A stretch of 64,000 nucleotides of DNA. It comes from Armatimonadota bacterium (GTDB taxonomy: Bacteria > Armatimonadota > Zipacnadia > Zipacnadales > VGFC01). The notes under the pieces were generated by a model. The model saw nothing but the letters and a program-made list of their open reading frames with translations. It ran no database searches and was not told the DNA's origin. Numbering within the stretch: the first letter of the stretch is position 1; the number at the start of each line of letters is the position of its first letter. Of this stretch, positions 1-64,000 are shown in pieces. The stretch is taken from contig VGFC01000001.1 in NCBI GenBank assembly GCA_016869045.1, positions 34,518 through 98,517 on the forward strand. The letters are read 5' to 3'. The position numbers were made by a program, and so were the translations under genes.

Positions 1-256
1 GGCTCTCGATGGCGCCGCCCCAGCTGATCGGCGCCCCGACGAGCCGCAGGGAGAGCCTCCACCCCACAATGAGCAGCCCCTGGCAGGCCAGGCCCACGAT
101 GATCGATGCGACGAACAGCGGCGGATCGAGATGCCACTCGATGGCGACGATCTTCGGCCACAGTTCCACCACCGTGCGCCCGATGAAGTAGAAGACGAGC
201 GCGATGACCACGCACTGCAGCCCCAGCGTCAGCCACTTCAGCCTGGTCATCTTCAT
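1..256 (-). CDS. membrane protein, N-terminal fragment running off the window start (flippase-like / LPG-synthase TM-type, tentative)
   Basis: Reverse-strand ORF not in the track because it has no stop in-window. ATG AAG ATG at 256 has AGGA upstream. Translation MKMTRLKWLTLGLQCVVIALVFYFIGRTVVELW... is hydrophobic/TM-like. Confidence 0.4.
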   Translation of the reverse strand, partial: MKMTRLKWLTLGLQCVVIALVFYFIGRTVVELWPKIVAIEWHLDPPLFVASIIVGLACQGLLIVGWRLSLRLVGAPISWGGAIES

Positions 257-358
257 GTCGGCCCCGCCTGTCCTGCGAGGACGCCCGACGAGGAGAACGT
301 GCTCCGGACGGAGAAGGAGCACGGCGCTGCAGCGAGCGTCAATGACCCGGAGGCGTCT

Positions 359-1327
359 GTGGGCCTGGACATCAAGCGCATCGCGAACCCCGGGGAGGTT
401 CAGGACCTCGCAGCCATCCTGGTGGACTTGCTGAACGCCGGCTTGCCCGCCGCGCCCCACTACCGGCCGGTGTCGGTCGAGGAGCTGGTCCGCAGGGCGG
501 GCAACGACCCGCGCTTCTCAGAGCGGGCACTCCTCGTGGCCTACCAGGACGGCGAGCCGGTCGGATGGTGCCACGTCGAGCCGCCGACCGTCGCCCTGAC
601 GGGCGGCAACCTCTACCCCTACGTCGGTGCACATACGGTGTTCCAGCCCGGCCTCCCGCACGTGGCCGCCGGTGAGGGGTATTCGGCGGCGGCGAGCGGC
701 CTCCTCTACGCGGCGTGCCAGGTGCGCGCTCAGCAGGACGCCTCCGGTCTCGAGCTGTTCGCCCCTGCCGAGCACCCCGCCGAGGACGATCTGCGTCTCG
801 CGGGATTCCAGCCCGTGGACGCCTGGGCCACCTACATGGCCCCCCTTGCGGGAGCCAAGGCGGGGCGTGCCCCCGTGCATGTGTCCTCGGTCAAGCGCTC
901 GGAGGTGGAGCGCTTCCCGGCCATCCTGCGGGAGGCGGGGCTCCTGGCGGGGGAGTTCACCCCGGTGGACCTCACCGCCCTGATCGAGTCCGCGGGCGGC
1001 TTCGACCCGCAGGGCCTGCTTCTCGCCGAGGCCGCGGGCCGAGTGGTCGGCTATGCCGCCGTGATGATCGACGCGCCCTACGCCGCCGCGACGGGCCGCC
1101 GGCGCGCCTGGCTCGGATTCGGGCCCTTCGGGATGGGGGCGCTCCCGGGCCCCGAGCAACCCGAGCGCTCCGCAACGCTCGTAAGCGCCGCCCGCATCTC
1201 GGCCTTCTGCCGCGGGGCCACGGAACTGGCCTTCGTGGCGGCCGCCGAGGGCCGTCAGCCCGGGCTCTGGGCCGAGCGCGGCTTCGAGGTCGAGGTGCGC
1301 TGGCAGCGCTGGCGCACCGACCTCTAG
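359..1327 (+). CDS. GNAT-family N-acetyltransferase with two tandem GNAT-like halves
   Basis: In frame with track ORF 131..1327. GTG at 359 is preceded by GGAGG at a 6-nt spacer. Motifs LLVAYQDGEPVGWCHVEP and RVVGYAAVMID...LWAERGFEV resemble the acetyl-CoA fold. Start is uncertain. Confidence 0.45.
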   Translation: MGLDIKRIANPGEVQDLAAILVDLLNAGLPAAPHYRPVSVEELVRRAGNDPRFSERALLVAYQDGEPVGWCHVEPPTVALTGGNLYPYVGAHTVFQPGLPHVAAGEGYSAAASGLLYAACQVRAQQDASGLELFAPAEHPAEDDLRLAGFQPVDAWATYMAPLAGAKAGRAPVHVSSVKRSEVERFPAILREAGLLAGEFTPVDLTALIESAGGFDPQGLLLAEAAGRVVGYAAVMIDAPYAAATGRRRAWLGFGPFGMGALPGPEQPERSATLVSAARISAFCRGATELAFVAAAEGRQPGLWAERGFEVEVRWQRWRTDL

Positions 1328-1453
1328 GCCCATAGGAGGACAGGCATTCTTGCCTGTCCACCGCTGTGACCGCCCTCACAGTGCGCCCCAGATTGACCCC
1401 TCCTGCGCAACCCGGGCGCGGCTGTCGGGTATACTCACTAGGGTAGTAGATGG

Positions 1454-2413
1454 ATGGCGGAGCGACAGGGGGCGAGGGGCGTGATCGGCGTAGCGCGGAC
1501 GACGAGCGTACCGGGGCGGGGCGCGGACCGCGCCTCGATCGGCGCCCTGATCGTCTACGCCGCCGTCGTGGCGGGCATCGTCGCCCTGCCCGTGGTTCGG
1601 CGCTTCTACATGCCTCCGTCTCCCCCCGGCAGGTCGTACGGGCTCTTCGGCCCTTACACCAGCGGACCCACGGCCGTCGATGAACTCGTTACTGCGCCGC
1701 AGTTCACGACCTCCCAGCCCGAGCGTTCCGCGCACATCTCCCGCACTTGGGAAGTGGTGGGCGGCATCGGCGCCAATGTCGTGACGGTGAACCCCAAGCC
1801 CGAGAACGTCAAGGTCGTCCTCGGGCTCGCGCAGGGCACCGTGCTCAGCCAGGGCCGGTTCGGCCGCGAGAGCTTCGGCTCCATGGTCCGCCGCTTCAAG
1901 CCCCGCGTCGCGATCAACGGGACCTACTTCAACCTCCGGACGAGCGCCCCCGTCGGCGCGCTGGTGATGGAGGGCCGGCTGATCTATGACGGGTTGTCCA
2001 GCGCGGTGCTGACCGTCGGCGAGAATGGCCAGGTCCGCATCGAGTACCACCGCAGCAAGTTCGGCCGCGACTTCCGCTGGGCCGGCACCATCCGCACGGC
2101 CATCGGCGCCGGACCGATGCTCTTGCGTAACGGCAGGATTGCGCTGACCCCCTATGACGAGGGGTTCGGCGACCCCTCCATCTTCGCCCTCGCCCGGCGC
2201 AGCGCCGTCGGGGTGAACGCCCAGGGCAAGCTACTCCTGGTCACGGTGCACACTCCCGTGACCCTCAACAAGCTGGCCTACATCATGCTGCGCCTCGGCT
2301 CCGTGGACGCGATGGCGCTCGACGGCGGCACCTCCAGCGCCCTGTACTCGAATGGCGAGTACATCACCAAGCCCGGCCGCGCCCTCACCAACCTCATCCT
2401 CGTCTACGACTGA
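1454..2413 (+). CDS. phosphodiester glycosidase family protein (NAGPA/DUF2233-like), membrane-anchored
   Basis: Track ORF with N-terminal TM (ASIGALIVYAAVVAGIVALPVV). The C-terminal ALDGGTSSALYSNGEYITKPGR block is typical of this family. A palindromic terminator follows. Confidence 0.6.
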   Translation: MAERQGARGVIGVARTTSVPGRGADRASIGALIVYAAVVAGIVALPVVRRFYMPPSPPGRSYGLFGPYTSGPTAVDELVTAPQFTTSQPERSAHISRTWEVVGGIGANVVTVNPKPENVKVVLGLAQGTVLSQGRFGRESFGSMVRRFKPRVAINGTYFNLRTSAPVGALVMEGRLIYDGLSSAVLTVGENGQVRIEYHRSKFGRDFRWAGTIRTAIGAGPMLLRNGRIALTPYDEGFGDPSIFALARRSAVGVNAQGKLLLVTVHTPVTLNKLAYIMLRLGSVDAMALDGGTSSALYSNGEYITKPGRALTNLILVYD

Positions 2414-2530
2414 CTCCCCGGCAGGTGATGGCGTGTCGGGTTTGGAAACCCGACCCACGGTGGCCGCAGCCATTGGGACGTCGAGCCCGCTGCTGAGTCT
2501 CGTGTATCTTGGGGAACAAGGAGCGAATTC

Positions 2531-2588
2531 GTGGGGCGGGCATTCTTGCCCGCCAATGGCCCGTGGCGGGCAAGAATGCCCGCCCCAC
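2531..2588. terminator. 58-bp perfect palindrome (24-bp arms) downstream of the phosphodiester glycosidase gene
   Basis: gtggggcgggcattcttgcccgcc-aatggcccgt-ggcgggcaagaatgcccgccccac. It shares a GGCATTCTTGCC core with the hairpin at 1339-1362. Confidence 0.6.
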
Positions 2589-2660
2589 GAGTTTCCCTAC
2601 TTACACGAGACTCAATAACTGGCCAACTTGTGAACTCGCCAACTCGCCTCACCCTCGGAG

Positions 2661-3671
2661 GTGTTCGACGTGAAAGACCTTGGCATCTGCGTTCTTGGCG
2701 CCGGCGACATGGGCAACGCCCACTTGACTGCCTGGGCGAAGGTCCCGGCGGTCCGCCTGGTGGCGGTCGCCGATGTTGACGAGTCCCGCGCGCAGGCGGC
2801 GGGCGAGAAGCACTCGGTCGCGGGCTGGTTCACGGACATCCGCGAAGCCATCGCGCAGGATGGGATCGACGTCGTGTCCGTGTGCCTGCCGACGTGCTTC
2901 CATCGCGAGGCGACCGAGGCGGCCCTGCGCGCGGGCAAGGATGTCCTCTGCGAGAAGCCGATCGCGCTCAGCGTCGCCGACGCGCAGGCCATGATCGCCT
3001 GCCGCGATGAGACGGGCCGCAAGCTCGGCATCGCCTTCTGCAAGCGCCATCTGGGACAGCTCGCCAAGCTGCGGGAACTCCTCGCCGAGGGCGCGCTCGG
3101 CCGGCCCGTGATGTACCGCATGACCGGGGGCATGGAGATCCGCTTCAAGCCCTGGATCATGGCCCGTGACGGCGGCGGTGGGCCGATCATCGACCTGTGC
3201 TGCCATTACTTCGACCAGTGGCGCTGGGTCTTCGACGCCGAGCCGGTCCGCGTGATGGCGATGGGGATGACCTTCGCGCAGGGCGCCGCGGAGCTGCCGG
3301 GCGTTGATGTGCAGACCGATACTGCCACGTTGTGTGTCGAGTACTCCTCCGGCGATGTCGGCGTCATCTCCCTCTCCTGGGGCCTGCCGCGGGGTACGAG
3401 TGCCCCCGGCCCGGAGCAGGTCCTCGGGCCTCTTGGAGTCGTCGCGATTGAGGGCTTCAGGAACCTCAAGCTGACGCGCAAGGGCGGCGAGGAGCGGACC
3501 TTCGGGGACTTCGACGCCGACCTCTACGGCCTCCAGGCCTGCGCCTTCGCCCAGGCGGTGCGCGAAGACCGGCCCCCTACAACCGGCGCCGAGGACGGCC
3601 TCTCGGCGCTGAAGGTCTCCCTCGCCGTCCTGGAGTCGATCGAGGCCCGTCGCGCGGTCGAGATTGCGTGA
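2661..3671 (+). CDS. Gfo/Idh/MocA family NAD(P)-dependent oxidoreductase
   Basis: GTG start with GGAG upstream. N-terminal Rossmann motif ICVLGAGDMGNAHL, plus EKPIALSVADAQAM. A strong hairpin follows at 3675-3740. Confidence 0.75.
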   Translation: MFDVKDLGICVLGAGDMGNAHLTAWAKVPAVRLVAVADVDESRAQAAGEKHSVAGWFTDIREAIAQDGIDVVSVCLPTCFHREATEAALRAGKDVLCEKPIALSVADAQAMIACRDETGRKLGIAFCKRHLGQLAKLRELLAEGALGRPVMYRMTGGMEIRFKPWIMARDGGGGPIIDLCCHYFDQWRWVFDAEPVRVMAMGMTFAQGAAELPGVDVQTDTATLCVEYSSGDVGVISLSWGLPRGTSAPGPEQVLGPLGVVAIEGFRNLKLTRKGGEERTFGDFDADLYGLQACAFAQAVREDRPPTTGAEDGLSALKVSLAVLESIEARRAVEIA

Positions 3672-3674
3672 CCG

Positions 3675-3740
3675 GGGGAATTCGGGGACATGACCCAATT
3701 CGCGTCGTTGGCGAATTGGGATCGTGTCCCCGAATTCCCC
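3675..3740. terminator. long hairpin downstream of the oxidoreductase gene
   Basis: gggggaattcggggacatgacccaattcgc / gcgaattgggatcgtgtccccgaattcccc (30-bp arms, two mismatches). Confidence 0.55.
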
Positions 3741-3821
3741 ACCTCGCACAAGGGAACCCTCGGCCCGTGCCTGCGTTGCCTTACGTTGAGCGTCGCACAC
3801 ACTCGCCGGTGAGGTACCCCT

Positions 3822-6173
3822 TTGCGCATCGTCCTTAGCCTCGCTCTGGTCGCCGTTGTCCCCGCCGTCTGCGGCGCGGCCCCCTCCACCATCGTCCGCT
3901 TCGACTTCGAGGAGCCGACAACCGACTGGTTTGTCTCGGAGAACGACCCGAACACCTCCGGCGTCGCCGTCGTCCCGATGGCGGCTCCGAGCGGCCAGCA
4001 GGCGCTCGGGCTGACCGGCACCTTCCCGGGGTCGCTCGGCGTCAGTTACACCCCCTGGCAGGACTGGCGGCCATTCACCACGCTGAAAGTGTGGGTTCAG
4101 GTTCCCAAGGGCGCGCCCAAGGACATCGGAATCTACGCCTACCTCAAGGACCGCCAGTACCTCTGGTACCAGACCGGCCTCTTCCGCGATCCCGCGACTG
4201 ACAAGCCAACTCAGCCCCTCAAGCCCGGCGTGTGGATGTCCACCACCGTCGATCTGTCGCCCGGGTCCAAGGCCTGGAAGGCTGGCGGGCACGAGAAGTC
4301 CTGGTACCGTACCCTCTTCTACCCCCGCGAGTTTGGGATCCGCTTCTTCTCCAAGACCGCCTGGCAGGGCACCGTCTACATCGACGACATCTGCCTGATC
4401 GCTCCCGGAACGCCTCCCAAGCCGCCTACGCTTGCCGCGCTGAAGCCCACGGCCAGCGCGCAGAGCGTGGCGGTGAATGAGAAGCTCGAACTGACCTTCC
4501 CGGTGGACCGGGAGTATGACAACGTCTTCAACCCGCACGAAGTGGACGTGATGGGCCACTTCCGCAGACCCTCCGGCGCCCAGATGGAGGTGCCCGGCTT
4601 CTTCTATCAGGACTATCGGCGCACCCAGGATGAGAAGGGTTTCGAGAAGTTGATCCCCGTCGGCGCGCCAACGTGGAAGGTGCGCTTCGCGGCCGTCGAA
4701 CCCGGCAAGCACGAGTACTACGTCACGCTGAAGGACAATCGTGGCGAGGCGCGGTCACCCGCCGCGACCTTCACGGCCACACCCTCCGCCGACCCGCGGG
4801 GGCGCGTGCGCGTGAGCAAGCAGGACCCACGCTACTTCGAGTTCGAGGATGGCAGCTTCTTCTACCCGCAGGGCATCAACATGCGGGACGGCGGCAACCA
4901 GGCGGCGCAGCAGAAGGGCACCTACGACTTCGACACGTTCTTCCCGGCCTTTCAACAGGCGGGCCTGCAGTATGTACGGACGTGGATGTGCGCCTGGTGG
5001 GCGGGCATCGAGTGGACGGACAAGTACGACTCTCGCTACGACAACCTTGGCCGCTACTGCATGTACAACGCCTGGCGGATGGACCACGCGCTCGACCTGG
5101 CCGAACAGGACGACCTGTTCATCGAGCTGACCCTGAACTCCCACGGTCAGCTTCGCCGCGACAAGTTCGATGCCGAGTGGGAGTACAACCCCTACGCGGC
5201 GGCCAACGGCGGTCCGTGTGCAACGCCGTCGCTGATCTGGACCAATCCGACCGCCAAGGAGATGTTCCGGCGCCGGTACCGCTACATCGTCGCGCGTTGG
5301 GGTTACAGTCAACACATCATGTCATGGGACTTGTGGAACGAGATTGACCTGATCGATGCGTACGGGCAGCTCAGTCCCGACGTCGCCGCGTGGCATGCCG
5401 AGATGTCGAAGTACCTGCGCGACATCGACCCCTGGGAGCGCCTGATCACTACACACTACTGCTTGCACTTCATGTGGGATGCGGGCCGGTCCCTCTGGGC
5501 GGTGCCGGACATCGACTACCTGCAGGCCGACGCCTACTGGCCCCAGAAGGAGATCGGCGACGACGTCAGCCGCGCCTACGGGTTGCGGGCGGACATCGCC
5601 AAGCCCTACATGCTGATCGAGTTCGGGCCCCAGACGTCGCAGATCCCCAGCCTCAGCCGCAGCCAGATCGAGGGCTACTTCCGCATCGGCCTGTGGACGA
5701 GCGCAGTCACGCCGATGGCCGCCCCTGCCCACTTCTGGTACAACGACATCTGGCTGCGCGACAGCTACGCGCACCACCATGCGACACTCGCGAAGTTCCT
5801 GGGCAACGAGGACCGGCGCGGTGAGGGTTGGACGTGGATCAACCCCGACCCCAAGCAGAACGCCGCTGCGCCCACTACCTCGCCGCCCGAGCTGTTCGTT
5901 CACGCGATGAAGTCGCCGAAAGCCACGTACTTCTACGTGCTCAATCTCGACCGCATGCTCGCGGGGGAGGTCGGCCGCAAGCTTCCGCCCATTCAGGGCG
6001 CGGCCGTCAGCTTCCAGGGCCTCCCGGACGGCCAGTACGAGGTCGAGTTCTGGGACCCCTACGTGGGCGAGATCGTGGCGACCGCCATTGTCGCGGTCCA
6101 AGGCGGCCGCATCCAGGTCCCCCTCCCCGACTTCCTCTCCGACCTCGCCTGCAAGCTGCGCCTCACCGCCTAG
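3822..6173 (+). CDS. secreted glycoside hydrolase, clan GH-A (GH5-like catalytic domain after an N-terminal beta-sandwich domain)
   Basis: TTG start with GGTGAGG upstream. Signal peptide MRIVLSLALVAVVPAVCGAAP. The WDLWNEIDL motif (NE acid/base) is characteristic of GH5-type TIM-barrel hydrolases. Confidence 0.55.
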   Translation: MRIVLSLALVAVVPAVCGAAPSTIVRFDFEEPTTDWFVSENDPNTSGVAVVPMAAPSGQQALGLTGTFPGSLGVSYTPWQDWRPFTTLKVWVQVPKGAPKDIGIYAYLKDRQYLWYQTGLFRDPATDKPTQPLKPGVWMSTTVDLSPGSKAWKAGGHEKSWYRTLFYPREFGIRFFSKTAWQGTVYIDDICLIAPGTPPKPPTLAALKPTASAQSVAVNEKLELTFPVDREYDNVFNPHEVDVMGHFRRPSGAQMEVPGFFYQDYRRTQDEKGFEKLIPVGAPTWKVRFAAVEPGKHEYYVTLKDNRGEARSPAATFTATPSADPRGRVRVSKQDPRYFEFEDGSFFYPQGINMRDGGNQAAQQKGTYDFDTFFPAFQQAGLQYVRTWMCAWWAGIEWTDKYDSRYDNLGRYCMYNAWRMDHALDLAEQDDLFIELTLNSHGQLRRDKFDAEWEYNPYAAANGGPCATPSLIWTNPTAKEMFRRRYRYIVARWGYSQHIMSWDLWNEIDLIDAYGQLSPDVAAWHAEMSKYLRDIDPWERLITTHYCLHFMWDAGRSLWAVPDIDYLQADAYWPQKEIGDDVSRAYGLRADIAKPYMLIEFGPQTSQIPSLSRSQIEGYFRIGLWTSAVTPMAAPAHFWYNDIWLRDSYAHHHATLAKFLGNEDRRGEGWTWINPDPKQNAAAPTTSPPELFVHAMKSPKATYFYVLNLDRMLAGEVGRKLPPIQGAAVSFQGLPDGQYEVEFWDPYVGEIVATAIVAVQGGRIQVPLPDFLSDLACKLRLTA

Positions 6174-6243
6174 CGAGCCGTTGCCGTGCCGTCCGCCGTT
6201 CTCCTGACTCCTGACTCCTGGCTCCTGACTCCCGCCGTCCTTT

Positions 6244-6252
6244 GTGCTATAA
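6244..6252 (+). promoter_or_regulatory. extended -10 promoter element (TGcTATAAT) upstream of rodA
   Basis: Sequence tgctataat lies about 33 nt upstream of the rodA GTG start. No clean -35 box seen. Confidence 0.35.
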
Positions 6253-6284
6253 TCCCCGGCGAGACAACTGTGGAGGCGCGGATC

Positions 6285-7397
6285 GTGTTTTCTTCGCGGT
6301 ACTTCCGGCGGGCCGACTTCGTGCTGCTCGGCGCGGCGTTGGCGCTGGTGGCGATCGGCTGCCTGATGATCTTCAGCTGCACCCGCACGGGGCTCGGCGG
6401 CAGCACAACCGCACAGTGGGCTCAGGTGAAGATGCAGCTGATCTGGGTTGCGCTGGGGCTCATCGTCTTGTTGGTCACGATGGGCTTCGACTACACGCGA
6501 CTGACCAGCCTGCACCTACCCCTGTACGCGGGGGCCCTGCTGCTGCTGGCGGTCGTCCTGCTCATGCCGGCGGTGCGGGGCGTGCACCGCTGGATCATTC
6601 TCGGGCCGCTCCGTCTGCAGCCGTCGGAACTGGCGCAGATCGCGCTGCTCGTTACGGTCGCTTGCGTCGCCAGCGCCCGCGAGCAGGTCCACGACTTCCT
6701 GGCCGTCAGCAAGACGTTCCTGTGGCTTGTCCCGGCCATCGGGTTGATCCTCAAGCAGCCCGACCTGGGCACCCCGATCGTAATCCTCGCCACCTGGTTC
6801 GTCGTCATGCTCTTCGCCGGCGCCCGCTGGAGCCATCTGGGCGGCTATGTGGCGGCCCTCCTGCTGCTCTTCTCGGCCGCCTGGTTCTCGGGCGCCATCA
6901 AGGACTACCAGAAGGAGCGCCTGCTGGTCTTCCTGCATCCCGAAAGAGACCCGATGGGTGACGGCTACCAGCCCATGAACGCCTTGACCGCGGTCGGCAA
7001 CGGGGGCTTCTTCGGGCGCGGGTTGTTCAAGGGGCCCCAGACCGGCGGCAACTTCGTTCCGGACCAACACACTGACTTCATCTTCACCGCCGTTGCTGAG
7101 GAGTTCGGCTTCGTCGGTGCGATGGTCGTGCTCGTGCTGTTCGGCGTGCTTCTCTGGAGATGTACCGTGGCCATCATCGAGGCCAAGGACCCGCTCGGCC
7201 GCCTGATCGCTGCGGGAGTCACTGCGGTAATCGGTCTCCATGTCGTCGTGAACATCGCGATGACGGTGAGCCTCGCGCCGGTCAAAGGCATGCCCCTGCC
7301 CCTTGTGAGTTACGGAGGGAGCAGCATGTTGGCGACGATGCTCGCGATCGGCCTGGTCGAGAACGTCTACATGCGCCGCCACAAGATCGCCTTCTGA
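6285..7397 (+). CDS. rodA: SEDS-family peptidoglycan glycosyltransferase RodA/FtsW
   Basis: GTG at 6285 with GGAGG 8 nt upstream, downstream of a TGcTATAAT box. Polytopic membrane protein. Conserved C-terminal block GMPLPLVSYGGSSMLATMLAIGLVENVYMRR. Confidence 0.8.
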   Translation: MFSSRYFRRADFVLLGAALALVAIGCLMIFSCTRTGLGGSTTAQWAQVKMQLIWVALGLIVLLVTMGFDYTRLTSLHLPLYAGALLLLAVVLLMPAVRGVHRWIILGPLRLQPSELAQIALLVTVACVASAREQVHDFLAVSKTFLWLVPAIGLILKQPDLGTPIVILATWFVVMLFAGARWSHLGGYVAALLLLFSAAWFSGAIKDYQKERLLVFLHPERDPMGDGYQPMNALTAVGNGGFFGRGLFKGPQTGGNFVPDQHTDFIFTAVAEEFGFVGAMVVLVLFGVLLWRCTVAIIEAKDPLGRLIAAGVTAVIGLHVVVNIAMTVSLAPVKGMPLPLVSYGGSSMLATMLAIGLVENVYMRRHKIAF

Positions 7398-7412
7398 GGT
7401 CGTTGTCGTCCC

Positions 7413-7607
7413 CCTGGGAGCGCGGGCTTCCAGCCGGCTGCTGTGGCAAGGCGACGTTGCCTTGCCGTTGCCGTCCACCTGGGAGCGCGGGCTTCCAGCC
7501 GGCTGCTGTGGCAAGTGGACGTTGCCTTGCCGTTGCCGTCCACCTGGGAGCGCAGGCTTCCAGCCGGCTGCTGTGGCAAGGCGACGTTGCCTTGCCGTTG
7601 CCGTTCA
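7413..7607. repeat. 3 x 65-bp perfect/near-perfect tandem repeat, each unit containing a GGCAAGGC-N6-GCCTTGCC hairpin
   Basis: Unit cctgggagcgcgggcttccagccggctgctgtggcaaggcgacgttgccttgccgttgccgtcca repeats 3 times with 2-3 substitutions. It lies between rodA and the next gene. Confidence 0.9.
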
Positions 7608-7631
7608 GCGATCAATGCAGAGCTTCGAGAG

Positions 7632-8573
7632 ATGACCGACAAACCCACGAAAACCACGGTGATCGGCTGGCAGGGCTGCACGATCACCGTGCCTGAGGAC
7701 TGGACGATCGGCGCCATCGGCGGTGATCACACTGAGGGCTACCTCCGCATCGACGGGCCGGACATGCCCCGCGTCGAAGTGAAGTTCTTCGAGCGCAAGG
7801 GGCCCGTGTCGATCGAGGAGGTCGTCGGCAGCTACCTGCGGGAGATGCAGAAGAAGCGGCGTCGCCGGGATCCCGAGGTGAAGACGAAGCGCGACACCCG
7901 CCTCTTGGGCCGGCGCCGGGGCGGGCGCGCGCAGTTGGAGACGTTCCACTGGACCGATGGCGAGCGGCAGGCGCACGGCGCGGCGTGGCAGTGCGCGCAC
8001 TGCGAGCGCACCGCCATCGTGCAGGTGCTCGGCCCGGAGGGCAAGCCGTTGGAGGACCTCGCGCGGGAGCTGATCCTCTCGGTCTCGGACCACCCCCAGG
8101 ACGGCTGGGTGACGTGGGCGACCTACGGCCTGCAGTGCGAGGTGCCCGAGGAGTTCCGGCTGGACGGGCAGAAGCTGATGGCGGGGCTGCTGGACCTCAG
8201 CTTCAAGCTGGAGACCGAGTCCATCAGCATCATGCGGTGGGGGATGGCGGATGTCGCGCTCGGCGACAAGGACCTGAAGACCTGGGCGCAGAAGGAGCTG
8301 GCCGGCCGGCTGAAGGGCTGGGACTGCACCTACGAGGAGCTGGAGTTCAACGGCCATCCCGCCATCGCCGTCTCGGGGGAGCCGAGCGGAATGCAGGCGC
8401 GGGTGCGGCGCTTCGTCCTGCACTGCATGCGCAAGCCCTACGGCAGCAACGTGCGCGTGTTGCTCTGGCACTGCCAGCCGGACAAGAAGCTGTTCTGCGT
8501 TCAGTGCATCGTGGATGACAGCCGGCTGGAACTGCCGGCCGAAGTCTGTCGCCGTCTGGTCTGCCACACCTAA
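7632..8573 (+). CDS. hypothetical protein (Cys-rich, no recognised domain)
   Basis: ATG at 7632 is in frame with track ORF 7443..8573. Upstream part of the track ORF is the tandem repeat. Product MTDKPTKTTVIGWQGC... Confidence 0.5.
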   Translation: MTDKPTKTTVIGWQGCTITVPEDWTIGAIGGDHTEGYLRIDGPDMPRVEVKFFERKGPVSIEEVVGSYLREMQKKRRRRDPEVKTKRDTRLLGRRRGGRAQLETFHWTDGERQAHGAAWQCAHCERTAIVQVLGPEGKPLEDLARELILSVSDHPQDGWVTWATYGLQCEVPEEFRLDGQKLMAGLLDLSFKLETESISIMRWGMADVALGDKDLKTWAQKELAGRLKGWDCTYEELEFNGHPAIAVSGEPSGMQARVRRFVLHCMRKPYGSNVRVLLWHCQPDKKLFCVQCIVDDSRLELPAEVCRRLVCHT

Positions 8574-8588
8574 CCGCCGACTCACCAT

Positions 8589-8640
8589 GTAGGGGCGCGA
8601 TTCATCGCGCCCATGTGTAGGGGCGCCATTCATGGCGCCC
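8589..8640 (+). repeat. REP-like doublet (GTAGGGGCGCGATTCATCGCGCCC + GTAGGGGCGCCATTCATGGCGCCC)
   Basis: Two 24-nt GTAG-initiated palindromic units in direct orientation, 8589-8612 and 8617-8640. The C/G swap between units is compensatory and keeps the hairpin. Confidence 0.9.
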
Positions 8641-8674
8641 GCGCCGTGCCTTCCGCACCCATGGTCCGTCACCC

Positions 8675-10366
8675 ATGACCTCACGAACTGCCCTCGCGCT
8701 CTGCGCCGCCCTTGCTATGGCCGCCGTTGCCGGGTCGGCGGCGCAAGGCCAGGAGGCTCCCGCCGAAGCGGCGGCCCGGCTCACGCGTTCGGCGGCGGAG
8801 CTGGTCCAGCAGAAGAAGTATGACGAGGCGCTGAACCTCCTCCGTCAGGCCCAGGAGACCGCGCCGACATACGCTCCCGCGCAGGAATGGCTCGCCCACG
8901 TCTACGAGGTGACCGGGGACAAGGCCCAGGCGCTCAACCACGTGGCTGCTTTGCTGGCGCTCCAGCCGCGCAGCGAGTACGGCCTCGCGGCAGCCAAGCG
9001 TCTGTTCCTCAGGCCGCCCTTTCCCCGCCGCCTGAACCGGGGGCTGCTGGCGGTCAGCCCCGTCGCCTTCACCGTGGACCAGGGATGCGCGCTGACGGAC
9101 GAGCGGGTCCCCGCCTTCCCCGCCCGGCTGGCGCTCTGCTACACCACGTCCGCGAAGTACCCCGAGGACGGCGCCGACGGCGGCCCGATCGTCGAACGCC
9201 GCCTCCCCGGACCGGGCAACCAGCCTGCCCAGTTCAACCGCGTCGTCTACGGCTACCGCGAGGACCCTGAGGCCGGCGACTTCCGCCTCGCCGTGATCGC
9301 GTACTACCCGTCCGAGCTGCTCTCGGGCACCGAGATCGATCTCGGCCCCACGGCCCAGCGCCTCGTGCACCTCATGCTCCGCTTCCGCACGTATGCCGAG
9401 GGCTACCTGGGTCTGCCGCCGCAGGGCGACGCCGAGGGGCTGAACCGCCTGTGGCTCTGCACCAACGGCCCCAACGGCGCCGAACGCAGCGAGAGCGACA
9501 TCCTCTTCTACCAGGCCCTCAGCCCGGATCGCTCGGCGCTGGAGTGGCTCAGGCAGCTGGCTCACGAGTCCGGCCACCTGCTCTTGCCGACCGTCGGCGG
9601 GTTCGCCGCGACGGAGATGTGGGGCAGCGGCGAGGTCGGCGAGCGCCTGTTCGTGCACTGGCTGGCTCAGGAGGCCGGCGGTTGGAGCGGCGCCGGCTGG
9701 CCCTCGGACGCCGCGGTCGCCCGCCTGGACGGCCTCTGGCCCGGCTGCGGCGCCGCCGCCGAGGACTACCTCGCAGCCTCCGGGCGCGCGCCGCTGGGGG
9801 TCTGGGCCGGCGACGGGCCGGAGTCCGAACTCATCATGGGCACCGACGAGCGGGCCATGCGCTACTACGTGGGCTTCGCTCTCTACATCCTCGCCGCGCA
9901 CGGGTCGAGCGGCCTGCGCGACGTGGTGAAGACCTGCACCGGGACCACGGTCGCCGACTTCGTCTACGCCTATCGCCAGACCGTGACCGCGCGCGCCAAG
10001 GCCGGCCCGCTCACGCTGGGCAGCGGGTGCCTCAACCCGGCGGAGAGCAAGCTGACGCGGCCGCCCTCGGCCGCGAACCTCGCGCCCCAGTCCATCACCC
10101 TCGCGGCGGGAGACACAGTCGCCTACCCAGTGTTCCTGCCTAAGGGGACTTGGCGGCTGACCTTGGGCATCCCCGACGCCGGGGCGAAGATCCTCGTCTC
10201 CTTCGATGGCAGCGCCGATGCGCAGGTCGAGATCACACCCAAGTGCGAGCCGGTCCTCATCGGGCCGCTGACCGAGGGCTGGCACAAGCTCAGACTGCGT
10301 ACGCCCGCCGACCAGCCGCCGGTCCGCCTCGAGGGGCTCACCTTCAGCGAGGGCCCCGCCGCATAG
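8675..10366 (+). CDS. secreted protein with N-terminal TPR-like region and an HExxH (HESGH) motif, putative metallopeptidase-like
   Basis: Signal peptide MTSRTALALCAALAMAAVAGSAAQG. The LAHESGHLLLP zinc-binding-like motif is present. Otherwise unrecognised. Confidence 0.4.
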   Translation: MTSRTALALCAALAMAAVAGSAAQGQEAPAEAAARLTRSAAELVQQKKYDEALNLLRQAQETAPTYAPAQEWLAHVYEVTGDKAQALNHVAALLALQPRSEYGLAAAKRLFLRPPFPRRLNRGLLAVSPVAFTVDQGCALTDERVPAFPARLALCYTTSAKYPEDGADGGPIVERRLPGPGNQPAQFNRVVYGYREDPEAGDFRLAVIAYYPSELLSGTEIDLGPTAQRLVHLMLRFRTYAEGYLGLPPQGDAEGLNRLWLCTNGPNGAERSESDILFYQALSPDRSALEWLRQLAHESGHLLLPTVGGFAATEMWGSGEVGERLFVHWLAQEAGGWSGAGWPSDAAVARLDGLWPGCGAAAEDYLAASGRAPLGVWAGDGPESELIMGTDERAMRYYVGFALYILAAHGSSGLRDVVKTCTGTTVADFVYAYRQTVTARAKAGPLTLGSGCLNPAESKLTRPPSAANLAPQSITLAAGDTVAYPVFLPKGTWRLTLGIPDAGAKILVSFDGSADAQVEITPKCEPVLIGPLTEGWHKLRLRTPADQPPVRLEGLTFSEGPAA

Positions 10367-10421
10367 AGGCACCCGTTCGTCGGACACGTTGTCGGACCAA
10401 CCCCAGAAGGAGCAGTCAGGA

Positions 10422-10979
10422 ATGAGAACGTCAGCGTGGATTGGGATCGTCGTACTCGTCGTGCTATGCCTCGCCCTGTGCGGCTGCCCGAAGCCCGTGA
10501 AGCAGGCTGCAGAGGTCGCTCGTACCGCGCAGGACGCCCAGGACGGCAACTACACCGTCAAGGGCGAGAAGGGCGAGGAAATCAAGGTCGAGACGAAGGG
10601 CGAGGGTGAGAGCGGCTCTGTAACGGTCACCGGCCCCGATGGGGCGACCAAGAGCGAGTTCGGTGAGCAGGCCGTCAAGCAGGAAGACGTCGGCATCGAC
10701 TTCTACCCCGGCGCCACCGTACAGGGCGGAGGCAAGGTCACCGGCGGGGAGAAGGGCGGCTCCTGGGCGGCCGTCGGCCTCGAGACCAAGGACCCCTTCG
10801 ACAAGGTCGCCTCTTGGTACAAGGACAAGTACGGCAAGGGCAACACGGTCATCGAGAGCCCTGGCAGCCTGATGATCACCCTCAACGCAGGCGAGAACAA
10901 GGGCAAGATCATCATGGTGGCCGAAGACAAGGACAAGGGCATCACCACGATCGGGATCCACAGCGGCGAGGGCGGGTAG
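10422..10979 (+). CDS. lipoprotein, Gly/Lys/Glu-rich, hypothetical
   Basis: ATG with GAAGGAG upstream. Lipobox LALCGC after a hydrophobic h-region. A rho-independent-like hairpin sits at 11013-11042. Confidence 0.55.
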   Translation: MRTSAWIGIVVLVVLCLALCGCPKPVKQAAEVARTAQDAQDGNYTVKGEKGEEIKVETKGEGESGSVTVTGPDGATKSEFGEQAVKQEDVGIDFYPGATVQGGGKVTGGEKGGSWAAVGLETKDPFDKVASWYKDKYGKGNTVIESPGSLMITLNAGENKGKIIMVAEDKDKGITTIGIHSGEGG

Positions 10980-11068
10980 CCCCTCCCCGCGCCCGAATCG
11001 AAAGCGAGGCAAGCCCCCGTGCCGAAGGCGGCGAACGGGGGCCTGTTCCTGCTTCCGGCGGCAGCAAG

Positions 11069-12019
11069 GTGAACGATAGCCCAGACCCCCGCAACAAGCT
11101 CAACGACCTCTCCAACCGCGAGTGGCTCAGGGCGACCAAGAGCTTCTGGGTGACTGCCATCGGCCGTGAGCCGACCGAGTTGGATGCCCGGGCCTGGGAG
11201 GAGTTCGTCGCATGGCTCAGAGAGCGCCGCGGGGATGAGGCGACCGAGGAAGTTCTCGAACAGATCATCCCCAGCTTCGTCTTCAGCCGCACGCCGCCTC
11301 GCAGCAAGCTGAAGAGCCAACACCCCGCCACGTTTTCCGAGCTGGATGTCGCGCGCCTGATGTGCCTCTTCACGAAGCGCGGCGGCCGCGTGCTCGACCC
11401 TTTCGTCGGCACCGGATCGACCCTGATTGCGTGCGCCCGGGAAGGGCGCGTCGGCGTCGGCATCGAGCTGTCGCCCGAGTGGACCGAGGTCGCCCGCACC
11501 CGGCTGCAGGAGGAGGGCGGTTTCCTTGCGGGGGACCAGCGACTTATCGAGGCCGACGCGCGAGACGCCCTCCCCAAGCTGCCGCCCGAGTCCTTCGACC
11601 TCCTCCTGACCAGCCCGCCCTACTGGAGCATGTTGCGCAAGAAGCCCGGCCTCAAGGCGAAGACCGAGCGCGTCACCAAGGGCCTCGCGACCCATTACAG
11701 CGAATCAGCGGGTGATCTGGGGAACATCGAGGGGTACGATGACTTCCTGGAGACCCTCGGATCGATCTTCGCCCTCGCCCTGCCCGCCCTCAAGCCCGGC
11801 GCCCATGCCTGCGTGATTGTCTCCGACTTCCGCCACGGAAGCCGCTTCGTCCTCCACCACGCGGACGTCGCCCGGGTCCTCGAGGACTCAGGCTACCCCC
11901 TCAAGGGCGTTACCGTCCTCGCCCAGGACAACAAGAACCTCTACCCCTTCGGCGTCCCCCACCGCTTCATCTCCAACATTCACCACCAGTATGTCCTCGT
12001 GCACCAGAAGACCGGCTAG
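11069..12019 (+). CDS. DNA N4/N6-amino methyltransferase (PF01555-like motifs in permuted order: FxGxG before SPPY)
   Basis: GTG at 11069 with AAGG upstream. LDPFVGTGSTLIACAREGRVGVGIEL is an AdoMet motif I plus the R-x-IGIE block. RLIEADARDALPKLPPESFDLLLTSPPYW is the catalytic (S/D)PPY motif IV. Confidence 0.7.
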   Translation: MNDSPDPRNKLNDLSNREWLRATKSFWVTAIGREPTELDARAWEEFVAWLRERRGDEATEEVLEQIIPSFVFSRTPPRSKLKSQHPATFSELDVARLMCLFTKRGGRVLDPFVGTGSTLIACAREGRVGVGIELSPEWTEVARTRLQEEGGFLAGDQRLIEADARDALPKLPPESFDLLLTSPPYWSMLRKKPGLKAKTERVTKGLATHYSESAGDLGNIEGYDDFLETLGSIFALALPALKPGAHACVIVSDFRHGSRFVLHHADVARVLEDSGYPLKGVTVLAQDNKNLYPFGVPHRFISNIHHQYVLVHQKTG

Positions 12020-12024
12020 CCGTG

Positions 12025-12077
12025 TGGGAGGGGCTTCAGCCCCGACTGTTCGCCCCTTGGGGCTGAAGCCCCTCCCA
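12025..12077. terminator. bidirectional hairpin between the convergent MTase and GIY-YIG genes
   Basis: tgggaggggcttcagcccc...ggggctgaagcccctccca forms a perfect 19-bp inverted repeat in the 80-nt gap between the two stop codons. Confidence 0.6.
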
Positions 12078-12098
12078 CAGTGCCAGCAGCGGCGGCCG

Positions 12099-12896
12099 TC
12101 ACGTCCGCTGGGTGTACTTGGGGAGGCGGCCGTGGCGGCGGACGTAGAGCCTGTGGAGTTCCTCTTCGGCGGCGGCAGGGCGGTCGGTGAGGGCCCAGCG
12201 GACGAGCAGCTTGGTCGTGTCCTCGCCCGCAAGGATGGCCTTGTGGACCGGGTGGTTGCCATGACCCATCACCAGTTGATGCTTGACCCGCGCACGGAGG
12301 TCGGCTGCCCGACCAATCGTCAGCCGCTCGATGTGGGGTTCCCGGATAACCTCGTAGACCCCCGGCCTGCCGATCGGCACGCGAGGGCCGGTGCGCTGCC
12401 TTTCATCCTGGAGGAGGTCGTTCCAGGGCACCCACCGGGACCATGCGAGCACGATGGGCGGTATCTCCAGAGCCTGGACCTGGGCGGCGGGGGTACCGTC
12501 ATCCGGGTCCGTCTCCACGCGCAAAGGTCGCGGCAGCCCTCTCGCCCTGGGGAACCTGGGCCGCACGCCGCCCTGCTGCGCCTGGGCCTGGGCGCTCCGG
12601 GTCCGGGCCGGCCGGTTGGCCTCCGGGCTGGCTGAGACGGGGAAGCCCATGCGCAGGAAGACGCGTCGCGCCCGGTCAGAGTCGACCTCCTTGCGCCCTA
12701 CGTCGAACGCGACAGCGAAGGCCTGCCTGACCGGGTACCGGACGCCGTTGACCTCGACGGCGTGGACGTTGATCCGGTCGGGCGTCACCTTCCGCAAGGC
12801 GTTCTCCACCTGCAGCTTCGTACGGCAGAGACGTTGTCCGTTGAGCGTGAACTCGTACGGGTGCTCCATGGGTCCCCCCGGGGAAGACGACGGCAA
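12099..12896 (-). CDS. GIY-YIG nuclease-domain protein (candidate restriction endonuclease partner of the adjacent MTase)
   Basis: C-terminal PGVYEVIREPHIERLTIGRAADLRARVKHQL matches the GIY...YIG...R...H pattern with the conserved Arg. N-terminal ~100 aa unrecognised. Start may instead be the second Met at 12869. Confidence 0.55.
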   Translation of the reverse strand: MPSSSPGGPMEHPYEFTLNGQRLCRTKLQVENALRKVTPDRINVHAVEVNGVRYPVRQAFAVAFDVGRKEVDSDRARRVFLRMGFPVSASPEANRPARTRSAQAQAQQGGVRPRFPRARGLPRPLRVETDPDDGTPAAQVQALEIPPIVLAWSRWVPWNDLLQDERQRTGPRVPIGRPGVYEVIREPHIERLTIGRAADLRARVKHQLVMGHGNHPVHKAILAGEDTTKLLVRWALTDRPAAAEEELHRLYVRRHGRLPKYTQRT

Positions 12897-13190
12897 CAGG
12901 AAGGCCCGCGCCTCACCTGTAGGTTGACCGTTGCGACCACACTCACCTTGTTCTCAGGTCGCGCCGCCCCCCAACGCCGTCGTCGGGGACAAGAGGGGCC
13001 TCCCGTGTCGCCGAAGAACGGGCCGGTAGACCTCAAGGGGGCCTTCAGGTGCGCGGCGCCTGCCGGATGGCCACGGCCGTCCTTCGCCGGCGACACCGCA
13101 GGCAAGGTGCGCACCCGGTGGACTGTGAGGCGGACGTGGTTGCCGCCCAGGACCGACGCCCGGTTGGTGTGGGCGTTTGAAGGTGACACG

Positions 13191-14549
13191 ATGCAGCCAA
13201 CGGACCTTCCACCCGACGAGTTCGCTGCGCGCCGAGTTCGAGTCTTCGAACGGATCGGGGACGCTTCGGCCCTGTTGCAGGGCGCCGGACCGGTGCGCGC
13301 CTTCGATCGGTTCCGGCAGTCGAACGAGTTCCATTACCTCAGCGGGGTCGAGGAGCCCCAGGCGTACGTGTTGCTCGATGGCAGCACGCGGGAGACGACG
13401 CTCTTCCTGCCTCGCCGGGAGGCCGGCCAGGCCAGCCACGACGAGCCGACGCTGTCTACCCTCGAAGACAGCGCGGTTCGCGAGCTGACGGGCGTAGAGC
13501 ACGTGTGTGCTTGGGGAGAGCTTGACGGGAAGCTGGCCTCGACCCGGGTGCTCTACGTCCCGCACCAGCCAGCCGAGGGCCGCCTGGCCAGCCGCGACGT
13601 GCTCCTCGGCGGCGCGAAGCTCGCGGCGATGGACCCCTACGAATCGGCGCTGGGCCGCGAGTCGCACTTCATCGGCCTGCTGCGCGCTCGACACCCGCAG
13701 ATCGAGATCCCCGACCTCTCCCCGATCCTGGACGAGCTGCGACTCGTGAAGAGCGCCCGTGAGGTGGAGCTGATCCGCCGCGCCGCGCAGTTGTGTGGCC
13801 TGGGGGTGATGGAGGCCATGCGCTCGACGCGCCCGGGCGTCATGGAGTACCAACTCGGCGCCGTGGCCGACCTCATCTTCCTGGCGGGCGGTGCGGGCGG
13901 GTCGGGGTATCGCGCCATCATCGCCGGCGGCGAGAACATCTGGTACCCTCACTATTTCACCAACGATCGCCCGCTGCGCGACGGCGACCTGGTGTTGATG
14001 GACTATGCGCCGGACTACGGCTACTACACCTGCGACATCGGGCGCATGTGGCCCGTGAACGGCCGGTACAGCGACCTGCAGCGTGAGCTGTACGGCTTCA
14101 TGGTGGCCTACCACCAGGCCCTGCTGCAACGTCTCCGCCCCGGTGTGACCGCCGCGCACGTCATGGACGAAGCCGCGCAGGAGATGGCCGATGTGGTCGC
14201 CGCCACTCGCTTCTCCAAGCCGGTCTACGAGGCCGCCGCGCGCCGGACGCTCGAGTTCCGCGGCCACCTGTCCCATCCGGTCGGTATGGCGGTTCACGAT
14301 GTCGGGAACTACCACGCCGCGCCGCTCGTGCCGGGCCTGACCTTCACGGTTGACCCGCAGATGTGGGTCCCCGAGGAGCGCCTGTACATCCGCTGCGAGG
14401 ACACCGTCGCCATCACCGACGGGGGGATGGAGAACCTGACGGGCTTCGTCCCACTCGAGCTGGACGCGACCGAGACCCTCATGCGCGAGGACGGTCTGCT
14501 CGACCGACTGCCGTCGGCGGTGCTGCACCCGAGTCCGCAGCCAACGTAG
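13191..14549 (+). CDS. M24-family Xaa-Pro aminopeptidase (creatinase N-terminal domain + pita-bread fold)
   Basis: ATG (MQPTDL) in frame with track ORF 12762..14549. M24 metal-ligand blocks DYAPDYGYYTCDIGR and HPVGMAVHDVG are present. Confidence 0.75.
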   Translation: MQPTDLPPDEFAARRVRVFERIGDASALLQGAGPVRAFDRFRQSNEFHYLSGVEEPQAYVLLDGSTRETTLFLPRREAGQASHDEPTLSTLEDSAVRELTGVEHVCAWGELDGKLASTRVLYVPHQPAEGRLASRDVLLGGAKLAAMDPYESALGRESHFIGLLRARHPQIEIPDLSPILDELRLVKSAREVELIRRAAQLCGLGVMEAMRSTRPGVMEYQLGAVADLIFLAGGAGGSGYRAIIAGGENIWYPHYFTNDRPLRDGDLVLMDYAPDYGYYTCDIGRMWPVNGRYSDLQRELYGFMVAYHQALLQRLRPGVTAAHVMDEAAQEMADVVAATRFSKPVYEAAARRTLEFRGHLSHPVGMAVHDVGNYHAAPLVPGLTFTVDPQMWVPEERLYIRCEDTVAITDGGMENLTGFVPLELDATETLMREDGLLDRLPSAVLHPSPQPT

Positions 14550-14560
14550 GAGACAGCGGC

Positions 14561-16111
14561 TCAGGTCCGCTTCCCGAGGTGCTGGGCCGATGGCACGGCA
14601 GCGATTCCGCCGAGGGCCGTGCATCGCAGCTCGCGCGGCATCATCTGCCCCACGGCGAGCACGGCGTCGATGGTCTCATCGAGGGGGATGGGGTTCTCGT
14701 AGCCGCCGAGGATGAGGTCGGCACAGACGAAGGCGCTCGACGCGGCCACAGCGTTCCGGGTGTGACAGGGAATCTCGCACCCGCCCTGAACGGGGTCGCA
14801 GACGAGTCCCATGCAGTTGTGGAAGGCGATGGCCGCCGCGTCGATCGCCTGCTGAGGTGCGCCCCCGGCCGCCTCGACCAGCGCGGCCGCTGCCATCGCT
14901 CCGGCAGCCCCGATCTCGACCTGGCAGCCCGCCGTCTCGGCGGCGAACGTTGCTCGTCTCGCTACCACGAGCCCGACAGCGGACGCGGCGAAGAGCGCCA
15001 GGGCGATTCGCTCGTCCGCGAGCCCCAGCTCCTCGGCCACCGTCATCAGAGCCCCCGGGATCGTGCCCGCTGAACCGCCCGTCGGCGCGGCACACACGAC
15101 GCCCCGGCTGTTGCTGACATGCATCACCGCCATCGCCCTGGCGGCCGCCCGGGTGTGCGGTCCTCCCAGCAGAAGCCTGCCCTCCCCCTCGGCCTGCATG
15201 ATCCCGGCCGCCGACGGGTTCAGCAGGTTCAGGCGCAGCTCGCTTCCGGCCAGGCCCTCCTCGACCGAGCCGCGCATCACTCCCCAACGCGCCTCGATCT
15301 CGGCCAGGGCTTCCTCTTCGGTGAGACCCAGCAGCCGGCACTCGTAGTCGAGGGTCACCTGTCCCAAAGACACTCCGCGTTCCTCCGCCAGCGCAACTGC
15401 CTCGATTGCGCTGACAAAGAGCGCGCTGCCGTGCGGGACGAAGAAGACCGGCGGCACCGACCAGACGCGCTCGACGCCGGGGATGCTCACCAGCGCCTCG
15501 CGTGCGGACGAAGCCAGAGGCGCGGTGCGGTGCGCGCAAGCGAGGCGCAGATCGCCCCGCGTCTCGAAGTGCACCCCCTCGGCCGACCGGCCATCAGCCG
15601 CAAGGAGCCGCGAGACTTCGCCCTCGGCCTCTCTTCGGCACTCAACCAGCACCTCGTGCCACTTGCCCGTGATTCGCACCGGCCACTCATCCAGTCGGCT
15701 GACGACGATCGCTCCCCCGCCGACCGAAGCCGCCGCGCACTGCAGCCGCTCCCCGGACGCGGTGGCCATGTCGATCTCGACGTGGTTGGGGTGATCCGCA
15801 TCGGGCAGAGGGCGGACCTCGAAGCGCACAGTAACGCCCGCCTGCTCCGCCAAGTGAAGGGCCTCGTGGTACTCACCGGCTGTCATCGGGATTCCGAGCA
15901 GCCCCGCGGCGAAAGCCAGGTCCGCGCCGCAGACGCGGTACGTCGGTGCGTAGGAGCCCTCGGGATCGAAGGTGAAGGTCACAGAGCGCGGTGCGTCCCC
16001 CAGGAGCGACCGCGCGAGCGTCGCGATCCGGTGAGCGCCGGCGTTGTGCGAGCTGGAGGGACCCCGCATGACCGGGCCGATGACCTCATTGAAGACGCTG
16101 ACGGCCTCCAT
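14561..16111 (-). CDS. sdaA: L-serine ammonia-lyase, iron-sulfur dependent, single-chain
   Basis: N-terminal GPVMRGPSSSHNAG (GPSSSH signature) and C-terminal Cys cluster CMGLVCDPVQGGCEIPC. Confidence 0.8.
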   Translation of the reverse strand: MEAVSVFNEVIGPVMRGPSSSHNAGAHRIATLARSLLGDAPRSVTFTFDPEGSYAPTYRVCGADLAFAAGLLGIPMTAGEYHEALHLAEQAGVTVRFEVRPLPDADHPNHVEIDMATASGERLQCAAASVGGGAIVVSRLDEWPVRITGKWHEVLVECRREAEGEVSRLLAADGRSAEGVHFETRGDLRLACAHRTAPLASSAREALVSIPGVERVWSVPPVFFVPHGSALFVSAIEAVALAEERGVSLGQVTLDYECRLLGLTEEEALAEIEARWGVMRGSVEEGLAGSELRLNLLNPSAAGIMQAEGEGRLLLGGPHTRAAARAMAVMHVSNSRGVVCAAPTGGSAGTIPGALMTVAEELGLADERIALALFAASAVGLVVARRATFAAETAGCQVEIGAAGAMAAAALVEAAGGAPQQAIDAAAIAFHNCMGLVCDPVQGGCEIPCHTRNAVAASSAFVCADLILGGYENPIPLDETIDAVLAVGQMMPRELRCTALGGIAAVPSAQHLGKRT

Positions 16112-16246
16112 GGTTCCTCCTGGCGGACGCCCGTTGTCCGGCGCCCGCCCTTCCTCAGCCGCCTCTCGCCGCCCTTTTCAGCGCCGCCGGAGGTCCTGGG
16201 GCGGCAGTTCTCGAAGCGAGGCGCACGCTATCGAGGGAGTGGTAAC

Positions 16247-17224
16247 ATGAGCGAGCACAGGCTTCTGTACCTGTCGAGGGAGGACGTGGTCAGCATTGGC
16301 CTCCCGATGTCCGACGTGATCGCCGGCGTCGAGGCTGCCTTCCGCGAGAAGGGGGAGGGCCGAACGGAGATGCCCCCGAAGCCGGGCATTCATCCCGGCG
16401 GCGGCGACAACTTCATCCACGCCATGCCGGCCTACATCCCGGGGCTGCGCTCCGCCGGGCTCAAGTGGGTCAGCGGGTTCCCGGGGAACGCCGACCGAGG
16501 ACTTCCGTACATCTCGGGCCTCCTCATCCTCAACGATGTTGACACCGGCCTCCCGCTCGCGGTGATGGACTGCACGTGGATCACCGCGATGCGGACGGGG
16601 GCCGCCACCGCCGTCGCGGCTCGGCGGCTGGCCCGGCCTGAGTCGTCCGTCCTTGGAGTCCTGGGATGCGGAGTGCAGGGGCGCAGCAACCTGGAGGCAC
16701 TCAAAGTGGTGCTCCCGATCGCGCACGTTCAGGCCTACGATACGGCCCCCGGCGTGGCGGCGGAGTACGCCGCCGAGGTCAGCGACAGGTTCGGCGTCAC
16801 GGTCTCGGTGGTCTCCTCTCCGCGAGAGGCCGTGAGCGGCTGTGACGTGGTTGTCACAGCCGGCCCGATCCAGAAGCACCCGCATCGGACCATCCAGGCG
16901 GGATGGCTGGACGCCGGGGCCTTCGCCTCACTCGTGGACTACGACTCGTACTTCGACCCCGCGGCCTTGCATGAGGCCGACAAGTTCTGCACGGACGACG
17001 TGCCCCAGTTGCGCCTGGCCCAGACCGCGGGCTACTTCGCGGACATCCCGCCCATCTACGCGGACCTGGGCGAGCTGGTTGCCGGCCGAAAGCCCGGCCG
17101 CGAGCGGCCGGAGGAGCGCACCATCACCGCCAACTTGGGGCTTGCCATCGACGACATGGCCGTCGCCCCGGTGCTGTACGGGAGGGCACTGGACAGCGGC
17201 ATCGGGACCTGGCTCCCTCTGTGA
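16247..17224 (+). CDS. ornithine cyclodeaminase / mu-crystallin family protein
   Basis: ATG with GAGGGAG upstream, in frame with the C-terminal part of track ORF 15119..17224. Rossmann motif VLGCGVQG. Confidence 0.7.
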   Translation: MSEHRLLYLSREDVVSIGLPMSDVIAGVEAAFREKGEGRTEMPPKPGIHPGGGDNFIHAMPAYIPGLRSAGLKWVSGFPGNADRGLPYISGLLILNDVDTGLPLAVMDCTWITAMRTGAATAVAARRLARPESSVLGVLGCGVQGRSNLEALKVVLPIAHVQAYDTAPGVAAEYAAEVSDRFGVTVSVVSSPREAVSGCDVVVTAGPIQKHPHRTIQAGWLDAGAFASLVDYDSYFDPAALHEADKFCTDDVPQLRLAQTAGYFADIPPIYADLGELVAGRKPGRERPEERTITANLGLAIDDMAVAPVLYGRALDSGIGTWLPL

Positions 17225-17293
17225 CGGCGAGCCGCAAGGGCAGCCAAGGAGGCGTTTGCCATACGTCCCCATCGAGGGCTAGCCCGTCGCCTC

Positions 17294-18004
17294 TCACGCC
17301 AGCGCGAGGATGTCCATGGCGGCGGCGCAGATCCAGTGGACGATCCAGCAGCCGACGGTGGAGCGGCTGCGGTAGGCAGTGACCCCGAGCGCGAGGCCCG
17401 CGATGACCGAGCCCCAGACCTCGGCTTCGGGCTTGCGGAAGTGCATCATCACGAAGGGAACGGTCTGGATGGCGATGGCCGCCGGGCCGAACTGCTTCGC
17501 CAGCCCGCGCAGCAGAAACCCCCGAAAAAAGAACTCCCATGAGAGGAAGTAGGCCCCGTAGGCCAGCTCCCAGGGGATCAACAGGATCGGGCGCTCGCGC
17601 GCGAGGGCGAACATGGGGTAGAACTCGCGGAACGCGACGGTGCGCGAGGCGATGGCGATGACGGGGAGGACGATGGCGAGATACACCGCCGCGTGCTTCC
17701 CCCACAGGCGCCAGTCACCGAGGGTCAGGCCGTAGTCGGTCACCTTCTCGCGCAGGCCGAAGCGGATGACGAGCACGGGGATGAGCAGCAGGCAGATGAG
17801 GTTCAGGCCGATCCAGCCGAACTGCCACCACTGATACTGCACCAGCTTCACGCGGTACGCGAAGTCGGGGTGGAACCACACAACGAGCAGCATCAGGATC
17901 GCGCAGACGCTCACGATCCCCGCCCCGCCCTTCAGCGAGTCGAAGAGGAGGCGGAAGGAGGCCTGGACTTCGGAGGACGGAGAGGGAGTGGGTTCGTTGG
18001 ACAT
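17294..18004 (-). CDS. CPBP-family intramembrane metalloprotease (CAAX protease-like)
   Basis: Start at MSNEPTPS within track ORF 17294..18271. Motifs PWELAYGAYFLSWEFFFRGFLL (EExxxR) and HW. Polytopic membrane protein. Start coordinate is +/-1 nt. Confidence 0.65.
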   Translation of the reverse strand: MSNEPTPSPSSEVQASFRLLFDSLKGGAGIVSVCAILMLLVVWFHPDFAYRVKLVQYQWWQFGWIGLNLICLLLIPVLVIRFGLREKVTDYGLTLGDWRLWGKHAAVYLAIVLPVIAIASRTVAFREFYPMFALARERPILLIPWELAYGAYFLSWEFFFRGFLLRGLAKQFGPAAIAIQTVPFVMMHFRKPEAEVWGSVIAGLALGVTAYRSRSTVGCWIVHWICAAAMDILALA

Positions 18005-18122
18005 GGTTTCGAGTTTCGGGTTTCGAGTCTCGGGTTGAGCGGCAGGGACCCGAGTCGCACGCGGCTGCAGCACCGCACGTCGTGCAACTCGGAACCGGCA
18101 ACCCGAAACGCGCAACGTTCCG

Positions 18123-19145
18123 TCAATCGTCCATCGACCAGCACTGCAGGCCGGTGAAGTCGAAGGTGAAGTCCAGGATGCGGCCGCCGGCGGCGTCGAG
18201 GGCGCGGCGGACGGAGCCCTCGCGGTCGGGGCCGGCCAGGAACAGCAGGCAGCCGCCGCCGCCCGCGCCACAGATCTTCGCAGCTACCGCGCCCGCCGAG
18301 CGTGCGACCTGCGCGAGATCGGCCATCTGGTCGGTGAGCACGCCGGGCGCGAGCTTCGCGCGAGCCTCGTACTCCTCGTTCAGGAGGTCGGCGAAGCGGC
18401 GCATGTCATGTCCCCGGAGCGCGCGGGCGCCCTCCTGAGCGACGCGCTTCACGGTGTGGAGGCTCTCGGTCACGGTGGGCTCTCCGCTCTCATAGGCGGC
18501 GATCATCCTCGCGTTCGTATCGCCGGAGAGGCGCGACTGACCCGAGTAGCAGAGCACCAGGTGTTTCTCCAGGTCGGCCACCAGCGCCGGGCTCACCTCG
18601 ATGCGCTCCACCGATACATGGTCGCCGTGGAACTCCATGTAGTTGATCCCGCCGACGGCGGCGGCGTACTGATCCTGTTTGCCGCCGACGATGCCCATTT
18701 CGTCTTCGAGGCCGCAGGCCATCTCGGCGAGTTCGTAGCGGCTGAGGCGGTCCCTGGGGTCGCCGATCAAGGCGCGGCGGTGCTCGAGGAGGGCAAGGAG
18801 AGCGACGCCGACGGAGGCGGAGGAGCCGGTGCCCGAGCCCGGCGGGGCGTCCGTACGGACCTTGATCGAGACGCCGGCGTCGACTCCAAAGCGCTTGATG
18901 GCGAGCGTGAGGAGTTGGAGGCTGCTGCGCTGCTCGATCTCCTTGATGTCTCTGGCCTCGACGTATTCCCGCAGATCATCGGAGTCGATGCGGAGGCCGT
19001 TCGGTTGCTCCTGCAGCGTGCAGTAGGCGTACCGCGCGATGGCGCCGCTCAACACCGCGCCGACCTCGCGGTCCCGGAAGGCCTTCAGGTCGGTCGTGCC
19101 GCCGGCGAAGTCGATGCGCACGGGCGCTCGGCTGCGTAACACCAT
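18123..19145 (-). CDS. GHMP-family sugar kinase
   Basis: ATP-binding motif DAPPGSGTGSSASVGVALL and C-terminal GAGGGGCLLFLA. Confidence 0.7.
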   Translation of the reverse strand: MVLRSRAPVRIDFAGGTTDLKAFRDREVGAVLSGAIARYAYCTLQEQPNGLRIDSDDLREYVEARDIKEIEQRSSLQLLTLAIKRFGVDAGVSIKVRTDAPPGSGTGSSASVGVALLALLEHRRALIGDPRDRLSRYELAEMACGLEDEMGIVGGKQDQYAAAVGGINYMEFHGDHVSVERIEVSPALVADLEKHLVLCYSGQSRLSGDTNARMIAAYESGEPTVTESLHTVKRVAQEGARALRGHDMRRFADLLNEEYEARAKLAPGVLTDQMADLAQVARSAGAVAAKICGAGGGGCLLFLAGPDREGSVRRALDAAGGRILDFTFDFTGLQCWSMDD

Positions 19146-19164
19146 GTTGTGCCCCTCCAGGGCC

Positions 19165-19258
19165 CCCGGTTCGGCGTTCGGGGTTCAGGGTTCGGGGTTC
19201 CGGCCACGTCACGCAGGTCGTGAACTGCCAACGCCGAACCCCGAACGCCGAACCGCCA
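19165..19258. promoter_or_regulatory. long inverted repeat (19-bp perfect arms, ~50-nt spacer) upstream of the GHMP kinase gene / downstream of uxaA-like
   Basis: ggttcggcgttcggggttc at 19168-19186 pairs with gaaccccgaacgccgaacc at 19237-19255. The flanking ggttcgg repeats extend the stem. Confidence 0.5.
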
Positions 19259-19264
19259 TAGCCG

Positions 19265-20428
19265 TTACACCGTCGGGCCGATGCGATGGATCGCGAACTC
19301 GCGGTGGCCGTTACGCTCGGCGGCGGTCAGTTCGCCGGAGGCCACGCGGACGATGAGTTCCAGCAGCTGCGCGCCGACCTCGTTCACGGGCGTGCCGTGG
19401 CTGAGGATCACACCCGCATCAAGGTCCATGTCGTCGGTCATGCGCTCATACAACGCGGTCGTCGTGGACACCTTTACCACAGGAGCGACCGACGAGCCAA
19501 TGGGGCTGCCTCGGCCGGTGCTGAAGGCGACCACCTGGGCGCCGCCGGCGAGCATCCCCGTGATCTGCTCCACATCCTGGCCGGGCGTGTCCATCAGGAC
19601 CAGGCCTCGACGGGTGGGCCGGGCCCCATACTCGACCACCTCTTGCACAACACTCGTGCCCCCCTTGTGGATGCAGCCGAGGGACTTCTCCTCCAGCGTC
19701 GTGATCCCGCCGCGCATGTTGCCAGGGGTCGGGTTGCCCCCGCGAATGTCGGCGCCGTAGTCGATCACGCGCTGCTCCATGCGCCGCACGACGCGCAAGA
19801 CGTCCTCCGCCACCTCGGCGTCCCGTGCGCGCTGGGCGAGGAGGTGCTCGGCGCCGATGAGTTCAGTCGTCTCCGCCAGGATCACCGTGCCGCCGGCTTC
19901 CACGAGGAGGTCAGCGGCGGCGCCCATCGCCGGGTTGGCGGTGACCCCGGACCACCCATCGGAGCCGCCGCACTCGGTGGCGAGCATGAGGTCGGAAAGC
20001 GGGAACTCCTCGCGCGGCTGGCGAGAGGCCTCGGCGACCATCTCCCGCGCGTATTCGACGCCGAGAGCCACCGACTTGCGCGTGCCGCCGACGTCCTGGA
20101 TGTCGAAGGCCTTCACGGGCTTGCCCGAGGGCTGGATCGCCTCCAGAAGCTCGCTCGAGGGCACGGCCTCGCAGCCCAGGCCGATCGCGACGACGCCGAA
20201 GACATTGGGGTTACAGCCAAGCCCCGCGAGGACCTGCGCGGTCAGGTCACGATCGGGCCCGATCTGCGAGCAGCCGACCTGATTCTCCGCGCAGACGGCC
20301 CCGGGGACGGCGTCGGCGACCTGCCGAGCCACATCGGTCGAGCACACCACCGAGGGCAGGATCAGGACATGGTTGCGGACCCCCGGCAGGCCTGTCGCCC
20401 GTCGGAAGCCGAGGAAGCTACAGCTCAA
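19265..20428 (-). CDS. UxaA-family (altronate/galactarate dehydratase C-terminal domain) hydro-lyase lacking the N-terminal SAF domain
   Basis: Family N-terminus FLGFRRATGLPGVRNHVLIL plus Cys-rich core. Proposed TTG start at 20428 overlaps the tsaC stop by 11 nt. No in-frame ATG upstream of the conserved N-terminus. Confidence 0.55.
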   Translation of the reverse strand: MSCSFLGFRRATGLPGVRNHVLILPSVVCSTDVARQVADAVPGAVCAENQVGCSQIGPDRDLTAQVLAGLGCNPNVFGVVAIGLGCEAVPSSELLEAIQPSGKPVKAFDIQDVGGTRKSVALGVEYAREMVAEASRQPREEFPLSDLMLATECGGSDGWSGVTANPAMGAAADLLVEAGGTVILAETTELIGAEHLLAQRARDAEVAEDVLRVVRRMEQRVIDYGADIRGGNPTPGNMRGGITTLEEKSLGCIHKGGTSVVQEVVEYGARPTRRGLVLMDTPGQDVEQITGMLAGGAQVVAFSTGRGSPIGSSVAPVVKVSTTTALYERMTDDMDLDAGVILSHGTPVNEVGAQLLELIVRVASGELTAAERNGHREFAIHRIGPTV

Positions 20429-21086
20429 GGAACGGGTCCTTCCACGGCGAGACGACCTCGCCGATGACGGATTGCAGCTGCTCCAACGTAATCGCCCCCT
20501 GGCGCAGCAGGCGCGGAGGGGACTTGGTGAGGTCGATGACGGTCGAGGGTACCCCGCTCGCCGGGACTTCCAGGTCGATGAGCACGTCCAGCCAGGGCCC
20601 GAGTGTGCGGAGCACGTCCTCGGCGCTGATCGTGCTCTCCTCACCAGACAGGTTCGCGCTCGTGACAGCCATCGGGCCCGACATCTCCGACAGAAGCACC
20701 CTAGCCAGCATCAGGTCCGGCTCGCGGACGCCGACCGTGTCGCCTCCGGCGACCGCCTCGGGGCAGATCCGGTTGGAGCGAGGCACGACAATGGTCAAGG
20801 CTCCCGGCCAGAACTCCCTGGCGAGTGCCAGCGCGGCATCCGGAGGCGCGGGCGGAGGGCAGCACTGAAGGAGACCGGTCGGGCCTCCGGTCAGCACGGG
20901 CAGGGGTTTCGTGGGGGGGCGGCGTTTGGCCTCGAAGAGACGGAGGACCGCCTCCGGGTTGCCGGCGTCACAGCCGACGCCATAGACCGTATCCGTAGGG
21001 AACGCGATCAGGCCGCCGCGCTCGAAGGCCTTCCGGCAGACCTCCTGCTCGGCGTCCGAGAGATAGACCACGCTCCCGGGCCGCAT
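20418..21086 (-). CDS. tsaC: L-threonylcarbamoyladenylate synthase (TsaC/YrdC/Sua5 family)
   Basis: Start MRPGSVVYLSDAEQEV... Conserved motifs KAFERGGLIAFPTDTVYGVGCDA and TSANLSGE. Confidence 0.75.
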   Translation of the reverse strand: MRPGSVVYLSDAEQEVCRKAFERGGLIAFPTDTVYGVGCDAGNPEAVLRLFEAKRRPPTKPLPVLTGGPTGLLQCCPPPAPPDAALALAREFWPGALTIVVPRSNRICPEAVAGGDTVGVREPDLMLARVLLSEMSGPMAVTSANLSGEESTISAEDVLRTLGPWLDVLIDLEVPASGVPSTVIDLTKSPPRLLRQGAITLEQLQSVIGEVVSPWKDPFLEL

Positions 21087-21105
21087 GATGATCGGCCCGC
21101 CGCTT

Positions 21106-22296
21106 TCACCGGGACTGTGCGATGACGACTCGGTCGATGCCACTGAGGTCCTTCAGGATGCGAGTGTCGAAGGTCGGCCAGGCGGTTGCGCACAGGTCCC
21201 GGACAGTTGCCGCCTGTCCGAGGCCGACCTCCAACGCGACCAGACGCACGTTCGGGAGGTACCGCGCGCATTCCGGGATCAGCCGCTCGTAGACGCCCGT
21301 CCCGGCCTCCCCCTCGCCCAGCCACGCAGGCTTCGGCTCGTGCGCGGCGACCTCGGGAGGCAACGCAGCCACGTCCCGCAGAGCCACGTAGGGCGGGTTC
21401 GACACCACGCACGTGATCTCCTCGGTGAGGCCTGCGGCGAGGACGGGGTCGAGGTCCGGGCCTTCAGCAAACCGGACGCGGTCGGGGAGGCCGAGCGCCT
21501 CGGCGTTCTCGCGCGCAAGGGCCAAGGCGTCTGACGAGATGTCCGTGAGGATGACCCGAGCCTCGGGTAGGAGTGCGGCAAGGGAAAGGCCGATGGCGCC
21601 GGTGCCAGCGCCGAGGTCGAGGATGGCCGTTGTGGGGGCGGACCCATGATTGTGTTGACAAAGGCGGTGTCGGGATTGGCATCCCGACCTACGAGCCACG
21701 TAGACGGTGTAGGAAGAGTGCTTCTCCTCGACGGAGTGGTTTCCCAACAAAATCCCATGTGTTCGCCCATGTCCGGCCGTTGTAGGGGCGGACACGTGAT
21801 TGTGTTGAGAAAGGCAGTGTCGGGACTGGAATCCCGACCTACGAGACACGTGCGGCCCGCAGGAGAGGCGTCCTTCCTCGACAGAGCCCTTCTTCAACAC
21901 AATCCCGTGCGTCCGCCCCGGCCCGGCCGAGGAGGGGCGGACACGTGGGTCCGCCCCTACAACGGCATTGACCAAGACCTCGGTCTCGGGGCGGGGGACG
22001 AGGGCGCGTTCGTCGCAGCGAAAGCGGAGCCCCATGAACTCGGTGTAGCCGGTCACGTAGGCGAGGGGGCGGCGAGAGGCGCGTTCGGCAGCGAGGGCCG
22101 AGAAACGGGCACGAACGGCTGTGTCCAGAGGGCTGCGCAGGAGCAGGTCGAGGCGCGTCAGGGGGACGTCGAGTGCGTGAGCGAGGAGGATGCGGGCGTC
22201 CGTGAGGGGGCTGTCCACTCCCGCGGCCTGGAGTCGGGCGACGGCCTCGTTCAGGGCATCGCGCACCGACGGGGCGTGGGTCATTGCCGTCACCAC
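21106..22296 (-). CDS. prmC: release-factor glutamine N5-methyltransferase PrmC/HemK carrying a ~110-codon in-frame insertion of palindromic MITE-like elements
   Basis: ILDLGAGTGAIGLSLA (motif I) and VVSNPPYV (NPPY) are intact, and the gene is immediately downstream of prfA. The region 21633-21960 between the N-domain and MTase domain is two tandem ~140-bp TIR-bounded elements, read through without stops. Confidence 0.8.
   Translation of the reverse strand: MVTAMTHAPSVRDALNEAVARLQAAGVDSPLTDARILLAHALDVPLTRLDLLLRSPLDTAVRARFSALAAERASRRPLAYVTGYTEFMGLRFRCDERALVPRPETEVLVNAVVGADPRVRPSSAGPGRTHGIVLKKGSVEEGRLSCGPHVSRRSGFQSRHCLSQHNHVSAPTTAGHGRTHGILLGNHSVEEKHSSYTVYVARRSGCQSRHRLCQHNHGSAPTTAILDLGAGTGAIGLSLAALLPEARVILTDISSDALALARENAEALGLPDRVRFAEGPDLDPVLAAGLTEEITCVVSNPPYVALRDVAALPPEVAAHEPKPAWLGEGEAGTGVYERLIPECARYLPNVRLVALEVGLGQAATVRDLCATAWPTFDTRILKDLSGIDRVVIAQSR
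21633..21960. mobile_element. two tandem MITE-like elements (~138 bp each, TIR GGGGCGGAC(C/A)C(A/G)TG(A)TTGTGTTGA...) plus a 30-bp solo palindrome, inserted in-frame in prmC
   Basis: Element 1 is ~21633-21770, element 2 ~21783-21919, each with terminal inverted repeats and an internal hairpin (gtcgggaYtggMatcccgac). A solo palindrome ggaggggcggacacgtgggtccgcccctac lies at 21931-21960. Confidence 0.75.
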
Positions 22297-22324
22297 CAGA
22301 TCGCGATCCGCGATACCAAGCCCA

Positions 22325-22378
22325 GGGCGCCATGAATGGCGCCCCTACACGGTCGGGCGCGATGAATCGCGCCCCTAC
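22325..22378 (-). repeat. REP-like doublet (reverse orientation)
   Basis: gggcgccatgaatggcgcccctac at 22325-22348 and gggcgcgatgaatcgcgcccctac at 22355-22378, between prmC and prfA. Confidence 0.9.
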
Positions 22379-22414
22379 GTGGGGACGGCTGGGACGGGAA
22401 CCGCGGGTTCCCAT

Positions 22415-23509
22415 TCAGCGGGCGGTCGAGTCGCCGACGGCGGCCTCGGCGAGCCGGCGCTCGTAGTCGGCCTTGGCCAGCGCGTCCAGCAGTTCGTCGA
22501 TGTTCCCCTGCAGGAGCGAGGGCAGGTTGTGCAGCGTCAGGCCGATCCGATGGTCCGTCAACCGATCCTGCGGCCAGTTGTAGGTTCGAAGCTTGTCGGA
22601 GCGGTCGCCGGACTTGACGTGCTGGCGGCGGGCAGCGGCCTCCTCCTCGCGGCGGGTCGCGAGCTGCAGGTCCAGGAGCTTGGAGCGAAGGATGCGGAAG
22701 GCCTGCTCGCGGTTCTGGTGCTGAGAGCGCTCGTTCTGGCAGGAGACGACGAGGCCGCTGGGCTTGTGGCGGACGCGGACGGCAGTGTCGTTCTTCTGGA
22801 CGTGCTGGCCGCCGGCGCCGGAGGCGCCGAAGGTCTGCACTTCGCAGTCGGCGGGATCGATCCGGACATCGACCTCCTCGGCCTCGGGGAGGACGGCGAC
22901 CGTCGCGGCCGAGGTGTGGATGCGCCCCTGGGACTCCGTGACCGGCACGCGCTGGACGCGGTGCACGCCGCTCTCGCTCTTCAGCCGGCCGTAGGCGCCC
23001 TTGCCATTGACCGCCAGGACGACCTCCTTGTAGCCGCCCATGCCGCTGGGGCTGCTGTCGAGCACCTCCGGCTTCCACCTCATCCGCTCGGCATAGGCGC
23101 TGTACATGCCGAGCAGGTCGGCCGCGAAAAGCGCCGCTTCCTCGCCGCCCGTGCCCGCGCGAATCTCGACGATGCAGTGCTTCTCATCGGCCTCGTCCTT
23201 GGGCACGAGGATGGCGAGCACGGCGGCCTCGGCGGTCTGGGCGCGCTGTTGGGCGCTCTCAAGCTCCTCCTGGTAGAACTCGCGCTCCTCGTCGTCGGCG
23301 GCGTCCGCCAGGCCCTTCTCAGCCTCCTCGGCGTCGGCGAGAGCCGCCCGGTAGGCGCGGACGTGCTCGACCGCCGTCGCCAACTCCGAGTGGCGGATGC
23401 TCGTGTCACGGAAGAGGTGCTGGTCGCCAATGACGGCCGGATCGGCCAGCCGGCGCTCCAGCTCGTGGTACTCCTCCTCAATGGCATCCAGGGCGGCGAC
23501 GTCGATCAA
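22415..23509 (-). CDS. prfA: peptide chain release factor 1
   Basis: GGQ motif in TFGASGAGGQHVQKNDTAVR. Conserved RF1 domains. Classic prfA-prmC gene order. Confidence 0.9.
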   Translation of the reverse strand: MIDVAALDAIEEEYHELERRLADPAVIGDQHLFRDTSIRHSELATAVEHVRAYRAALADAEEAEKGLADAADDEEREFYQEELESAQQRAQTAEAAVLAILVPKDEADEKHCIVEIRAGTGGEEAALFAADLLGMYSAYAERMRWKPEVLDSSPSGMGGYKEVVLAVNGKGAYGRLKSESGVHRVQRVPVTESQGRIHTSAATVAVLPEAEEVDVRIDPADCEVQTFGASGAGGQHVQKNDTAVRVRHKPSGLVVSCQNERSQHQNREQAFRILRSKLLDLQLATRREEEAAARRQHVKSGDRSDKLRTYNWPQDRLTDHRIGLTLHNLPSLLQGNIDELLDALAKADYERRLAEAAVGDSTAR

Positions 23510-23623
23510 CGGAGCGTCTCCTGTCTCGGGTCTCTGGTCTCACGTCTCGCGTCTGCAGTTCGTGGTCCGTGGTCTGCAGTCTGCGGTCTGCAGTCTGAGA
23601 GCGTGTATGAAAAGCACGGCCTG

Positions 23624-23757
23624 GGGCGTGATGAATCACGCCCCTACACTCGGGCACGATGAATCGTGCCCCTACACAACGGCGATTTACGGTCGTTTGT
23701 GACGTAGGGGCGCGATTCATCGCGCCCAGTCATGTAGGGGCGCCATTCATGGCGCCC
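23624..23757. repeat. REP-like quartet: two reverse-orientation units followed by two forward units (REPIN-like inverted arrangement)
   Basis: Units at 23624-23647(-), 23652-23675(-), 23704-23727(+), 23734-23757(+). The first two are sequence variants (gggcgtgatgaatcacgcccctac, gggcacgatgaatcgtgcccctac) with compensatory changes. Confidence 0.85.
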
Positions 23758-23794
23758 GGCCACCCTTCTCATACGCGCTCTGAGGTCCGCCGTC

Positions 23795-24997
23795 TCAGGT
23801 CCGAGGACTTGCCGGCTCGAACTCGGCCGGTGCGGGCCAGGAGGCCGGAAGCGACACCTCGGGTGCGACGGCGGCCAGGGCGTACATCGCCACCTGGATC
23901 ATGGGCGCTTCGGGCTCGCGGGTCGTCAGGCGCTGCAGGAGCAGGCCCGGCGCGGACACGGCTCGCACGATGGGTGAGTTCCGGTGCTTCCCCGCGAACC
24001 GGGTCGCCTCGAAAGCCAGAGCCGCCACGACGGGCACCATCGCCAGGCGTAGCGCAAGGCGCACATACCAGACGGGCCACCCGAAGAAGCAGCCCACGAT
24101 GACCTTCAACACAATGAACAGCAGCAGGAAGGCCGTGCCGCAGCGCGGATGCAGTGGGCTGTTCCGCGAGGCCGCTTCCTCGTCGGCGGTGCCCTCGATC
24201 TCCAGCGCGTTGATGACCTTGTGCTCGGCGCCGTGGTACTGGAAGACCCGCCGGACCTGCTTCATCTGGCCGATCGCGGCGATGTACCCCAGGATGACGG
24301 CGAGGCGGATTGCACCCTCGAGCAGGTTCTTGAGCACCGCCACGCCGTAGCCGCCCTCGACCCTCGCCAACCCCGCCAGCCAGCTCGGAAGCAGCACGAA
24401 CAGCCCGATCCCGATGGCGAAAGCCGGCAGCATCGCCAGCCACAAGGCCGAGTCGTCGAGGCCCTGCGGGGACGGCTCGGCCTTCGAACGCGGCCAGAGC
24501 AGCATCACCACCACCAGCAGCGCGAAGGCGGCGACGACGAGGACGCGGATCGCCTCCAGAGCTTCGCTCGAGGTCGTACCGGCCGGCATCAGGCCGGTCA
24601 GGCGAGGGACCAGCTTCGGCGCCAGGAACCGGTAGCACACCCCGCCGACCGCCGCCACAACCAACGCCTCCAGCCACCGGCCCCGCGAACGGGCGGGCTT
24701 CGGCGCGACCGGTTCAGCGGGCTTCTCCGCCTCGGCCGCCGCCTCGTCCTGCAGGGCGACATTGCCGGAGAACTGCAGGCTGCGAATCCCGAGGGTGAGG
24801 GCCTCGACCAGCGCGAAGCTCCCGCGGATCAGCGGCCACTTCGCGATCCGCCAGCCCTCCAGGAAGTGAGGCACCGGCCGGCGATCGACGACTACACTGC
24901 CGTCGCGACGGCGGACCGCGGTCGCATACACGTCGCGCCCGCGCATCATGACGCCCTCGATGACAGCCTGTCCGCCGTAGAAACGGGTCTCAGCCAC
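23795..24997 (-). CDS. DUF1385-domain (YqhQ-like) membrane protein
   Basis: GTG start gives MAETRFYGGQAVIEGVMMRG, the family N-terminus. Later QYHGAEHKVINA motif and TM helices. Upstream part of track ORF 23795..25354 is read-through. Confidence 0.65.
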   Translation of the reverse strand: MAETRFYGGQAVIEGVMMRGRDVYATAVRRRDGSVVVDRRPVPHFLEGWRIAKWPLIRGSFALVEALTLGIRSLQFSGNVALQDEAAAEAEKPAEPVAPKPARSRGRWLEALVVAAVGGVCYRFLAPKLVPRLTGLMPAGTTSSEALEAIRVLVVAAFALLVVVMLLWPRSKAEPSPQGLDDSALWLAMLPAFAIGIGLFVLLPSWLAGLARVEGGYGVAVLKNLLEGAIRLAVILGYIAAIGQMKQVRRVFQYHGAEHKVINALEIEGTADEEAASRNSPLHPRCGTAFLLLFIVLKVIVGCFFGWPVWYVRLALRLAMVPVVAALAFEATRFAGKHRNSPIVRAVSAPGLLLQRLTTREPEAPMIQVAMYALAAVAPEVSLPASWPAPAEFEPASPRT

Positions 24998-25133
24998 GGT
25001 GAGGCCTGGGAGCGTAGGAGTTTGGGAGTGTAGGAGTCTGGGAGAACGGCCCCCCGGCAACGGCAACAGCCCAGTGCCCTCCACCGCTGCGGACGAGGGC
25101 GTCCGCGCTCCCACGGCGACGGAAACGGCGCCG

Positions 25134-25379
25134 CTACTCTTCGGCCGCTTCCTTCTTCTGCTCCAGGTCGCCGTACTTCTTCTCCAGCCCGTAGCGCTTG
25201 ATGAAGCGCTCGACGCGCCCCTCGGTGTCCACGATCTTTTGCTTGCCCGTGTAGAAGGGATGACACTTCGAGCAGATCTCAACGCGGATCGCCGGCTTGG
25301 TTGAGCGGGTCTGGAACGTCTCTCCGCAGGCACACGTAACCGTGGCCTCGACATAGTCCGGATGGATGCCGGTCTTCAT
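25134..25379 (-). CDS. rpmE: 50S ribosomal protein L31
   Basis: [29 protein letters not shown]...[10 protein letters not shown] matches the Zn-ribbon L31 signature. Confidence 0.9.
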
Positions 25380-25547
25380 CTCAGTATACCCCTCAGAAGG
25401 CGACGGCGTCGGGCCAGGAAGCCCGACCCAGGAACGATGACATCGCTCGCGTCAATCGCGACGCGGCATTATAGCACTCGGAGGCCGGGTGAGCAAGGAT
25501 TTCGAGACGGAAACGGCGGGAGCCAGGAGACAGAATGACGGCGACCG

Positions 25548-26732
25548 CTAGATGTAGTCGAGGTGATGGTACACCCACGGCGCGTAGGGAAGGGCCGCCG
25601 CCAGGCGCTCGACGGCCTCCGGGGTGCCGTTGCGGATGGTGAGCCACTCCGTGCGGATGGCGGCCTCGATGTCGAGGCGGCGATTCAGGAGCCGGTAGAT
25701 GACCTCGTCCTTCCCTTCGAGCGTGATCTCGCGTTTCGCGTTGGGGCCTTCGTGCAGCGTGCCGTCGGCGAAGGGCGCCCAGAAGTCGATCTTCAGTTCG
25801 TCGAGCAGAGCGAGGTCGGTGCAGACCTTCGTGAACAGCTCGGCCGGCGCCAGTGGCTGGCCCATGATCATCGTGGTGCGCAGGTGCTCCACGTAGCCAA
25901 GCTCTCGGAGAAGCGCCTGGAGCGGGTCCTCGGCGCTGGTCAGCGTGCGGATGGACACCGCCTCTCGCGCGGCGAAGTCGCCCAACGCCAGCAGCGCGTA
26001 GCGGGTATGCTCGGCACTCAGGCCGGCGGCTTCCATGATCGTGAGGTGGTCCCGCTGGTCATCTCTGGTGCGCCGGGCGACGAGGACGTAGGCGCGCAGC
26101 GGTCCCTGTGCGGGATGGCGGATGAGGAACGTCTCCTGGGGCAGCACCTCGTAGATCTGCGAACGCAACTGCTGCTGCCAGTAGGTCGCGTGGCGCTTAG
26201 GGAAACCGCTGAACGCGCCGTACGTGGTCTCGAAGCAGGCCAGCATCTGCGGTTGGAGGGAGACGACGGCGTCCATGCCCTCCACGGAGGCGTCCACCTC
26301 GGTCCGCTGCGGCTCGGCGAGGACCATCGGACGGAGGAAGAGCAGGTCGCGGTGTCCGCTCTTCACGTAGAAGCGATAGCCGTCGCTGCGCTCGGCGCCG
26401 CGGTAGACCATGAGATCGTCGCACCGGCCGCGCAGGAACTCCCTCGCCGCGGCAATGACTGCCGTCCCGATCCCCTTGCCCCGCATGTCCTCCCGCGTGC
26501 CGACGGCGTTCTCGAACGCCGCCTGCACGCAAACGCCCGGCGCGACCTGGAACTCGCGGACGGAGAGCGGGATTGCGCCCACCGGTTGGCCATCCAGGTA
26601 CGCGATCGAGCACGTCATCGACGGGTCCGCAAACCACTGCTGAGGCGTGAGGGGCGGGAAGATCGCGTTCCTGACCTTCAGGATGTCATGCACATCCTCT
26701 GGCGTTGCTTCTCGGCAGACAAGACCATCCAT
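25548..26732 (-). CDS. GNAT-family N-acetyltransferase with C-terminal SCP2-like extension (Eis-like)
   Basis: Start MDGLVCREATPEDVHDIL within track ORF 25548..27305. GNAT motif RGKGIGTAVIAAAREF. About 394 aa. Confidence 0.55.
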   Translation of the reverse strand: MDGLVCREATPEDVHDILKVRNAIFPPLTPQQWFADPSMTCSIAYLDGQPVGAIPLSVREFQVAPGVCVQAAFENAVGTREDMRGKGIGTAVIAAAREFLRGRCDDLMVYRGAERSDGYRFYVKSGHRDLLFLRPMVLAEPQRTEVDASVEGMDAVVSLQPQMLACFETTYGAFSGFPKRHATYWQQQLRSQIYEVLPQETFLIRHPAQGPLRAYVLVARRTRDDQRDHLTIMEAAGLSAEHTRYALLALGDFAAREAVSIRTLTSAEDPLQALLRELGYVEHLRTTMIMGQPLAPAELFTKVCTDLALLDELKIDFWAPFADGTLHEGPNAKREITLEGKDEVIYRLLNRRLDIEAAIRTEWLTIRNGTPEAVERLAAALPYAPWVYHHLDYI

Positions 26733-26897
26733 CGGGCACCTCTGGCATGGGACGGCTTGGGATAACCACGAAATACACGAAACACACGAAATGCACCAAG
26801 GGAAACGGCACGGCTCAGAGGAGGTTCGGCGGCAGGGATTGGGTGACCTTGGAGCGAATGCGTGGGCTCCACGAGTTCGGAGTTCCTGAGAGAGGCG

Positions 26898-27581
26898 ATG
26901 GCGCAGCAACGTATCGCAGCACTCAACGACCGCGACCTCGTCCTGTGCGACTTCGACGGCACCGTCAGCGCGGAGGACACGGGCCTGCTCGTAGCCCGGG
27001 AGCTTCGGCTGGAGCGGTTCTTCGAGATCGAGGAGCGTTGGCGGCGGGGGGAGATCTCGTCGCGGGAGTGCCTCCGCGACCAGTGGCGGACCGTCGATCC
27101 GTCGCGGGCGGACTTCCGCGAGTTGATCGCGAACCTGGAAGTGAACCCGGGCTTCGAGGAACTCGTGGCGCTGACGGGGGTTCGGGGCGCGAGGCTGGTG
27201 ATCCTGAGCGATGGGCTGGACTACTACATCCGGATGACGTTGGAGCGGCTGGGGCTGGAACGTCTCGAGTACCGCGCGAACCATGCCGTGCTGCACGAGC
27301 ACCATGTCGAGCTGCAGTTCCCCTGCCCTGCGGACGCGTGCGACTTCTGCGGCAACTGCAAGACGCTGTGGCTGTTCGAGCTGAGGCCGGGGTTCGAGCG
27401 GCTGATCTACCTGGGAGACGGGATCTCGGACGGCTGCGCCTCGAGGTACTGCGATGTCGTGTTCGCGAAGGACCTGTTGGCGGGAATCTGCCGCGAGCGG
27501 GGTCAGGAGTTCGTGCCGTTCGAGACGCTCGAGGACGTCGTGCCGGTACTGCGGGACGGGAGTGTGCTTCGGGCGCGATGA
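26898..27581 (+). CDS. HAD-IB family phosphatase (MtnX-like)
   Basis: LVLCDFDGTVS (DxDGT) and LGDGISD motifs, plus CxxC pair CDFCGNC. The stop codon TGA lies inside a REP unit at 27571-27594. An alternative ATG exists at 26862. Confidence 0.6.
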   Translation: MAQQRIAALNDRDLVLCDFDGTVSAEDTGLLVARELRLERFFEIEERWRRGEISSRECLRDQWRTVDPSRADFRELIANLEVNPGFEELVALTGVRGARLVILSDGLDYYIRMTLERLGLERLEYRANHAVLHEHHVELQFPCPADACDFCGNCKTLWLFELRPGFERLIYLGDGISDGCASRYCDVVFAKDLLAGICRERGQEFVPFETLEDVVPVLRDGSVLRAR

Positions 27582-27624
27582 ATCGCGCCCCTACATGACC
27601 GGGCGCCATGAATGGCGCCCCTAC
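27571..27624 (-). repeat. REP-like doublet overlapping the 3' end of the HAD gene
   Basis: gggcgcgatgaatcgcgcccctac at 27571-27594 and gggcgccatgaatggcgcccctac at 27601-27624. The first unit encodes the last codons and the stop of the HAD CDS. Confidence 0.9.
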
Positions 27625-27690
27625 TCCAGAGGCCACCGCCGCACGGCGGTACGGCGAGGCGGATACGACAGCCGATGGGAGGGACGGAGG

Positions 27691-28704
27691 ATGAGGCGTC
27701 TGAAGGTGGGTATCATCGGCGCGGGTGTGATGGGAAGGCACTACGCGAAGGCCTTGCGCGAGTATGAGCGCGCGCAGTTGGTGGCGGTGTGCGACCTGAA
27801 CCACCAGGCGGCGCGGACGCTGGCGGGCGAGGAGGCAGAGGGCTTCGCGTCTGTGGGTGAGATGCTGGGCAGCGCGGAGATCGACGCGGCGGTGGTTGCC
27901 ACGCCGGACTTTGCGCACCGGGAGCCGGTCACGGCCTGCCTGCAGGCGGGGAAGGCGATCCTGTGCGAGAAGCCGCTGGCGACCACGGAGGAGGACATCG
28001 CGGCGATCGTGGAGGCGGTGGAGGGCGCCGGTTGCCCGTTCATGGTGAACTTCGGTAACCGCCACCGGCCGTCGGCCCTCAAGCTGCGCGAGGCGGTGCA
28101 AGAGGGGCGCGTGGGGACTCCGCAGTATGTGTACGTGCGGCTGAACGAGCGGTTGGGCAAGACGTTGACGATCCCGTGGCTGGCGCGGACCTCGCCGGTG
28201 TGGTTCCTGATGTCGCACTGCGCCGATCTCGTCTGCTGGTTGCTGGGGGACGAGTTCGCGGAGGTCACGGCGAGGGCGGCCTACGGCGCCGTCGCTCAAC
28301 ACGCCCCGGGCGTGCCGGACCTGTGCGTGTGCCTGGCGCCGATGAGGTCGGGCTGTCGCGCGGTGCTGGAGACGGCGTGGAACTTGCCGGAGGGCTTTGC
28401 ACCGAATATCGACTTCTTCGCGCAGGTCATCGGCGATGCGGGCGTGGTCCAGGCGGACCTCGTGCCGCATGACCTGAACGTCTACGACTCGCGCGCGGCC
28501 AGTGTGGATCACACCTTCGATGTGACGGGGCCGCGCGGCTATGGCGCGGGTTGGTGGCAGGAGAGCGTGCGGTACTTTGTCGATGCGGTTCTCGACGGCA
28601 AGCCGCTCCGGCCGACCGTGCACGAGGCGGCGCACATCAGCCGGACGTTGCTGGCGGTTGAGCGAGCGATCGCGTCGGGCCAGAGCGAGAACCCTGGGGT
28701 GTGA
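27691..28704 (+). CDS. Gfo/Idh/MocA family oxidoreductase
   Basis: ATG with GGGACGGAGG upstream. KVGIIGAGVMGRHYAKAL Rossmann motif and EKPLATTEEDIAAIV. Confidence 0.75.
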   Translation: MRRLKVGIIGAGVMGRHYAKALREYERAQLVAVCDLNHQAARTLAGEEAEGFASVGEMLGSAEIDAAVVATPDFAHREPVTACLQAGKAILCEKPLATTEEDIAAIVEAVEGAGCPFMVNFGNRHRPSALKLREAVQEGRVGTPQYVYVRLNERLGKTLTIPWLARTSPVWFLMSHCADLVCWLLGDEFAEVTARAAYGAVAQHAPGVPDLCVCLAPMRSGCRAVLETAWNLPEGFAPNIDFFAQVIGDAGVVQADLVPHDLNVYDSRAASVDHTFDVTGPRGYGAGWWQESVRYFVDAVLDGKPLRPTVHEAAHISRTLLAVERAIASGQSENPGV

Positions 28705-28710
28705 CATCGC

Positions 28711-31587
28711 ATGTCTCACCAGAGCATCCCCCGCCCTGAGCATCCCCGACCCGACTGGCAGCGCGGGAGCCGGGAGGGGCGCGATTGGATCAACCTCAAC
28801 GGGGTCTGGGAGTTCGACTTCGACCCGGAGGGCGTCGGCTGGGCTGAGGGCTGGCACGTGCCGCCGGGGAGACAGGTCCCCGGTGGGGTGTTCATGCTGC
28901 CCGGCGGGTTCGACCCAGCGGGCGTCGGCCGGAGCGAGGGGTGGGATGGGGGCCATGTCTACAGCAAGCGGATTGTCGTGCCCTTCGGGTGGGAGAGCCA
29001 CCTGGCGTGGGGCGGCGGAGAGCGGGCGAGCAATGAGGACTACTTCAGCCCGCAGGCCTTCATCGAGCCGGAGAAGGTGAGCCTGGAGAACTACCGCGAG
29101 GCCAGGCGGCATGAGACGGGGTGGTACCATCGGACCTTCGAGGTTCCGGCGCACTGGCAGAACGAGCGCGTCTACCTGTGCTGCGGGGCCATCGACTACT
29201 TCGCGCAGGTGTGGGTGAACGGGGCGCTGGTCGTGGCCGCGCTCAGCGGATACATGCCCTTCGAGGCGGACATCACCGAGCACGTGCAGTTCGGTGAAGA
29301 GAACCACGTGGTCATCCGCGCCCATGACCCGAACGACCACGAGCAGCAGCCGGTCGGGAAGCAGTCCCGCTGGTATGCACGGACCTCGGGCATCTGGCAG
29401 ACCGTGTGGCTGGAGCCCCGGAGCGCGGTGCACCTCGCGAGCGCGCGCTTTGACGCGGATATCGAGACCGGCGAGGTGACCTGTTCGATCCGGCTCAACC
29501 GCCCCCCCGAGGGCGACCTGGGCTTGCGGCTCGCGCTCTCGATGCCGCAGGGCGGCACGGCATACAACACGTGGGGGGCGAAGGCGGTCGCGGGCGCCAT
29601 GAATGGCGCCCCTACACAGTCGGGCGCGATGAATCGCGCCCCTACAGACGGCAGCGGGGCGGAGGCGATGGAGGCCGGCGAGGGCCCGCACACGACGCGC
29701 CTCATCGTCCACGAGCCTCGGCTCTGGTCGCCCGATGATCCGTACCTCTACCAGGTGGACCTGGAGCTGCTGGACGGCTCTGCGACGGTCGATCTGGTGA
29801 GCACCTACTTCGCCTTCCGCGAGGTCGCGATCAAGCCGCTGCCGGGCAAGACCACGCAGTACATCTACCTCAACGGCCGCCCAGTCTACCTCCTCGGCGC
29901 GCTGGACCAGTCGTTCAACCCGTGGGGTGTCTACACGTTCCCGTCGGATGAGGCGATCCGGCGGGACATCGAGCTCGCGCGGGAGGCGGGGTTCAACTTC
30001 CTGCGGATTCACATCAAGGCCGAGGACCCGCGCTTTCTGTACTGGGCGGACCGGCTGGGGATGCTGCTAATGGCAGACCTGCCGAACGTCGGCTACGAGG
30101 CCGCCGACTCAGCGCTGGCGCGGTCGCGCTGGGTGACCAACATGGTCCTGCAGATCAGGAGAGATCGACACCATCCCTCGATCGTCGCCTGGTGCCTGTT
30201 CAACGAGACCTGGGGCCTGGGCGGCAATGCCTACAAGGAGTTACCCGAGCGCCAGGAGTGGGTGCGCTCGAAGGTCGAGATAGCTCGCGATCTCGACCCC
30301 ACGCGGCCCATCGAGGACAACTCGGCCTGCCTGTATGACCACGTGGAGACGGACATCAACTCCTGGCACTTCTACCTCAACGACTACGCAGCGGCGAAGG
30401 CGCACATCGCGGAGGTGGTCGAGAAGACGTACCCGGGCTCGGGCTTCAACTACTGTCCGGGCTTCACGCAGAACCGCGAGCCGCTGCTGAACAGCGAGTA
30501 CGGCGGCATCTCGGCGCGAATGGGCGACCTGGATGTGTCCTGGTGCTTCCACTTCCTGACGAACGAGCTGCGGCTGCATGAGAAGATCTGCGGGTACGTC
30601 TACACCGAGCTGCAGGACATCGAGTGGGAGCGCAACGGGGTCTACAACTACGACCGCACGCCGAAGGAGTTCGGGTACGACATCCGAGAGCTGAACCGGC
30701 CCGACTTTCTCGCACTCGACGCGCCGCCGTGTCAGGTCGTGAGGCCCGGCGAGGAGGTCGTCGTCCCCGCCGTCTCCTCGCACTTCGGCCCCTTCGTCGG
30801 CGACCACGCGACGCTGGGCTGGAAGCTGGAACTGCTGGACCACACGGGCCGAATCGAGGAGTTCACCGGCTCGACGCGGCGGGTCCCGTTCCCGCGCTTC
30901 GCGGTGACGCCTGCGGGCAAGCTCGCCGTGCGGATGCCGGACTGCCCTGGGCTGGCGACGCTGCACGCGTGGCTGCAGACCGCAGACGGCGATCCCATCG
31001 CACGGAACTGGGTGCACTTCCACGTCGCGGACGAGGGCGTACATCCCGAAGGCATCGCACCGGTCTCGCTCGCGAGCTTCACGGGTGAGGGGATGCAGTG
31101 CTTCGAGGTCGAGGGGGTTCGGGAGGCGGTGTGGGTCGAAGGCGCGGGAGTGCTGTCTGCGAAATTGGGGACAGGCACCATTTTCCGAGACAACGCCCCT
31201 CGGAAAATGGTGCCTGTCCCCAGTTTCGCCCTCGTAGCGGAGCTCTCCTCGTGTCGGCCGGGCGGAGGAGGGAAGCAGACGGACGCGGAGACATGGCCGT
31301 CGCGAGTGCGCGTCTCGCTTGCGGGCGTCGAGCTGGGCTTGGTCGATCTGCCTGACCATCCGGCCGACAGCCGGGGCGTGCTGAGTCACCACTACGGGTT
31401 CGCGGGACGATACGGGGAGCTGGTTACGCTGCGCGTTCCGGCCGAGCGGGTCGGCGAAGCGCTCGACGCCCTGCGCGGCGGCGCGGAGCTGCGCTTCGAG
31501 GTGGACACGGACCTTCCGGGCGGGCTGAGCGTCTATGGTAGCAGGTCGGGCCGTTACCCAACAGGCCCGTACCTCCTGTTCCGTTGA
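28711..31587 (+). CDS. glycoside hydrolase family 2-like protein with two in-frame palindromic insertions
   Basis: GH2 sugar-binding-domain-like block WYHRTFEVPAHWQNERVYLCCGAIDYFAQVWVNG and TIM-barrel region. A REP doublet at 29592-29645 encodes AGAMNGAPTQSGAMNRAPT. A 71-bp palindrome at 31159-31229 encodes SAKLGTGTIFRDNAPRKMVPVPSFA. Confidence 0.6.
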   Translation: MSHQSIPRPEHPRPDWQRGSREGRDWINLNGVWEFDFDPEGVGWAEGWHVPPGRQVPGGVFMLPGGFDPAGVGRSEGWDGGHVYSKRIVVPFGWESHLAWGGGERASNEDYFSPQAFIEPEKVSLENYREARRHETGWYHRTFEVPAHWQNERVYLCCGAIDYFAQVWVNGALVVAALSGYMPFEADITEHVQFGEENHVVIRAHDPNDHEQQPVGKQSRWYARTSGIWQTVWLEPRSAVHLASARFDADIETGEVTCSIRLNRPPEGDLGLRLALSMPQGGTAYNTWGAKAVAGAMNGAPTQSGAMNRAPTDGSGAEAMEAGEGPHTTRLIVHEPRLWSPDDPYLYQVDLELLDGSATVDLVSTYFAFREVAIKPLPGKTTQYIYLNGRPVYLLGALDQSFNPWGVYTFPSDEAIRRDIELAREAGFNFLRIHIKAEDPRFLYWADRLGMLLMADLPNVGYEAADSALARSRWVTNMVLQIRRDRHHPSIVAWCLFNETWGLGGNAYKELPERQEWVRSKVEIARDLDPTRPIEDNSACLYDHVETDINSWHFYLNDYAAAKAHIAEVVEKTYPGSGFNYCPGFTQNREPLLNSEYGGISARMGDLDVSWCFHFLTNELRLHEKICGYVYTELQDIEWERNGVYNYDRTPKEFGYDIRELNRPDFLALDAPPCQVVRPGEEVVVPAVSSHFGPFVGDHATLGWKLELLDHTGRIEEFTGSTRRVPFPRFAVTPAGKLAVRMPDCPGLATLHAWLQTADGDPIARNWVHFHVADEGVHPEGIAPVSLASFTGEGMQCFEVEGVREAVWVEGAGVLSAKLGTGTIFRDNAPRKMVPVPSFALVAELSSCRPGGGGKQTDAETWPSRVRVSLAGVELGLVDLPDHPADSRGVLSHHYGFAGRYGELVTLRVPAERVGEALDALRGGAELRFEVDTDLPGGLSVYGSRSGRYPTGPYLLFR
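29592..29645 (-). repeat. REP-like doublet inside the GH2 coding sequence (in-frame)
   Basis: Units at 29592-29615 and 29622-29645. The reading frame is maintained across the insertion. Confidence 0.9.
31159..31229. repeat. 71-bp near-perfect palindrome (31-bp arms) inside the GH2 CDS
   Basis: gcgaaattggggacaggcaccattttccgag / ctcggaaaatggtgcctgtccccagtttcgc with an 11-nt loop. One arm mismatch. Confidence 0.85.
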
Positions 31588-31604
31588 CCCCCCGGAGGTG
31601 CGCC

Positions 31605-33794
31605 ATGCACGTCGTGGCTGTCCTCTCAGTCGCGTTCCCGCTGCTTGGCCACGCTCAGGAGAGCGACGTGCGGGGGCGGCTCGGCCGGCTCACGAAGGCC
31701 GTCGAGCGGATCGAGTCCAGTGCCGCCGACCGCGATTCGGACGTGTACCGCTCGAACATCCCGCTCGCGCGCTTCAAGTTGCGGAAGGCCCTCGCGCAGT
31801 GGCGCGCGCCGTTCGAGGGGGAGGTCGAGGCCCGAGACACCCTCGACGAGGCTGCGGAGGCCCTGGACCGCCACGACGCCGGCAAGGTGGCGTTTGAGGG
31901 CGAGACGGGCCATCTCGAACGCGCCTACTTCGCTCAGAACGACGATACGGCGCAACCGTACTTCGTCTACGTCCCCGAGGACTATCAGCCGAAGCAGCGT
32001 TGGCCGTTGATCGTCTTCCTCCACGGCTACGTGCCTTACACCAGCATCATCGACCCGTGGGTGCTGTACGAGGAGCACGAGCGGATCGCGGCGGACGCGG
32101 GGGCCCTGCTCTTGACGCCGTACGGGCGCCGGAACACGGACTTCCAGGGCGTGGGCGAGGTCGATGTCCTGGCCGCCATCGAGGAGACGAAGCGGTTCTA
32201 CTCGGTCGATCCGGACCGAATCTACCTGTGCGGGCCGTCGATGGGCGGCTACGGGACGTGGACCATCGCGCTGCGCTACCCCGGCATGTTCGCGGCGTGC
32301 GCGCCGATGTGCGGGCAGACGGACATGTTCGTGTGGTGGCCGTGGCCGCACCTCACCGCGCCGAAGTGCAAGCAGTTCCTCGGCGAGTGGGATAACCCCA
32401 TCGACCTCGCGCCCAATGCCGTCGGGCAGCGCTGCTTCCTGCAACACGGGGAGTTCGACCGCCTGATCCCCATCGAGCAGTCGCATATGATGCGCTGGGA
32501 GATGGACCGGCTGGGGACGCCGATCGAGTACTACGAGCACAAGGACGCGGACCACTTCATCTACCAGCACGAGCTGTGCTTCCAGAAGGCCTTCCCGTGG
32601 CTCGTTCAGCACAAGCTCGATCGCTGGCCGAAGCACGTGCGCCTGAAGAGCTACACGTACCGCTACGACACCGCGTTCTGGCTCCGGATTCTCGAGTACC
32701 AGCGGTGGAGCCAACCGGGCCAGATCGAGGCGACCGTCGAGGGCAACCGGATCAGTCTGACGAGCCAGAACGTGGCGCAGGTGCGGCTGTCGCTCTCGAA
32801 GGAGCTGCTGGACGTCGGCCAGCCGGTCACGGTCGTGTGCGGCGGCAAGGAGGTGTTCAGCGGGGTGCCCAAGGGCGAGGCGATTACGGTGAAGCTCGCC
32901 GAGCCGCTCACCCCGGAGAAGCCGGGCGCGATCCGCAAGCGGAAGGGCCTGTGCGGGCCGCTGGAGGATGTGCTCAACGGGCCGTTCGTCGTCGTGCCGG
33001 GCACCGCGGGCTCACAGGACCAGACGCAGGAACTGACGGACCGCGCGACCAAGTGGTGCGCGGAGTGGGACGCCTTCGCGGACGGCATCCCGCCTGTCAT
33101 GCTCGACACTGACGTCGATGAGAAGACCATCGCCGAGCGCAACCTCGTGCTGTTCGGCACGCCGGAGACGAACCAGGTCATCGCGGACATCGCCGACCGG
33201 CTGCCTGTGAAGATCGCGGAGGATGGCTACACTCTCGGCGGTCACACCTACACCGGCCCCGACCTCGGGCTGGCCCTCTGCTACCCGAATCCGAAGAACC
33301 CTGAGCGTTACGTTCTCATCTACGCCGGCGAAGACCCGGGCACCAACCTGGGGATCAACCACAAGCACGACCTGCTGCCCGACTACTTCATCTTCCGCGC
33401 GGGCGAGAAGAACGGCTACGACGACACTTACCCCCACCTGTGTGCCGGCTTCTTCGATCTCAACTGGGAGTTCGACCCGACGCTGATGGACGCCGAAGCC
33501 GCCCCTGCCGACCCCTACTTCGGCTCGGCGACCCTGGTCCGCGATGCCACGCTCACCCAGCCCGTGGCGAAGGTCACCAACGGCTACGCCGACCCGCTCC
33601 GCGTGACCATCGATCGCGGCGAGGAGGCAGTCATCCAGCCGGGCGAGTCCATCGAGCGGAGCCTCGAACCGGGACGGCACCTGTTCACGGGCGTCTGCCC
33701 GGACGGTGTCACACGCACCGAACAGCGGCTGATGGTACCGGAGTTCCGATACGAGTGGAGGGTCCCGGCGCTGTTCCCGGCGGGGTGGCCGTAA
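31605..33794 (+). CDS. secreted alpha/beta-hydrolase (S9 prolyl-oligopeptidase/esterase-like)
   Basis: ATG with GGAGGTG upstream. Signal peptide MHVVAVLSVAFPLLGHAQ. Nucleophile elbow LCGPSMGGYG (GxSxG). Confidence 0.6.
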   Translation: MHVVAVLSVAFPLLGHAQESDVRGRLGRLTKAVERIESSAADRDSDVYRSNIPLARFKLRKALAQWRAPFEGEVEARDTLDEAAEALDRHDAGKVAFEGETGHLERAYFAQNDDTAQPYFVYVPEDYQPKQRWPLIVFLHGYVPYTSIIDPWVLYEEHERIAADAGALLLTPYGRRNTDFQGVGEVDVLAAIEETKRFYSVDPDRIYLCGPSMGGYGTWTIALRYPGMFAACAPMCGQTDMFVWWPWPHLTAPKCKQFLGEWDNPIDLAPNAVGQRCFLQHGEFDRLIPIEQSHMMRWEMDRLGTPIEYYEHKDADHFIYQHELCFQKAFPWLVQHKLDRWPKHVRLKSYTYRYDTAFWLRILEYQRWSQPGQIEATVEGNRISLTSQNVAQVRLSLSKELLDVGQPVTVVCGGKEVFSGVPKGEAITVKLAEPLTPEKPGAIRKRKGLCGPLEDVLNGPFVVVPGTAGSQDQTQELTDRATKWCAEWDAFADGIPPVMLDTDVDEKTIAERNLVLFGTPETNQVIADIADRLPVKIAEDGYTLGGHTYTGPDLGLALCYPNPKNPERYVLIYAGEDPGTNLGINHKHDLLPDYFIFRAGEKNGYDDTYPHLCAGFFDLNWEFDPTLMDAEAAPADPYFGSATLVRDATLTQPVAKVTNGYADPLRVTIDRGEEAVIQPGESIERSLEPGRHLFTGVCPDGVTRTEQRLMVPEFRYEWRVPALFPAGWP

Positions 33795-33855
33795 GGCAAC
33801 GAAAACGGGAAGAGATTCGAGGACCAGAAGAACGACGAAGACGGCAACGGCCCCT
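33793..33855 (+). repeat. solo copy of the aaggcaacgaaa-gggaaga-attcgaag...gaagacgg repeat family (left boundary of lower-GC island)
   Basis: aaggcaacgaaaacgggaagagattcgaggaccagaagaacgacgaagacggcaacgg is ~80% identical to the repeat at 56271-56345 that flanks GxxExxY gene #2. Confidence 0.65.
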
Positions 33856-34066
33856 GAATCTGTGTAAGCCTCTCGTTTGTAGCAGGCGTATTCCCCAGTG
33901 ACTGCAGACACCATCGAGTTCGGTCGTGATGGCATCGTGAGCGATGACCGCGTTGGCCCCGTTCACCGCGAGACGGTGCACCTCGTGGACAGGGAATCCA
34001 CACCGGATGTACTTGCCGGGATCAGGCACAGGACGCCCTTCCGGGCCGCAGTGCCCAACGACGCCC

Positions 34067-35004
34067 TCAGCACTCGCGGTAGATGCTGATCAGGTTCATG
34101 GACATGCAGGGGTACTTGACCCCACTCGTCATTCGACGGATCGCGTCTATGGCGAACACAAGCTGCTCCAACCGGTCCTCCATCTCGTTGCCCGTGGTGA
34201 AGGCGGCGAACCCCTCCTCGCTGGGCTCCGGCCGGGCGACGTTCACCTGACCGACCACAGTCCAGGCGCCGCCCAGATCAAGGCCGTGGCTCTGCTGAAC
34301 CGCCCAGAGGCCGTCCTGGAAGTTCGCTCTGAGAGCCACGCCCGCGAACGTGTTCTGCGGGGTGTCCGGGGACGGCCGAACCTTGACCCGCACGGTGTCA
34401 CTGAAGCTCCGCTCGATGAACTGGGCCATCGCATCGACCTGCTTCGGTCCGAACCCACCCAGGTCGAGCTTCGCGTGTTGCTGCTGTTTGCCTTTGCCAC
34501 CTTCGCTCGGGCCTTGGCTTGCGGCCTTGACGAGTTGGTTGATCACGTCGATGAACTTCGGCAGTTCCCGCGCGGTATCCACGATGAGCTTGTAGTCGAT
34601 GATCCGAACGTCCCCACACACCCGCACCACCTCACCGTCTCTGAGCACGGTCGGCGACCACGCCTTGTCGGCAACGCGGCGTCCACAAACCGTAGCCGGT
34701 CCGACTCGGCCAGGTGCTTCTCGAACAGCGTGTAGGCGTGGTGATGCAGGCTCCTCGTCTCGTCCTGGCTCCTGAAGTACCGGTAGTCTGCCCCCGCCTT
34801 CCCCTTGAGGAGAAACGGCAGGGAGCCCTCTATGCCGCCCTCGACCGACACATCAGCTCCGCTTCCCTTGTGAAGCGTTTCTGGCACTCCCTCCAGGAGC
34901 TGGGCTATGAATGAGCGGACCCGCTCCATGTCCAGGTAGAGGAAGTCCCGAAGCAGCTTCGGTTTGTCGGTCATCGTTGCGTCACCACCTAAGGAGCCAA
35001 GCAC
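34067..35004 (-). pseudogene. unrecognised protein, apparently frameshifted (track ORFs 34543..35004 and 34067..34648), downstream partner of the TIR-like gene
   Basis: N-terminal frame MTDKPKLLRDFLYLDMERVRSFIAQLLEG... runs into an Arg/Ser/Cys-rich junk tail. Protein-like sequence resumes in the +1 frame at VLRDGEVVRVCGDVRIIDYKLIVD... Lower GC (~55%). Confidence 0.45.
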
Positions 35005-35115
35005 TCCATCAGCGACGCGCCGCGGTGCCTAGACAGCCTCGTCATTGGCCGGGCCCGTCAGGCCCAACCCAGTGGAGAGGGAGGTCAAACCCGACGTGCC
35101 TGCCGGGACGAGTAC

Positions 35116-35967
35116 TCACGTCAGGTTGTGTCCATACGCAGCCTTGATCTCCGCCTCGATCTCCAGGTACCTGTCCCGCACGGAGGTCCCGAACTCATGC
35201 CACCCGATGCCCAGTAGGTCAGTGGGTACAGCCGTCCCCCTCCTATAGAGCACGCAGGTGCGGCTTCGTCCGAGTTTGCCATAGAACCAACCGACCTCGA
35301 ACAGCACGTTGGGCCGCATCTGCCTGTAACTGGCGTCCGCCGTCTCCACGCTATCGTCTGGCGTCCAGATCGCGAAGGCGTACCCGCATCCGCCACCGAC
35401 CTGCTCGAGCTTCTCGATCAAGGTCCTCCCCTGATGTGCTTCCCGATCCAGGAGCACAGGCGTCAGCGAACCGAAGCGCTCGCCGATCAGCTCCTTCAGC
35501 TCCAGAGCTGCCGTTCGGTCGTGACCATGGACGATGAAGACCCCCGTCGAGGGAGCCGTGGTTGCTGCGCTGGCGGTTGGCACGCTCTGGGCCACCTCTG
35601 GGACGAGGTCCAGTCTGCTCCTGATGGACTCCAGTTCCCGGATGTTCTCGCGAAGCCCACGCACCAGTAGGGCAGCCTCGGCCGCCACGGACGGGATCCC
35701 GCTGACAGCGACCCCCCCGAAGCCGACTCCCGCGTAAACCCGGTACACTTCGTCGGTCGTGTATAGCTCTCGGAGTAGGTCGTAGTTGTACTCATTCCAT
35801 GTCCGGCGTTCGGCCTCCACAGCATCCAAGTCCGCATTGCTGCGTATAGCTTCTGCCCGGCTCGCGATCTCCTGCCCGCACTCGATCCGGGCCGTCAGCT
35901 TCTGCTGCGCATCTTCCCGGCTGCACGTCAGCCGTGGTCTCTCCGGCGGCGTCTTGGGCTTCGGCAT
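35116..35967 (-). CDS. protein with C-terminal TIR-like nucleotide-binding domain (COG4271/PF10137-type) and unrecognised ~145-aa N-terminal domain
   Basis: C-terminus VFIVHGHDRTAALELKELIGERFG...GRTLIEKLEQ...YAFAIWTPDD...RQMRPNVLFEVGWFYGKLGRSRTCVLYRRGTAVPTDLLGIGWHEF matches the family consensus VFIVHGHD...RaRQNVifElGyFiGkLGReRV...PSDl.G. GGAGG RBS upstream. Confidence 0.65.
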   Translation of the reverse strand: MPKPKTPPERPRLTCSREDAQQKLTARIECGQEIASRAEAIRSNADLDAVEAERRTWNEYNYDLLRELYTTDEVYRVYAGVGFGGVAVSGIPSVAAEAALLVRGLRENIRELESIRSRLDLVPEVAQSVPTASAATTAPSTGVFIVHGHDRTAALELKELIGERFGSLTPVLLDREAHQGRTLIEKLEQVGGGCGYAFAIWTPDDSVETADASYRQMRPNVLFEVGWFYGKLGRSRTCVLYRRGTAVPTDLLGIGWHEFGTSVRDRYLEIEAEIKAAYGHNLT

Positions 35968-36107
35968 GTGTTCCTACACCTCCCCCCTGGCGTAGCCATC
36001 AACCAGGGCCGGATGCACTCCATAGGACCGACTCCCCCCTGCCGGAGCGGCGTCGTCGCTCCCTTGGCCGGCGACCCCCCACGCGAACCGCCGCGACGCA
36101 GCGCGGT

Positions 36108-36749
36108 CTACCCTTCGCTGATCCGCGCCTGGAACTGGGCCATCTTGGCTTCGAGGCGGGATTGCTGGAGGGCGTTGGTGACGTCGCCGCGGGTGCGCTC
36201 GACGAGGCCGCGGGCGGCGTCGGTGCGGCGGCGGAGGCCGAGGCTGACGGCCTCGGGGTAATCGAAGGTCATCAGGAGGGCGTACATCTCATCCATCTCG
36301 TCGAGGACCGCCCCGGCGCGCTCGGGCTCGCCGATGCGGATCAGGTCCAGCACGTGGCGGCGCATTTCTCCGATTGCCTCCGCCAGTCCGTTGAGGTATG
36401 TCGCAGGTGAGACGCCGATCTCCTCGGGCGTCGGCAGACGCTCGCCCTGGAGGATGCGCAAGGTCTGGTGCGCCTCGGCGTACTCCTTGAGGGCGTCGGT
36501 AACGAAGCCTGCGAACCACAGCGAGGGCGACGCCTGCATGCGCTCGTTCATCTCGCGGACCGCCTCGCCCATCTCCGCCAGCAAGTTGTGCGCCTCGTCG
36601 TACTCGCTCCGGTGCGCGTGCTTGATGATCGTGGCCGCCGTGCGAATGACCTGCCGCGAGAACTCCAAAGCTCCCTCCCGGTGCGCGTCCTCGCGGTCGA
36701 GGAACTCGCGCGCGGTGGCGGCCACGGCCTCAAGCTCTGGGCGGTTCAT
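36108..36749 (-). CDS. translin-family protein (tentative)
   Basis: YLNGLAEAIGEMRRHVLD resembles the translin EYL.GL.D..GEL.R motif. All-helical ~213-aa protein. Host-like GC. Confidence 0.4.
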   Translation of the reverse strand: MNRPELEAVAATAREFLDREDAHREGALEFSRQVIRTAATIIKHAHRSEYDEAHNLLAEMGEAVREMNERMQASPSLWFAGFVTDALKEYAEAHQTLRILQGERLPTPEEIGVSPATYLNGLAEAIGEMRRHVLDLIRIGEPERAGAVLDEMDEMYALLMTFDYPEAVSLGLRRRTDAARGLVERTRGDVTNALQQSRLEAKMAQFQARISEG

Positions 36750-36764
36750 GAGGAGTCTCCTCCG

Positions 36765-37061
36765 TCACCGTTTCTTGCGCCGCTTCTTCGCGGTCCGCGG
36801 CTTCTCGAAGGTCTTGCGCTCGTCCCGGTCCGCCTTCTTGCGGCGGCGGATGAACTTGTCGATCTGGTAGGCCAGCCCATACATGGTCGCGATCCCGCCC
36901 GCGCAGCACAGGAACGCGATGAGTAGCGTCGCGACGCCGCGGACGACCTCATCCATCGAGTTCGGGAGGTGCCCGCCGATCCACAGGCCGCCCCACATCC
37001 CGCCCGCCAGCCCGATAATGACGCACGGGAACAGGAAGATCAGGAACGTATTCTGTGACAT
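36765..37061 (-). CDS. small membrane protein with poly-basic C-terminal tail
   Basis: Two TM helices, then RRRKKADRDERKTFEKPRTAKKRRKKR. Confidence 0.45.
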   Translation of the reverse strand: MSQNTFLIFLFPCVIIGLAGGMWGGLWIGGHLPNSMDEVVRGVATLLIAFLCCAGGIATMYGLAYQIDKFIRRRKKADRDERKTFEKPRTAKKRRKKR

Positions 37062-37066
37062 GACGC

Positions 37067-39022
37067 CTATCTTTCTCTCAGTGAGTTCAGCAGCCCTCCC
37101 GCCCGCAGGACCTTGGCCTCGCGGGCAGTCAGAGACAGGCGGGCGGTGAGCGCCTCGCCCGCCTCCGTCGTCACCCGCACGTCGCCTCCGCCGGGTGCGT
37201 CGATCGCGGCGTGGACGCCGCTCAGGTGCAGCTTCGTGCCTTGAGGCAACGTCTTGAGCGCCTCCGGCTCCGCGACCAGCGGCAGGATGCCGAAGTTGAT
37301 TAGGTTCGAGCGGTGGATGCGGGCGAACGACTCGGCAAGCACAGCCCGCACACCCAGGTACATGGGCACGATGGCCGCGTGCTCGCGGCTGGAGCCCTGG
37401 CCGTAGTTCGCGCCGCCTACGATGCAGCCCGCGCCTGCCGCCTGCGCCCGCGCGGGGAAGCTCGGGTCGATCCGGCCGAAGACGTGCTCGGCATAGGCGG
37501 GCACGTTCGACCTCAGAGGTAGGAGCTTGGCGCCGGCGGGCAGGATGTCGTCGGTCGTGATGTTGTCGCCGAGTGCGATCAGGACCTCGACGTCCATCTC
37601 GTCGGCCGGGGGCTCAGCCAGCGGCAGCGGCTTGATGTTCGGTCCCCGGATGATCTCAACGGCGCGGTCCCGCTTTGCGGGATGAGCCGCAGGCACGATC
37701 ATGGAGTCATCGACGCGGAATGCGTTCGGCAGGGCGATGCTCGGCGGAGTGCCCAGATCGCGGGGATCGGTGAGCTTCCCGATGAGGGCGGAGGCCACGC
37801 ACGTCTCGACACTCGCGAGATACACGCCGGCGTCGAGCGTGCCTGAGCGGCCCTCGAAGTTCCGGTTGAAGCTCCGCACTGTCACGGCACCCGAGCGCGG
37901 CGCCTGGCCGACGCCCAGGCAGGGCCCGCAAGCCGTCTCCAGGATGCGCGCGCCGGCGTCGATGAGGTCGGCGAGGCCACCGTTGCGTGTGATGGCGGCC
38001 AGGACCTGGCGCGACCCGGGCGCAACGACGAAGCTGACGCCCGGCGGGATGGTCTTGCCCCGCACCATCGCCGCCGCGGTCATCAGGTCCACATACGACG
38101 AGTTCGTGCAGCTTCCGATGGCGACCTGATCGATGTCGATGCCGGCGATCTCTCGCACCGGCACGACGCGGTCGGGCATGTGAGGCTGCGCGACGAGCGG
38201 CTCCACTTGGCCCAGATCGAGGACGATACGGTCCTCGTACTCGGCATCCTGGTCCGCCTCAAGCGCAATCCACTGTTCTTCCCGGTCCTGCGCGCGGAGC
38301 CACTCCCGGGTGCGCTCGTCACTGGGGAAGATCGACGTGGTCGCGCCGAGCTCCGCGCCCATGTTCGCGATCGTCGCCCGCTGCGGCACGGTGAGCGTCG
38401 CGACTCCCGGCCCGCCGTACTCCATCGCCCAACCCACGCCGCCGCTCACCGTCAGGCGCCGGAGCAACTCCAGGATGACGTCCTTGGCCGCCACCCACGG
38501 GGGCAACTCGCCCACCAGCTCCACGCGGCGGACCCTGGGCGCCGTCAGATACAGCGGGCTGCCCGCCATGGCTGCCGCGACATCCAGCCCGCCGACGCCA
38601 ATCGCCAGCGAGCCGACGCCGCCGGCGGTGGGTGTGTGGCTGTCTGAGCCGACGAGCGTCCTCCCGGGCCGCGCGAATCGTTCGAGGTGCACCTGGTGGC
38701 AGATGCCGTTGCCCGCGCGGCTCAGATGGATGCCGTGCTTGCGCGCCACGCCGGCCAGGTACAGGTGGTCGTCCGCGTTCTCGAAGCCGACCTGCAGCGT
38801 GTTGTGGTCGATGTAGCTGACCGACAGCTCGGTCTTCACGCGGTCCAGCCCGATGGCCTCGAACTGCAGGTAGGCCATCGTGCCCGTGGCGTCTTGCGTC
38901 AGCGTCTGATCGACCCGGATCGCGATCTCGGAACCGGGCTCGAGCGTGCCCTCGACCAGATGCTCGCGGATGATCTTCTCGACAAGCGTTCCTCTCACCG
39001 CTCTGCCTCCATCGTAGCCCAC
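37067..39022 (-). CDS. aconitase-family hydro-lyase, fused large+small (swivel) domains
   Basis: Fe-S cluster ligand blocks GSDSHT, GSCTNSS, CGPCLG, plus the C-terminal swivel-domain-type block GANYGQGSSREHAAI. Confidence 0.7.
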   Translation of the reverse strand: MGYDGGRAVRGTLVEKIIREHLVEGTLEPGSEIAIRVDQTLTQDATGTMAYLQFEAIGLDRVKTELSVSYIDHNTLQVGFENADDHLYLAGVARKHGIHLSRAGNGICHQVHLERFARPGRTLVGSDSHTPTAGGVGSLAIGVGGLDVAAAMAGSPLYLTAPRVRRVELVGELPPWVAAKDVILELLRRLTVSGGVGWAMEYGGPGVATLTVPQRATIANMGAELGATTSIFPSDERTREWLRAQDREEQWIALEADQDAEYEDRIVLDLGQVEPLVAQPHMPDRVVPVREIAGIDIDQVAIGSCTNSSYVDLMTAAAMVRGKTIPPGVSFVVAPGSRQVLAAITRNGGLADLIDAGARILETACGPCLGVGQAPRSGAVTVRSFNRNFEGRSGTLDAGVYLASVETCVASALIGKLTDPRDLGTPPSIALPNAFRVDDSMIVPAAHPAKRDRAVEIIRGPNIKPLPLAEPPADEMDVEVLIALGDNITTDDILPAGAKLLPLRSNVPAYAEHVFGRIDPSFPARAQAAGAGCIVGGANYGQGSSREHAAIVPMYLGVRAVLAESFARIHRSNLINFGILPLVAEPEALKTLPQGTKLHLSGVHAAIDAPGGGDVRVTTEAGEALTARLSLTAREAKVLRAGGLLNSLRER

Positions 39023-39104
39023 GCAGCGACGCCGCGTGTCCGCAGACCTTAGCGGGCGCGGCGGTTTCCGTCAAGGGGCACCGTTGCGGAGCCCGGCGAC
39101 TAGA

Positions 39105-42100
39105 TCAGCCGCCGGCGGCGCGGGCTGCGAGATAGCCCCAGTGGTAGCCGGTTGGCCCGAGCGACTGGTGCACAGTGTACTCACTCATCTCGGGCCAGCC
39201 AGAGACATCGACGTGGAACTCGGCGGCGGGCCACTGGTCGGCCGGGGGCGCCATCGAGGGGCCGACGATCCAAGTCCGCACCCAGTCGGGGATACGCGTG
39301 GGGTCGTGAGGGCCGTAGATCGTGATGCCGGCAGGCGCGGGGACGCCCAGGCGCAGGCTGTCGACGTGCAACGGGGCGCGGGGGTAGTCGTGGCCGAGGC
39401 CGGTGGTCATCGTCACGTTCACAGGGTTGGCGCCCGCCGAATACTGGGTGGCGGCGAGTGCGCCCGCGAGCCACTTCCCCTCGCCGGTCAGGTAGTGGAG
39501 CCGGGGGAGCAGGGGGCCGATGGCCGTCTCCGGGGTCGTGAAGTAGCCGACGAAGCCTATCATCGGGAGTTGCTGAACGCGGGGCGCGATGTTGAATGAG
39601 TTCCGGCTGCTCACAAGCAGCGCCTGCTCCCCCTGCGCGGTGAGCCAATCCAGGGCTTTGCCCTTCAGGTCTGCGTCAGCGAGCTGATCGGCGAGGCTCG
39701 CGTAGGCGAAGGTAGCATCCAACTGACGGCCGGGGTCGCCGCCGCTCAGAAGGGCTGAGGATTGCCGGAAGGCTGCGTTGTACGCCGCGTCGGAGGTCAA
39801 GCGGTAGAGCTCGACCGCTGCGAGGGCGCGCTCGGGCGAGAGGAATTCCTGGACGCTCCCCTCCACGCGGCCGCCGCGACCGCGCACTTCCTCGACCACC
39901 CTCCCACCGTTCGCCTCGGCCCAGCGCCAGGCGGCTTCGGCGCTCGCTCGGTACTCCTCGGCAAGGCCTTTGTCGTGCCGAGCCAGGACGCCGGCCGCCT
40001 TCGCGGCGGTCGCGGCATACAGGTAGCTGCTCTTGGGATCGGGGGCAAAGGCCCCGATGAGGAGGCTCTCTTGCCAGCTTGCCTCCCCCGGCCGCGGATG
40101 GGCCGTGGATTCCACGCCACCACCGACCCCACCGTCAGGCTCCTGAAGCCGCCGGTAGAAGTCGATATTCCAGAGGGCCTCGTCCAGAAGGTCGGGAGGC
40201 CGGTTGCCCGCCTCGCCTTCGGGGAGCGCGAGCTTCACTCCCGCGAAGAACTCGGGGAACATCGCGCAGAGCTCGAGCTGGAGGTAGCTGACGCGCAGGT
40301 GCACGGACCGCCGGTCCCAGTCTCCGGCGTCCATGTAGCCGCCCCATGCGTTCGGGTTCGTCGCCAGGACCGAGGCGTTCAGCGCCGGGCCCAACAGGCG
40401 GCGCAGCGCCCGGTTCACCGCGTCCGACTCGCCGTCGAGCATGGTGACGTCAAGCCGCAAGACCTTGACGCCGTCCTCGGGATGGAAGGGCCGCGGGCGG
40501 ACGTAGTCAGTGACGGGCGGCCCGAGGGCGATTCCGCTGCGATGGCACAGGAGGCCGTGTAGGGACACGCGGAAGGCGGCGAGCCACACGTCGTCCGCAA
40601 TCCTGAAGGGGTAGCTGACGCCGATCCCCGGCACGTAGACCCGGTACGCGCCGGGCCGGCGGAAGTCGTGGAAGTCGAGGTAGTAGCAGTCGGTTCCCGT
40701 GTGGTTGGCTTCGGGCTGCAGCATCTCGGCCCGATCGGCGGGCATCCCGAGCTTCACCTGGCCCGTGTATGCGGTCCGCCCGCTGTCCGCGTCGAGCAGC
40801 TCGAAGCGGTCCACGGCATAGGAGAGGCGCCCGCCCGTGCCCAGCCATGTGGAGAGGTAGGCCCGCTTGAAGGGGTCGCCGGGCCGGTACCCGATCTGGG
40901 TGACGTGGATCGCGTCGCTACGCACCCGGCGCGGCTCGTGTGTGTACTGGAGGTCCGCCTGTCGCGCGTTCAGCCCCCACAGCGAGAGCGTGTAGCGTGC
41001 CCCCTCCTGCAGCGGGCGGGCCAGCTTCAGGAATATCACGTGGCGCACGGGCGACTGCCCGTTGTCGGCGCGCTCGAGGGGCTTGCTCTTGCGGTAGACG
41101 GCCTCCGGGTTCACCGGGGCGGCATACGCGGCGTCGTCGGGCGATTGCAGGCGGTAAGCCCGCGGCTCGGCGAGCGTGTCGGCGGTTACCGGAACGCCGT
41201 GGAGCGTCGAGTCGAAGCGGACCACCGTGCCCTCGGCGACGAGGACGCCCAGCTTCTCCTTGGGCCCACCGGGGTCGGCGCTCCGCCAGACGGTGCGCGT
41301 CGAGACGAGCGCCGGCACGCCGCCGTCCCAGGCGAGTTCCCGCTGATCCCCGTCTGCCTCGCGGACCTCGTCCCCCTCGCGGGGCTCGTACGGGCGCTGG
41401 CCGCCGGGAGTCACCCAGCGCTCCTGCACGGTGAGCGCAAGGACGTCGGGGGCGACGGGGGCGACGCGTTGGACCTCCGGCCCGTCTGGCGGATGCGGCG
41501 CGCCCTCGGTCAGCATCTGCTCTCGCTTCGCCGCCTCCTGGCGCTGCCGCTCCGCCTCCTCGGCGACCTGGCGGCGCAGCTCCGCGACGGCCGCTTCCCG
41601 CTGGACGAGCAACTCAGCAGTGGGCCTCGCGAAGGCGATCTCCCGGACGTACACGTCCACCGGCTCCCCCGTCCACGCGCCCTGAAGATGGTGGCCGGTC
41701 AAGCGGCCCGGATCGAAGGCCGTGTTCGGCTCAGCAGCCGCCGTCGGGGACACCGCCCAGCCGCTCACCGGCACCAGCGATGCGAACTCCTCGGCCGACG
41801 TGCCGCTGAGGTCGTACTCGAACTGGCGCTTGTCTCCGTCCACGTCATCGAGGATCAGGCGCAGGCGCCTGGCCCGGTTCCCCGGTCCGAGCTTCACCGC
41901 AAGCGTTGGACACTGGTCGGCGAAGGCCGACAGGTCGGCCGCGTACACGTAGCCCGCGCCGCCACGCCCGTCGGCAGCCTCGATGTGCGCCACGCCGTCG
42001 GCGACCGTCGCGTGCTTGTCGAAGGACCCGTAGGCATACCCGAACGGCATCCCGAAGACGTTCAGCTTGCCCGTCTGCGCCACGTCGAGCACGCCCTCGA

Positions 42101-42584
42101 GCCGGAGGTCATCCAGCCACGCCTTCCCCCGCCCCGTGAAAGACACGCTCAGGAACGCCATGCCGACGCCCGGCGGGACGGGCACGGACGTCTCGGCCGC
42201 CTGCCACTCACCCGTGCGCGTCACGGTCAGCACGGGATAGGAACCCCCGCCTTCGCCGACAAGGGTCACGGCAACCGCGAGCACGTCCATCCCCTCGCCC
42301 CGCCGGGCCCGAACCGCGACCTTCACCTCGTGGGCGAGTAAGGCGAGGCCTCGCGATAGAGCACCCTTCGTCGGCTCGGCGCTCATGTCAAGCCGCATTG
42401 AGGCGGGGCCGGTGGCCCACACGTCGGCGTCCCGCTCGACGAGGACCTGCCCCGACTCGATCTCCGGCTTTCCCCACAACTGCATCCAGGGGGCCGGGTC
42501 GTCAGCCGAGGCCGCGGCGACAGCAAGCAGGACGGCGACCGGGACACCGATGGCGGACCGTGGGCAAGCGGCCATTGTGGCCAT
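39105..42584 (-). CDS. large secreted glycoside hydrolase, GH9-like catalytic core (tentative) with additional domains
   Basis: Signal peptide MATMAACPRSAIGVPVAVLLAVAAASA. GGYMDAGDWDRRS resembles the GH9 DAGD(Y/H) motif. 1159 aa. Confidence 0.45.
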   Translation of the reverse strand: MATMAACPRSAIGVPVAVLLAVAAASADDPAPWMQLWGKPEIESGQVLVERDADVWATGPASMRLDMSAEPTKGALSRGLALLAHEVKVAVRARRGEGMDVLAVAVTLVGEGGGSYPVLTVTRTGEWQAAETSVPVPPGVGMAFLSVSFTGRGKAWLDDLRLEGVLDVAQTGKLNVFGMPFGYAYGSFDKHATVADGVAHIEAADGRGGAGYVYAADLSAFADQCPTLAVKLGPGNRARRLRLILDDVDGDKRQFEYDLSGTSAEEFASLVPVSGWAVSPTAAAEPNTAFDPGRLTGHHLQGAWTGEPVDVYVREIAFARPTAELLVQREAAVAELRRQVAEEAERQRQEAAKREQMLTEGAPHPPDGPEVQRVAPVAPDVLALTVQERWVTPGGQRPYEPREGDEVREADGDQRELAWDGGVPALVSTRTVWRSADPGGPKEKLGVLVAEGTVVRFDSTLHGVPVTADTLAEPRAYRLQSPDDAAYAAPVNPEAVYRKSKPLERADNGQSPVRHVIFLKLARPLQEGARYTLSLWGLNARQADLQYTHEPRRVRSDAIHVTQIGYRPGDPFKRAYLSTWLGTGGRLSYAVDRFELLDADSGRTAYTGQVKLGMPADRAEMLQPEANHTGTDCYYLDFHDFRRPGAYRVYVPGIGVSYPFRIADDVWLAAFRVSLHGLLCHRSGIALGPPVTDYVRPRPFHPEDGVKVLRLDVTMLDGESDAVNRALRRLLGPALNASVLATNPNAWGGYMDAGDWDRRSVHLRVSYLQLELCAMFPEFFAGVKLALPEGEAGNRPPDLLDEALWNIDFYRRLQEPDGGVGGGVESTAHPRPGEASWQESLLIGAFAPDPKSSYLYAATAAKAAGVLARHDKGLAEEYRASAEAAWRWAEANGGRVVEEVRGRGGRVEGSVQEFLSPERALAAVELYRLTSDAAYNAAFRQSSALLSGGDPGRQLDATFAYASLADQLADADLKGKALDWLTAQGEQALLVSSRNSFNIAPRVQQLPMIGFVGYFTTPETAIGPLLPRLHYLTGEGKWLAGALAATQYSAGANPVNVTMTTGLGHDYPRAPLHVDSLRLGVPAPAGITIYGPHDPTRIPDWVRTWIVGPSMAPPADQWPAAEFHVDVSGWPEMSEYTVHQSLGPTGYHWGYLAARAAGG

Positions 42585-42795
42585 GTCGTCTGTATCTCCT
42601 CAACAGGGCGGCGCGGCCAATGCCCTCTCCAGCGTCTACGCGGCCCCGGGCCTTGGATGTTGGGGCCCGTTCGGCGGGATGGCCTCTTGCGCCTCCCGGG
42701 CCCTGAGGCGGGGCGCGGAGAGGCCTCCTCCCGGTGCGAGTGTTCCGTCGAAGAACGCACAGCCACTGAGGGGTGACGCGCGTGCCGGTCGGGCT

Positions 42796-44394
42796 CTACC
42801 CTTCACTCCGATGGGCGGCGGCCTTGCGGGTGCGCCGGCTACGGAGGAGGGCGGTCAGCCCGAGACAGAGGAGGCCGCCGGCCACGTGGACGAGCGCGGC
42901 GAAGATGGGAAGGGGGAGTGCAGCCGCGAGACGGTCCATCGCCGCCGAAGCCCACACCTTCGCCGGCGAGGGGAAGGCGGCGACGACGCCCGCCGGCATG
43001 GTGCAGGCCATCATCACTTCCGAAGCGGCCGACGGCTCGGGATGACCCCAGCTGAGCATCATCGCGGGGATGGCCCAACCGGCCATCAGCAGCGCGATCA
43101 GCACGAAGACGAAGAGCTTGCGGCCCACATCCGAGCGCGGCCAGGGAATGAGGCCGATCAGCTCGGCCAGCTTGCCGAAGCCCCACACGGCGGCGACGAT
43201 CGGCACGAACGCGAGGGTCAGCGTACCACACCAACGATCGAACAGGCCGTTCCCCCAGACCAGCAGGCCGACTTGGCTCATGGCCCAGGCGACGACGGTC
43301 AGCAGGAGCACATAGCGCAGGCCGGCCGCCATGGAGTAGCCGAAGAGGCGCTCGAGCAGCCCGTATCCCTTGCGAGGCTTGCTCCCATCCAGCGGCCCGC
43401 GCGCGCCCGCGCAGAAGAGCGGAGTCAGCACGTAGGCCAGCGCGACACCGAAGGCGGTTGTGTACATGCCGAGGAGCTCGCCCTGCGTCTCGGCCACCTG
43501 CTGCGGCGTCGGCGGGTAGATCAGCGGGCCATAGGGGTAGCCGACGCGGCGGAGGAGGTCGAGGGAGCCGACGGCGGCCAGTGCGACCAGCAGGAAGAGA
43601 ATCCCGAACCGCCAACGCGTGCCCCAGAGGCGGCGGCGGTGCTCCTCCGTGAGGAGCTGAACGCTCGCTTCGGCCAGCGTCGCCGCGGCAACGCACCACG
43701 CCAGCAGCCCGGCGGCCCACACGGGGATCGCAGCACCAAAGAGCCTCACGTCTCCACCCTCGAGCATCCGCAACAGCGTTCCGAGAGGCGTGAGCGCGGC
43801 GAGGGCCGACGGTCCCTGCGCGAACGGAGCCGTCACGACGGCCACGACGAGTGCGCCGATGATCGCCACCGGAACTGCCGCAGCGGTGTGGCGGGTGAGG
43901 GCCGAGCAGTAGAGTCCGAGCATCGCGCCCCACACGAGCGCCCCGAAGAGGAGAATGTAGGCGCAGACCAGGGCGGTCGTCGAGACGCCTCCCAGGAAGA
44001 AGAGGCCGACCGCAACCGGCAGCGAGACGCCGAGGACCGCGCAGCCGGTGAGCAGGGCGCCGGTGAACTTGCTCCACGCGATCTGGCGACTCGCCAGGGG
44101 CGTGCTCCGCAGGATGTCGATCGTCTTCTGCTCGTGCTCGGAGGACACGCCCGGAGCCGTCAGCGCCGCGCCGAGCAAGACCGCCATCACGGCCTGTATG
44201 GACATGAGAATCCAGAATGTCCGGGCACCGATCTGCCAGGTGGGGGTCTCGCCACTCCCGCCGCCGAGGCAGGCGACGACGGCGGTGACGGCGGCCACGG
44301 TGAGCAGCAGGTTCTGCAGGACCAGCGCCGCCGGGCCGCGCAGCGTCTGGCGCAGTTCCTTCGTGATCAGAGGCCGGCTGAGAATGTGTGCCAT
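42796..44394 (-). CDS. ABC-2 type transporter permease
   Basis: Polytopic membrane protein downstream of the ABC ATPase. Start MAHILSRPLITKELRQ within track ORF 42796..44463. Confidence 0.6.
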   Translation of the reverse strand: MAHILSRPLITKELRQTLRGPAALVLQNLLLTVAAVTAVVACLGGGSGETPTWQIGARTFWILMSIQAVMAVLLGAALTAPGVSSEHEQKTIDILRSTPLASRQIAWSKFTGALLTGCAVLGVSLPVAVGLFFLGGVSTTALVCAYILLFGALVWGAMLGLYCSALTRHTAAAVPVAIIGALVVAVVTAPFAQGPSALAALTPLGTLLRMLEGGDVRLFGAAIPVWAAGLLAWCVAAATLAEASVQLLTEEHRRRLWGTRWRFGILFLLVALAAVGSLDLLRRVGYPYGPLIYPPTPQQVAETQGELLGMYTTAFGVALAYVLTPLFCAGARGPLDGSKPRKGYGLLERLFGYSMAAGLRYVLLLTVVAWAMSQVGLLVWGNGLFDRWCGTLTLAFVPIVAAVWGFGKLAELIGLIPWPRSDVGRKLFVFVLIALLMAGWAIPAMMLSWGHPEPSAASEVMMACTMPAGVVAAFPSPAKVWASAAMDRLAAALPLPIFAALVHVAGGLLCLGLTALLRSRRTRKAAAHRSEG

Positions 44395-44412
44395 GGGAGC
44401 CCCCTTGCCGTT

Positions 44413-44442
44413 GTAGGGGCGGACCCACGTGTCCGCCCCTAC
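44413..44442. repeat. solo 30-bp palindrome of the MITE/TIR family (gtaggggcggacccacgtgtccgcccctac)
   Basis: Perfect palindrome identical in type to the element termini in prmC. Lies between the ABC ATPase stop and the permease start. Confidence 0.8.
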
Positions 44443-44462
44443 AACGACACGCGCCATACGCA

Positions 44463-45392
44463 CTACGCCAACTCCCCACGAGTGAGCTTCAGGTACAACT
44501 GCTCCAGATCGCTCTTCTGCTCGGTCACGCCACCGATGCGAATGCCCTGGCCCACGAGAAGGGCCAGCATGTCGGCGAAGGCGTCGTTGCTGTCGGTCAG
44601 GCGCACTTCGAGGGCGTCGTCGCGGACCGTGACCTCGCCCACCGGCTCGAAGCCCGCGAGCAGCTCCCGGGCGCGCTCAGCCTGACCGTCGAGCACCGTG
44701 ATCGTCGCAACACGCGCGGCCCCGGCCAAGGCGGCGATCTCCTCCACCGAGCCGCACGCCCGCAGCTCGCCGCGCTCCATGATGCCGACCGAGTCGCACA
44801 CATCCGCCAGCTCCGGCAGGATGTGGGACGACACGAACACCGTGGTCCCCGTCGCCCCCAGGTGGGCAATCAGCTTGCGCAGCTCGTAGCGGCCGCCCGG
44901 GTCGATTCCCGAGGCCGGCTCATCCAGCAGGAGCACCTTCGGCTCGTGAACGAGGCAGCGCGCGAAGCAGAGCCGCTGCTTCATGCCGCGGCTCAGGCCG
45001 CCGACGGCAGTGTCGGCCTTCTCGGTCAGACGCGTGAGCGCGAGGACCTCATCCGTGCGCGCGCGGAGTCGGCCGTCCGTCAGGCCATACGTCTCGCCGA
45101 AGAAGCGCACGTACTCGCGGACCAGGAGGTGATCGTAGACGCCGTAGAAGTCGGGCATGTACCCGATCAGCCGGTGCACGGCGGCCGGGTCCTCTCCAAC
45201 ATCCACGCCGTCGATCAGGCATCGTCCGCCGGCAGGCGCCAGCAGGCCTGCCAGTGCGCGGATCAGGGACGTCTTCCCGGCGCCGTTCGGCCCGACCAGC
45301 CCGAAGATCGACCCCTTCCCCACTTCCAGGCTCAGGTCGCGGACGGCGACGAGTTCGTCGTAGGTGATCGTGACGTTCTCGACCCGGATCAT
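44463..45392 (-). CDS. ABC transporter ATP-binding protein
   Basis: Walker A GPNGAGKTS, signature LSRGMKQRL, Walker B LLLDEP. Start MIRVENVTI. Confidence 0.85.
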   Translation of the reverse strand: MIRVENVTITYDELVAVRDLSLEVGKGSIFGLVGPNGAGKTSLIRALAGLLAPAGGRCLIDGVDVGEDPAAVHRLIGYMPDFYGVYDHLLVREYVRFFGETYGLTDGRLRARTDEVLALTRLTEKADTAVGGLSRGMKQRLCFARCLVHEPKVLLLDEPASGIDPGGRYELRKLIAHLGATGTTVFVSSHILPELADVCDSVGIMERGELRACGSVEEIAALAGAARVATITVLDGQAERARELLAGFEPVGEVTVRDDALEVRLTDSNDAFADMLALLVGQGIRIGGVTEQKSDLEQLYLKLTRGELA

Positions 45393-47856
45393 CGCCCGCC
45401 TCCTCTCCCCGCGTACTCGACATCGGCCCACGCGAGGCCGTAACCGACGGCAGCCGTCCGGCCGGTAGAGGGTTCCTGGACCCCCGGCGCCACTCGGACA
45501 AGGCCGGGCGGCCACAGGATGAACCGGCCTGGCTCGGGAACCTCCAGAGCGAACGTGGGGTCGGCCTTCCAGGTCAGTGCTTTCCACCGGTGGCGTTGCC
45601 AGTCGTACACGCTGATCGCGGTGGGCTCCGCCTCCGGCCCTCCTCCGCGTGGGGGCAGTTGTCCTTGGATGACGAGGCGTTGGTGCTGAGGTCGGGCACC
45701 CTCGATCGCCAGCAACAGCTCACGCGAGCTGCTTGGTTCGTCGTCGGGCGGGCCAGCGCCGGGCGGTCCGGGCATCCCTCCGCCCTGTTCGTTTGAGGCG
45801 TACGCAGCCAGCCACGCGGTGCGCCGGTGGCTCGTCGTGTCGAACGCGCCGCCGACGGGCACGACGAGGTCCGGTCCGCGGATGGTCGTCCTCAGCGGCG
45901 CCAGGTACAGGTGCGCGCCCCTGACCGCGTGGCGGCCCCGGAGTCCCGGCGGCTGCACCAGCGTCTCCCCCCAGCCCAGCAGGAAGGGCCCCGAGGCCCT
46001 GCGCGTCAGGCTCCAGATGGTCTCCTCAGCCTGCTCCCAACGAGTGCTCTCGGGACGTAGCGGCCAGAGGGCCTCGTCCAGCCAGCTGCCCGGACCCGTG
46101 AGATTGTAGATGCGCGAGAGCTGGTACTCCGAGAGGGCCGGGGGCCGAGCTTCAGCGTCAGGGCCTTGGTCTCGCCCGCCGCGACGTCGCCGACCGCGAC
46201 ATGGTTCCACTTGTGGATCAAGTAGCAGTCCCGCAGCGCGAAGGGCAGGCGGTTGGCGACCGTCCCGGTCAATCCATCCGCGCCGATGGACAGCTCTCCC
46301 TCTACCGTGCCCTGCGGCTCGAAGGCCGTCTCCTCGAACGCCCGCATGGACCAGCGCTCGACCCGCACGTTCGACAGCGAGGCCGGCTCGCCGACGGAGA
46401 CGACCGTCGAGGGCCAGCCGCCCTGCCCGAGGCCGCCGTTGTACGGCGTGAACTCGCGGAACGCCGGCTGAGGGCGGCCGAACTGGAGGTCATACGTCCG
46501 CGTGCCAGGCGAGAAGACGCCGAAAGCACCCAGAGAGGCGACGCCCTCGGTGCCGATGGACGTGACGTTCGCGGTCTGGTGCACGAGGATCGGGAACGGC
46601 GAGTGCACGACGACGGCCGCGACCATCAGCCCCAGCACGAAGACCAGGACGATGGCGGGGGTCGTGACGACCACCAACTCCTTCTTGCGCATGACGCCCA
46701 CGACGGCGCAGTTGAGCGGCCCGGCCACGATCACGAAGGCGAGGAGCACGATGAACAACGGCAACCCGGTGTTCGGAAGCCGGCTGTGGGCCGGCACCAT
46801 CGACCACGGGATTGACTGGCGGGACGCCGGTCCGGTGCGGCTCCCGCGGAGCGCCTTCGCCCAGAACCCCTCCCGGAGTCTCGTGCGGCTCGGCCAGTCC
46901 GGAACTTCGCTCCACGCCGGGTCTACGGTGAGGCCCCGGACGGCGCCCATCCCGACGGGGTGCTCGAAGGCCAGGACATGCCCACCCGCGGAGGCCAGCA
47001 CCTCCGACGCCGGCACGCGCACCTCCACGATCTGCGTGAGGGCGCCGGCGATCGGCTTGCGGGAGAACAGCCCGAGCGCGTCGCCCAACCCGTCTGCCGG
47101 GCGGCGTCCCACGACGGTTGCCCCGGCGAAGCGAGCCACCTCCGGCGACGCCGCATTGCGGGCGAGGAAGGGCGCAGTCAACACGAGCAGTCCGCCCGTG
47201 GCCGTCCAGCGCCGGATCGCGCCCCAGGCAGCCGGCGGCAGTTGCCCCACGTCGATGTCCCCCAGGACGATGGCAGCCGCCGCGTCGTAGGCGCGGGCAT
47301 CCGTGGGCGCCTCGCTCGGGGTCAGGAGGTGCATATCCGTCCGGGGCAGGGCGGAGAAGGGACGGTCCTTCTCACTCTCCGCCTGCTTCTGGGAGGGTGT
47401 CACGAACACGAGCGTCAAGCCGTCGCGGCGCGGCCCCCAACCCGGATTGGTCACCTGCTCGAACACCACTTCCTTCCCCCGCAGAACCTGGACGCGCACA
47501 CCGTAGGGGCTCTCGAGGAGTTGCACGACCAGACGCACGGTCGTCGTTCCCTGAGGGAACTCGGCCGGAAACGTGTACACGTCTCCGCGCGACCAGGGAT
47601 CATCGGGAGACGACCAGCCGGGGACCTGCGCCCGCACGGTGCCGCTGAAGGCCGAGCCCTCGTTGGTGACCGTGAGTGTCAGAGGGTTCCACCAGCCGGC
47701 GACAGCGACGCCCCCGAAGCCGAGAGACGTGTTGCCGGAGAGCTGGGCGTGCGCCGACGCGCACAAGAGGTGGAGCGTCACGAGGCCGAGGAGTAGACTG
47801 TACGCGCCGAGACGACTGCGGGGCTTCACGAGGCCGTGTCCGCGTTCCCCCACCAT
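45389..47856 (-). pseudogene. large (about 820 aa) secreted/membrane hypothetical protein upstream of the ABC-2 transporter, interrupted by a frameshift at a C5 run near 46128
   Basis: Track ORFs 46006..48069 and 45389..46210 join at ggcccccggccc: ...GETKALTLKLGP | ALSEYQLSRIYNLTG... Signal peptide MVGERGHGLVKPRSRLGAYSLLLGLVTLHLLCASAHA with GGAGGA RBS. Could be a sequencing error. Confidence 0.5.
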
Positions 47857-48047
47857 ACGGCCCCCTTCCTCCGTTGACGGGTGGGATGCGAGGCCGAGCT
47901 CTGCCACGAAGCACGCCGCACGGAAGCTGCCACGAGGGCTGCGGCTTCCGCTCGTCCCAAGAAACGCGCGACGCACCGGAAGTCCTCGCTCGCGGCACAG
48001 ATTCCTGGGAGGCCTCCTGTGCTTCCATCGCGAATAGCCCGCCCCGC

Positions 48048-48869
48048 ATGAGGTACCGTCTGCTGGCAATCGACCTCGACCATACGCTCGTCCGCGGCCT
48101 GGCCGGAGTGTCGCCCGCGAACCGGGAGGCGCTGGCGCTCGCGCAGGCCGCGGGCTGCCGCGTGGTGTTCTGCACGGGGCGCGGGCGGTACACCACGCTC
48201 CCCGTCGCGGAGGAACTCGGCCTGGCGGACGGGCCGCACATCCTGTTCAACGGGGCGGCGATCTTCTCCACGCTCCGGCAGCCGCCGGGTGAGGTGCTGC
48301 TGCTCGAGCGCGAGGCCGTGGAACACTGTCTGCAGCTCGCGGGCGATTGCGACCTCGGGGTATCGGGCTTCGAGGATCCCCGACAGGGGGACCTGGTGCG
48401 CCTGGCGCGGCCCAACGCGGCCCTGCACCGCTGGGCGCAGGCCAATCGCGACCGCGCGGTGTGGGTGGATGGCCTGGAGGACATCCTGGAACGGCCGATG
48501 GTGGCGTTCCTGTTCTGGGGGGCGGAAGAGGACGTGCGCCAACTGCAGCAGCGGCTCGGCGATCCGCCCGGCGTGGCGCCGCCGCGCGTGGCGACGAGCA
48601 AGGTGCTCGACAGCTGGGTGCTCGAGCTGTCGGCGCCAGGCGGCACCAAGGGCGCCGCCTTGGCTCGCCTGGCCGAGCGCCTTGGGGTGCCGCGCGAGGA
48701 GATCGTGGCCATCGGAGACTCCCACCCCGACATCTGCATGATCGAGTATGCGGGCCTGGGTGTCGCCGTGGGAGATGGCGTCGAGGAGCTGCAGGCGGTG
48801 GCCGACTACATCGGGCCGACGTGCGAGGACGACTGCGTGGCGGATGTGATCCGGCGCTTCATACTCTAG
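48048..48869 (+). CDS. Cof-type HAD-IIB hydrolase
   Basis: MRYRLLAIDLDHTL (DxDxT) and C-terminal IGDSHPD. Confidence 0.7.
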   Translation: MRYRLLAIDLDHTLVRGLAGVSPANREALALAQAAGCRVVFCTGRGRYTTLPVAEELGLADGPHILFNGAAIFSTLRQPPGEVLLLEREAVEHCLQLAGDCDLGVSGFEDPRQGDLVRLARPNAALHRWAQANRDRAVWVDGLEDILERPMVAFLFWGAEEDVRQLQQRLGDPPGVAPPRVATSKVLDSWVLELSAPGGTKGAALARLAERLGVPREEIVAIGDSHPDICMIEYAGLGVAVGDGVEELQAVADYIGPTCEDDCVADVIRRFIL

Positions 48870-48892
48870 GAGCGTGTACGGGAAGCGTGGGC

Positions 48893-48946
48893 GGGCGCCA
48901 TGAATGGCGCCCCTACATGATCGGGCGCGATGAATCGCGCCCCTAC
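48893..48946 (-). repeat. REP-like doublet
   Basis: Units at 48893-48916 and 48923-48946, between the Cof hydrolase and ADH genes. Confidence 0.9.
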
Positions 48947-48965
48947 ACGACGGGGGAGATAGACC

Positions 48966-50060
48966 GTGACCGGCAAAGCGATGGTCCTGGAGCAGTTCAA
49001 CCAGCCCCTCGTCGAGCGCAGCTTCGAGGTCTGCGACCTCGCGCCCGGCGAGGTGCTGTGTCGCATCGACGCGGCGGGGGTCTGCGGCTCGGATGTGCAC
49101 ATGTGGCACGGCAACGATCCGCGCACACCCCTGCCGATGATCCTCGGTCACGAGGGCATCGGCACGATCGTCGCGACTGCGGGCAGGAAGGAGGACGTGT
49201 TCGGGCGCGAGCTGCGCGAGGGCGACCGGGTGGTCTGGGAACGCGGGATCATGTGCGGGCAGTGCTACTACTGCGTCATCCGGAAGCAGCCGGCGCTCTG
49301 CCCGAACCGCAAGACCTACGGCATCTCGCTCGGTTGCTCCGAACCCCCGCACTTCAGCGGCTGCTACGCGGAGTACCTGTACCTGCGCCCGCGCTGCCAC
49401 ATGCTCCGCCTCGACGAGGACATCGACCCGGCGGTGCTGGTTGCGGCCACGTGCTCCGGCGCGACCGCCGCCCACGCAGTGCAGCTCTCCAACGTGAACC
49501 GGGGTGACACGGTGTTGGTCGTCGGGCCAGGGCCGGTCGGCATCCTCTGCCTGGCAATGGCCCTCGAGTCGGGCGCAGCGGCCGTCTACGTCGCGGGCAC
49601 CTCTGCGGACCGCAGCCGTCTGCACCTCTGCATGGAGTTCGGCGCGGCGGGCACGCTGGTGGTAGACGAGATGCCCGCCGACGAGCGCGCCGCCTTCATT
49701 CGCGAGAAGACCCACGGCGTCGGCGCGAACGCGGTGATCGACTGCACCGGCACGCCTCGCTCGATTCCCGACAACCTGCCGCTCGTCGCGCCGTATGGCA
49801 CGTACTCGATCCCGGGGATCGCGACACCCGTCGGCGAGCTGCCGATCGCCCTCTTCGAGCACATTGCGCGCAAGAACGTGAACCTCCAGGGCGTCTGGGT
49901 CAGCGACACCGCCGACCTCTACCAGGCCATCCGCCTCGTGCTCACCGGGCGCAATCGGTTCGAGAAGCTGGTGACCCACCGCTTCCCGCTCGCGGCCGCC
50001 GACGAGGCCCTACGAGTGATGGGGAGCAAGGAAGCGATTAAGGCCGTGCTCATGCCGTAG
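48966..50060 (+). CDS. zinc-dependent alcohol dehydrogenase family (threonine/sorbitol dehydrogenase-like)
   Basis: GHEGIG, Cys-rich structural-Zn loop CGQCYYC, Rossmann VVGPGPVG. Confidence 0.8.
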   Translation: MTGKAMVLEQFNQPLVERSFEVCDLAPGEVLCRIDAAGVCGSDVHMWHGNDPRTPLPMILGHEGIGTIVATAGRKEDVFGRELREGDRVVWERGIMCGQCYYCVIRKQPALCPNRKTYGISLGCSEPPHFSGCYAEYLYLRPRCHMLRLDEDIDPAVLVAATCSGATAAHAVQLSNVNRGDTVLVVGPGPVGILCLAMALESGAAAVYVAGTSADRSRLHLCMEFGAAGTLVVDEMPADERAAFIREKTHGVGANAVIDCTGTPRSIPDNLPLVAPYGTYSIPGIATPVGELPIALFEHIARKNVNLQGVWVSDTADLYQAIRLVLTGRNRFEKLVTHRFPLAAADEALRVMGSKEAIKAVLMP

Positions 50061-50084
50061 CGCAACAGACAGGAGTCCGTCACT

Positions 50085-51815
50085 ATGCCGCAACGCACCA
50101 CCTGCACCCTCAGCGACGGGACCGAGGTCCCGATCTTCACGGTCCAGACGCTCATCATCGGGAGCGGGGCGGCGGCGCTGAACTGCGCCGAGCACCTGTG
50201 GGAGATGGGCGTGAGGGACCTCGCCATTGCCACCGACAACCTCGGCGGCGGCACCAGCAACAACTCGGGCTCCGACAAGCAGACGTACTACAAGGTCGGC
50301 ATCTTCGGGGATACGCCCGACAGCCCGCTGGACTTCGCGAAGGCGCTCACCGGCGGAGGGATGTGCCACGGGGACATCGCCTACTGCGAGGCGCTCGGGT
50401 CCGCGCCGGAGTTCTTCCACCTCGTCCGCAACGGCGTGCCCTTCCCCTCGAACCGCTACGGGGCGTACGTGGGCTACAAGACCGACCACGACCCGCGCCA
50501 GCGAGCGACGTCCGCCGGGCCGAAGACCTCGATGTTCATGTTCGGCAAGTCCCTCGTCAACGTCCGTCGGCAGGGCACGCCGATCTTCGATGGGCACGAG
50601 GTCATCGCGCTCCTGACCGCGGGGACGGCCGACGAGAAGCGCGTCATCGGGGCGCTGGCGTGTGTCCTACCCCCCGACCCCCCTTCCTCCAGAAGGGGGG
50701 TCAACGGCTTGGCGCTGGTCCTGTTCAGCGCGGAGAACGTCGTGATGGCGACGGGCGGGCCGGGGGAGCTGTACGCGGAGAGCGTCTACCCGCACGGGCA
50801 GATCGGCAACCACGGGATGGCGCTGGAGATCGGCGCGAAGGCGAACAACCTCTCCGAGTCGCAGTACGGTCTCGCCTCGATCGGGTATCGGTGGAATCTC
50901 TCGGGCACGTACCAGCAGGTGGTGCCGGCGTACTTCAGCGTGGACGAGGCGGGCAACACGCGCCACTTCCTCAACGACTACCACGACACCATGCGCCGCG
51001 AAGCGACGAACATCTTCCTGAAGGGCTACCAGTGGCCGTTCCACGCCGCGCGGCTGCAGAATCAGGGCTCGTCGCTTGTAGACATCGCGGTCTACAACGA
51101 GCGGCAGGCCGGGCGGCGCGTGTACATGGACTTCATGCGGAACCCGGCGTCCGACGGCGGGGCCACCGCATCCATGAGCGAGGCCGCTCATGCCACGCCA
51201 TTGGAGGCCTTCAGCCTCGACAACATGGAGGACGAGGCGGTTACGTACCTGCAGCGGTCGGGCGCGCTGCAGAGGACGCCGTACGAGCGCCTCGCCCACA
51301 TGAACCAGCCGAGCATCGACCTGTACGCCGAGCACGGCGTGGACTTGAGGGAGCCGCTCGAGATCGCGGTCTGCGCGCAACACAACAACGGCGGGCTGGT
51401 CGGCAACCTCTGGTGGGAGTCGAACATCCGGCACCTCTTCCCCATCGGCGAGCTGAACGGCAGCCACGGCGTGCGGCCGGGGGGCAGCGCGCTGAACGCG
51501 GGGCAGGTCGGCGGCCTGCGCGCCGCGACGTACATCGCGAACGTCTACACCGGCCGCCCTCTTGAGCCGCGCCAGTTCCTCGCCGTCGCCGCCCCGCAGG
51601 TGGAGCGGGAACTCGCGAAGATCAAGCAGATGCTGAGCAGCCGCTCGGGCGTCGATTCGGACGGTCTTCGGAAGGACATCCAGGCCCGCATGAGCCGTCA
51701 CGCGGCCTTCGTGCGCAGCGTCTCGGGCGTCGCGCAAGCCGTCGAAGAGGCGCGGCGCCAGTGGGCGGAGGTGAAGGCGAAGGGCGTGCGCGCCGACGGG
51801 CCGGACGGCCTGTGA
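50085..51815 (+). CDS. FAD-binding oxidoreductase (SdhA/FrdA/NadB flavoprotein superfamily-like) with a 27-bp in-frame palindrome
   Basis: IIGSGAAALNCAEHL dinucleotide-binding motif. A palindrome gaccccccttcctccagaaggggggtc at 50677-50703 encodes PDPPSSRRGV. Confidence 0.6.
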   Translation: MPQRTTCTLSDGTEVPIFTVQTLIIGSGAAALNCAEHLWEMGVRDLAIATDNLGGGTSNNSGSDKQTYYKVGIFGDTPDSPLDFAKALTGGGMCHGDIAYCEALGSAPEFFHLVRNGVPFPSNRYGAYVGYKTDHDPRQRATSAGPKTSMFMFGKSLVNVRRQGTPIFDGHEVIALLTAGTADEKRVIGALACVLPPDPPSSRRGVNGLALVLFSAENVVMATGGPGELYAESVYPHGQIGNHGMALEIGAKANNLSESQYGLASIGYRWNLSGTYQQVVPAYFSVDEAGNTRHFLNDYHDTMRREATNIFLKGYQWPFHAARLQNQGSSLVDIAVYNERQAGRRVYMDFMRNPASDGGATASMSEAAHATPLEAFSLDNMEDEAVTYLQRSGALQRTPYERLAHMNQPSIDLYAEHGVDLREPLEIAVCAQHNNGGLVGNLWWESNIRHLFPIGELNGSHGVRPGGSALNAGQVGGLRAATYIANVYTGRPLEPRQFLAVAAPQVERELAKIKQMLSSRSGVDSDGLRKDIQARMSRHAAFVRSVSGVAQAVEEARRQWAEVKAKGVRADGPDGL

Positions 51816-52138
51816 AGGCGATCCAGAACGAGCACCTGTGCCTGACGCAGCTCTGCTTCCTCGAGACCATTCAGGCGCTCATCGAGCGCGGCGGAGGTAG
51901 CCGGGGCGCGTATGTCATCCTCGACGACGAGGGCGACCTATGGGTCGAGACGAAGCGCGGCCGGGAGCTTCAGCACCGCAGCGAGAACGAGGCGCTGCGC
52001 AAGGAGATTCTCGAGACGAAGGTCAACGACGACGGGAGCCTCGACGTGTACCCGGCCGAGGTGAGGCCGCTGCCCGAGGATGACTCGTGGTACGAGACGA
52101 CGTGGCGCGAGTGGCAGGAGAAGCGGGTCTACGGATGA
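51812..52138 (+). CDS. small hypothetical protein, translationally coupled (GTG overlapping upstream stop)
   Basis: The ctGTGAagg overlap means the start overlaps the upstream stop. About 108 aa, acidic. Confidence 0.35.
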   Translation: MKAIQNEHLCLTQLCFLETIQALIERGGGSRGAYVILDDEGDLWVETKRGRELQHRSENEALRKEILETKVNDDGSLDVYPAEVRPLPEDDSWYETTWREWQEKRVYG

Positions 52139-52150
52139 CGACCTAACCAC

Positions 52151-52190
52151 AAAGACCGCGAAGAAGGCACGAAGAACGACGACAGAAGGG
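52151..52190 (+). repeat. left inverted repeat flanking GxxExxY gene #1 (aaagaccgcgaagaaggcacgaagaacgacgac)
   Basis: Reverse complement recurs at 52660-52700. Confidence 0.7.
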
Positions 52191-52243
52191 ACGGAACGAC
52201 CACGGACGCACCGGGACATGCACAGCGGCGAGAGTACGGGGAG

Positions 52244-52621
52244 GTGCCCGCGCATGTTGAGCGCGCCGCCTCCACCGTGGTGGACGCCGCCATCGCCGTG
52301 CACCGAGCCCTCGGCCCAGGGCTGCTGGAGTCACTCTACGAGAGGTGCCTCGCCTATGAGCTGAGCAAGCGGGGGCTCGAGGTGAGGACGCAGGTGGCGC
52401 TGCCGGTCGTGTATGACGGGGTCACGTTCGACGATGGCCTGCGCCTGGACATCCTGGTCGAGGACTGCCTGGTCGTGGAGGTGAAGGCCGTGGAGGCGCT
52501 GCAGCCCATTCATGAGGCGCAGCTGTTGACCTACCTGAAGCTCCTGGCCATGCCTTTGGGTTTCCTGCTCAACTTCAACGTCACTCGCATGAAGCTCGGT
52601 ATCAGGCGTTTCCGGCGGTAG
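52244..52621 (+). CDS. GxxExxY-family small protein (PD-(D/E)XK-like, tentative), paralog 1
   Basis: GPGLLESLYERCLAYEL carries the GxxExxY signature. About 125 aa. 61% identical over most of its length to the ORF at 56387-56795. Confidence 0.6.
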   Translation: MPAHVERAASTVVDAAIAVHRALGPGLLESLYERCLAYELSKRGLEVRTQVALPVVYDGVTFDDGLRLDILVEDCLVVEVKAVEALQPIHEAQLLTYLKLLAMPLGFLLNFNVTRMKLGIRRFRR

Positions 52622-52659
52622 GGCTGGTCTTTGCCCTAGTCGGGCCGCAGTAGCATGGC

Positions 52660-52700
52660 CCTCTTTGTGTGTCTTCGTGCCTTCTTTGCGGTCTTCGTGG
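52660..52700 (-). repeat. right inverted repeat flanking GxxExxY gene #1
   Basis: ctcgaaccacgaagaccgcaaagaaggcacgaagacac is the reverse complement of the 52151-52190 repeat. Confidence 0.7.
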
Positions 52701-52733
52701 TTCGAGCCGTTCCCTGGCAAAGGAGCCCAGCCG

Positions 52734-53756
52734 ATGAGCAAGCCCAAGGTGTTGTACGTGCCGACGGACGGACACACGAAGCGCGTGTTCCGCGACGAGA
52801 CGTTCGCGCGGATGTGCGAGCAGTTCGAGGTGACGGTCAACGACACCGGCGCGGAGCTGGACCCCGATGAGGTCGCGGCGTGGGTCACGGGCTGCGACGG
52901 GCTGGTGACCGGCTGGGGCTCGCGGGCGCTATCGGAGGCCGTGTTCACCCAGGCGCCTGACCTGAAGATCATCGCGCACTCCGCGGGCTCCGTGAAGTTC
53001 CTGGTTACCCGCGAGATGATCGACGAGTACCTCCTCCCGCGGGGGATCGTGCTGTTCAGCGCGAACGTGGCCATCGCGCTCAACGTGGCGGAAGCCGCCG
53101 TCGGGATGCTGATCATGGCGTCCCGCCGCTGGGTCGATCACAACGCCCACTACCACCAGACCGGCCAGTGGCGCTCGTCGGACATCCCGATCAACGGTCA
53201 GTACCTCCGCGGCTGCAAGCTCGGGCTGATCTCCGCCAGCGCCGTCGCGCGTGAAGTGATCCGCCTGCTGCAGAACTGGGACATCGAGCTCCTGGTCTAT
53301 GATCCGTACCTCTCCGAGGAGGCCGCAGCGAAGCTGGGCGTGCGCAAGGTGGGGCTGAACCAACTCTTCGAGGAGGCGGACCACGTCTCGGTACACGCGC
53401 CGAAGCTGCCCGAGACCGACAAGCTCATCGGCCGCGAGCAGCTTCGCCTGCTGAAGGACGGGGCGGCGTTCGTGAACACCGCGCGCGGCTCGGTGATCGA
53501 CGAACAGGCCCTCATCGAGGAGGCCCAAACGGGCCGCATCTTCGTGGCCCTGGATGTGACCGAGCCCGAGCCTCCGGCCCCGGACCATCCGTTCCAGCAC
53601 ATGCCGAACGTCTACATCTCGCCCCATACGGCCGGCGCTGGGTACTTCGGCTACTTCGGGATCGGGGAGACGACGGTGCAGGCTCTCGAGGATGCGTTCG
53701 CCGGGCGGCCGGTCGAAGGCGCGGCGCCGCTGGAGCGGTGGGAACAACTGGCGTAG
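52734..53756 (+). CDS. D-isomer-specific 2-hydroxyacid dehydrogenase family protein
   Basis: AAGGAG RBS. NAD-binding and catalytic blocks (ARG...RGSVIDEQAL, ...SPHTAG). Confidence 0.75.
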   Translation: MSKPKVLYVPTDGHTKRVFRDETFARMCEQFEVTVNDTGAELDPDEVAAWVTGCDGLVTGWGSRALSEAVFTQAPDLKIIAHSAGSVKFLVTREMIDEYLLPRGIVLFSANVAIALNVAEAAVGMLIMASRRWVDHNAHYHQTGQWRSSDIPINGQYLRGCKLGLISASAVAREVIRLLQNWDIELLVYDPYLSEEAAAKLGVRKVGLNQLFEEADHVSVHAPKLPETDKLIGREQLRLLKDGAAFVNTARGSVIDEQALIEEAQTGRIFVALDVTEPEPPAPDHPFQHMPNVYISPHTAGAGYFGYFGIGETTVQALEDAFAGRPVEGAAPLERWEQLA

Positions 53757-53770
53757 GGACGGCGACGATA

Positions 53771-53807
53771 GGGGAAGATTCGAAGACTTGAAGAACGGCG
53801 AAGACGG
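53771..53807 (+). repeat. solo copy of ggggaagattcgaagacttgaagaacggcgaagacgg repeat
   Basis: Identical to the 56290-56326 copy. Lies between the 2-HADH stop and the transporter start. Confidence 0.85.
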
Positions 53808-53810
53808 AGC

Positions 53811-56270
53811 ATGAGAACGACCGCGGCGATGCCGCTCCTCATCCTGCCCCTCCTGCCCACATGCGGTAGAGCGCAACTGCCGACCGCGGGCCCGGTCGCT
53901 GTTGAGATTCCCATCTTCGAGGGCGGGGAGGGGATGGACTTCTTCTTCCAGGCGGCCCGCGCCTACGAGAAGGCGGCCCCGGAGGTCACCGTCGATCTCT
54001 ACGGCGACCCGCGCATCGCCGACAAGGTGCGCGTGCGCGTTCTGGAGGGCACGTTCCCCGACATCACCAACGCAGGCCTGAATTACTGGGCGCTCATCAA
54101 GACCGGGGACGTGATGCCGCTCGACGAGTTCCTGAAGCAACCGAACTGGGAGAAGGACTCCACCTGGCGCGACTCGTTCATGCCCGGCGCGCTGGACCGC
54201 TACACCTGGCAGGGCCACACGTACGGCATCCCGTTCCTCTACTCGATCTACGCCATCTGGTACAACAAGACGATGTTCGAGGAGCAGGGCTGGACGCCGC
54301 CGGAGACCTGGGACGAGTTCCTGGCGCTGTGCAAGAAGATCAAGGACGCGAAGATCCCCAGCGGCTACTACAACTTCGAGTACTTCAACAAGAGCGAGAC
54401 ACCGCGGCCCAAGACGCTGCTGGAGTACAACGGTCTCAACGACACGTACAAGGGCCTGCCGGACGACGCGGCGACGCAGGTGTACCCGCTGTCATTCCAG
54501 GGCCAGTACCACGGCTACGCACAGGGCCTGATCGACTCGGCCTTCTATTACCAGGCCGGTAGAGACCGGTATCTTGCGCAGAAGAACATCGAGCCCGGCA
54601 GCTTCGACAACCCGGAACTCATCAAGAGCCTCGGCCTCGTGCAGGAGCTCGCCACGCAGTACTTCGAGCCCGGCTGCATGGGGCACAGCCACACGATGGC
54701 GCAGGAGCGGTTCTTCAACGGGAAGACCGCGATGATCCCCTGCGGCTCGTGGCTGAAGAGCGAGATGCTCGGGAAGATCCCCGACGGCTTCCGGCTGGGG
54801 GCCTTCAACCTGCCACGCCTGCCGGGCAAGGGCGACCCCACAGCCGTCTACACCTCCACGAGCTACTACTTCTCGTTCCGCAAGGCCCAGCATCCCAGAG
54901 AGGGCCTCGAGTTCCTGCGCTTCATGACCTCGCGCGCGCAGGCCGGCAAGTTCTGCAAGATGCGCGACATCATCGCGGCCGTGAAGGGCTCCGCCGAGGG
55001 CAACGTTACCACTGACATGCTCGATGTGCTCGCGATCGCGAACAAGGCGCGCACGAGCTACGGCGCCGCCCCCGGCGAGGGCTTCCCCGAGTTCGATCAG
55101 TACTGGACCGACGCCCGGTTTGGGATCCTCACCGGGAAGCTGACGCCCGAACAGGCGGCGAAGAACCTGGAGGCGGGCGCCCAGCAGGTCCGGGCCCGCG
55201 CCAAGAACCCCGACCAGATCACCGTGCGACATCGCGTGGAGCCCGGCATCCTTCTGGGCCTGCTGAGTCTGGCAGTGGTCTACACCCTCATGACGACGGT
55301 CCGCCGCTGGATCATCGCGCGGCGCGAGACGCGGGGGAGCATCGAGGCCAAGCGCGTCGGGTTGAGTTCGCTTTCCATCCTCATCTTCGTCGGGCCGGCC
55401 GCGCTGCTGTATACGGTGTTCGTGGTGATCCCCAGCGCCCGGTCCTTCTGGTGGAGCACCCAGCGGTGGGACGGGCTGACCAACATGCAGTACGTCGGCC
55501 TGCAGCACTTCAAGCGGCTGTTGTTCGAGAGCGACCCCTTCTGGACCGCGCTCAAGAACAACCTCTTCATCATGCTCGTCATCCCGCTGTTCGTCATCCC
55601 GCTATCGCTGTTCCTGGCGACCTGCATCAGCCGCGGGCTGAAGGGATCAACCGTCTTCCGGATCGTCTTCTTCTTCCCGAACATCCTCGGCGCCGTGGCG
55701 GCCACGCTCCTCTGGATGCACCTGTATGAGCCGAACGGCGGGCTGGTGAACCGGGTGCTGGTCTTCCTGACCGGCCTGCTGCACCTGGGGCCAGCGCTCA
55801 AACTGATCGGTGTCCAGTCCTTCCAGGGGTTCGCGTGGCTGAGCCAGGAGCACCTGTACTGGGCCCTCATCCCGATGTCGATCTGGGGCGCCTGCGGCTT
55901 CAACATGCTGCTGTACCTCGCGGCGATGGAGGGCATCCCGCATGACCTCTATGAGGCCGCCCAGATCGACGGCGCTTCAGCCTGGCGGCAGTTCTGGACG
56001 ATCACCCTCCCGCTCATCTGGGACGTGCTCTCGATCTCCATCGTCTTCATGATCATCGGCGGCATGAAGGCCTTCGAGACCATCTGGCTGCTCACCAACC
56101 AGACCCCCACCACCGAAACGCATGTCATCGGCACCCGCATGGTGCAGGCGATGTTCACCGAGTTCAAGGTCGGCGAGGCGACCGCCATCGCCGTCCTGCT
56201 CTTCCTGATGGTCTTCTTCGGCACCGCCGCGACGCTGAGGCTGATGCGGAGGGAGACGGTAGAATACTGA
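53811..56270 (+). CDS. sugar ABC transporter: family-1 extracellular solute-binding protein fused in one ORF to a MalF/UgpA-type permease
   Basis: N-terminal ~410 aa is SBP-like with a signal peptide. The C-terminal ~400 aa has 6 TMs and the EAAQIDGAS permease signature. No stop between them in this sequence. Confidence 0.6.
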   Translation: MRTTAAMPLLILPLLPTCGRAQLPTAGPVAVEIPIFEGGEGMDFFFQAARAYEKAAPEVTVDLYGDPRIADKVRVRVLEGTFPDITNAGLNYWALIKTGDVMPLDEFLKQPNWEKDSTWRDSFMPGALDRYTWQGHTYGIPFLYSIYAIWYNKTMFEEQGWTPPETWDEFLALCKKIKDAKIPSGYYNFEYFNKSETPRPKTLLEYNGLNDTYKGLPDDAATQVYPLSFQGQYHGYAQGLIDSAFYYQAGRDRYLAQKNIEPGSFDNPELIKSLGLVQELATQYFEPGCMGHSHTMAQERFFNGKTAMIPCGSWLKSEMLGKIPDGFRLGAFNLPRLPGKGDPTAVYTSTSYYFSFRKAQHPREGLEFLRFMTSRAQAGKFCKMRDIIAAVKGSAEGNVTTDMLDVLAIANKARTSYGAAPGEGFPEFDQYWTDARFGILTGKLTPEQAAKNLEAGAQQVRARAKNPDQITVRHRVEPGILLGLLSLAVVYTLMTTVRRWIIARRETRGSIEAKRVGLSSLSILIFVGPAALLYTVFVVIPSARSFWWSTQRWDGLTNMQYVGLQHFKRLLFESDPFWTALKNNLFIMLVIPLFVIPLSLFLATCISRGLKGSTVFRIVFFFPNILGAVAATLLWMHLYEPNGGLVNRVLVFLTGLLHLGPALKLIGVQSFQGFAWLSQEHLYWALIPMSIWGACGFNMLLYLAAMEGIPHDLYEAAQIDGASAWRQFWTITLPLIWDVLSISIVFMIIGGMKAFETIWLLTNQTPTTETHVIGTRMVQAMFTEFKVGEATAIAVLLFLMVFFGTAATLRLMRRETVEY

Positions 56271-56289
56271 GGGAGGGAAGGCAACGAAA

Positions 56290-56326
56290 GGGGAAGATTC
56301 GAAGACTTGAAGAACGGCGAAGACGG
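56290..56326 (+). repeat. left inverted repeat flanking GxxExxY gene #2
   Basis: ggggaagattcgaagacttgaagaacggcgaagacgg. The reverse-complement variant lies at 56841-56880. Confidence 0.85.
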
Positions 56327-56386
56327 CCAGGCAAGGGGTACGGCAACGGCCAAGGCCGAGGCCACGGCAGCAGGCGAGGCGCGGCG

Positions 56387-56795
56387 TGTGGGGCCACGGC
56401 TGGCCGATGAGGTCGAGCGGATCGGCGCCCAGGTTGTGGACGCGGCCTACACCGTACACCAGGCGCTGGGGCCGGGGCTGTTGGAGTCTGTGTATGAGGC
56501 CTGCCTCGCCCACGAACTGGGGAAGCGTGGACTGACAGTGCGCACGCAGGTTCCCATGCCGGTAACCTATGATGGGGCGCGGTTCGAGGCGGGCTTCCGC
56601 CTGGACATGCTCGTGGAAGAGCAAATGGTGGTTGAGGTCAAGGCTGTCGAGGCCATCCTCGGAGTGCACATTGCGCAGTTGCGCACGTATCTGAAGCTCT
56701 CGGGGCTTCAGCTCGGGTTCCTGATGAACTTCAACGTGGCGCTGTTCAGAACGGGGATCAGGAGGGTGACCGTGGGCGCAAGTGTCCGCGCCTAG
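56387..56795 (+). CDS. GxxExxY-family small protein, paralog 2, inserted between the two ABC permease genes
   Basis: GTG start. GPGLLESVYEACLAHEL signature. Shares the C-terminal block AQLRTYLKLSGLQLGFLMNFNV with paralog 1. Confidence 0.6.
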
Positions 56796-56840
56796 CCCTG
56801 CGCCGTTGCCTTGGTCGTCACCATGGCCTTGCCTTGCCGT

Positions 56841-56880
56841 GTCGTCTTCGCCGTTCTTCGAATCTTCGAATCTTCCCCTT
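56841..56880 (-). repeat. right inverted repeat flanking GxxExxY gene #2
   Basis: gtcgtcttcgccgttcttcgaatcttcgaatcttcccc is the reverse complement of the 56290-56326 family, with one unit variant. Confidence 0.8.
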
Positions 56881-56898
56881 TCGTGGGGGAGGTGGCCA

Positions 56899-57750
56899 AT
56901 GCAGAAGCGATTCTCGATATGGGACCCGTTGATCTACCTGGTCCTGCTGACCTACTTCCTGGTCGTCGTGTACCCGATGGTGTGGCTGCTATACACTTCG
57001 CTGAAGACGGACAAGGCCATCTTCCTCAACCCGTTTGAGCTACCGCCTTTGCGCCATCTGCAATGGGCGAACTTCGCCAACGCCTGGACGAAGGGGAACT
57101 TCGGGGACTACTTCTTCAACAGCGTCGCCATGACCGTGATGACGGTCGGGCTGGTGGTGCTGCTCTCGTCGATGGCGGCCTACGCGCTGAGCCGCTTCCA
57201 CTTCCGCGGGGCGCGGCCGCTGTTCTTCTACTTCCTGGCGGGGCTGATGATCCCGCTGCAGTTGGGGATCGTGCCGCTGTTCTTCCAGATGAAGGACCTG
57301 CACCTGTTGAACTCGCGGTGGGGCCTGCTGACGGCCTACGTCGCGTTTGGGATGCCCTTCTCGATCTTCATCCTGACGGGCTTCTTCAAGTCGCTCCCGT
57401 CGGCGCTCTACGAGTCCGCGCTCATCGACGGCGCCAGCGACTTCCGCGCGTTCTGGTCGATCATGCTACCGCTCGCGCGGCCGGGCCTCATCACGGTGGC
57501 GATCTTCTCGTTCCTGGGCACCTGGAACGAGTTCTTCATGGCCTTCATGTTCCTCTCCGGCAAGGGGTCCGAGCACCTGCGCACGCTGCCTCTGGGCCTC
57601 GCCAACCTCACCATCGTGAGCCAGTACCGGTCCGACTGGGGCATGGCCTTCGCGGGGCTGGTGCTGGTCATGCTCCCCACGCTACTTGTCTACTCCCTCC
57701 TGCAGAAGCACCTCAGCAAGGGAATCACCATGGGCGCGCTGAAGGGGTAG
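56899..57750 (+). CDS. sugar ABC transporter permease (MalG/UgpE-type)
   Basis: GGGGGAGG RBS. ESALIDGASDFRAFWSIMLPL EAA-loop signature. 6 TMs. Confidence 0.8.
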   Translation: MQKRFSIWDPLIYLVLLTYFLVVVYPMVWLLYTSLKTDKAIFLNPFELPPLRHLQWANFANAWTKGNFGDYFFNSVAMTVMTVGLVVLLSSMAAYALSRFHFRGARPLFFYFLAGLMIPLQLGIVPLFFQMKDLHLLNSRWGLLTAYVAFGMPFSIFILTGFFKSLPSALYESALIDGASDFRAFWSIMLPLARPGLITVAIFSFLGTWNEFFMAFMFLSGKGSEHLRTLPLGLANLTIVSQYRSDWGMAFAGLVLVMLPTLLVYSLLQKHLSKGITMGALKG

Positions 57751-57768
57751 TCTCCCGGAGGGCGACCC

Positions 57769-59712
57769 ATGCTGATCTCGATCCTTCTCTCTGCGACTAC
57801 CGTCAATGCTGCCGGGCCGGATGACCCCTCACCGTTCGGCATCGTGTGCCCGTGGCCGAAGGTCGGCGAGACGGGCGCGCGATGGGTGCGGTGCGGCGCG
57901 GGGGCGACGCAGCTTGTGGACTGGGGCGCCGTCGAGCCCGAGGCGGGCAGGTTTGTCTGGGACGGTGCGGACAGCGAGTTGGTGAAGTGGGACAAGCCGG
58001 AGGGCCTGACGCCGCTGCCGATTCTGGCCTATACCGCGCCGTGGGCGTCGAGCGGACTGGATGGTGACCGCGCGTGTCCGCCGCGCGACCTGCGGGACTA
58101 CGCGCGGTTCGTGCGGGAGAGCGTGGCGCGGTACAAGGGCGACATTCGCTACTGGGAGGTCTGGAACGAGGAGAACATCGAGTTCTTCAAGGGCACGATC
58201 CCCCAGTACGTGGACATGCTGAAGATCGCCTCGATTGCGGCGCGGCAGGCCGACCCCGAGGCGCGGGTCGTCTTCGGTGGGACGGCGGGCGTGGATTCGC
58301 GGTTCATCGAGCGCTGCTACGAACTGGGAACGGGTCCGTACTTCGACGTGATGGCGGTGCACCCGTACCAGTGGGGGCGCACGTTCAACGACGGCTGGAA
58401 CCGCGACAAGATGACGCGGCTACGGTCCGTCATGGACCGATTCGGCGGCGCGCGGGTGCCGATCTGGTGCACGGAAATCGGCTGGTCCACGGGTGAGGGC
58501 GTCAGCAACGAGGACCAGGCGCGGCTGCTCGTGCAGGCGTTCGTCGGCAACCTCGCGCTGAAGGACCTGGGCATCGCGAAGGTCTTCTGGTTCTGCGTGA
58601 AGGACTGGGGCGGTCCGGGGCACGGCATCTTCGCGGACGACGGCTCGCGCAAGCCGGCCTTCGAGGCCTACCGCATCGTGACGCGCGAACTCGAGGGCAC
58701 GGTGCCCGTGGGGCGCCTGGACACCGGGGACGTCCGGTGCCATGCGTTCTGCGACCTGGATGGGCAGCGCGCGGTCTTGGTCTTCTGGTCGCCGACGCTG
58801 GAGCCGATGCCGCTGGCGCTGCCGAAGCTGGGGGGTGAGTTCACCGTCGTTGACCTCAACGGACGCGAACAGCGCCTGACCGGCGAGCAGCTTCCCCAGC
58901 TCACCGCGACCCCGGAGCCGAGTTACCTGCGGCTGCCGCCGGAGGCACTCGCTGCTTTGCTGCCCGCTGACGCAACCCTCCGCCCAGCAGCGTACTGGTC
59001 GCCGCCGGACCGACCGGCGACGCCGCCGTGGTGGCCGTCGGTGCAGATTCCGGAGGGCACGTCGCGGTTGTGTTTCGTCCTCGGCGAGACGCGCGAGGTG
59101 AGCGTGGATCTGTGGAACCTGGGGGCTGAACCGCAACAGGCGACGGTCACGGTGTCACTGCTCGGCGAACAGGACCGTGTGCTGGCGGCGGATGACCGGC
59201 GTTGCCCTCTGCCGGCAGATGCCTGTACACCGGCACTCCTCAGCCTCGCAGTTCCGCCCGGTCTGGCGCCCGGACTGACCCCGATGGTCGTCTCCCTCCG
59301 AACCGAGGCAGACCCTCGCCCTATCGAGTACCGGCTCGCGGTCCGCGTCGCCCAGGGCCCGACCATCGAGTTCCTCGCCAACAGCCACGTCGAGCGGTCG
59401 GTCTATCTGCAGCCCGGCCACGAGAGCGGCTGCTCGGAGTCGTGCCGCTTCGGCAAGACGTGGACCTACGCCTTCGATGTGCCGTTCGCGTGCGAGGCGG
59501 AGCTGCAGATGCTGCTCGGCGCGCACTTGGCAGGACCGTTCGCGGTGCGCTACTCGCAGGACGGCAACGAGTGGAAGACGCTGCTCGACGGTCGCGGCGA
59601 CCGCGCGTGGCGCCAGGCGACCCTCACCAACCTGCAGCCGGGCAAGCTCTACCTGCGCTTCGCGGGCGAGAACGTGCAGCTCGATGAGTTGGTGCTAACG
59701 TGGGTGCGGTGA
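57769..59712 (+). CDS. secreted glycoside hydrolase, clan GH-A (GH5/GH39-like) with C-terminal beta-sandwich domain
   Basis: Signal peptide. Catalytic-pair motifs YWEVWNEEN (acid/base) and IWCTEIGWST (nucleophile). Confidence 0.55.
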   Translation: MLISILLSATTVNAAGPDDPSPFGIVCPWPKVGETGARWVRCGAGATQLVDWGAVEPEAGRFVWDGADSELVKWDKPEGLTPLPILAYTAPWASSGLDGDRACPPRDLRDYARFVRESVARYKGDIRYWEVWNEENIEFFKGTIPQYVDMLKIASIAARQADPEARVVFGGTAGVDSRFIERCYELGTGPYFDVMAVHPYQWGRTFNDGWNRDKMTRLRSVMDRFGGARVPIWCTEIGWSTGEGVSNEDQARLLVQAFVGNLALKDLGIAKVFWFCVKDWGGPGHGIFADDGSRKPAFEAYRIVTRELEGTVPVGRLDTGDVRCHAFCDLDGQRAVLVFWSPTLEPMPLALPKLGGEFTVVDLNGREQRLTGEQLPQLTATPEPSYLRLPPEALAALLPADATLRPAAYWSPPDRPATPPWWPSVQIPEGTSRLCFVLGETREVSVDLWNLGAEPQQATVTVSLLGEQDRVLAADDRRCPLPADACTPALLSLAVPPGLAPGLTPMVVSLRTEADPRPIEYRLAVRVAQGPTIEFLANSHVERSVYLQPGHESGCSESCRFGKTWTYAFDVPFACEAELQMLLGAHLAGPFAVRYSQDGNEWKTLLDGRGDRAWRQATLTNLQPGKLYLRFAGENVQLDELVLTWVR

Positions 59713-59938
59713 GGAGGAGAGAGGTCAGCGGCGACGGCGAACCGTGCGGGACAGGGCGCGGTGCTGTTCGACCACAGTGATAGCGCCCAGCAGCGACTCC
59801 GGCAAGCGCGTGGAGATGAGCCGAAGGACACGGGCGATTCGCCAAACCCAGGTCGCGGACGTCAGCCGCTGCGTAGCCCAACTCCTCGATGGCACCGGCC
59901 AAGTTGCGGGGCATGTTCTCGTCAATGAGGAACTGCAT
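59624..59938 (-). pseudogene. DUF5615-type (PIN-like) toxin remnant: only the first ~35 codons conserved
   Basis: MQFLIDENMPRNLAGAIEELGYAAADVRDLGLANR matches the family N-terminus. All three downstream frames are non-homologous. The ORF tail overlaps the convergent GH gene. Confidence 0.45.
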
Positions 59939-59941
59939 GTG

Positions 59942-60181
59942 CTATGCGACCGGCAAGGCAGTGATGTTCATCTTCACCATGATGTCGGCTGCAAAGGCCA
60001 GTGCGGCGTCGATGTCCTCGACCTTGAGTCCATAGGCCTCCGCCACCTCCTCCCTGGTCATGCCTCCTGACAGTGACCCTATCACGACCCAGACCATAAC
60101 CCTGGTGCCGGTGATGACCGCAGCACCGTGGCAAACCTCCGGATCGACGCTGATTCGTGGGGCGATCTCCATAGGCTGCAC
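59942..60181 (-). CDS. DUF433-domain protein (antitoxin-like partner of DUF5615)
   Basis: ISVDPEVCHGAAVITGTRVMVWVVIGSL...EEVAEAYGLKVEDIDAALAFA matches the DUF433 pattern. It ends 4 nt upstream of the DUF5615 remnant. Confidence 0.6.
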   Translation of the reverse strand: MQPMEIAPRISVDPEVCHGAAVITGTRVMVWVVIGSLSGGMTREEVAEAYGLKVEDIDAALAFAADIMVKMNITALPVA

Positions 60182-60271
60182 CTCCTCTGTTGAGCCCTGC
60201 TCGTGTGATCATTCTACTTGCTGCGCAGCAGACGTCAAGGGCGAGGTCGGCTCATGGAGACCCGTTCGGTC

Positions 60272-61774
60272 TCACTGCCCGAAGCCGATCTCAAGCACGC
60301 ACTTCCTGACCTCCAGCGCTCCCTCGAAGCCCACGTATTCCCTCAGACGACGCAGCGCGAGGGCGTTGTCTCCGCGTCGCAGCGCTTGGGGCGGTACGTC
60401 GTACTGCACGACCCCATTCCAGCAGCCGTGATCGTAGTGGTTGTAGCGGTAGCTGTCTGGCTGCAGCGGCAGGCCGTTGATCGAGACCTCGATGTCGTCG
60501 AGTCGGTTGACGCCCTTGAGGTCGAGGGTGAGGAGGGCCGACGGCGAGACACCGCAGCGCGCGGCCCCCGCGAGGTCGTCGGCGATGCGCAGCGGATAGG
60601 AGGCCTCCGTCTCGCCAGGGTCCAGACGGAAGCGGCTGACCCACTCGTGGTTGTAGATCTGCGCGTCGGGGGGCCAGACGGCGAGGACGTACTGCTTGTC
60701 GGCGAGGCGCAAGGCGTCGGGGTCGGCCAACTCCGTGAGCGCGCTCTGGTCCCACGGGCCATCGGCGCAGGTGAAGTTGAAGAGGCTGACACCGTCGGCG
60801 CCGCTCATGTAGTGCAGGGCCGCCACCGCGCGCATGTACTCGATGGAGGGCGGGCCGAACCCGTCCACAACGCCGTTCCCGGCCCGTAGGCCTGTGCCCC
60901 CGGAGCCACAGCTTGCGATCCAGTGCAGCTGGCCCTCCATGCCAGGGTAGACCTTGCAGCCCTTCGCGTGGGCACGCTCGACCCACCAGTCGCTCGGTGC
61001 GTCAGGCGTGTGGTCGCCAATGCCGCCGAGGGTGATCTGGTTGAGAAGGCCCTCGGCAAGCCAGTGCTCCACATCGAGCCCGCTGGCGATGCAGACCCCA
61101 GCGCTGTACTCGAACCGCGCGCTGAGGGTGCGCTCAGGGCCGACGAGGTCGCGGAGGCGGCGCACGAGGTCAGTCATCAGCGGGGCCCGGGCCCGCTCCT
61201 CCCCCTGGCGGAACCAGGGGCGGAAGCGCGTGAAGTCGAGGTCGATGCCGTCCACCTCGTACCTGCCCAGCACCTCAGCGATCTGCGCGAGGCGGTACTC
61301 GTGCACGTCCGGGTGCGCGTAGTCGAGTTGGCCGGTGGGCAGCAGCGCGTCCGGGTGAGCGTCGAACCACGACGAGAGCAACTCGGGGAAGTACGGCGAC
61401 CCGTCGGCCTTGCGGTAGACGTGATGCGCGTCGTTCATGCGCAGCGAGAACTGACACGCAATCCCGTGCCGATGGCAGGCCTCCGACACGATCCACAGCG
61501 GGTCGGTTCCCAACTCATCCAGATGCCGGAGCGTCTCGCGCATCCGCCAGACGTGGAGCGTGTCGATCCGCTGCATCATGTCGCCGACGCGCGGCAAGAA
61601 CGTCGAGCGGTAGTTGACCGCGTGGCCGCCGAGGGCGCAGAACTGGTAGGCCACGACACTCGTGCCCACCTGTGGATCGACGGTGACGCGCTCGATGTCA
61701 CGCGGGCCCATCGGGGCCGGATGCCGCGTGTACGTCGACCAACCGTCGTCGTTGAGGATGAGGCCCTTGCTCAT
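60272..61774 (-). CDS. hypothetical protein, possibly a TIM-barrel glycoside-hydrolase-like (GHL10/DUF4015-type) enzyme
   Basis: Start MSKGLILNDDGWSTY within track ORF 60272..61939. Functional call is weak. Confidence 0.35.
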   Translation of the reverse strand: MSKGLILNDDGWSTYTRHPAPMGPRDIERVTVDPQVGTSVVAYQFCALGGHAVNYRSTFLPRVGDMMQRIDTLHVWRMRETLRHLDELGTDPLWIVSEACHRHGIACQFSLRMNDAHHVYRKADGSPYFPELLSSWFDAHPDALLPTGQLDYAHPDVHEYRLAQIAEVLGRYEVDGIDLDFTRFRPWFRQGEERARAPLMTDLVRRLRDLVGPERTLSARFEYSAGVCIASGLDVEHWLAEGLLNQITLGGIGDHTPDAPSDWWVERAHAKGCKVYPGMEGQLHWIASCGSGGTGLRAGNGVVDGFGPPSIEYMRAVAALHYMSGADGVSLFNFTCADGPWDQSALTELADPDALRLADKQYVLAVWPPDAQIYNHEWVSRFRLDPGETEASYPLRIADDLAGAARCGVSPSALLTLDLKGVNRLDDIEVSINGLPLQPDSYRYNHYDHGCWNGVVQYDVPPQALRRGDNALALRRLREYVGFEGALEVRKCVLEIGFGQ

Positions 61775-61948
61775 GGCCCGGAGACTTCGACCTTTCTGAG
61801 TCTCATGATACCATCCGCGCGGCACGAGGCGGCGAGGACGATGCCCTTGGCCATCGGCTCCGACCCTCGCCTCTGCCAGCTCTGCGCAGATCCTGGCCGG
61901 GCTGCGGGTGGTTGGCCCGGGCGACGCGCTGTCGGCCAAGATCGGCCG

Positions 61949-62989
61949 TCAGTGCAACCGAGGGCCCCGCTCCCGAGGCCGGGGCTTCTGCGACTCCACC
62001 AGTTCGCCCACGAGGGCGCTCAGTTCCTCGGCGAACCACTGGCCCGCGTCGTCGTTCCCCTGAATGGCCGGCAAGAGGTTGTGGATCAGGGCCGCAGCCT
62101 CGTCCTCGCCCCCCATCGTGACGTAGCCCCTCGGGCGCGCGGGCGGGCGCTCGGCAAGCAGGAGGGCGACAACGTGGCGGTTCCGTTCGACCGCGGCGCG
62201 GAAGGCCTGGCGGGCCGCGGCGCCGCGCCCTTGGGCCAGGAAGGTCCGGACGGCCTTAGCCCACACCATCTCCATGCTGCCATCGTCCTCGAACTGCTGG
62301 AGGAGGGCGCCGAGTTCGTCCAGGCGGCGCAGTTCCAGCAGCCACACCGCCAGCAGGCAACGCAGGCCCTGGTTGTCATTGGGGTTCAGCTCGAGCATCT
62401 CCTGTAGGTGGGCGACGGCCTCCGCGCGCCGACCAATGGCCCACAAGCAAGTCGCGAAGCCCTCTCGGGCGCGCATGTAGGGGCGCGTCTCCAGGCAGCC
62501 CCAGAACGCCCCCTTCAGCTCCTCGAACGCCTGCGGTCCGATGGCCCGCTCGCCGGCCTCCATCCCTTGCCGGTACAACTCCAAGGCCTGGTCCGGCGTC
62601 TTGCCCTCCTCCTCGGCCAGCAGCACATACGCGTCCGCGCAGTCGGCGCTAATCGCGAGGGCCTCGCGCGCGAGGTTGACGCGCTGACGGCGGGTGGTGG
62701 CGTCCCAGGCGTCGTACATCCGCTCCTGGGCGCGCTCCAGGTCGGTGGCCGGGGGCGGGATGAGGTCCTCAGCCCGACCTTCCTTCAGCGCCTGCTGCAA
62801 GAAGGCGTCGGCCTGCTCCACGGTCTCAAACTGCTGCCCATCGAGCAGCGTCATGAGGCCCGCCATTGTCCGCTCCATGGCGCGCCGATCACGCAATGGC
62901 GGTAGGTCCCTTTGGCCGGCAGTGGGCTTCCGGCGATGCCCAGTCTTCGGTCCGGCCTTCTTGACTCGTGTGCGCTTCTTGGCAGCCAT
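61949..62989 (-). CDS. TPR-like repeat protein with poly-basic N-terminus
   Basis: MAAKKRTRVKKAGPKTGHRRKP..., then helical repeats with TPR-like A/L/Y periodicity. Confidence 0.45.
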   Translation of the reverse strand: MAAKKRTRVKKAGPKTGHRRKPTAGQRDLPPLRDRRAMERTMAGLMTLLDGQQFETVEQADAFLQQALKEGRAEDLIPPPATDLERAQERMYDAWDATTRRQRVNLAREALAISADCADAYVLLAEEEGKTPDQALELYRQGMEAGERAIGPQAFEELKGAFWGCLETRPYMRAREGFATCLWAIGRRAEAVAHLQEMLELNPNDNQGLRCLLAVWLLELRRLDELGALLQQFEDDGSMEMVWAKAVRTFLAQGRGAAARQAFRAAVERNRHVVALLLAERPPARPRGYVTMGGEDEAAALIHNLLPAIQGNDDAGQWFAEELSALVGELVESQKPRPRERGPRLH

Positions 62990-63012
62990 CTCGCTTCTCC
63001 CTCTTGTAGTTC

Positions 63013-64000
63013 CTATCGGCGCCGTCGGTTCGACCAGCGCTCCACGTCCGCCAGCAGTTCGCGGGCCTCGCGTTCGGAGCCGACCCCGACCTGCAGGTAC
63101 AGTCCCTCCGGCGGCAGATCGGCCAGGAGGTCCTCAATCTCGCCGGCCGAGACGCTGAGGTGCACGGCCTTGCCCGCCTCGATGATCCGCTTCAGCAGGG
63201 ACCGCCACTTGGGGTGGGCTTGCACGTCCTCTCCCGCGCCGGGCACCCACTGGATTCCCCGCAGGTTCGGCATCGTGAGCAACGTGTCCACATGCTGCAG
63301 CGCGCCGGGCCCGTCGAGGTGGTAGACCACGCCATCCAACTGGCTCATCTGCCAGGCGAGGGCGGGGGCGATGAAGTCGTCGAACATGGGCTTCGAGATC
63401 ATGCAGCTGAAGTCGCATTGGGACGTGGTGGTGCGGCCTGAGTGGTACACGCGCAACCAGGTGGAGGTGCCGGGCATGTGGCGGTTCACCATGCCCGTCA
63501 TCTGGTCGTAGACGTCCGCCAGGAGGCGCGCGATCTGGTCGCGGATCTGCTTCATCCGCTCCAGTGGCCCCTCGATGAGGTCGAAGCACAGCCGCTCCGG
63601 CCCGCGGAGCGCGGACATGATGTCCCCGGCCTCCGCGACCTCGCCGACGGCGACGAACCACTTGCCGTCCGCCTGCTCGAGAAAGGCCTCGGTGAGCCGG
63701 AGGGTGATCCGCCACCACTCGTTCTCGGGGTCGATGCGCGGCTCGTAGGTCTCCCAGTCCTGCACGAAGGGCTCATGCCAGACAGTAGTCTCGTGGCAGA
63801 TCGGCTTCGTACCGAGGAAGCCGGCCTGCGCGACCGCTCCGAGGTTGACCCACTCCACCGGGCAGGCTTCGGCAAACCAGGCGGTGTTGCGCACGGAGCG
63901 CTCCATCCGCGGGATCACGTAGTCGGGATTCGTCCAGTAGTTCCACAGGTCCGGCGGCTCGGGGATCGCTTCCCACTCCGCGCCGTCCTTCGTCGCGGTG
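63013..64000 (-). CDS. hypothetical protein, 5' end beyond window
   Basis: Open reverse-strand frame reaches the window edge. The listed Met at 63918 may be internal. Confidence 0.35.
   Translation of the reverse strand, partial: TATKDGAEWEAIPEPPDLWNYWTNPDYVIPRMERSVRNTAWFAEACPVEWVNLGAVAQAGFLGTKPICHETTVWHEPFVQDWETYEPRIDPENEWWRITLRLTEAFLEQADGKWFVAVGEVAEAGDIMSALRGPERLCFDLIEGPLERMKQIRDQIARLLADVYDQMTGMVNRHMPGTSTWLRVYHSGRTTTSQCDFSCMISKPMFDDFIAPALAWQMSQLDGVVYHLDGPGALQHVDTLLTMPNLRGIQWVPGAGEDVQAHPKWRSLLKRIIEAGKAVHLSVSAGEIEDLLADLPPEGLYLQVGVGSEREARELLADVERWSNRRRR

Follow-up and report, generated by a model that had tools for sequence, protein, structure and literature searches.

The window (the whole stretch of DNA analysed, 64 kb of an Armatimonadota contig) contains 14 matches to GTAGGGGCGCSATTCATSGCGCCC at ≤3 mismatches, grouped at 6 loci. 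Twelve of these units are exact and the other two carry paired double changes. Shuffled sequences gave 0 matches (0.00 expected), so a chance origin of the units is rejected. A looser pattern and a unit HMM (nhmmer) recovered the same 14 units, and neither search found a degenerate or decayed copy in the window. An earlier, sequence-only reading had proposed 14 units at 6 loci, arranged as direct doublets at 8589, 22325, 27571, 29592 and 48893 and as a quartet at 23624-23757; both the count and the layout are borne out, with exact coordinates. The doublets and their associated features, with units A and B named by their stems (see below), are:

8589..8640, plus strand: doublet A-B, spacer ATGT; between ORF 7443-8573 (+), whose stop is 15 nt upstream, and a TPR gene, 8675-10366 (+), 34 nt downstream
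22325..22378, minus strand: doublet A-B, spacer GACCGT; between prfA (22415-23509, -) and prmC (21106-22296, -)
23599..23616, minus strand: 3' tail GCYTTYYCRTACRCGCTC, first copy
23624..23675, minus strand: variant doublet GCACGAT + GCGTGAT, spacer GAGT; left half of the inverted quartet, upstream of prfA
23704..23757, plus strand: doublet A-B, spacer AGTCAT; right half of the quartet, 37 nt past the stop codon of a DUF1385 gene (-)
23763..23780, plus strand: 3' tail, second copy
27571..27624, minus strand: doublet B-A, spacer GGTCAT; upstream of a GFO/IDH/MocA oxidoreductase gene
29587..29670, minus strand: in-frame insertion of 84 nt (28 aa, residues 293-320, VAGAMNGAPTQSGAMNRAPTDGSGAEAM) in GH2 glycosidase ORF 28711-31587 (+)
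29592..29645, minus strand: doublet A-B, spacer GACTGT; inside the 84-nt GH2 insert
48870..48887, minus strand: 3' tail, third copy
48893..48946, minus strand: doublet A-B, spacer GATCAT; between a Cof-type HAD hydrolase gene (ends 48869, +) and a Zn-ADH gene (starts 48966, +)

The 24-nt units start with GTAG, after which an 8-bp G+C stem encloses a TTCA loop, and this structure is perfect in 14/14 units. The stem reads GCGCGAT in unit A and GCGCCAT in unit B, while the two variants read GCACGAT and GCGTGAT; perfect pairing is kept in every variant unit. The stem foot is GGG/CCC in all units, giving three consecutive G-C pairs. When folded as single-stranded DNA, a unit forms the 8-bp stem and TTCA loop at ∼-11 kcal/mol (z ∼-5). 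The GTAG is present in all 14 units and lies unpaired in the minimum-energy fold. Rfam covariance models gave 0 matches at gathering score over the whole window, and a literature search with the literal sequence GTAGGGGCG returned unrelated primer matches only.

Five of the 6 loci lie between co-directional genes, 15-37 nt past the stop codon where one is upstream, and 5/6 are extragenic or at a gene end. The doublets do not share one orientation relative to transcription: they are sense at 8589 and 22325 and antisense at 27571, 29592 and 48893. The units are not all extragenic. The 29592 doublet is read in frame within the GH2 gene, and unit A of the 27571 doublet supplies the stop codon (TGA, 27579-27581) of the HAD hydrolase ORF 26862-27581 (+). 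A terminator and promoter scan of 20-31 kb found neither a terminator-like site nor a promoter at any REP locus. The flanks lack T-runs; without a T-tract the units are not intrinsic terminators, and we rejected that candidate. The sequence-only reading had also estimated about one locus per 10 kb. The figure is correct (6 loci and 14 units in 64 kb) but holds only locally, as there are no units from 48.9 to 68.1 kb, a span that covers the right end of the window and a 4.1-kb extension beyond it. GC skew is weak in the window, and no origin marker genes were found at 10-20 kb.

The GH2 insertion allowed a comparison of occupied and empty sites. The 84-nt insert is missing from 9/9 aligned homologues. 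The DNA of two relatives, L169 (85% nucleotide identity) and L170, also lacks it; evidence for mobility in this lineage comes from this one empty-site comparison. The doublet sits off-centre in the insert: 25 nt lie 5' of it and 5 nt lie 3' of it. We searched the flanks of the units for target-site duplications and found no consistent pattern across them, the outcome that Y1 transposition predicts. An imperfect 12-nt direct repeat does flank the GH2 insert (3/400 random sites equal or beat it), which is unexpected for Y1 chemistry. The comparison of insertion sites among strains that had been suggested at the outset was uninformative: contigs L119-L121 belong to the same population and have identical REP loci. 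L121 begins directly after one unit.

There are no singletons: all 7 occurrences are doublets, all 7 pairs are head-to-tail, and 6/7 are A/B heterodimers; five of these run A-B, and the one at 27571 runs B-A. The spacers are 4-6 nt long and variable, differing between doublets at about 1-3 of 6 positions, whereas the 24-mers are identical. The 5' flanks of the doublets are not conserved; the only flank conservation is the 3' tail GCYTTYYCRTACRCGCTC, which follows 3/7 doublets. The direct doublets at 5/6 loci each fold as two separate hairpins, and the inverted 2+2 quartet at 23624-23757 is the sole locus that forms one long hairpin (∼140 nt, -57 kcal/mol). CRISPR was rejected as an explanation since the units form doublets with 4-6-nt spacers and no arrays.

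Units A and B and both variants occur as exact 24-mers in dozens of genomes from many phyla. Thus, the four sequences are not local mutants and the variants did not arise locally. We collected 118 loci from other genomes, which comprise 15 stem types. The free stem positions were fully complementary in 131/147 matches, where chance would give 1 in 64. A formal covariation test counted 29 double-sided changes versus 7.7 ± 2.4 in shuffles (0/500 reach the observed value) and near zero in slid controls; the covariation score was 0.345 versus 0.086 in shuffles, again with 0/500 reaching it. The sequence-only reading had concluded from the compensatory variants that selection maintains the hairpin. 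Perfect pairing is indeed kept, and the stem comparisons show selection for it at the level of the superfamily, but not through events in the window, because the same variants are found in many phyla. In these other genomes inverted pairs prevail, and none of the 118 loci contains a tight A/B head-to-tail pair. All-against-all clustering of the ORFs around the 118 matches, which sought a recurrent neighbour, yielded only common families (nitroreductase, GAF, ABC).

The 5' GTAG had been read from the outset as a hallmark of REPs mobilised by RAYT transposases, with the remark that no RAYT gene lies in the window. A phmmer search confirmed that remark: there is no RayT-like ORF in the 64-kb window, nor in the 4.1 kb beyond it. 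The association itself is supported, in other genomes only, by exact 24-mers within or flanking RayT ORFs. The RayT P0282 of L166 holds exact units B and A as an inverted pair just past the HUH motif, L168 carries exact unit A inside RayT P0354 and on both of its sides, and the exact GTGAT variant is embedded in the RayT genes of L171 (P0241) and L142. The unit pairs embedded in RayT genes are inverted. Truncated RayT ORFs adjoin units in L104 and L053. With the E. coli RayT as query, phmmer found no match in the window or in the loci from other genomes; L104 and L053 were detected only with a RayT-family sequence as query, which was validated by real matches of up to 77% identity. The RayT proteins match NF047646 (REP-associated tyrosine transposase; E 1e-15 to 1e-20) and PF01797, and PADLOC gave no match for them. 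The RayT genes that bear the window units elsewhere match TnpA_Y1 subclass 2.4 (RAYT group 4). L171 has an intact RayT but no dispersed units in 20 kb, showing that RayT and REPs can be uncoupled.

Taken together, these results suggest that the units are GTAG-tagged REPs, that is, non-autonomous single-strand DNA elements of the type cognate to subclass 2.4 (RAYT group 4) RayT/TnpA_REP; we put the probability of this reading at about 0.8. Features that define the GTAG-tagged family are found here and support the assignment: a GTAG left unpaired at the 5' end, a short G+C hairpin and a covarying stem. Within the 64 kb, the copies are also dispersed over 6 loci and mostly extragenic. As described for the GTAG-tagged REP superfamily (Di Nocera, De Gregorio & Rocco 2013, BMC Genomics 14:522), these elements have an unpaired terminal GTAG, a 6-13-bp G+C stem and a 2-4-nt loop; they fall into subfamilies whose stems differ by complementary changes, are located between unidirectional genes, and occasionally occur as in-frame intragenic dimers encoding 20-30 aa. 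The window units resemble them in each respect and differ from that description in that 7/7 dimers are head-to-tail, with 6 A/B heterodimers and 4-6-nt spacers. Armatimonadetes are not named in the available portion of that paper. The placement between co-directional genes agrees with the REP distributions described in PMC3733652. Quentin et al. (2018, BMC Genomics 19:475; PMC6006769) describe subclass 2.4, the equivalent of RAYT group 4 of Bertels et al. (2017). Its REPs are long, carry three G-C pairs at the base of the stem and also lie in frame in tnpA_REP, between the HuH and Tyr motifs; across phyla the subclass is patchily distributed. The window units are likewise long canonical REPs, and the same 24-mers lie in frame within RayT genes, between HuH and Tyr, and flank them, patchily across phyla. 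In-frame palindromic repeats that are tolerated in protein-coding genes are also known as Rickettsia palindromic elements (RPE) and from other REP insertions; RPE differ in sequence family and host, and the insert here is a doublet of GTAG REPs.

How would such units spread? As a single strand, the 24-nt unit is computed to form the 8-bp G+C hairpin with its TTCA loop and a free 5' GTAG. A Y1 HUH transposase would recognise hairpin and tag on one strand, cleave and rejoin; hairpin and tag recognition, cleavage and rejoining are established in vitro for the TnpA_REP of E. coli, S. maltophilia and Marinomonas. Copies would insert at new positions with no regular target duplication, consistent with the flanks. 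They persist at sites that tolerate them: in the gaps separating co-directional genes, at the 3' ends of genes, or in frame within a variable protein stretch. The transposase would be supplied in trans by another part of the genome, or may have been lost. We propose that the 24-mers are common to many phyla because RayT genes carry REPs in or beside the ORF, as in the genomes above, and would move horizontally.

Besides the imperfect 12-nt repeat at the GH2 insert and the single empty-site comparison, four observations count against this reading. First, neither the window nor the 4.1 kb beyond it contains a RayT. Second, the local density is much higher than reported for RAYT group 4, whose REP abundance is low, with roughly 14 occurrences genome-wide (Bertels et al. 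2017), compared with 14 units in 64 kb here. Third, spacers vary while 24-mers are identical, which is not predicted by simple recent copying of whole doublets. Fourth, the doublets at 5/6 loci are direct. REPINs (Bertels & Rainey 2011) and E. coli BIMEs resemble the doublets in that a pair of REPs is taken to be what replicates and heterodimers occur commonly, and the quartet can fold into one long hairpin as they do; their pairs are inverted, unlike the two separate hairpins found at 5/6 loci here. Head-to-tail doublets do not fit the inverted REPIN/BIME model that underlies the RAYT literature, and the dispersed pairs also differ from the inverted pairs embedded in RayT genes.

The arrangement could instead mean that the mobile unit is the head-to-tail heterodoublet, neither a single REP nor an inverted REPIN, moved as one PATE-like piece by a dimeric Y1 transposase. 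The doublet's two hairpins, which share a strand and are separated by 4-6 nt, would play the part of left and right end in a minimal IS200/IS605-type element. IS200/IS605 ends and PATEs are mobilised by a Y1 HUH transposase through single-stranded DNA chemistry, with no target duplication. At IS200/IS605 ends, the subterminal hairpins are on the same strand and have a guide tetranucleotide on their 5' side (PMC8266576), a likeness shared by PATEs and by the doublets. The doublets differ in that they span just ∼54 nt and enclose no transposase gene, and we identified no conserved flanks at putative cleavage sites. The constancy of the doublets, six of which pair one A with one B, the asymmetry of the GH2 insert and the lack of tight A/B head-to-tail pairs among the 118 other loci all point this way. 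Against it stand the variable spacers between identical hairpins, the B-A order at 27571, the unconserved 5' flanks with a 3' tail at only 3/7 doublets, and the single empty site; moreover, RayT strand transfer between two REPs, or insertion beside an existing REP, could equally yield head-to-tail pairs. We regard this as an unlikely alternative. That the replicating entity in this lineage is the tight A/B heterodoublet, working like joined IS200/IS605 ends and propagating in a mode distinct from the inverted REPIN, is likewise an unlikely proposal.

Alternatively, the units may be kept mainly for host use: as RNA, for example, their hairpins could stabilise operon transcripts or punctuate them, or the DNA could be a site for a host protein. 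Transposition would then no longer be relevant. Their position between co-directional genes, just past stop codons, would suit such a role, as would hairpins that stay perfectly conserved while spacers drift, and roles of REPs in mRNA stability, termination and supercoiling are among those proposed in PMC3733652. Yet the missing T-tracts, the mixed orientation relative to transcription, the copy inside a coding region, the absence of the GH2 copy from a related species, and the same 24-mers in unrelated phyla, which argue for a mobile origin, make this improbable. That the copies are immobile relics of a past invasion, still young enough to be intact after RayT was lost from the genome, is quite unlikely: a window without RayT, RayT loss with REP retention as described for E. 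coli strains in PMC3733652, and the opposite state in L171 are in its favour, but 0/14 copies are decayed although the spacers diverged, which suggests ongoing maintenance or turnover.

If the GTAG-tagged elements of this lineage do replicate as heterodoublets, this may explain a burst to a density far above that usual for group 4 RayT systems. The units break metagenome assemblies, as at the start of contig L121. They also add 28 codons to the glycosidase gene and a new stop codon to the hydrolase gene; because units lie inside genes, annotators should expect peptides like GAMNRAPT and VGARFIAP to be repeat-derived. What is unusual is how the units are arranged, in head-to-tail pairs; the element otherwise fits already described families. 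The dissemination of REPs is still poorly understood (PMC8266576). Every copy seen here is a pristine head-to-tail heterodoublet, and one site is empty in a close relative, which makes this lineage a natural case for the unit of REP mobility.

Searching the window with the pattern GTAGGGGCGCSATTCATSGCGCCC, allowing up to 3 mismatches, we found exactly 14 sites in 64 kb (shuffle expectation 0.00). A looser pattern and an nhmmer profile of the units returned the same 14 sites and no decayed or weaker copies in the window. The pattern search bears out the 14 units at six loci of the sequence-only reading. Its statement that no RAYT gene is present also holds: there is no RayT-like ORF in the 64-kb window. 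We named the unit with stem GCGCGAT unit A and that with stem GCGCCAT unit B. All units are paired, on one strand per pair, with 4–6 nt between them, at the following positions (gene calls from third-position GC and Pfam):

8589: doublet between an unknown ORF and a TPR gene
22325: doublet between prfA and prmC
23624-23757: quartet between a DUF1385 gene and prfA
27571-27624: doublet whose unit A includes the TGA stop that ends a HAD hydrolase gene
29592: doublet in frame within a GH2 glycosidase ORF
48893: doublet between a Cof-type hydrolase gene and a Zn-dependent alcohol dehydrogenase gene

Five doublets have the order A-B and the one at 27571-27624 is B-A, while 23624-23675 combines two other stems, GCACGAT and GCGTGAT (the ACGAT and GTGAT units); the quartet is two doublets face to face. 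The spacers vary (ATGT, GACCGT, GAGT, AGTCAT, GGTCAT, GACTGT, GATCAT) and the 24-mers are identical. As computed for single-stranded DNA, each unit forms an 8-bp stem with a TTCA loop (about -11 kcal/mol) and leaves GTAG unpaired. Each doublet gives two distinct hairpins, and the quartet is able to fold as a single one of ~140 nt (-57 kcal/mol). The units matched no Rfam family, and no T-run follows the hairpins 3'. The positions occupied are tolerated ones: all extragenic sites are flanked by co-directional genes, with mixed doublet orientation relative to transcription, and the HAD hydrolase counterpart in L170, DNA of a relative, has a different protein end and a 38-nt intergenic gap.

The window has a G+C content of 64–71%. 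Its GH2 protein is identical to one from an "Armatimonadetes bacterium" MAG (locus tag FJX75_00250), and the GH2 sequence also occurs in JGI metagenomes 3300020074, 3300020084 and 3300020109. An independent metagenome contig from the same population (L121) starts just past the doublet 27571-27624, at window position 27627, which suggests that REP repeats break short-read assemblies. A co-occurring strain (L120) is identical to the window over ~9 kb, all REP loci included; after this stretch, 165 differences cluster within ~2.5 kb (window 31.5–34 kb), suggesting a recombined segment.

The GH2 gene provides an empty site. Translation across the doublet at 29592 reads GAMNGAPTQSGAMNRAPT, and alignment with nine homologues (61–81% identity) showed that this 28-residue insertion is unique to the window protein. 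Comparing the insertion site with relatives, we found it uninterrupted both in L169 (about 85% nucleotide identity, 69% G+C) and in the more distant L170. The window carries 84 extra bases (29587-29670), on the plus strand 5 nt, unit B, 6 nt, unit A and 25 nt. This is presence/absence evidence, and may reflect a gain in the window lineage or a loss in the other. An imperfect 12-nt direct repeat bounds the insert. Because 3 of 400 random sites were as good, and nothing comparable was found at the other REP loci, we do not interpret the repeat as a regular target duplication. The same ORF has a second lineage-specific insertion of ~28 aa (about 28858-28963, PGRQVPGGVFMLPGGFDPAGVGRSEGWD), found in none of the homologues nor in L169 DNA; within it, GGTGGGGTGTTCATGCTGCCC may be a decayed unit B.

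Other REP-like repeats occur in the window:

21934-21960 and 44413-44442: second GTAG REP family, GTAGGGGCGGACCCACGTGTCCGCCCC
21669-21692 and 21819-21842, minus strand: third GTAG-tagged hairpin family, GTAGGTCGGGATKCCARTCCCGAC
2435-2458: weak copy of the third family

At 44413, the second-family copy has a "double foot" (GTAG...CTAC) and sits where an ABC ATPase gene meets an ABC-2 permease gene. The prmC ORF (21106-22296, minus strand, 396 aa) has ~110 extra residues between the PrmC_N and methyltransferase domains. This stretch (21634-21963) opens with the other copy, translated VGADPRVRP, and contains a 150-bp tandem duplication (21625-21701, 21775-21851) with the third REP type in each copy; judged from its sequence, the stretch is apparently a composite REP insertion that keeps the frame of a housekeeping gene. 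At 7401-7607, a 65-nt repeat in three tandem copies (95% identical) covers the start of the ORF 7443-8573; each copy carries a GGCAAGGC...GCCTTGCC palindrome, and the period is no multiple of three. A ~61-nt repeat, GGGGAAGATTCGAAGACTTGAAGAACGGCGAAGACGG, is intergenic and just 5' of plus-strand genes (33784-33844, 53747-53807, 56266-56326), and may be a common 5' leader or promoter region. In L170, a double-foot palindrome within a GNAT acetyltransferase ORF (7550-7580, GTAGGGGGCCGATTTCATCCAGCCCCCCTAC) is another apparent intragenic REP.

RayT genes of other organisms carry the same units. Our protein query, a RayT-family sequence, had real matches at up to 77% identity and retrieved thousands of proteins from many phyla, annotated "REP element-mobilizing transposase RayT" and bearing PF01797. 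The matched genes have an in-ORF palindrome directly after the HUH motif, e.g. GTAGGGGCACGTTGCAACGTGCCCCTAC in Meiothermus ruber, and a metagenome scan yielded 42 genes with a unit adjoining the HUH-coding motif. At metagenome loci, peptides from flanking REPs match the REP type embedded in the RayT gene. Protein search defined a subgroup with ...HGIIxVGAQFIAP...GAMNRAPTxGEIVR. Exact units B and A form an inverted pair within RayT P0282 (L166); exact unit A lies within RayT P0354 and on both its flanks (L168); the exact GTGAT unit is found inside both an intact RayT (L171) and a frame-shifted one (L142). Against NF047646 (REP-associated tyrosine transposase), the unit-bearing RayT proteins give E-values of 1e-15 to 1e-20, short of the curated cut-off, probably a result of the domain being split by the embedded repeat; against PF01797 they score near threshold.

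Subgroup RayT genes also lie within type I restriction-modification operons (hsdS-rayT-hsdR or hsdM-rayT-hsdS-hsdR), a setting seen for 3 of 7 RayT proteins looked up and at least 2 metagenome loci (L122, L166/L167, L146/L163, L175-L177, L124). The hosts are unrelated lineages (Meiothermus ruber, Desulfoferrobacter, others). In Pelobacter propionicus (L173) the RayT neighbours are RhuM-family genes. PADLOC gave no match for the RayT proteins, and our literature search found no description of RayT in type I RM operons.

Scanning 185,579 species genomes with GTAGGGGCNNNATTCATNNNGCCC gave at least 118 loci. The matches listed include Firmicutes, Bacteroidota, Chloroflexota, Acidobacteriota, Thermotogae, Patescibacteria, Omnitrophota, Gemmatimonadota, Proteobacteria, Armatimonadetes and others, and at two of the 118 listed loci (L104 and L053) a truncated Y1-transposase ORF adjoins the units. 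Free stem positions were fully complementary in 131 of the 147 listed matches (chance, 1 in 64), which have 15 different stems. Among their 27 distinct sequences, double-sided changes occur at all three free pairs: 29 double-sided cells versus 7.7 ± 2.4 when shuffled, with 0 of 500 shuffles reaching 29, and the signal collapses in slid controls. Exact units were found among the 118 listed loci (A in 42, B in 5, GTGAT in 12, ACGAT in 4), so the window's variants are pre-existing subtypes, not local compensatory mutants. The paired stem change under constraint pointed out by the sequence-only reading stands: the hairpin constraint is real, but demonstrated at superfamily level. That reading's identification of the units as REPs is supported by the hairpin with free GTAG, this covariation and the occurrence of identical units inside or beside RayT genes elsewhere.

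The element fits descriptions of the GTAG-tagged REP superfamily and of subclass 2.4/RAYT group 4. Di Nocera et al. 2013 (PMC3733652) define the superfamily in eight phyla, with complementary stem subfamilies, copies placed between unidirectional genes and dimers in frame within genes, and give head-to-tail dimers as absent or rare. In TnpA_Y1 subclass 2.4, which is scattered over phyla and corresponds to RAYT group 4, REPs are long and have a stem foot of three G-C pairs; "double-foot" REPs occur, as do REPs lying in frame in tnpA_REP between HuH and Tyr (Quentin et al. 2018, PMC6006769). A REP embedded in the RayT gene, re-derived here, is thus already published. Group 4 RAYTs span 17 bacterial classes, and their repeats are only modest in number (Bertels et al. 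2017). The window has only tight head-to-tail heterodoublets, their hairpins pristine and their spacers drifting, which the REPIN model does not predict; their arrangement and local density are somewhat unusual. Pairs in the listed genomes are mostly inverted (70 GTAG-outside, 23 GTAG-inside), with 17 head-to-tail pairs (gaps 0–82 nt) and 92 singletons. None of the 118 listed loci holds A and B together; another Armatimonadetes genome (L026) has unit B and a GTGAT unit as an inverted pair.

The doublets possibly arose by strand transfer between two REPs, or possibly by insertion adjoining a pre-existing REP. That the doublet is itself mobile, as a two-hairpin mini-element, we consider unlikely. 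The units may have a host role as RNA or DNA structure, but the data are explained without it.

In vitro, binding of TnpA_REP to single-stranded REPs is strand-specific and mediated by hairpin and GTAG; the enzyme also cleaves REPs and joins them again (Corneloup et al. 2021, PMC8266576). By analogy with the family, the units would be copied in trans by a Y1 HUH transposase that acts on single-stranded DNA, with no target duplication. RayT genes bearing their own REPs would spread the system horizontally, and the occurrence of identical 24-mers across phyla would follow from such spread.

Follow-up and report, generated by a model that had tools for sequence, protein, structure and literature searches.

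Families of GTAG-type REPs, REPINs and RAYT-associated REPtrons were reportedly described by Nunvar in 2010 and by Bertels and Rainey in 2011, and REPs are the targets of IS1397-type insertion sequences. A REP is defined as a palindrome of 20-40 bp with a stem of 5-13 bp and a loop of 2-20 nt (PMC3733652). Di Nocera et al. (2013) described intragenic GTAG REPs, REP heads that give rise to TAG stop codons, and REPtrons, in which RAYT genes have flanking REPs (PMC3733652). Intragenic GTAG and CGTC REPs were found in Opitutus terrae, Thauera, Xanthomonas and other species, with reported inserts of 20-30 aa and clusters of 43-82 aa (PMC3733652); the main text of that study does not contain the term hemK, and the study does not cover the phylum Armatimonadota. 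Several Rickettsia palindromic elements (RPEs) are of the CGTC type and have no dedicated transposase (PMC3733652). RPEs have colonised dozens of genes per genome (PMC10969869, PMC3733652).

The locus analysed here lies in the prmC (hemK) gene within a 64,000-nucleotide stretch of Armatimonadota DNA (the window). It resembles the GTAG REPs, REPINs and REPtrons in its GTAG head beside a GC-rich hairpin, its co-resident subfamilies with compensatory stems, its inverted doublets with a short spacer, its clusters of units, the use of a REP head as a TAG stop and, on contig L010, a RAYT gene between cognate REPs. In contrast to those systems, its main units are 138 bp long and have a structured module of ~105 bp in place of a 2-20-nt loop, the cluster is intragenic and in frame, and mobilisation of the prmC elements by RAYT is a proposal. 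Intragenic REPs likewise occur as singles, dimers and clusters in frame within genes for known proteins (PMC3733652); unlike those cases, the host gene is prmC and 114 aa are REP-derived, ~100 of them in excess. In E. coli, BIMEs are similarly mosaic arrays of REP variants and spacers (PMC3733652).

The sequence-only reading of this DNA had proposed that the locus mirrors the RPEs. The behaviour in frame bears this out: as with the RPEs, palindromic repeats of ~100-150 bp with an intrinsically open frame lie in frame in unrelated housekeeping genes, which they apparently do not destroy. The likeness is an analogy of behaviour and probably does not reflect membership of the same family; the host lineage is unrelated, the sequence families appear to be so too, and two genic cases were found here. 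REP-targeting insertion sequences provide a further parallel, in that other mobile DNA lands on REP hairpins; this could explain how a module came to be nested in the loops of three REP stems. Unlike those insertion sequences and the BIMEs, the module nested here does not code for protein and folds as a hairpin of its own, with another GTAG REP inside it. Either the module may have entered REP loops, or short REPs may have arisen by deletion of the module.

Results

Identity and context of the prmC gene

The open reading frame that contains the cluster is identified as a PrmC/HemK release-factor glutamine methyltransferase by its domains, motif I, NPPY motif, TIGR03534 score and linkage to prfA (Table 1). 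In the 396-aa product, Pfam assigned aa 13-83 to PrmC_N and aa 222-306 to the MTS methyltransferase domain. TIGR03534 matched with 202.1 bits (cutoff 199.1), the match being split into two stretches by a gap. The protein was an exact match to MBM3471678.1, which is named PrmC and comes from an Armatimonadota MAG; in the NCBI/JGI calls the gene starts at the ATG at 22284, giving 392 aa. Residues 1-110 comprise the helical N-domain, a beta-hairpin, the PRPETE motif and then a helix, as is ordinary for PrmC. In the ortholog alignment D227, G229, G231 and G233 of motif I (DLGAGTGAIG, aa 227-236) were invariant, as were N300, P301, P302 and Y303 of the NPPY motif. The gene order prfA-prmC-sua5 was retained around the insert-bearing gene, and the PCRF and RF-1 Pfam families were found on the identical prfA gene in contig L001. 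The description of prmC as essential in the sequence-only reading was an assumption; in E. coli K-12 the loss of prmC is severely deleterious, not strictly lethal.

Contigs L001-L003, which were obtained from separate JGI samples and independent metagenome assemblies, were identical to the window across the whole of prmC. Since three independent assemblies gave an identical gene, the insert is not an assembly artefact. All of the prmC copies available for this gene were 100% identical; with ~90 kb of the organism's sequence covered, the genome may have a second prmC elsewhere.

Anatomy of the insert

A palindrome-rich segment of 342 bp was located between the PrmC N-terminal and Rossmann domains. 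It had previously been placed at 21633-21960; the segment was upheld and its limits were slightly refined to 21625-21966. It is bracketed by GCCGTTGT(A/G)GGGGCGGAC and GTCCGCCCCTACAACGGC, and a repeat search detected a 21-nt, 95% inverted repeat (21626-21646 / 21946-21966) that encloses the whole insert. In agreement with the original description, the segment was found to contain two hairpin elements, both of 138 bp, and one solo palindrome of 30 bp. The two elements are arranged in a 150-bp tandem and are 79% identical; Tandem Repeats Finder gave a period of 150, 2.2 copies and 79% matches over 21625-21947, with the units head to tail.

Each long REP has the stem of a short REP with a hairpin module of ~105 bp as its loop (~105 nt between the arms). 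The outer stem of E2 is GGGGCGGAC/GTCCGCCCC and its inner arms are GATTGTGTTGA/TCAACACAATC. E1 has GTGG in place of a GTAG head, and the complementary strand of its right arm has the sequence GGGCGAAC...ATTTTGTTGG; the inner hairpin block of E1 was nearly invariant in an alignment of seven long copies. The short REP P1, with an 11-bp stem and a 2-nt loop, is within canonical short REP dimensions, and its palindrome recurs at 44413-44442 and four times in L010. Heads of the form GTAGGGGCGGAC were present at 21782 (+), 21960 (-) and 44413/44442. The layout in prmC is that of an inverted doublet, in which long REPs (+) are followed by a short REP (-) and the GTAG heads point outward.

Table 1. 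Coordinates of the prmC gene, its repeat elements and nearby features in the window.
Feature	Position	Strand	Basis or remarks
prmC (hemK) CDS	21106..22296	-	396 aa from GTG start; ORF list
Catalytic NPPY motif, aa 300-303	21388..21399	-	intact; read directly in sequence
Strand beta-1 and SAM-binding motif I ILDLGAGTGAIG, aa 225-236	21589..21624	-	intact, directly after insert
REP-derived segment, aa 111-224	21625..21966	.	bracketing inverted repeat; DNA alignment with L004 and L005; linker length; pLDDT
Long REP E1, 138 bp	21632..21769	+	partly decayed; 79% identical to E2, 83% to intergenic L010_a
E1 inner GTAG hairpin GTAGGTCGGGATGCCAATCCCGAC, second REP type on opposite strand	21669..21692	-	block nearly invariant across seven aligned copies
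Long REP E2, 138 bp	21782..21919	+	GTAG head; 87.5% identical to intergenic copy L010 5005-5148
E2 inner GTAG hairpin GTAGGTCGGGATTCCAGTCCCGAC	21819..21842	-	32-nt, 91% match to region at same site of L005 ortholog
Short REP P1 GTAGGGGCGGACCCACGTGTCCGCCCCTCC, 30 bp	21931..21960	-	inverted relative to E1 and E2; encodes VGADPRVRPS
PrmC N-terminal part, aa 1-110	21967..22296	-	ortholog alignment; AlphaFold pLDDT 97-98 for most
Direct doublet of family-A REPs GTAGGGGCGCCATTCATGGCGCCC + GTAGGGGCGCGATTCATCGCGCCC	22325..22378	-	prfA-prmC spacer
prfA (release factor 1, PrmC substrate)	22415..23509	-	directly upstream of prmC, same orientation; ORF list
Solo short REP, P1 family, GCCGTTGTAGGGGCGGACCCACGTGTCCGCCCCTACAACGAC	44407..44445	.	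apparently intergenic

Non-randomness and folding

The 24-nt terminus and the 29-nt inner hairpin had two matches each, compared to 0.00 expected in shuffles, and GTAGGGGCG was counted 18 times compared to 0.72 expected. Across the insert the GC content fell from 0.68-0.73 to 0.57-0.60. When folded as single-stranded DNA, E2 gave -40 kcal/mol (z = -5.6), and the whole insert folded as RNA gave -193 kcal/mol (z = -10).

The stems vary among copies and yet pair (GGGGCGGAC/GTCCGCCCC, GGGGCGCAGC/GCTGCGCCC, GGGGCAGAGC/GCTCTGCCC and GGGGCGGCTC/GAGCCGCCC), and the hairpins are retained through compensatory change. These stem variants were read directly, since the outer stems are too divergent for column-by-column alignment; RNAalifold analysis of seven aligned long copies revealed zero pairs with both sides changed. 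An Rfam E-value scan of 21000-22500 returned no intron and nothing relevant, and a promoter and terminator scan detected no such site within prmC or the insert.

Reading frame and predicted protein product

As had been noted from the sequence, the prmC frame is open through the insert, with no stop codon, and motif I and NPPY are intact. Two of the six frames are open there, and the 150-bp repeat unit is a multiple of three. None of the seven aligned copies had a stop codon in the prmC-type frame, and six of the seven had none in the mirror frame, which lies on the opposite strand; at this GC content an open frame of 50 codons would be expected by chance with a probability of ~0.23, as estimated from base composition.

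AlphaFold gave pLDDT values of 94-98 for both PrmC domains and of less than 50 for residues 123-217, which were without secondary structure. On this model, the ~100 excess residues encoded by the insert are most likely a disordered passenger loop in a surface linker and not a functional domain. The insert is presumably translated, and PrmC activity would be retained despite it. Removal of the insert as an intein or by self-splicing was rejected, since it begins ...NAVVGAD and ends ...APTTA/ILD and so lacks the terminal residues of inteins, which are Cys or Ser at the N-end and His-Asn followed by Cys, Ser or Thr at the C-end, and there was no Rfam intron.

The glutamate racemase gene murI apparently also contains one long-element module in frame; the module is read there in the mirror frame and occurs in two sequence variants. 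A word-indexed protein search with the insert peptide in both open frames matched PrmC and MurI only, and an exhaustive search of 1.84 billion representatives with the peptide in the prmC frame returned only PrmC and P0122. The latter was rejected as a further insert-bearing protein; it is a spurious ORF built of tandem repeats. These protein searches gave no sign of wide protein colonisation, and by this measure the long-element family looks small.

The linker in PrmC orthologs

The linker from PRPETE to DxGxGxG is 120 aa long, compared to 16-29 aa (mostly 16-20) in 21 orthologs. The net excess is ~100 aa, not the ~110 initially proposed, and 114 residues are REP-derived. The segment was absent from P0002 (identity of 82-83% in the aligned columns), from P0003 and P0004 and from ~20 further orthologs, which confirmed that it is an insertion relative to these. 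It lies in the linker between the N-terminal and Rossmann domains, more exactly between the helix after PRPETE and Rossmann strand beta-1. Long inserts in the same loop were also seen in distant PrmC homologs of 365-433 aa.

The two closest orthologs, on L004 and L005, carry different REP variants in frame at the same codons as the prmC insert. At the orthologous site L004 reads GTTGTAGGGGCGCAGCGTGCTGCGCCCAC, and L005 has a REP head and an inner hairpin. A REP-derived prmC linker is found in three lineages with 70-82% aa identity, and the content of the site is wholly different among them. Since the two closest orthologs carry other in-frame REP variants at these codons, the common ancestor probably had a REP-derived linker site, which later underwent expansion or replacement. 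With the site REP-derived in relatives, the order of events that we infer for this linker may have been growth or exchange at an existing intragenic REP, and not a first insertion into a clean linker.

Dispersed copies and linkage to a RAYT gene

A search for other copies of the ~138-bp element, as proposed in the sequence-only reading, covered ~90 kb of sequence and gave eight long copies, which lie at five loci and are spread over three contigs, together with more than 20 short REPs of the superfamily, all presumably from one genome. The resulting copy density is biased upward, since it was the element itself that led to two of these contigs. On L010, an intergenic full copy at 5011-5200 has a long REP, a 21-bp spacer and an inverted short REP, as in prmC; the same contig has a long copy with a different outer stem at 6677-6815 and a plain 75-bp inverted REP doublet at 5535-5609. 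L017 contains four long copies, tandem pairs among them. Short REPs with the same three outer stems occur without the inner module.

The region at 5193-5879 of L010 matched NF047646 (REP-associated tyrosine transposase) with E = 1.2e-15 and 57.7 bits, a score below the curated NCBIfam cutoff of 80; Pfam Y1_Tnp did not match this gene. The product aligned with E. coli TnpA-REP (4er8) over the HUH motif and the catalytic tyrosine, and its homologs are named RayT by JGI; its NCBI accession is MBM3472944.1 (locus-tag prefix FJX75). A short REP (GTAGGGGCGGAC palindromes) is present on both sides of the gene, and the REP head provides its TAG stop codon. By sequence, therefore, L010 carries a cognate RAYT flanked by the same REPs, which is the arrangement that defines a REPtron. 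That the elements share a mobilisation mechanism with the REP family had been a guess, and the occurrence of the same composite beside this RAYT gene strengthened it. No RAYT gene was found within the 64-kb window. The GC content of L010 (68.1%) is equal to that of the window, the same family-A REP doublets occur on both, and the NCBI accessions of PrmC and RAYT, both from an Armatimonadota MAG, are 1,266 apart. From accession proximity and the shared REP families, L010 and the window probably belong to one MAG.

The REP doublet inside the L010 RAYT gene was rejected as a recent in-frame insertion, since alignment with homologs showed it to be conserved in the clade: these RAYTs have a REP doublet within the coding frame itself, and its position is conserved among members from different phyla. 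The 21-bp spacer of this doublet recurs in the L010 intergenic composite, and a remnant of it was found in prmC.

A terminus scan of metagenome contigs gave L010 as the sole real copy, with L012-L014 read only in part; the contig collection is incomplete, as the prmC contigs themselves were absent from the matches. L011 (the same sequence as L015) and L016 were rejected as copies, having no similarity beyond the pattern, and L013 is a Tolypothrix contig that was rejected as a chance match in the GTDB scan. In that scan of GTDB representatives, the terminus-pattern matches in Dokdonella, Flavobacteriales and two Tolypothrix were rejected because there was no similarity beyond the 20 specified bases; four matches are consistent with an estimated chance expectation of ~3, and the GTDB representatives evidently do not include the source genome.

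Discussion

The preferred reading, to which we assign a probability of about 0.72, is that the 342 bp are a GTAG-headed REP cluster, which resembles a REPIN (a hairpin-forming REP doublet) or a BIME (bacterial interspersed mosaic element), belongs to the genome's own REP superfamily, spread in the manner of RAYT-associated elements and resides in the prmC linker. The cluster consists of one short REP (GTAG and GGGGCGGAC, a short loop, and GTCCGCCCC) and two long REPs, in which the same stem encloses the ~105-bp palindromic module; the arms of the module are GATTGTGTTGA / TCAACACAATC, and its opposite strand bears a second GTAG hairpin. The REPs would be spread as single-stranded hairpins by RAYT, a HUH/Y1 transposase, without target-site duplication. 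Persistence in prmC would be favoured by a family that is stop-free in the prmC-type frame and by a 150-bp unit that keeps the frame; the landing site would be a surface linker before beta-1, tolerant of long inserts in other lineages, and selection on a needed gene would retain only in-frame, stop-free events.

Two other explanations concern how the copies arose. The elements were originally called MITE-like, and their size and terminal inverted repeats (arms of ~30 nt in a 138-bp unit) are indeed inside the MITE criterion of 70-300 bp. If they were classical MITEs, the 138-bp units would be deletion derivatives of a DDE insertion sequence, moved in trans by cut-and-paste through their ~30-bp inverted repeats, and their likeness to REPs would be a coincidence. 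In four of five copies the inner module lies between direct repeats of 4-6 nt (CCCATG or CGTG), and an IS4-family transposase adjoins the copies in L017. These direct repeats, however, belong to palindromes (CATG, CACGTG) and vary in length, no target-site duplication was found outside the outer stems, and the ends of the IS4 element (CCAATACTGTTCAC...) are unrelated to those of the repeats; this element (L017 1530-2750) was the only insertion sequence in the sequence examined, and no parent insertion sequence with the element termini was found. Furthermore, the termini consist of a REP stem and GTAG head, the same three stems are found on short REPs that lack the module, and the neighbour of the element is a RAYT gene and not a DDE gene with matching ends. 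An origin as DDE-type MITEs is thus improbable, and the name of long REPs, or REP derivatives, suits the 138-bp units better than that of canonical REPs or DDE-type MITEs. Growth in situ without transposition, in which a resident REP or long REP was enlarged by slippage or unequal recombination and then altered by gene conversion, is rather unlikely and is partly compatible with the preferred reading. It would account for the exact head-to-tail period with 2.2 copies, for a net excess of 100 aa that equals two 150-bp units, for the REP-derived orthologous site of L004 and L005 and for the tandem pairs of L017; it leaves the dispersed copies unexplained. E1 and E2 are only 79% identical, and each is nearer to the intergenic L010_a (83% and 87.5%, respectively) than to the other, so that separate arrivals or conversion fit better than simple local duplication.

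Two further explanations concern what the insert does to its host gene. The gene could be dead, or not translated through the insert, with the open frame a by-product of 68% GC and the function supplied by another methyltransferase gene, by split products, or dispensable. Stop-free frames are common at this GC (~0.23 per 50 codons; two of six frames open) and the RNA of the insert is extremely structured, but the full 396-aa frame is intact with all invariant PrmC residues, TIGR03534 is above its cutoff, the prfA-prmC-sua5 arrangement is kept, the insert is of a length that preserves the frame of the downstream domain and contains no terminator-like or promoter-like site, and the same in-frame behaviour is apparently seen in MurI; a dead or untranslated gene is improbable. 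Less probable still is an exapted function, in which the insert is kept because it acts, either in the protein, by altering localisation or the binding of release factors, or in the mRNA, through a structure that tunes prmC expression or the stability of the prfA-prmC transcript. The persistence of a REP-derived linker in three lineages that are 70-82% identical would suit such a function, as would the very stable RNA fold and the reported action of REPs on mRNA (PMC3733652). Against it, the same sequence is also found between genes and, oppositely oriented, in an unrelated gene; the insert is predicted to be disordered and lacks protein homologs; and the content of the site is wholly different among the three lineages.

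The REP-cluster reading can be extended in three directions, the combination of which is tentative and, taken jointly, on the unlikely side. The ~105-bp module sits in three different REP stems, each of which is also known as a module-free short form, and could be a mobile element in its own right, nested in REPs because it specifically targets the loops of their hairpins. REPs may have encoded the prmC linker since before the three lineages split, with REP subtypes swapped in place and not acquired in a one-off insertion. Finally, the RAYT-internal doublet might be the master copy that seeds the genomic REPINs.

The kind of phenomenon is already known from intragenic GTAG REPs and RPEs, and the prmC case is an unusually large one. 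Selfish palindromic DNA appears to have stretched a conserved enzyme, placing ~100 repeat-encoded residues between the PrmC domains with all catalytic motifs intact. Intragenic GTAG REPs would thereby be extended to the Armatimonadota and beyond the clusters of 43-82 aa reported so far. A REP family whose two strands both have an intrinsically open frame could enter genes in either orientation, as in prmC and apparently in murI. For annotation, the lesson is that a long 'linker' in a MAG protein may turn out to be repeat DNA. Material on the origin and diversification of REPs comes from the nesting seen in the long REPs, from the REP variants that share one orthologous codon position and from the doublet conserved inside the RAYT gene.

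An in-frame REP-derived insertion in prmC

The prmC product carries a PrmC_N domain at aa 13-83 and a small methyltransferase domain starting at aa 222, as determined by Pfam. The TIGR03534 equivalog gave 202.1 bits (cutoff 199.1), with the match split into two stretches by a gap, and alignment to solved PrmC structures gave two blocks (aa 43-111 and aa 224-389). The immediate neighbours of the gene are prfA (RF1) on the upstream side and a Sua5/YrdC gene on the downstream side; NCBI protein MBM3471678.1, labelled PrmC from an Armatimonadota MAG, is the exact product of prmC.

The linker from PRPETE to DxGxGxG was 120 residues long, compared to 16-29 residues (mostly 16-20) in 21 orthologs, and the segment was absent from the closest orthologs, P0002 (82-83% identity over aligned columns), P0003 and P0004 (~70%). 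The sequence-only reading, which had proposed ~330 bp of tandem MITE-like elements in frame in prmC, was thus correct in treating the segment as a true insertion; the excess is indeed large, but amounts to ~100 rather than ~110 residues. Two of the six frames were open across the insert, including that of prmC, and motif I and NPPY were intact, as that reading had stated; so were all invariant family columns in the ortholog alignment. Throughout prmC the window is identical, base for base, to three contigs, each from a different JGI sample, with no stop or frameshift, and the insert is not an artefact. In the AlphaFold model (61-sequence alignment) both PrmC domains had pLDDT values of 94-98; residues 123-217 fell below 50 and were without secondary structure. 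It is presumed that the insert is translated and that PrmC activity is retained.

Tandem Repeats Finder reported a 150-bp period at 21625-21947 (2.2 copies, 79% matches), each unit containing one of the two 138-bp elements, E1 and E2, with the 30-bp palindrome following them. The whole insert is bracketed by a 21-nt, 95% inverted repeat (21626-21646 with 21946-21966). Shuffled sequences gave zero expected matches to either the terminus or the inner-hairpin pattern. Predicted folding energies were -40 kcal/mol (z = -5.6) for E2 as single-stranded DNA and -193 kcal/mol (z = -10) for the whole insert as RNA, and GC content fell from ~0.70 in the flanks to 0.57-0.60 across the insert. This repeat anatomy is not due to chance.

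Coordinates of the prmC insert, related REP elements and associated genes
Feature	Position	Strand	Details
prmC/HemK ORF	window 21106-22296	minus	396 aa
E1	window 21632-21769		138-bp hairpin element; head decayed to GTGG
E2	window 21782-21919		138-bp hairpin element; GTAG head
Outer stem of E1/E2			GGGGCGGAC / GTCCGCCCC
Inner arms of E1/E2			GATTGTGTTGA / TCAACACAATC
Central hairpin of E1/E2		opposite	GTAGGTCGGGAT-N4-ATCCCGAC; itself GTAG-headed
30-bp palindrome after E2	window 21931-21960		minus-strand reading GTAGGGGCGGACCCACGTGTCCGCCCC
Family-A direct doublets	window 8589-8640, 22325-22378 (prfA-prmC spacer), 23624-23757, 27571-27624, 29592-29645, 48893-48946
L010 composite	L010 5011-5148, 5171-5200		long REP, 21-bp spacer, inverted short REP; intergenic
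RAYT gene	L010 5193-5879	minus	immediately adjoins composite
RAYT-internal REP doublet	L010 5490-5609; L019 6280-6412; L020 about 4640-4701	minus (L010 gene)
murI, glutamate racemase P0121	L017 488-1462	plus	~105-bp module at 1196-1298

REP families and the RAYT locus

GTAG-headed REPs abound in the 64-kb window, where GTAGGGGCG was found 18 times compared to 0.7 expected. The majority belong to family A, GTAGGGGCGC(G/C)ATTCAT(C/G)GCGCCC, and form direct doublets with a spacing of 28-30 bp, one of them in the prfA-prmC spacer. Each doublet combines one CGATTCATCG and one CCATTCATGG variant, a direct arrangement less usual for REPs than the inverted one; the four family-A units upstream of prfA include the additional compensatory stem variants CACGAT/ATCGTG and CGTGAT/ATCACG. 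The 30-bp palindrome in prmC represents a second family, B, which recurs at 44407-44445, apparently in an intergenic position.

A pattern scan of metagenome contigs for further copies of the 138-bp element recovered one more complete long element. It lies on the 30.8-kb contig L010, which belongs to the same lake sample series as the window and shares its GC content (68.1%) and family-A doublets. Five loci together yielded eight long copies, of which prmC and L010 hold two each and L017 four. Their inner ~105 bp are 80-88% conserved, and the outer stems vary yet remain complementary (GGGGCGGAC/GTCCGCCCC, GGGGCGCAGC(ACG)/(CGT)GCTGCGCCC and GGGGCAGAGC/GCTCTGCCC). Module-free short REPs built on these exact stems occur at L010 13484 (minus strand), at the prmC site of L004 and as the family-B palindromes. 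There are two readings: the module may insert into the loops of REPs, or long REPs may lose it by deletion and so become short ones. CCCATG and CGTG, short direct repeats that border the module and form parts of palindromes, are compatible with both.

The L010 composite has the layout of the prmC insert, and the gene adjoining it matched the NCBIfam model for REP-associated tyrosine transposases (RAYT) with E = 1.2e-15, under the curated cutoff. Its alignment with E. coli TnpA-REP (4er8) spans the HUH motif and the catalytic tyrosine, and JGI annotates homologs of the gene as RayT. Family-B REPs lie on both sides, one providing the TAG stop; this locus is a REPtron as defined in PMC3733652, which describes both REPtrons and TAG stops supplied by REP heads. 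We infer that the RAYT and prmC come from one genome, since their NCBI accessions, each assigned to an Armatimonadota MAG, are 1,266 numbers apart. Mobilisation of the prmC REPs by this RAYT is likewise inferred.

RAYT genes of this clade also contain a REP doublet in their own coding frame. Its position, following the HUH strand, is conserved, and it encodes VGAD.RVRP ... GA..GAPL/VRPY. Homologs of other phyla, including Chloracidobacterium thermophilum, have it too, and no other GTAGGGGC REPs were found outside the RAYT gene in the L019 and L020 loci (11-13 kb). The 21-bp spacer of the L010 doublet recurs at L010 5149-5169, in the intergenic composite. This doublet might serve as the master from which REPINs are copied. 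In C. thermophilum the RAYT-like gene is placed within a type I restriction-modification operon, with hsdS on one side and hsdR on the other (L019 5174-9731), and lacks flanking REPs, which is an unusual setting for such a transposase.

Origin of the prmC linker

The loop before beta-1 is permissive and has been expanded repeatedly in PrmC, since ~60-150-residue inserts, several of them low-complexity (Ala/Gly/Glu/Pro-rich), are present there in the distant PrmC homologs P0034, P0035, P0037, P0042, P0045 and P0051 (365-433 aa). REP sequence encodes part of the linker, in frame, in both of the closest orthologs, on L004 and L005. The L004 linker, of normal length, contains a complete short REP of a different stem type (312-350; GCT GTT GTA GGG GCG CAG CGT GCT GCG CCC ACG). 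That of L005 (987-1040) has the same head, GTTGTAGGGGCG, followed by CGTAGGTCGGGCTTCCAGCCCGAC, a 32-nt match (91%) to the long element's inner GTAG hairpin, with its orientation unchanged. The REP head was absent from the ordinary linkers of the more distant orthologs P0004, P0005, P0007 and P0011, so the linker probably became REP-derived before the three lineages split and was then rebuilt differently in each. REP content at one prmC codon position varies among these lineages.

The exact 150-bp period of the repeat would be expected if it had grown in situ, a possibility that is retained in part. However, E1 and E2 share 79% identity with each other, compared to 83% and 87.5%, respectively, with an intergenic L010 copy; because each is nearer that copy, separate arrivals or gene conversion are favoured over simple local duplication.

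The elements are hairpins in tandem, as first described, but are better described as long REPs than as MITEs of the classical DDE type. There was no target-site duplication outside the long-element stems, and the sole IS in the sequence examined has ends unrelated to theirs, which argues against such an origin. The proposed link to the REP family was strengthened by the GTAG heads and by the same composite beside the RAYT. Overall, the initial observation was confirmed and its interpretation supported, with these refinements.

Tolerance of the element in coding sequences

None of the seven aligned copies, whether inside a gene or between genes, has a stop in the frame used by prmC (peptide GRTHGIVLKKG...RRSG.QSRHCL.QHN...SAPT), and six of the seven have none in the mirror frame on the other strand. 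Because both strands are open and the 150-bp unit is a multiple of three, insertion in the right phase, in either orientation, would neither stop nor shift the host frame. By our estimate an open 50-codon frame has a chance of ~0.23 per frame at 60-68% GC, so special adaptation need not be assumed.

The glutamate racemase gene murI carries one copy of the module apparently in frame, in mirror orientation to prmC and after profile position 215 of 251, and may be a second coding case in support of in-frame tolerance. Two variants of the insert-bearing MurI (P0121, P0245) differ by three residues outside the insert; the MurI profile did not match the C-terminal tail beyond it. A partial NCBI protein, MBM3477583.1, terminates within the element. 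On the 5.9-kb contig L017 (1463-2917 and 2960-3560) an IS4-family element (ends CCAATACTGTTCAC...) abuts the middle of the inner hairpin of a long element, and the murI 3' end is present three times on the contig, reflecting either duplication of a segment or faulty assembly of repeat-rich sequence. A search of 1.84 billion cluster representatives detected the insert peptide in no further protein; the long-element family appears small and local.

GTAG REP superfamilies have been described, including the coexistence of several families in one genome and the arrangement of REPs in clusters or inverted dimers; within genes for known proteins dimers encode 20-30 aa and clusters 43-82 aa, and REPs in linkers or loops were suggested to be neutral (PMC3733652). 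The prmC cluster shares their head, hairpin, doublet layout and RAYT association, but E1 and E2, as long units, fall outside their size and loop definition. Rickettsia RPEs are the classic in-frame palindromic elements (PMC10969869), and the prmC case is analogous in its in-frame behaviour. Compared to earlier reports, the host phylum, the host gene and the nested long-REP form are new, as is the size: with 114 REP-derived residues, ~100 of them in excess, the insert is an unusually large example of a known phenomenon. The module nested in REP loops and the RAYT-internal REP doublet are the side observations of greatest value for follow-up.

Follow-up and report, generated by a model that had tools for sequence, protein, structure and literature searches.

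Two unrelated palindromic repeats read in frame within a GH2-family glycoside hydrolase gene of an Armatimonadota bacterium

The stretch of DNA analysed here (the window, 64 kb) comes from an uncultured Armatimonadota bacterium of a lake metagenome and contains a gene of glycoside hydrolase family 2 (GH2), the reading frame of which runs through two palindromic elements that have no sequence in common. The gene and the features at the two sites are as follows.

28711..31587, + strand: GH2-family glycoside hydrolase gene, host of the inserts; the ORF is intact and encodes 958 amino acids
29587..29670, + strand: full extent of the lineage-specific sequence at site 1; 84 nt or 28 codons, V293-M320
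29592..29645, + strand: REP doublet at site 1; two direct (head-to-tail) GTAG-type units, 29592-29615 and 29622-29645
29575..29586 (left, GGGGCGAAGGCG) and 29656-29667 (right, GGGGCGGAGGCG), + strand: imperfect 12-nt direct repeat around the REP doublet, read from the sequence
31159-31189 and 31199-31229, + strand: arms of the 71-bp palindrome at site 2; 31 nt each, 97% complementary, separated by a 9-nt loop
31162..31227, + strand: codons that replace the ortholog loop at site 2; 22 codons, K818-F839, delimited by codon alignment

Assignment of the host gene to GH2 is based on three Pfam domains, Glyco_hydro_2_N (PF02837, 60.5 bits), Glyco_hydro_2 (PF00703, 39.7 bits) and Glyco_hydro_2_C (PF02836, 49.2 bits), all above their curated cut-offs; that is, the N-terminal sugar-binding, Ig-like and TIM-barrel domains exceed the thresholds of the family. 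Sequence matches in the PDB include a beta-D-galactofuranosidase (9j6n, E = 6.6e-65) and a beta-glucuronidase (7xyr), and Foldseek superposes the model of the protein on 7xyr with a TM-score of 0.80. No NCBIfam equivalog reached its cut-off, and hence no substrate specificity was assigned. N498-E499 (FNETWG) and E596 (NSEYGG) are unchanged across 20/20 homologs in the protein alignment; from general knowledge of GH2 and clan GH-A we take the former to be the putative acid/base (NE motif) and the latter the putative nucleophile. The order of genes around the locus (HAD, Gfo/Idh/MocA, GH2, S9 peptidase) is conserved with the orthologs.

At site 1, both REP units match GGGCGCSATGAATSGCGCCCCTAC on the + strand with 0 mismatches. 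The doublet consists of a C-type unit GGGCGCCATGAATGGCGCCC and a G-type unit GGGCGCGATGAATCGCGCCC, each followed by CTAC, so that on the - strand each unit reads GTAG plus a hairpin, which folds with an 8-bp stem and a 4-nt loop. The doublet is free of stops in 4/6 frames and encodes the peptide GAMNGAPTQSGAMNRAPT. The segment that distinguishes this gene from its orthologs exceeds the 54-nt doublet, as it is composed of GTCGC, the doublet and 25 further nucleotides. It is missing from 4/4 orthologs in the codon alignment and also from the closest protein orthologs, where it appears as a gap of 28 amino acids, and it sits in the Ig-like sandwich domain. Judging from its sequence, the imperfect 12-nt repeat could represent a duplicated target or a scar left by repair; apart from it, no target-site duplication, and in particular no clean one, was found at either GH2 site.

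The palindrome at site 2 lies in the C-terminal beta-rich region. Its arms differ from perfect complementarity in one position, which is T:G on the sense strand (A:C on the antisense strand), and its predicted folding energy is -38.4 kcal/mol as DNA (z = -10.5) and -64.7 kcal/mol as RNA (z = -11.1). It is free of stops in 6/6 frames and encodes AKLGTGTIFRDNAPRKMVPVPSFA, and a predicted peptide of this region is GTGTIFRDNAPRK. Here 22 codons (66 nt) stand in place of about 14 variable ortholog codons (~42 nt), so the net change is +24 nt or +8 amino acids; the orthologs have a shorter, poorly conserved and non-palindromic loop. Sequence at site 2 was thus exchanged rather than simply inserted, and the junctions there lack a target-site duplication, the host sequence having been replaced. 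The GC content of the segment is 0.55 and its GC3 0.64, against 0.68 and 0.88 for the whole gene; the difference in GC3 fits a foreign or recent origin.

An earlier note on this DNA, based on the letters alone, had described both elements as in-frame insertions in the GH2 gene, unrelated to each other. Coordinates, units, arms and peptides (given there as AGAMNGAPTQSGAMNRAPT and SAKLGTGTIFRDNAPRKMVPVPSFA) were all reproduced within the 958-amino acid frame, and the orthologs do lack the palindromic elements in the codon as well as the protein alignments. As to the two insertions, site 1 bears out that description, although the inserted segment is larger than the doublet, whereas at site 2 the substitution described above takes the place of a 71-nt insertion.

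The syntenic orthologs used for comparison share 61-81% identity with the GH2 protein, and four of them were taken into the codon alignment. A closely related allele without the inserts was not found, the nearest ortholog being 76-81% identical. The alignments also disclose a segment that had not been mentioned before.

28864..28947, + strand: third segment present only in this gene; 28 amino acids, P52-D79, in both protein and codon alignments

In this third segment, part of the preceding FDPEGVGWAEGW is duplicated (the direct repeats, 28819-28854 and 28909-28944, are spaced by 90 nt); a further 15 residues are novel and include a small hairpin, CCGGGGA-GACAGG-TCCCCGG. In the AlphaFold model of the protein (mean pLDDT 73, which is moderate; 20-sequence alignment), residues 57-85, 290-318 and 827-832 have pLDDT <50, each lies between beta-strands, and they match the three segments. 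At site 1 the strands are 283-288 and 327-332, and at site 2 the segment connects strand 813-819 with strand 839-846. The model places the inserts in low-confidence loops; several unrelated stretches of it likewise have pLDDT <50, and low pLDDT in these predicted loops reflects poor conservation or prediction and is not proof of surface exposure.

That a single gene has three separate indels specific to its lineage could mean that it is decaying and that the inserts are tolerated since it is dispensable, their in-frame state being a coincidence before pseudogenisation. The contig offers some support for such damage, as a FAD-binding gene (50085-52135) carries a 1-nt frameshift, which indicates either some gene damage or a sequence error. 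The GH2 gene itself, however, has an intact ORF of 958 codons with the GC3 of typical coding sequence, it retains the putative catalytic residues along with over 200 columns that are invariant in the homolog alignment, and its dN/dS against the orthologs (0.21-0.22) matches the value obtained among the three closer orthologs that lack the inserts (0.20-0.21). Furthermore, each of the three indels has a length divisible by 3, for which the estimated chance is about 1 in 27 if unselected. Decay is therefore very improbable. The gene is apparently still under purifying selection; the insert-bearing enzyme has presumably retained its activity, and the inserts are presumably translated as part of it. 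Three metagenomes, each assembled independently, contain the gene in 100% identical form, as does the MAG; one locus that overlaps the window (L090) differs from it solely downstream of the GH2 gene, and the inserts show no strain polymorphism.

Both palindromes belong to multi-copy repeat families. For the REP element, 14 units in 7 clusters were counted in the window, whereas 0 were expected from 100 shuffles. All 14 terminate in CCCCTAC (GTAGGGG when read from the opposite strand), they form short stem-loops within the range of the GTAG-type class (stem 5-13 bp, loop 2-20 nt), and the pairing of the stem is kept between units by compensatory C/G, GT/AC and CA/TG changes. The repeats are dispersed and mainly extragenic: over 117 metagenome contigs carry the unit, and just 8 viral ones do; six of the seven window clusters are intergenic, and among 72 evaluable clusters on other metagenome contigs 2 lie inside a recognisable gene and 70 do not. 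The REP was found in frame in AcrB and GlnE genes. Some long open frames run over other REP clusters (e.g. 48293-49504, 47829-50009 and 22181-23659); as they have neither a Pfam match nor coding GC3, they are not regarded as genes.

These distributions bear on a more general claim, namely that palindromic elements of this genome have a propensity to insert in frame into proteins. One of the examples given for it, prmC, is real and stronger than had been claimed, for it contains an in-frame insert of about 110 amino acids that is composed of units of two further GTAG REP families. The other example, a palindrome at 50677-50703 in the FAD oxidoreductase gene, adds little: it is single-copy, has arms of 9 bp and lies within a segment of +6 amino acids, and the ortholog P0125 has a segment of equal length without the palindrome sequence. 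With most copies lying outside recognisable genes, in the window and elsewhere, the claim of a general propensity is only partly supported.

The arrangement of the units is also characteristic. In 6/7 window clusters the two units share one strand at a spacing of 28-30 nt, and the cluster 23624-23757 alone joins two direct doublets in opposite orientation. REPINs, reportedly described by Bertels and Rainey in 2011, are said to consist of two REPs inverted so as to form one long hairpin. The repeats in the window share with the REPIN/RAYT system the GTAG-tagged hairpins in doublets, the many copies and the compensatory variation of stems; they differ in that the direct units do not form a REPIN and that the window has no RAYT gene, neither RAYT/Y1_Tnp nor any other transposase having been detected among the ~30 window ORFs scanned against Pfam.

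The closest precedent is the survey of GTAG REPs by Di Nocera, De Gregorio and Rocco (2013, BMC Genomics 14:522; PMC3733652). In the sections of that paper relevant here, GTAG REPs are mostly intergenic, multi-copy stem-loops, of which a minority lies inside known genes as dimers or groups encoding 20-30 amino acids; some genes are hit twice, flexible linkers or loops are suggested as the place of the peptides, and a REP sometimes gives a flanking ORF its stop codon. The elements in the window resemble them in the short stem-loop, the terminal GTAG, the copy number and the mostly intergenic location, and the REP at 27571 likewise provides the TGA of the HAD gene. They differ in that Armatimonadota are not among the phyla named in these sections, and in that the units of a dimer follow each other head-to-tail, C-type alternating with G-type, while most dimers in the survey are head-to-head or tail-to-tail. 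The consensus GTAG-GGGCGC[G/C]ATTCAT[C/G]GCGCCC and the peptides were not found in the text or supplements of PMC3733652.

The 71-bp palindrome belongs to a dispersed hairpin family with the core GGGGACAGGCACCATTTTC, many copies of which are hairpin pairs. The short form of the core is given on the next line.

Hairpin family core, short form: GGGGACAGGCACC

The core occurs in 84 genomic stretches of reference genomes, counted without the window's own GH2 palindrome, compared with about 17 expected by chance (an estimate for an 18-mer). It is bordered by AAAAT/ATTTT, the second arm often has two conserved A:A mismatches (GAAAATGGAGCCAGTCCCC), and flanks of the arms such as GAAATTGGGG are common to the GH2 palindrome and three other loci (L014, L036 and L075). 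Near-identical cores are present in genomes labelled as about eight phyla (Firmicutes, Actinomycetota (Collinsella), Nitrospirota, Hydrogenedentota, Planctomycetota, Acidobacteriota, Pseudomonadota and Armatimonadota), and the isolate genome of Desulfoscipio geothermicus alone has about 25 loci. A UreD gene carries the hairpin twice, in frame, read as GTGTIF...KMEPVP in the same frame as in GH2. The two families were not seen together, as no REP unit occurs in the 88 loci examined. A phage origin of the hairpin was considered and rejected, the core being absent from IMG/VR.

Membership in these families also bears on whether the palindromes could have been formed in place, by a template-switch or inverted-duplication error of repair, or could be artefacts of assembly. 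The outermost bases of site 2 (GCG...CGC) coincide with bases conserved in the orthologs, the net change at that site is small, and the palindrome is single-copy within the 64-kb window, all of which would agree with formation in place. Both sequences nevertheless match many-copy families, arm flanks included, and neither arm resembles orthologous sequence; an in-place origin is largely ruled out by family membership. An assembly artefact is excluded by the identical gene in the three independent metagenome assemblies and the MAG. Taken together, these two explanations have hardly any probability left.

With regard to its class, the 71-bp element has several properties of a MITE: it is small, with long terminal inverted repeats, no coding capacity and multiple dispersed copies, and it is readable within the host ORF, as are the bacterial MITEs creating in-frame fusions that are reviewed in PMC10969869. 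Unlike MITEs, it has no target-site duplication and no parent IS or transposase was identified (none lies around L016 and L075, among the few loci checked); the copies examined closely adjoin ordinary genes, as REPs or terminator-like hairpins do, and the core is common to the many phyla listed above. It is possible, though we hold it only tentatively, that the palindrome represents an undescribed family of hairpin elements that spreads horizontally. If this is so, spread across phyla would call for either an unknown mobilising enzyme of broad host range or recognition of the core by a conserved host factor, and as the hairpin is open in all six frames new protein loops could arise from it repeatedly (as in GH2, and twice in UreD). 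In the full-text literature, the core sequences of both elements were found only in unrelated human primer or miRNA papers.

The explanation that we consider quite likely is that two unrelated, non-autonomous palindromic repeats landed in a functional GH2 gene and persisted there. The first would have been a GTAG-tagged REP doublet, of a class whose mobilisation is attributed to RAYT tyrosine transposases, and would have added the 84 nt in the Ig-like domain; the second would have been a MITE-like or REP-like long hairpin that exchanged ~42 nt for 66 nt, presumably by insertion plus deletion. The mobilising enzymes are likewise presumed. Each element would have fallen into a length-variable loop between beta-strands, without an in-frame stop and with a length change that is a multiple of 3. 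The in-frame copies are most plausibly the few that purifying selection has spared: their state results from the removal of every disruptive copy by selection, not from a mechanism that targets the frame, and their survival was helped by the number of open frames in both elements. The inserted peptides are probably disordered or loop passengers, neutral or mildly deleterious, and not adaptations.

Could the inserts nevertheless have been co-opted, either as hairpins in the mRNA (a site for RNase III or another endonuclease, a ribosome pause, or a stabiliser) or as loops that give the enzyme a new property? The extreme stability of the RNA hairpin, the sole arm mismatch that remains a wobble pair on the sense strand, the fixation of identical inserts in three metagenomes and the same frame of the hairpin in GH2 and UreD are in favour of this, and REPs as control elements at the RNA level are discussed in parts of PMC3733652. 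On the other hand, a single wobble position is compatible with chance and the inserts are conserved in no ortholog. The hairpin does not resemble an intrinsic terminator, as it is followed by CCTCGTAGCGG without a terminator-like tail, and neither terminator-like sites nor a promoter were predicted in 28400-31900. A search of Rfam for a known RNA family (E <= 1, over 28000-32500) returned only sub-threshold look-alikes of miRNA hairpins. UreD, AcrB, GlnE and prmC, which are not related to one another, also carry inserts, and at positions that do not correspond; this argues for passengers. Co-option is therefore improbable.

The survival of such passengers in a gene under selection is a phenomenon already known in Rickettsia and other bacteria, of which the GH2 case is a new example. 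The Rickettsia palindromic elements (RPE) of Ogata et al. (2000), as presented in the relevant passages of PMC3733652 and PMC10969869, are found in frame in many unrelated housekeeping genes, the host proteins are functional, and it is argued that neither fold nor function of these proteins is disturbed by the RPE positions. The resemblance, palindromic repeats read in frame inside genes, is only functional: in those accounts the RPE-1 type is ~100-150 bp long and confined to Rickettsia and relatives, and the host here is a free-living lake bacterium instead of a reduced intracellular genome. The GH2 gene adds a well-controlled case from Armatimonadota, a phylum that has hardly been studied, to the short list of genomes that tolerate REP-like or MITE-like palindromes in housekeeping or enzyme genes, with one gene hit by two unrelated families and with controls from orthologs, synteny, selection and several assemblies. 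The main finding raises no new question, and the cross-phylum hairpin family may merit separate study. For annotation, the peptides GAMNRAPT, GRDESRPY, VGARFIAP and GTGTIF...KMVPVP in predicted proteins should be taken as flags of repeat DNA, since most ORFs with such peptides are spurious or have a mis-called start.

The gene at 28711-31587 on the plus strand, in a window of 68% GC, is an intact ORF of 958 amino acids, the product of which has the same sequence as NCBI 'MAG: hypothetical protein FJX75_00250 [Armatimonadetes bacterium]' and matches Pfam Glyco_hydro_2_N, Glyco_hydro_2 and Glyco_hydro_2_C, each above threshold. The nearest solved structures are the GH2 beta-D-galactofuranosidase 9j6n (E = 6.6e-65) and the beta-glucuronidase 7xyr, and against the latter the predicted fold reaches a target-normalised TM-score of 0.80. 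An earlier note had placed two palindromic elements in frame within this gene, a REP doublet (29592-29645) and a 71-bp palindrome (31159-31229); the coordinates and both quoted peptides were reproduced, and the observation is confirmed. An assembly artefact is unlikely, because all 2877 nt of the gene are 100% identical across three JGI metagenomes, each assembled independently, one of which shows 1.4% divergence immediately downstream. A pseudogene is likewise unlikely: dN/dS between the query and three closer orthologs is 0.21-0.22, like the 0.20-0.21 among those insert-free orthologs (0.06-0.09, with dS saturated, in pairs with the most distant ortholog, L004), and the putative catalytic residues N498-E499 and E596 are invariant across 20 homologs. 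Metagenome contig L090 has an identical GH2 gene, and in the comparison with window positions 31750-33950 the neighbouring S9 peptidase gene is ~7% divergent, which points to a strain-level recombination boundary where the GH2 gene ends.

The closest homologs (879-924 amino acids, 61-81% identity in protein alignment A1) share the neighbourhood HAD - Gfo/Idh/MocA - GH2 - S9 peptidase with the query. Three segments are found only in the query in both protein and codon alignments:

Segment (i), amino acids 52-79, 28864-28947: 28 residues, made up of a partial second copy of FDPEGVGWAEGW and 15 novel residues (direct-repeat family D1)
Segment (ii), amino acids 293-320, 29587-29670: 84 nt containing the REP doublet
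Segment (iii), amino acids 818-839: 22 palindrome-encoded codons replacing ~14 poorly conserved ones, net +24 nt

The repeats of segment (i) lie at 28819-28854 and 28909-28944, and its novel residues include the hairpin CCGGGGA-GACAGG-TCCCCGG. Segment (ii) is bracketed by an imperfect 12-nt repeat, GGGGCGAAGGCG / GGGGCGGAGGCG, and the loop at this place varies in length in other homologs too (P0007, P0020). Since the alignments show segment (ii) in the query only, it is a clean insertion into a length-variable loop. Segment (iii) could have arisen either by an insertion that removed host sequence or by one into an already shorter loop; GC3 is 0.64 in the hairpin segment and 0.88 in the whole gene. 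In the AlphaFold model (mean pLDDT 73) the three segments coincide with stretches below 50 (57-85, 290-318 and 827-832), each between beta-strands. Several stretches without inserts also fall below 50, and low pLDDT is no proof of surface exposure.

Each unit of the doublet is an exact match to GGGCGCSATGAATSGCGCCCCTAC, and 14 units of this type are observed in the window against 0 expected. On the minus strand the unit reads GTAG + GGGCGC[G/C]ATTCAT[C/G]GCGCCC, with a stem of 8 bp and a loop of 4 nt, and in the variants GGGCGTGATGAATCACGCCC and GGGCACGATGAATCGTGCCC paired changes preserve the stem. The seven window clusters consist of doublets in which a C-type and a G-type unit share one orientation, 28-30 nt apart, and their flanks are unrelated except for a loosely conserved leader of ~25 nt in some. 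REPINs are inverted REP pairs. The window doublets are therefore not REPINs, because their units have the same orientation. The layout is that of the GTAG-tagged REPs described by Di Nocera et al. (2013; PMC3733652), and the window consensus was not found in the text and supplements of that paper. The REP 24-mer is present on >117 metagenome contigs from many environments.

By GC3 frame analysis and Pfam, six of the seven window clusters are intergenic and the GH2 copy is the only intragenic one. The intergenic clusters include:

3' of the gene at 7398-8573
Between prfA and prmC
Upstream of prfA
27571-27624: doublet separating the HAD-phosphatase gene from the Gfo/Idh/MocA gene
Upstream of the zinc alcohol dehydrogenase gene

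The doublet at 27571-27624 provides the TGA stop of the HAD-phosphatase gene (27579-27581). At the ortholog locus L003 the HAD-phosphatase and Gfo/Idh/MocA genes overlap, without a spacer.

The 71-bp palindrome, single-copy within the window, has arms of 31 nt with one mismatch and a loop of 9 nt; its folding energy is -38.4 kcal/mol for the DNA (z = -10.5) and -64.7 kcal/mol for the RNA. Its 18-nt core, GGGACAGGCACCATTTTC, occurs in 84 stretches of the species-representative genome collection, against our estimate of ~17 chance occurrences for an 18-mer. Hairpin pairs account for many of the 84, with loops between 5 and ~50 nt long. The hosts include Desulfoscipio geothermicus (~25 loci; isolate DSM 3669), Collinsella spp., a Nitrospiraceae MAG, Hydrogenedentota, Planctomycetota, Thermoanaerobaculia, Steroidobacteraceae and an Armatimonadota MAG. 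The window palindrome and other copies have arm flanks like GAAATTGGGG...CCCCAATTTC in common, and the second arm is often GAAAATGGAGCCAGTCCCC, giving two conserved A:A mismatches. The copies examined closely adjoin ordinary genes, just 5' or 3', and no transposase was seen near them. Rfam, full-text literature and viral contigs gave no match to the palindrome or its core. The spread of the GGGGACAGGCACCATTTTC hairpin family (L005-L088, e.g. L016, L021, L036 and L028), the arms of which are nearly the same across genomes that carry labels of about eight phyla, is the least expected by-product of this analysis, and no published description of it was found. Four more long palindromes of different sequences (arms 29-34 nt; GGCGGGCAAGAATGCCCGCC and GGGAGGGGCTTCAGCCCC are examples) are apparently intergenic, at 2526-2593, 3664-3751, 12015-12087 and 19167-19255. 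Many distinct hairpin repeat families are present in this genome.

How general are in-frame copies? The prmC gene (21106-22290, minus strand), also named in the earlier note, does carry in-frame palindromes: ~110 extra residues between the PrmC_N and methyltransferase domains are built from one GTAG-GGGCGGAC REP and two copies of an GTAGGTCGGGAT-containing unit (insert at 21650-21975). Elsewhere, REP units were sampled at 80 metagenome loci with 92 clusters, 72 of which had enough flank for judging, and only two of the 72 lie in frame inside a recognisable gene. The copies in prmC and elsewhere are:

21934-21960: GTAG-GGGCGGAC REP in prmC, with the same sequence as the intergenic one at 44413-44439
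21819-21842 and 21669-21692: units containing GTAGGTCGGGAT[T/G]CCA[G/A]TCCCGAC in prmC
L117, 1299-1322: single REP unit in frame in an AcrB-family RND transporter gene, read as PGAMNRAPT
L136, 1172-1225: REP doublet in frame in GlnE, VGAPFMAPDQVGARFIAP, on a contig of the lake project that also yielded the window
L028 (JBIOZI010000361.1), 2790-2895: two tandem long hairpins, 63 nt each, in frame in the UreD gene of a Steroidobacteraceae MAG and giving GTGTIFAEPKMEPVP in the frame used in GH2

Intragenic palindrome copies are real and recurrent in this genome, yet a small minority. The general propensity for in-frame insertion claimed earlier is only partly supported: intragenic copies recur in GH2 and prmC, but most clusters lie outside recognisable genes. 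Four of the six frames of the REP doublet and all six of the hairpin are stop-free, and selection on frame and position (loops, linkers) would suffice for the observed in-frame copies.

According to Di Nocera et al. (PMC3733652), GTAG and CGTC REPs lie inside known genes of several species, more than half of such inserts are dimers or groups encoding 20-30 amino acids, some genes are hit twice, and the inserts may be neutral, sited in flexible linkers or loops. The classic case of palindromes within genes, as presented there and in PMC10969869, is that of the Rickettsia RPEs. The GH2 case fits the former description and is a further example of an already described phenomenon; it stands apart from the REPs covered there by its host phylum, its head-to-tail doublets and the presence of both a REP and a long hairpin unrelated to it within a single gene.

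The FAD_binding_2 gene (~50085-52135, plus strand) proved a weak example of the same: its 27-bp palindrome (50677-50703) is single-copy with arms of 9 bp, and lies within a +6-residue segment where ortholog P0125 has equal length and a different sequence. The gene also has a query-only insert of 13 amino acids (51153-51191) with the hairpin CATGAGCG-AGGC-CGCTCATG. An apparent 1-nt deletion at 51800-51815 (CTGTGAAGG, leading to TGA where orthologs, of 665 amino acids, read ...GLVKAIQ...) splits it over two frames, the last 108 codons lying in the +2 frame up to 52135; this break would be either a real frameshift/pseudogene or an assembly error. Directly after the FAD_binding_2 gene begins the first of two paralogous small PD-(D/E)XK nuclease genes (52139-52621 and 56271-56795; Pfam PDDEXK_3, E = 7e-42 and 3e-40), which are wedged among metabolic and transport genes. 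A defence-associated CAP12-PCTIR_TIR gene (~35116-35973, minus strand), seen via locus L089, lies 3' of the S9 peptidase gene, beside unannotated small ORFs.
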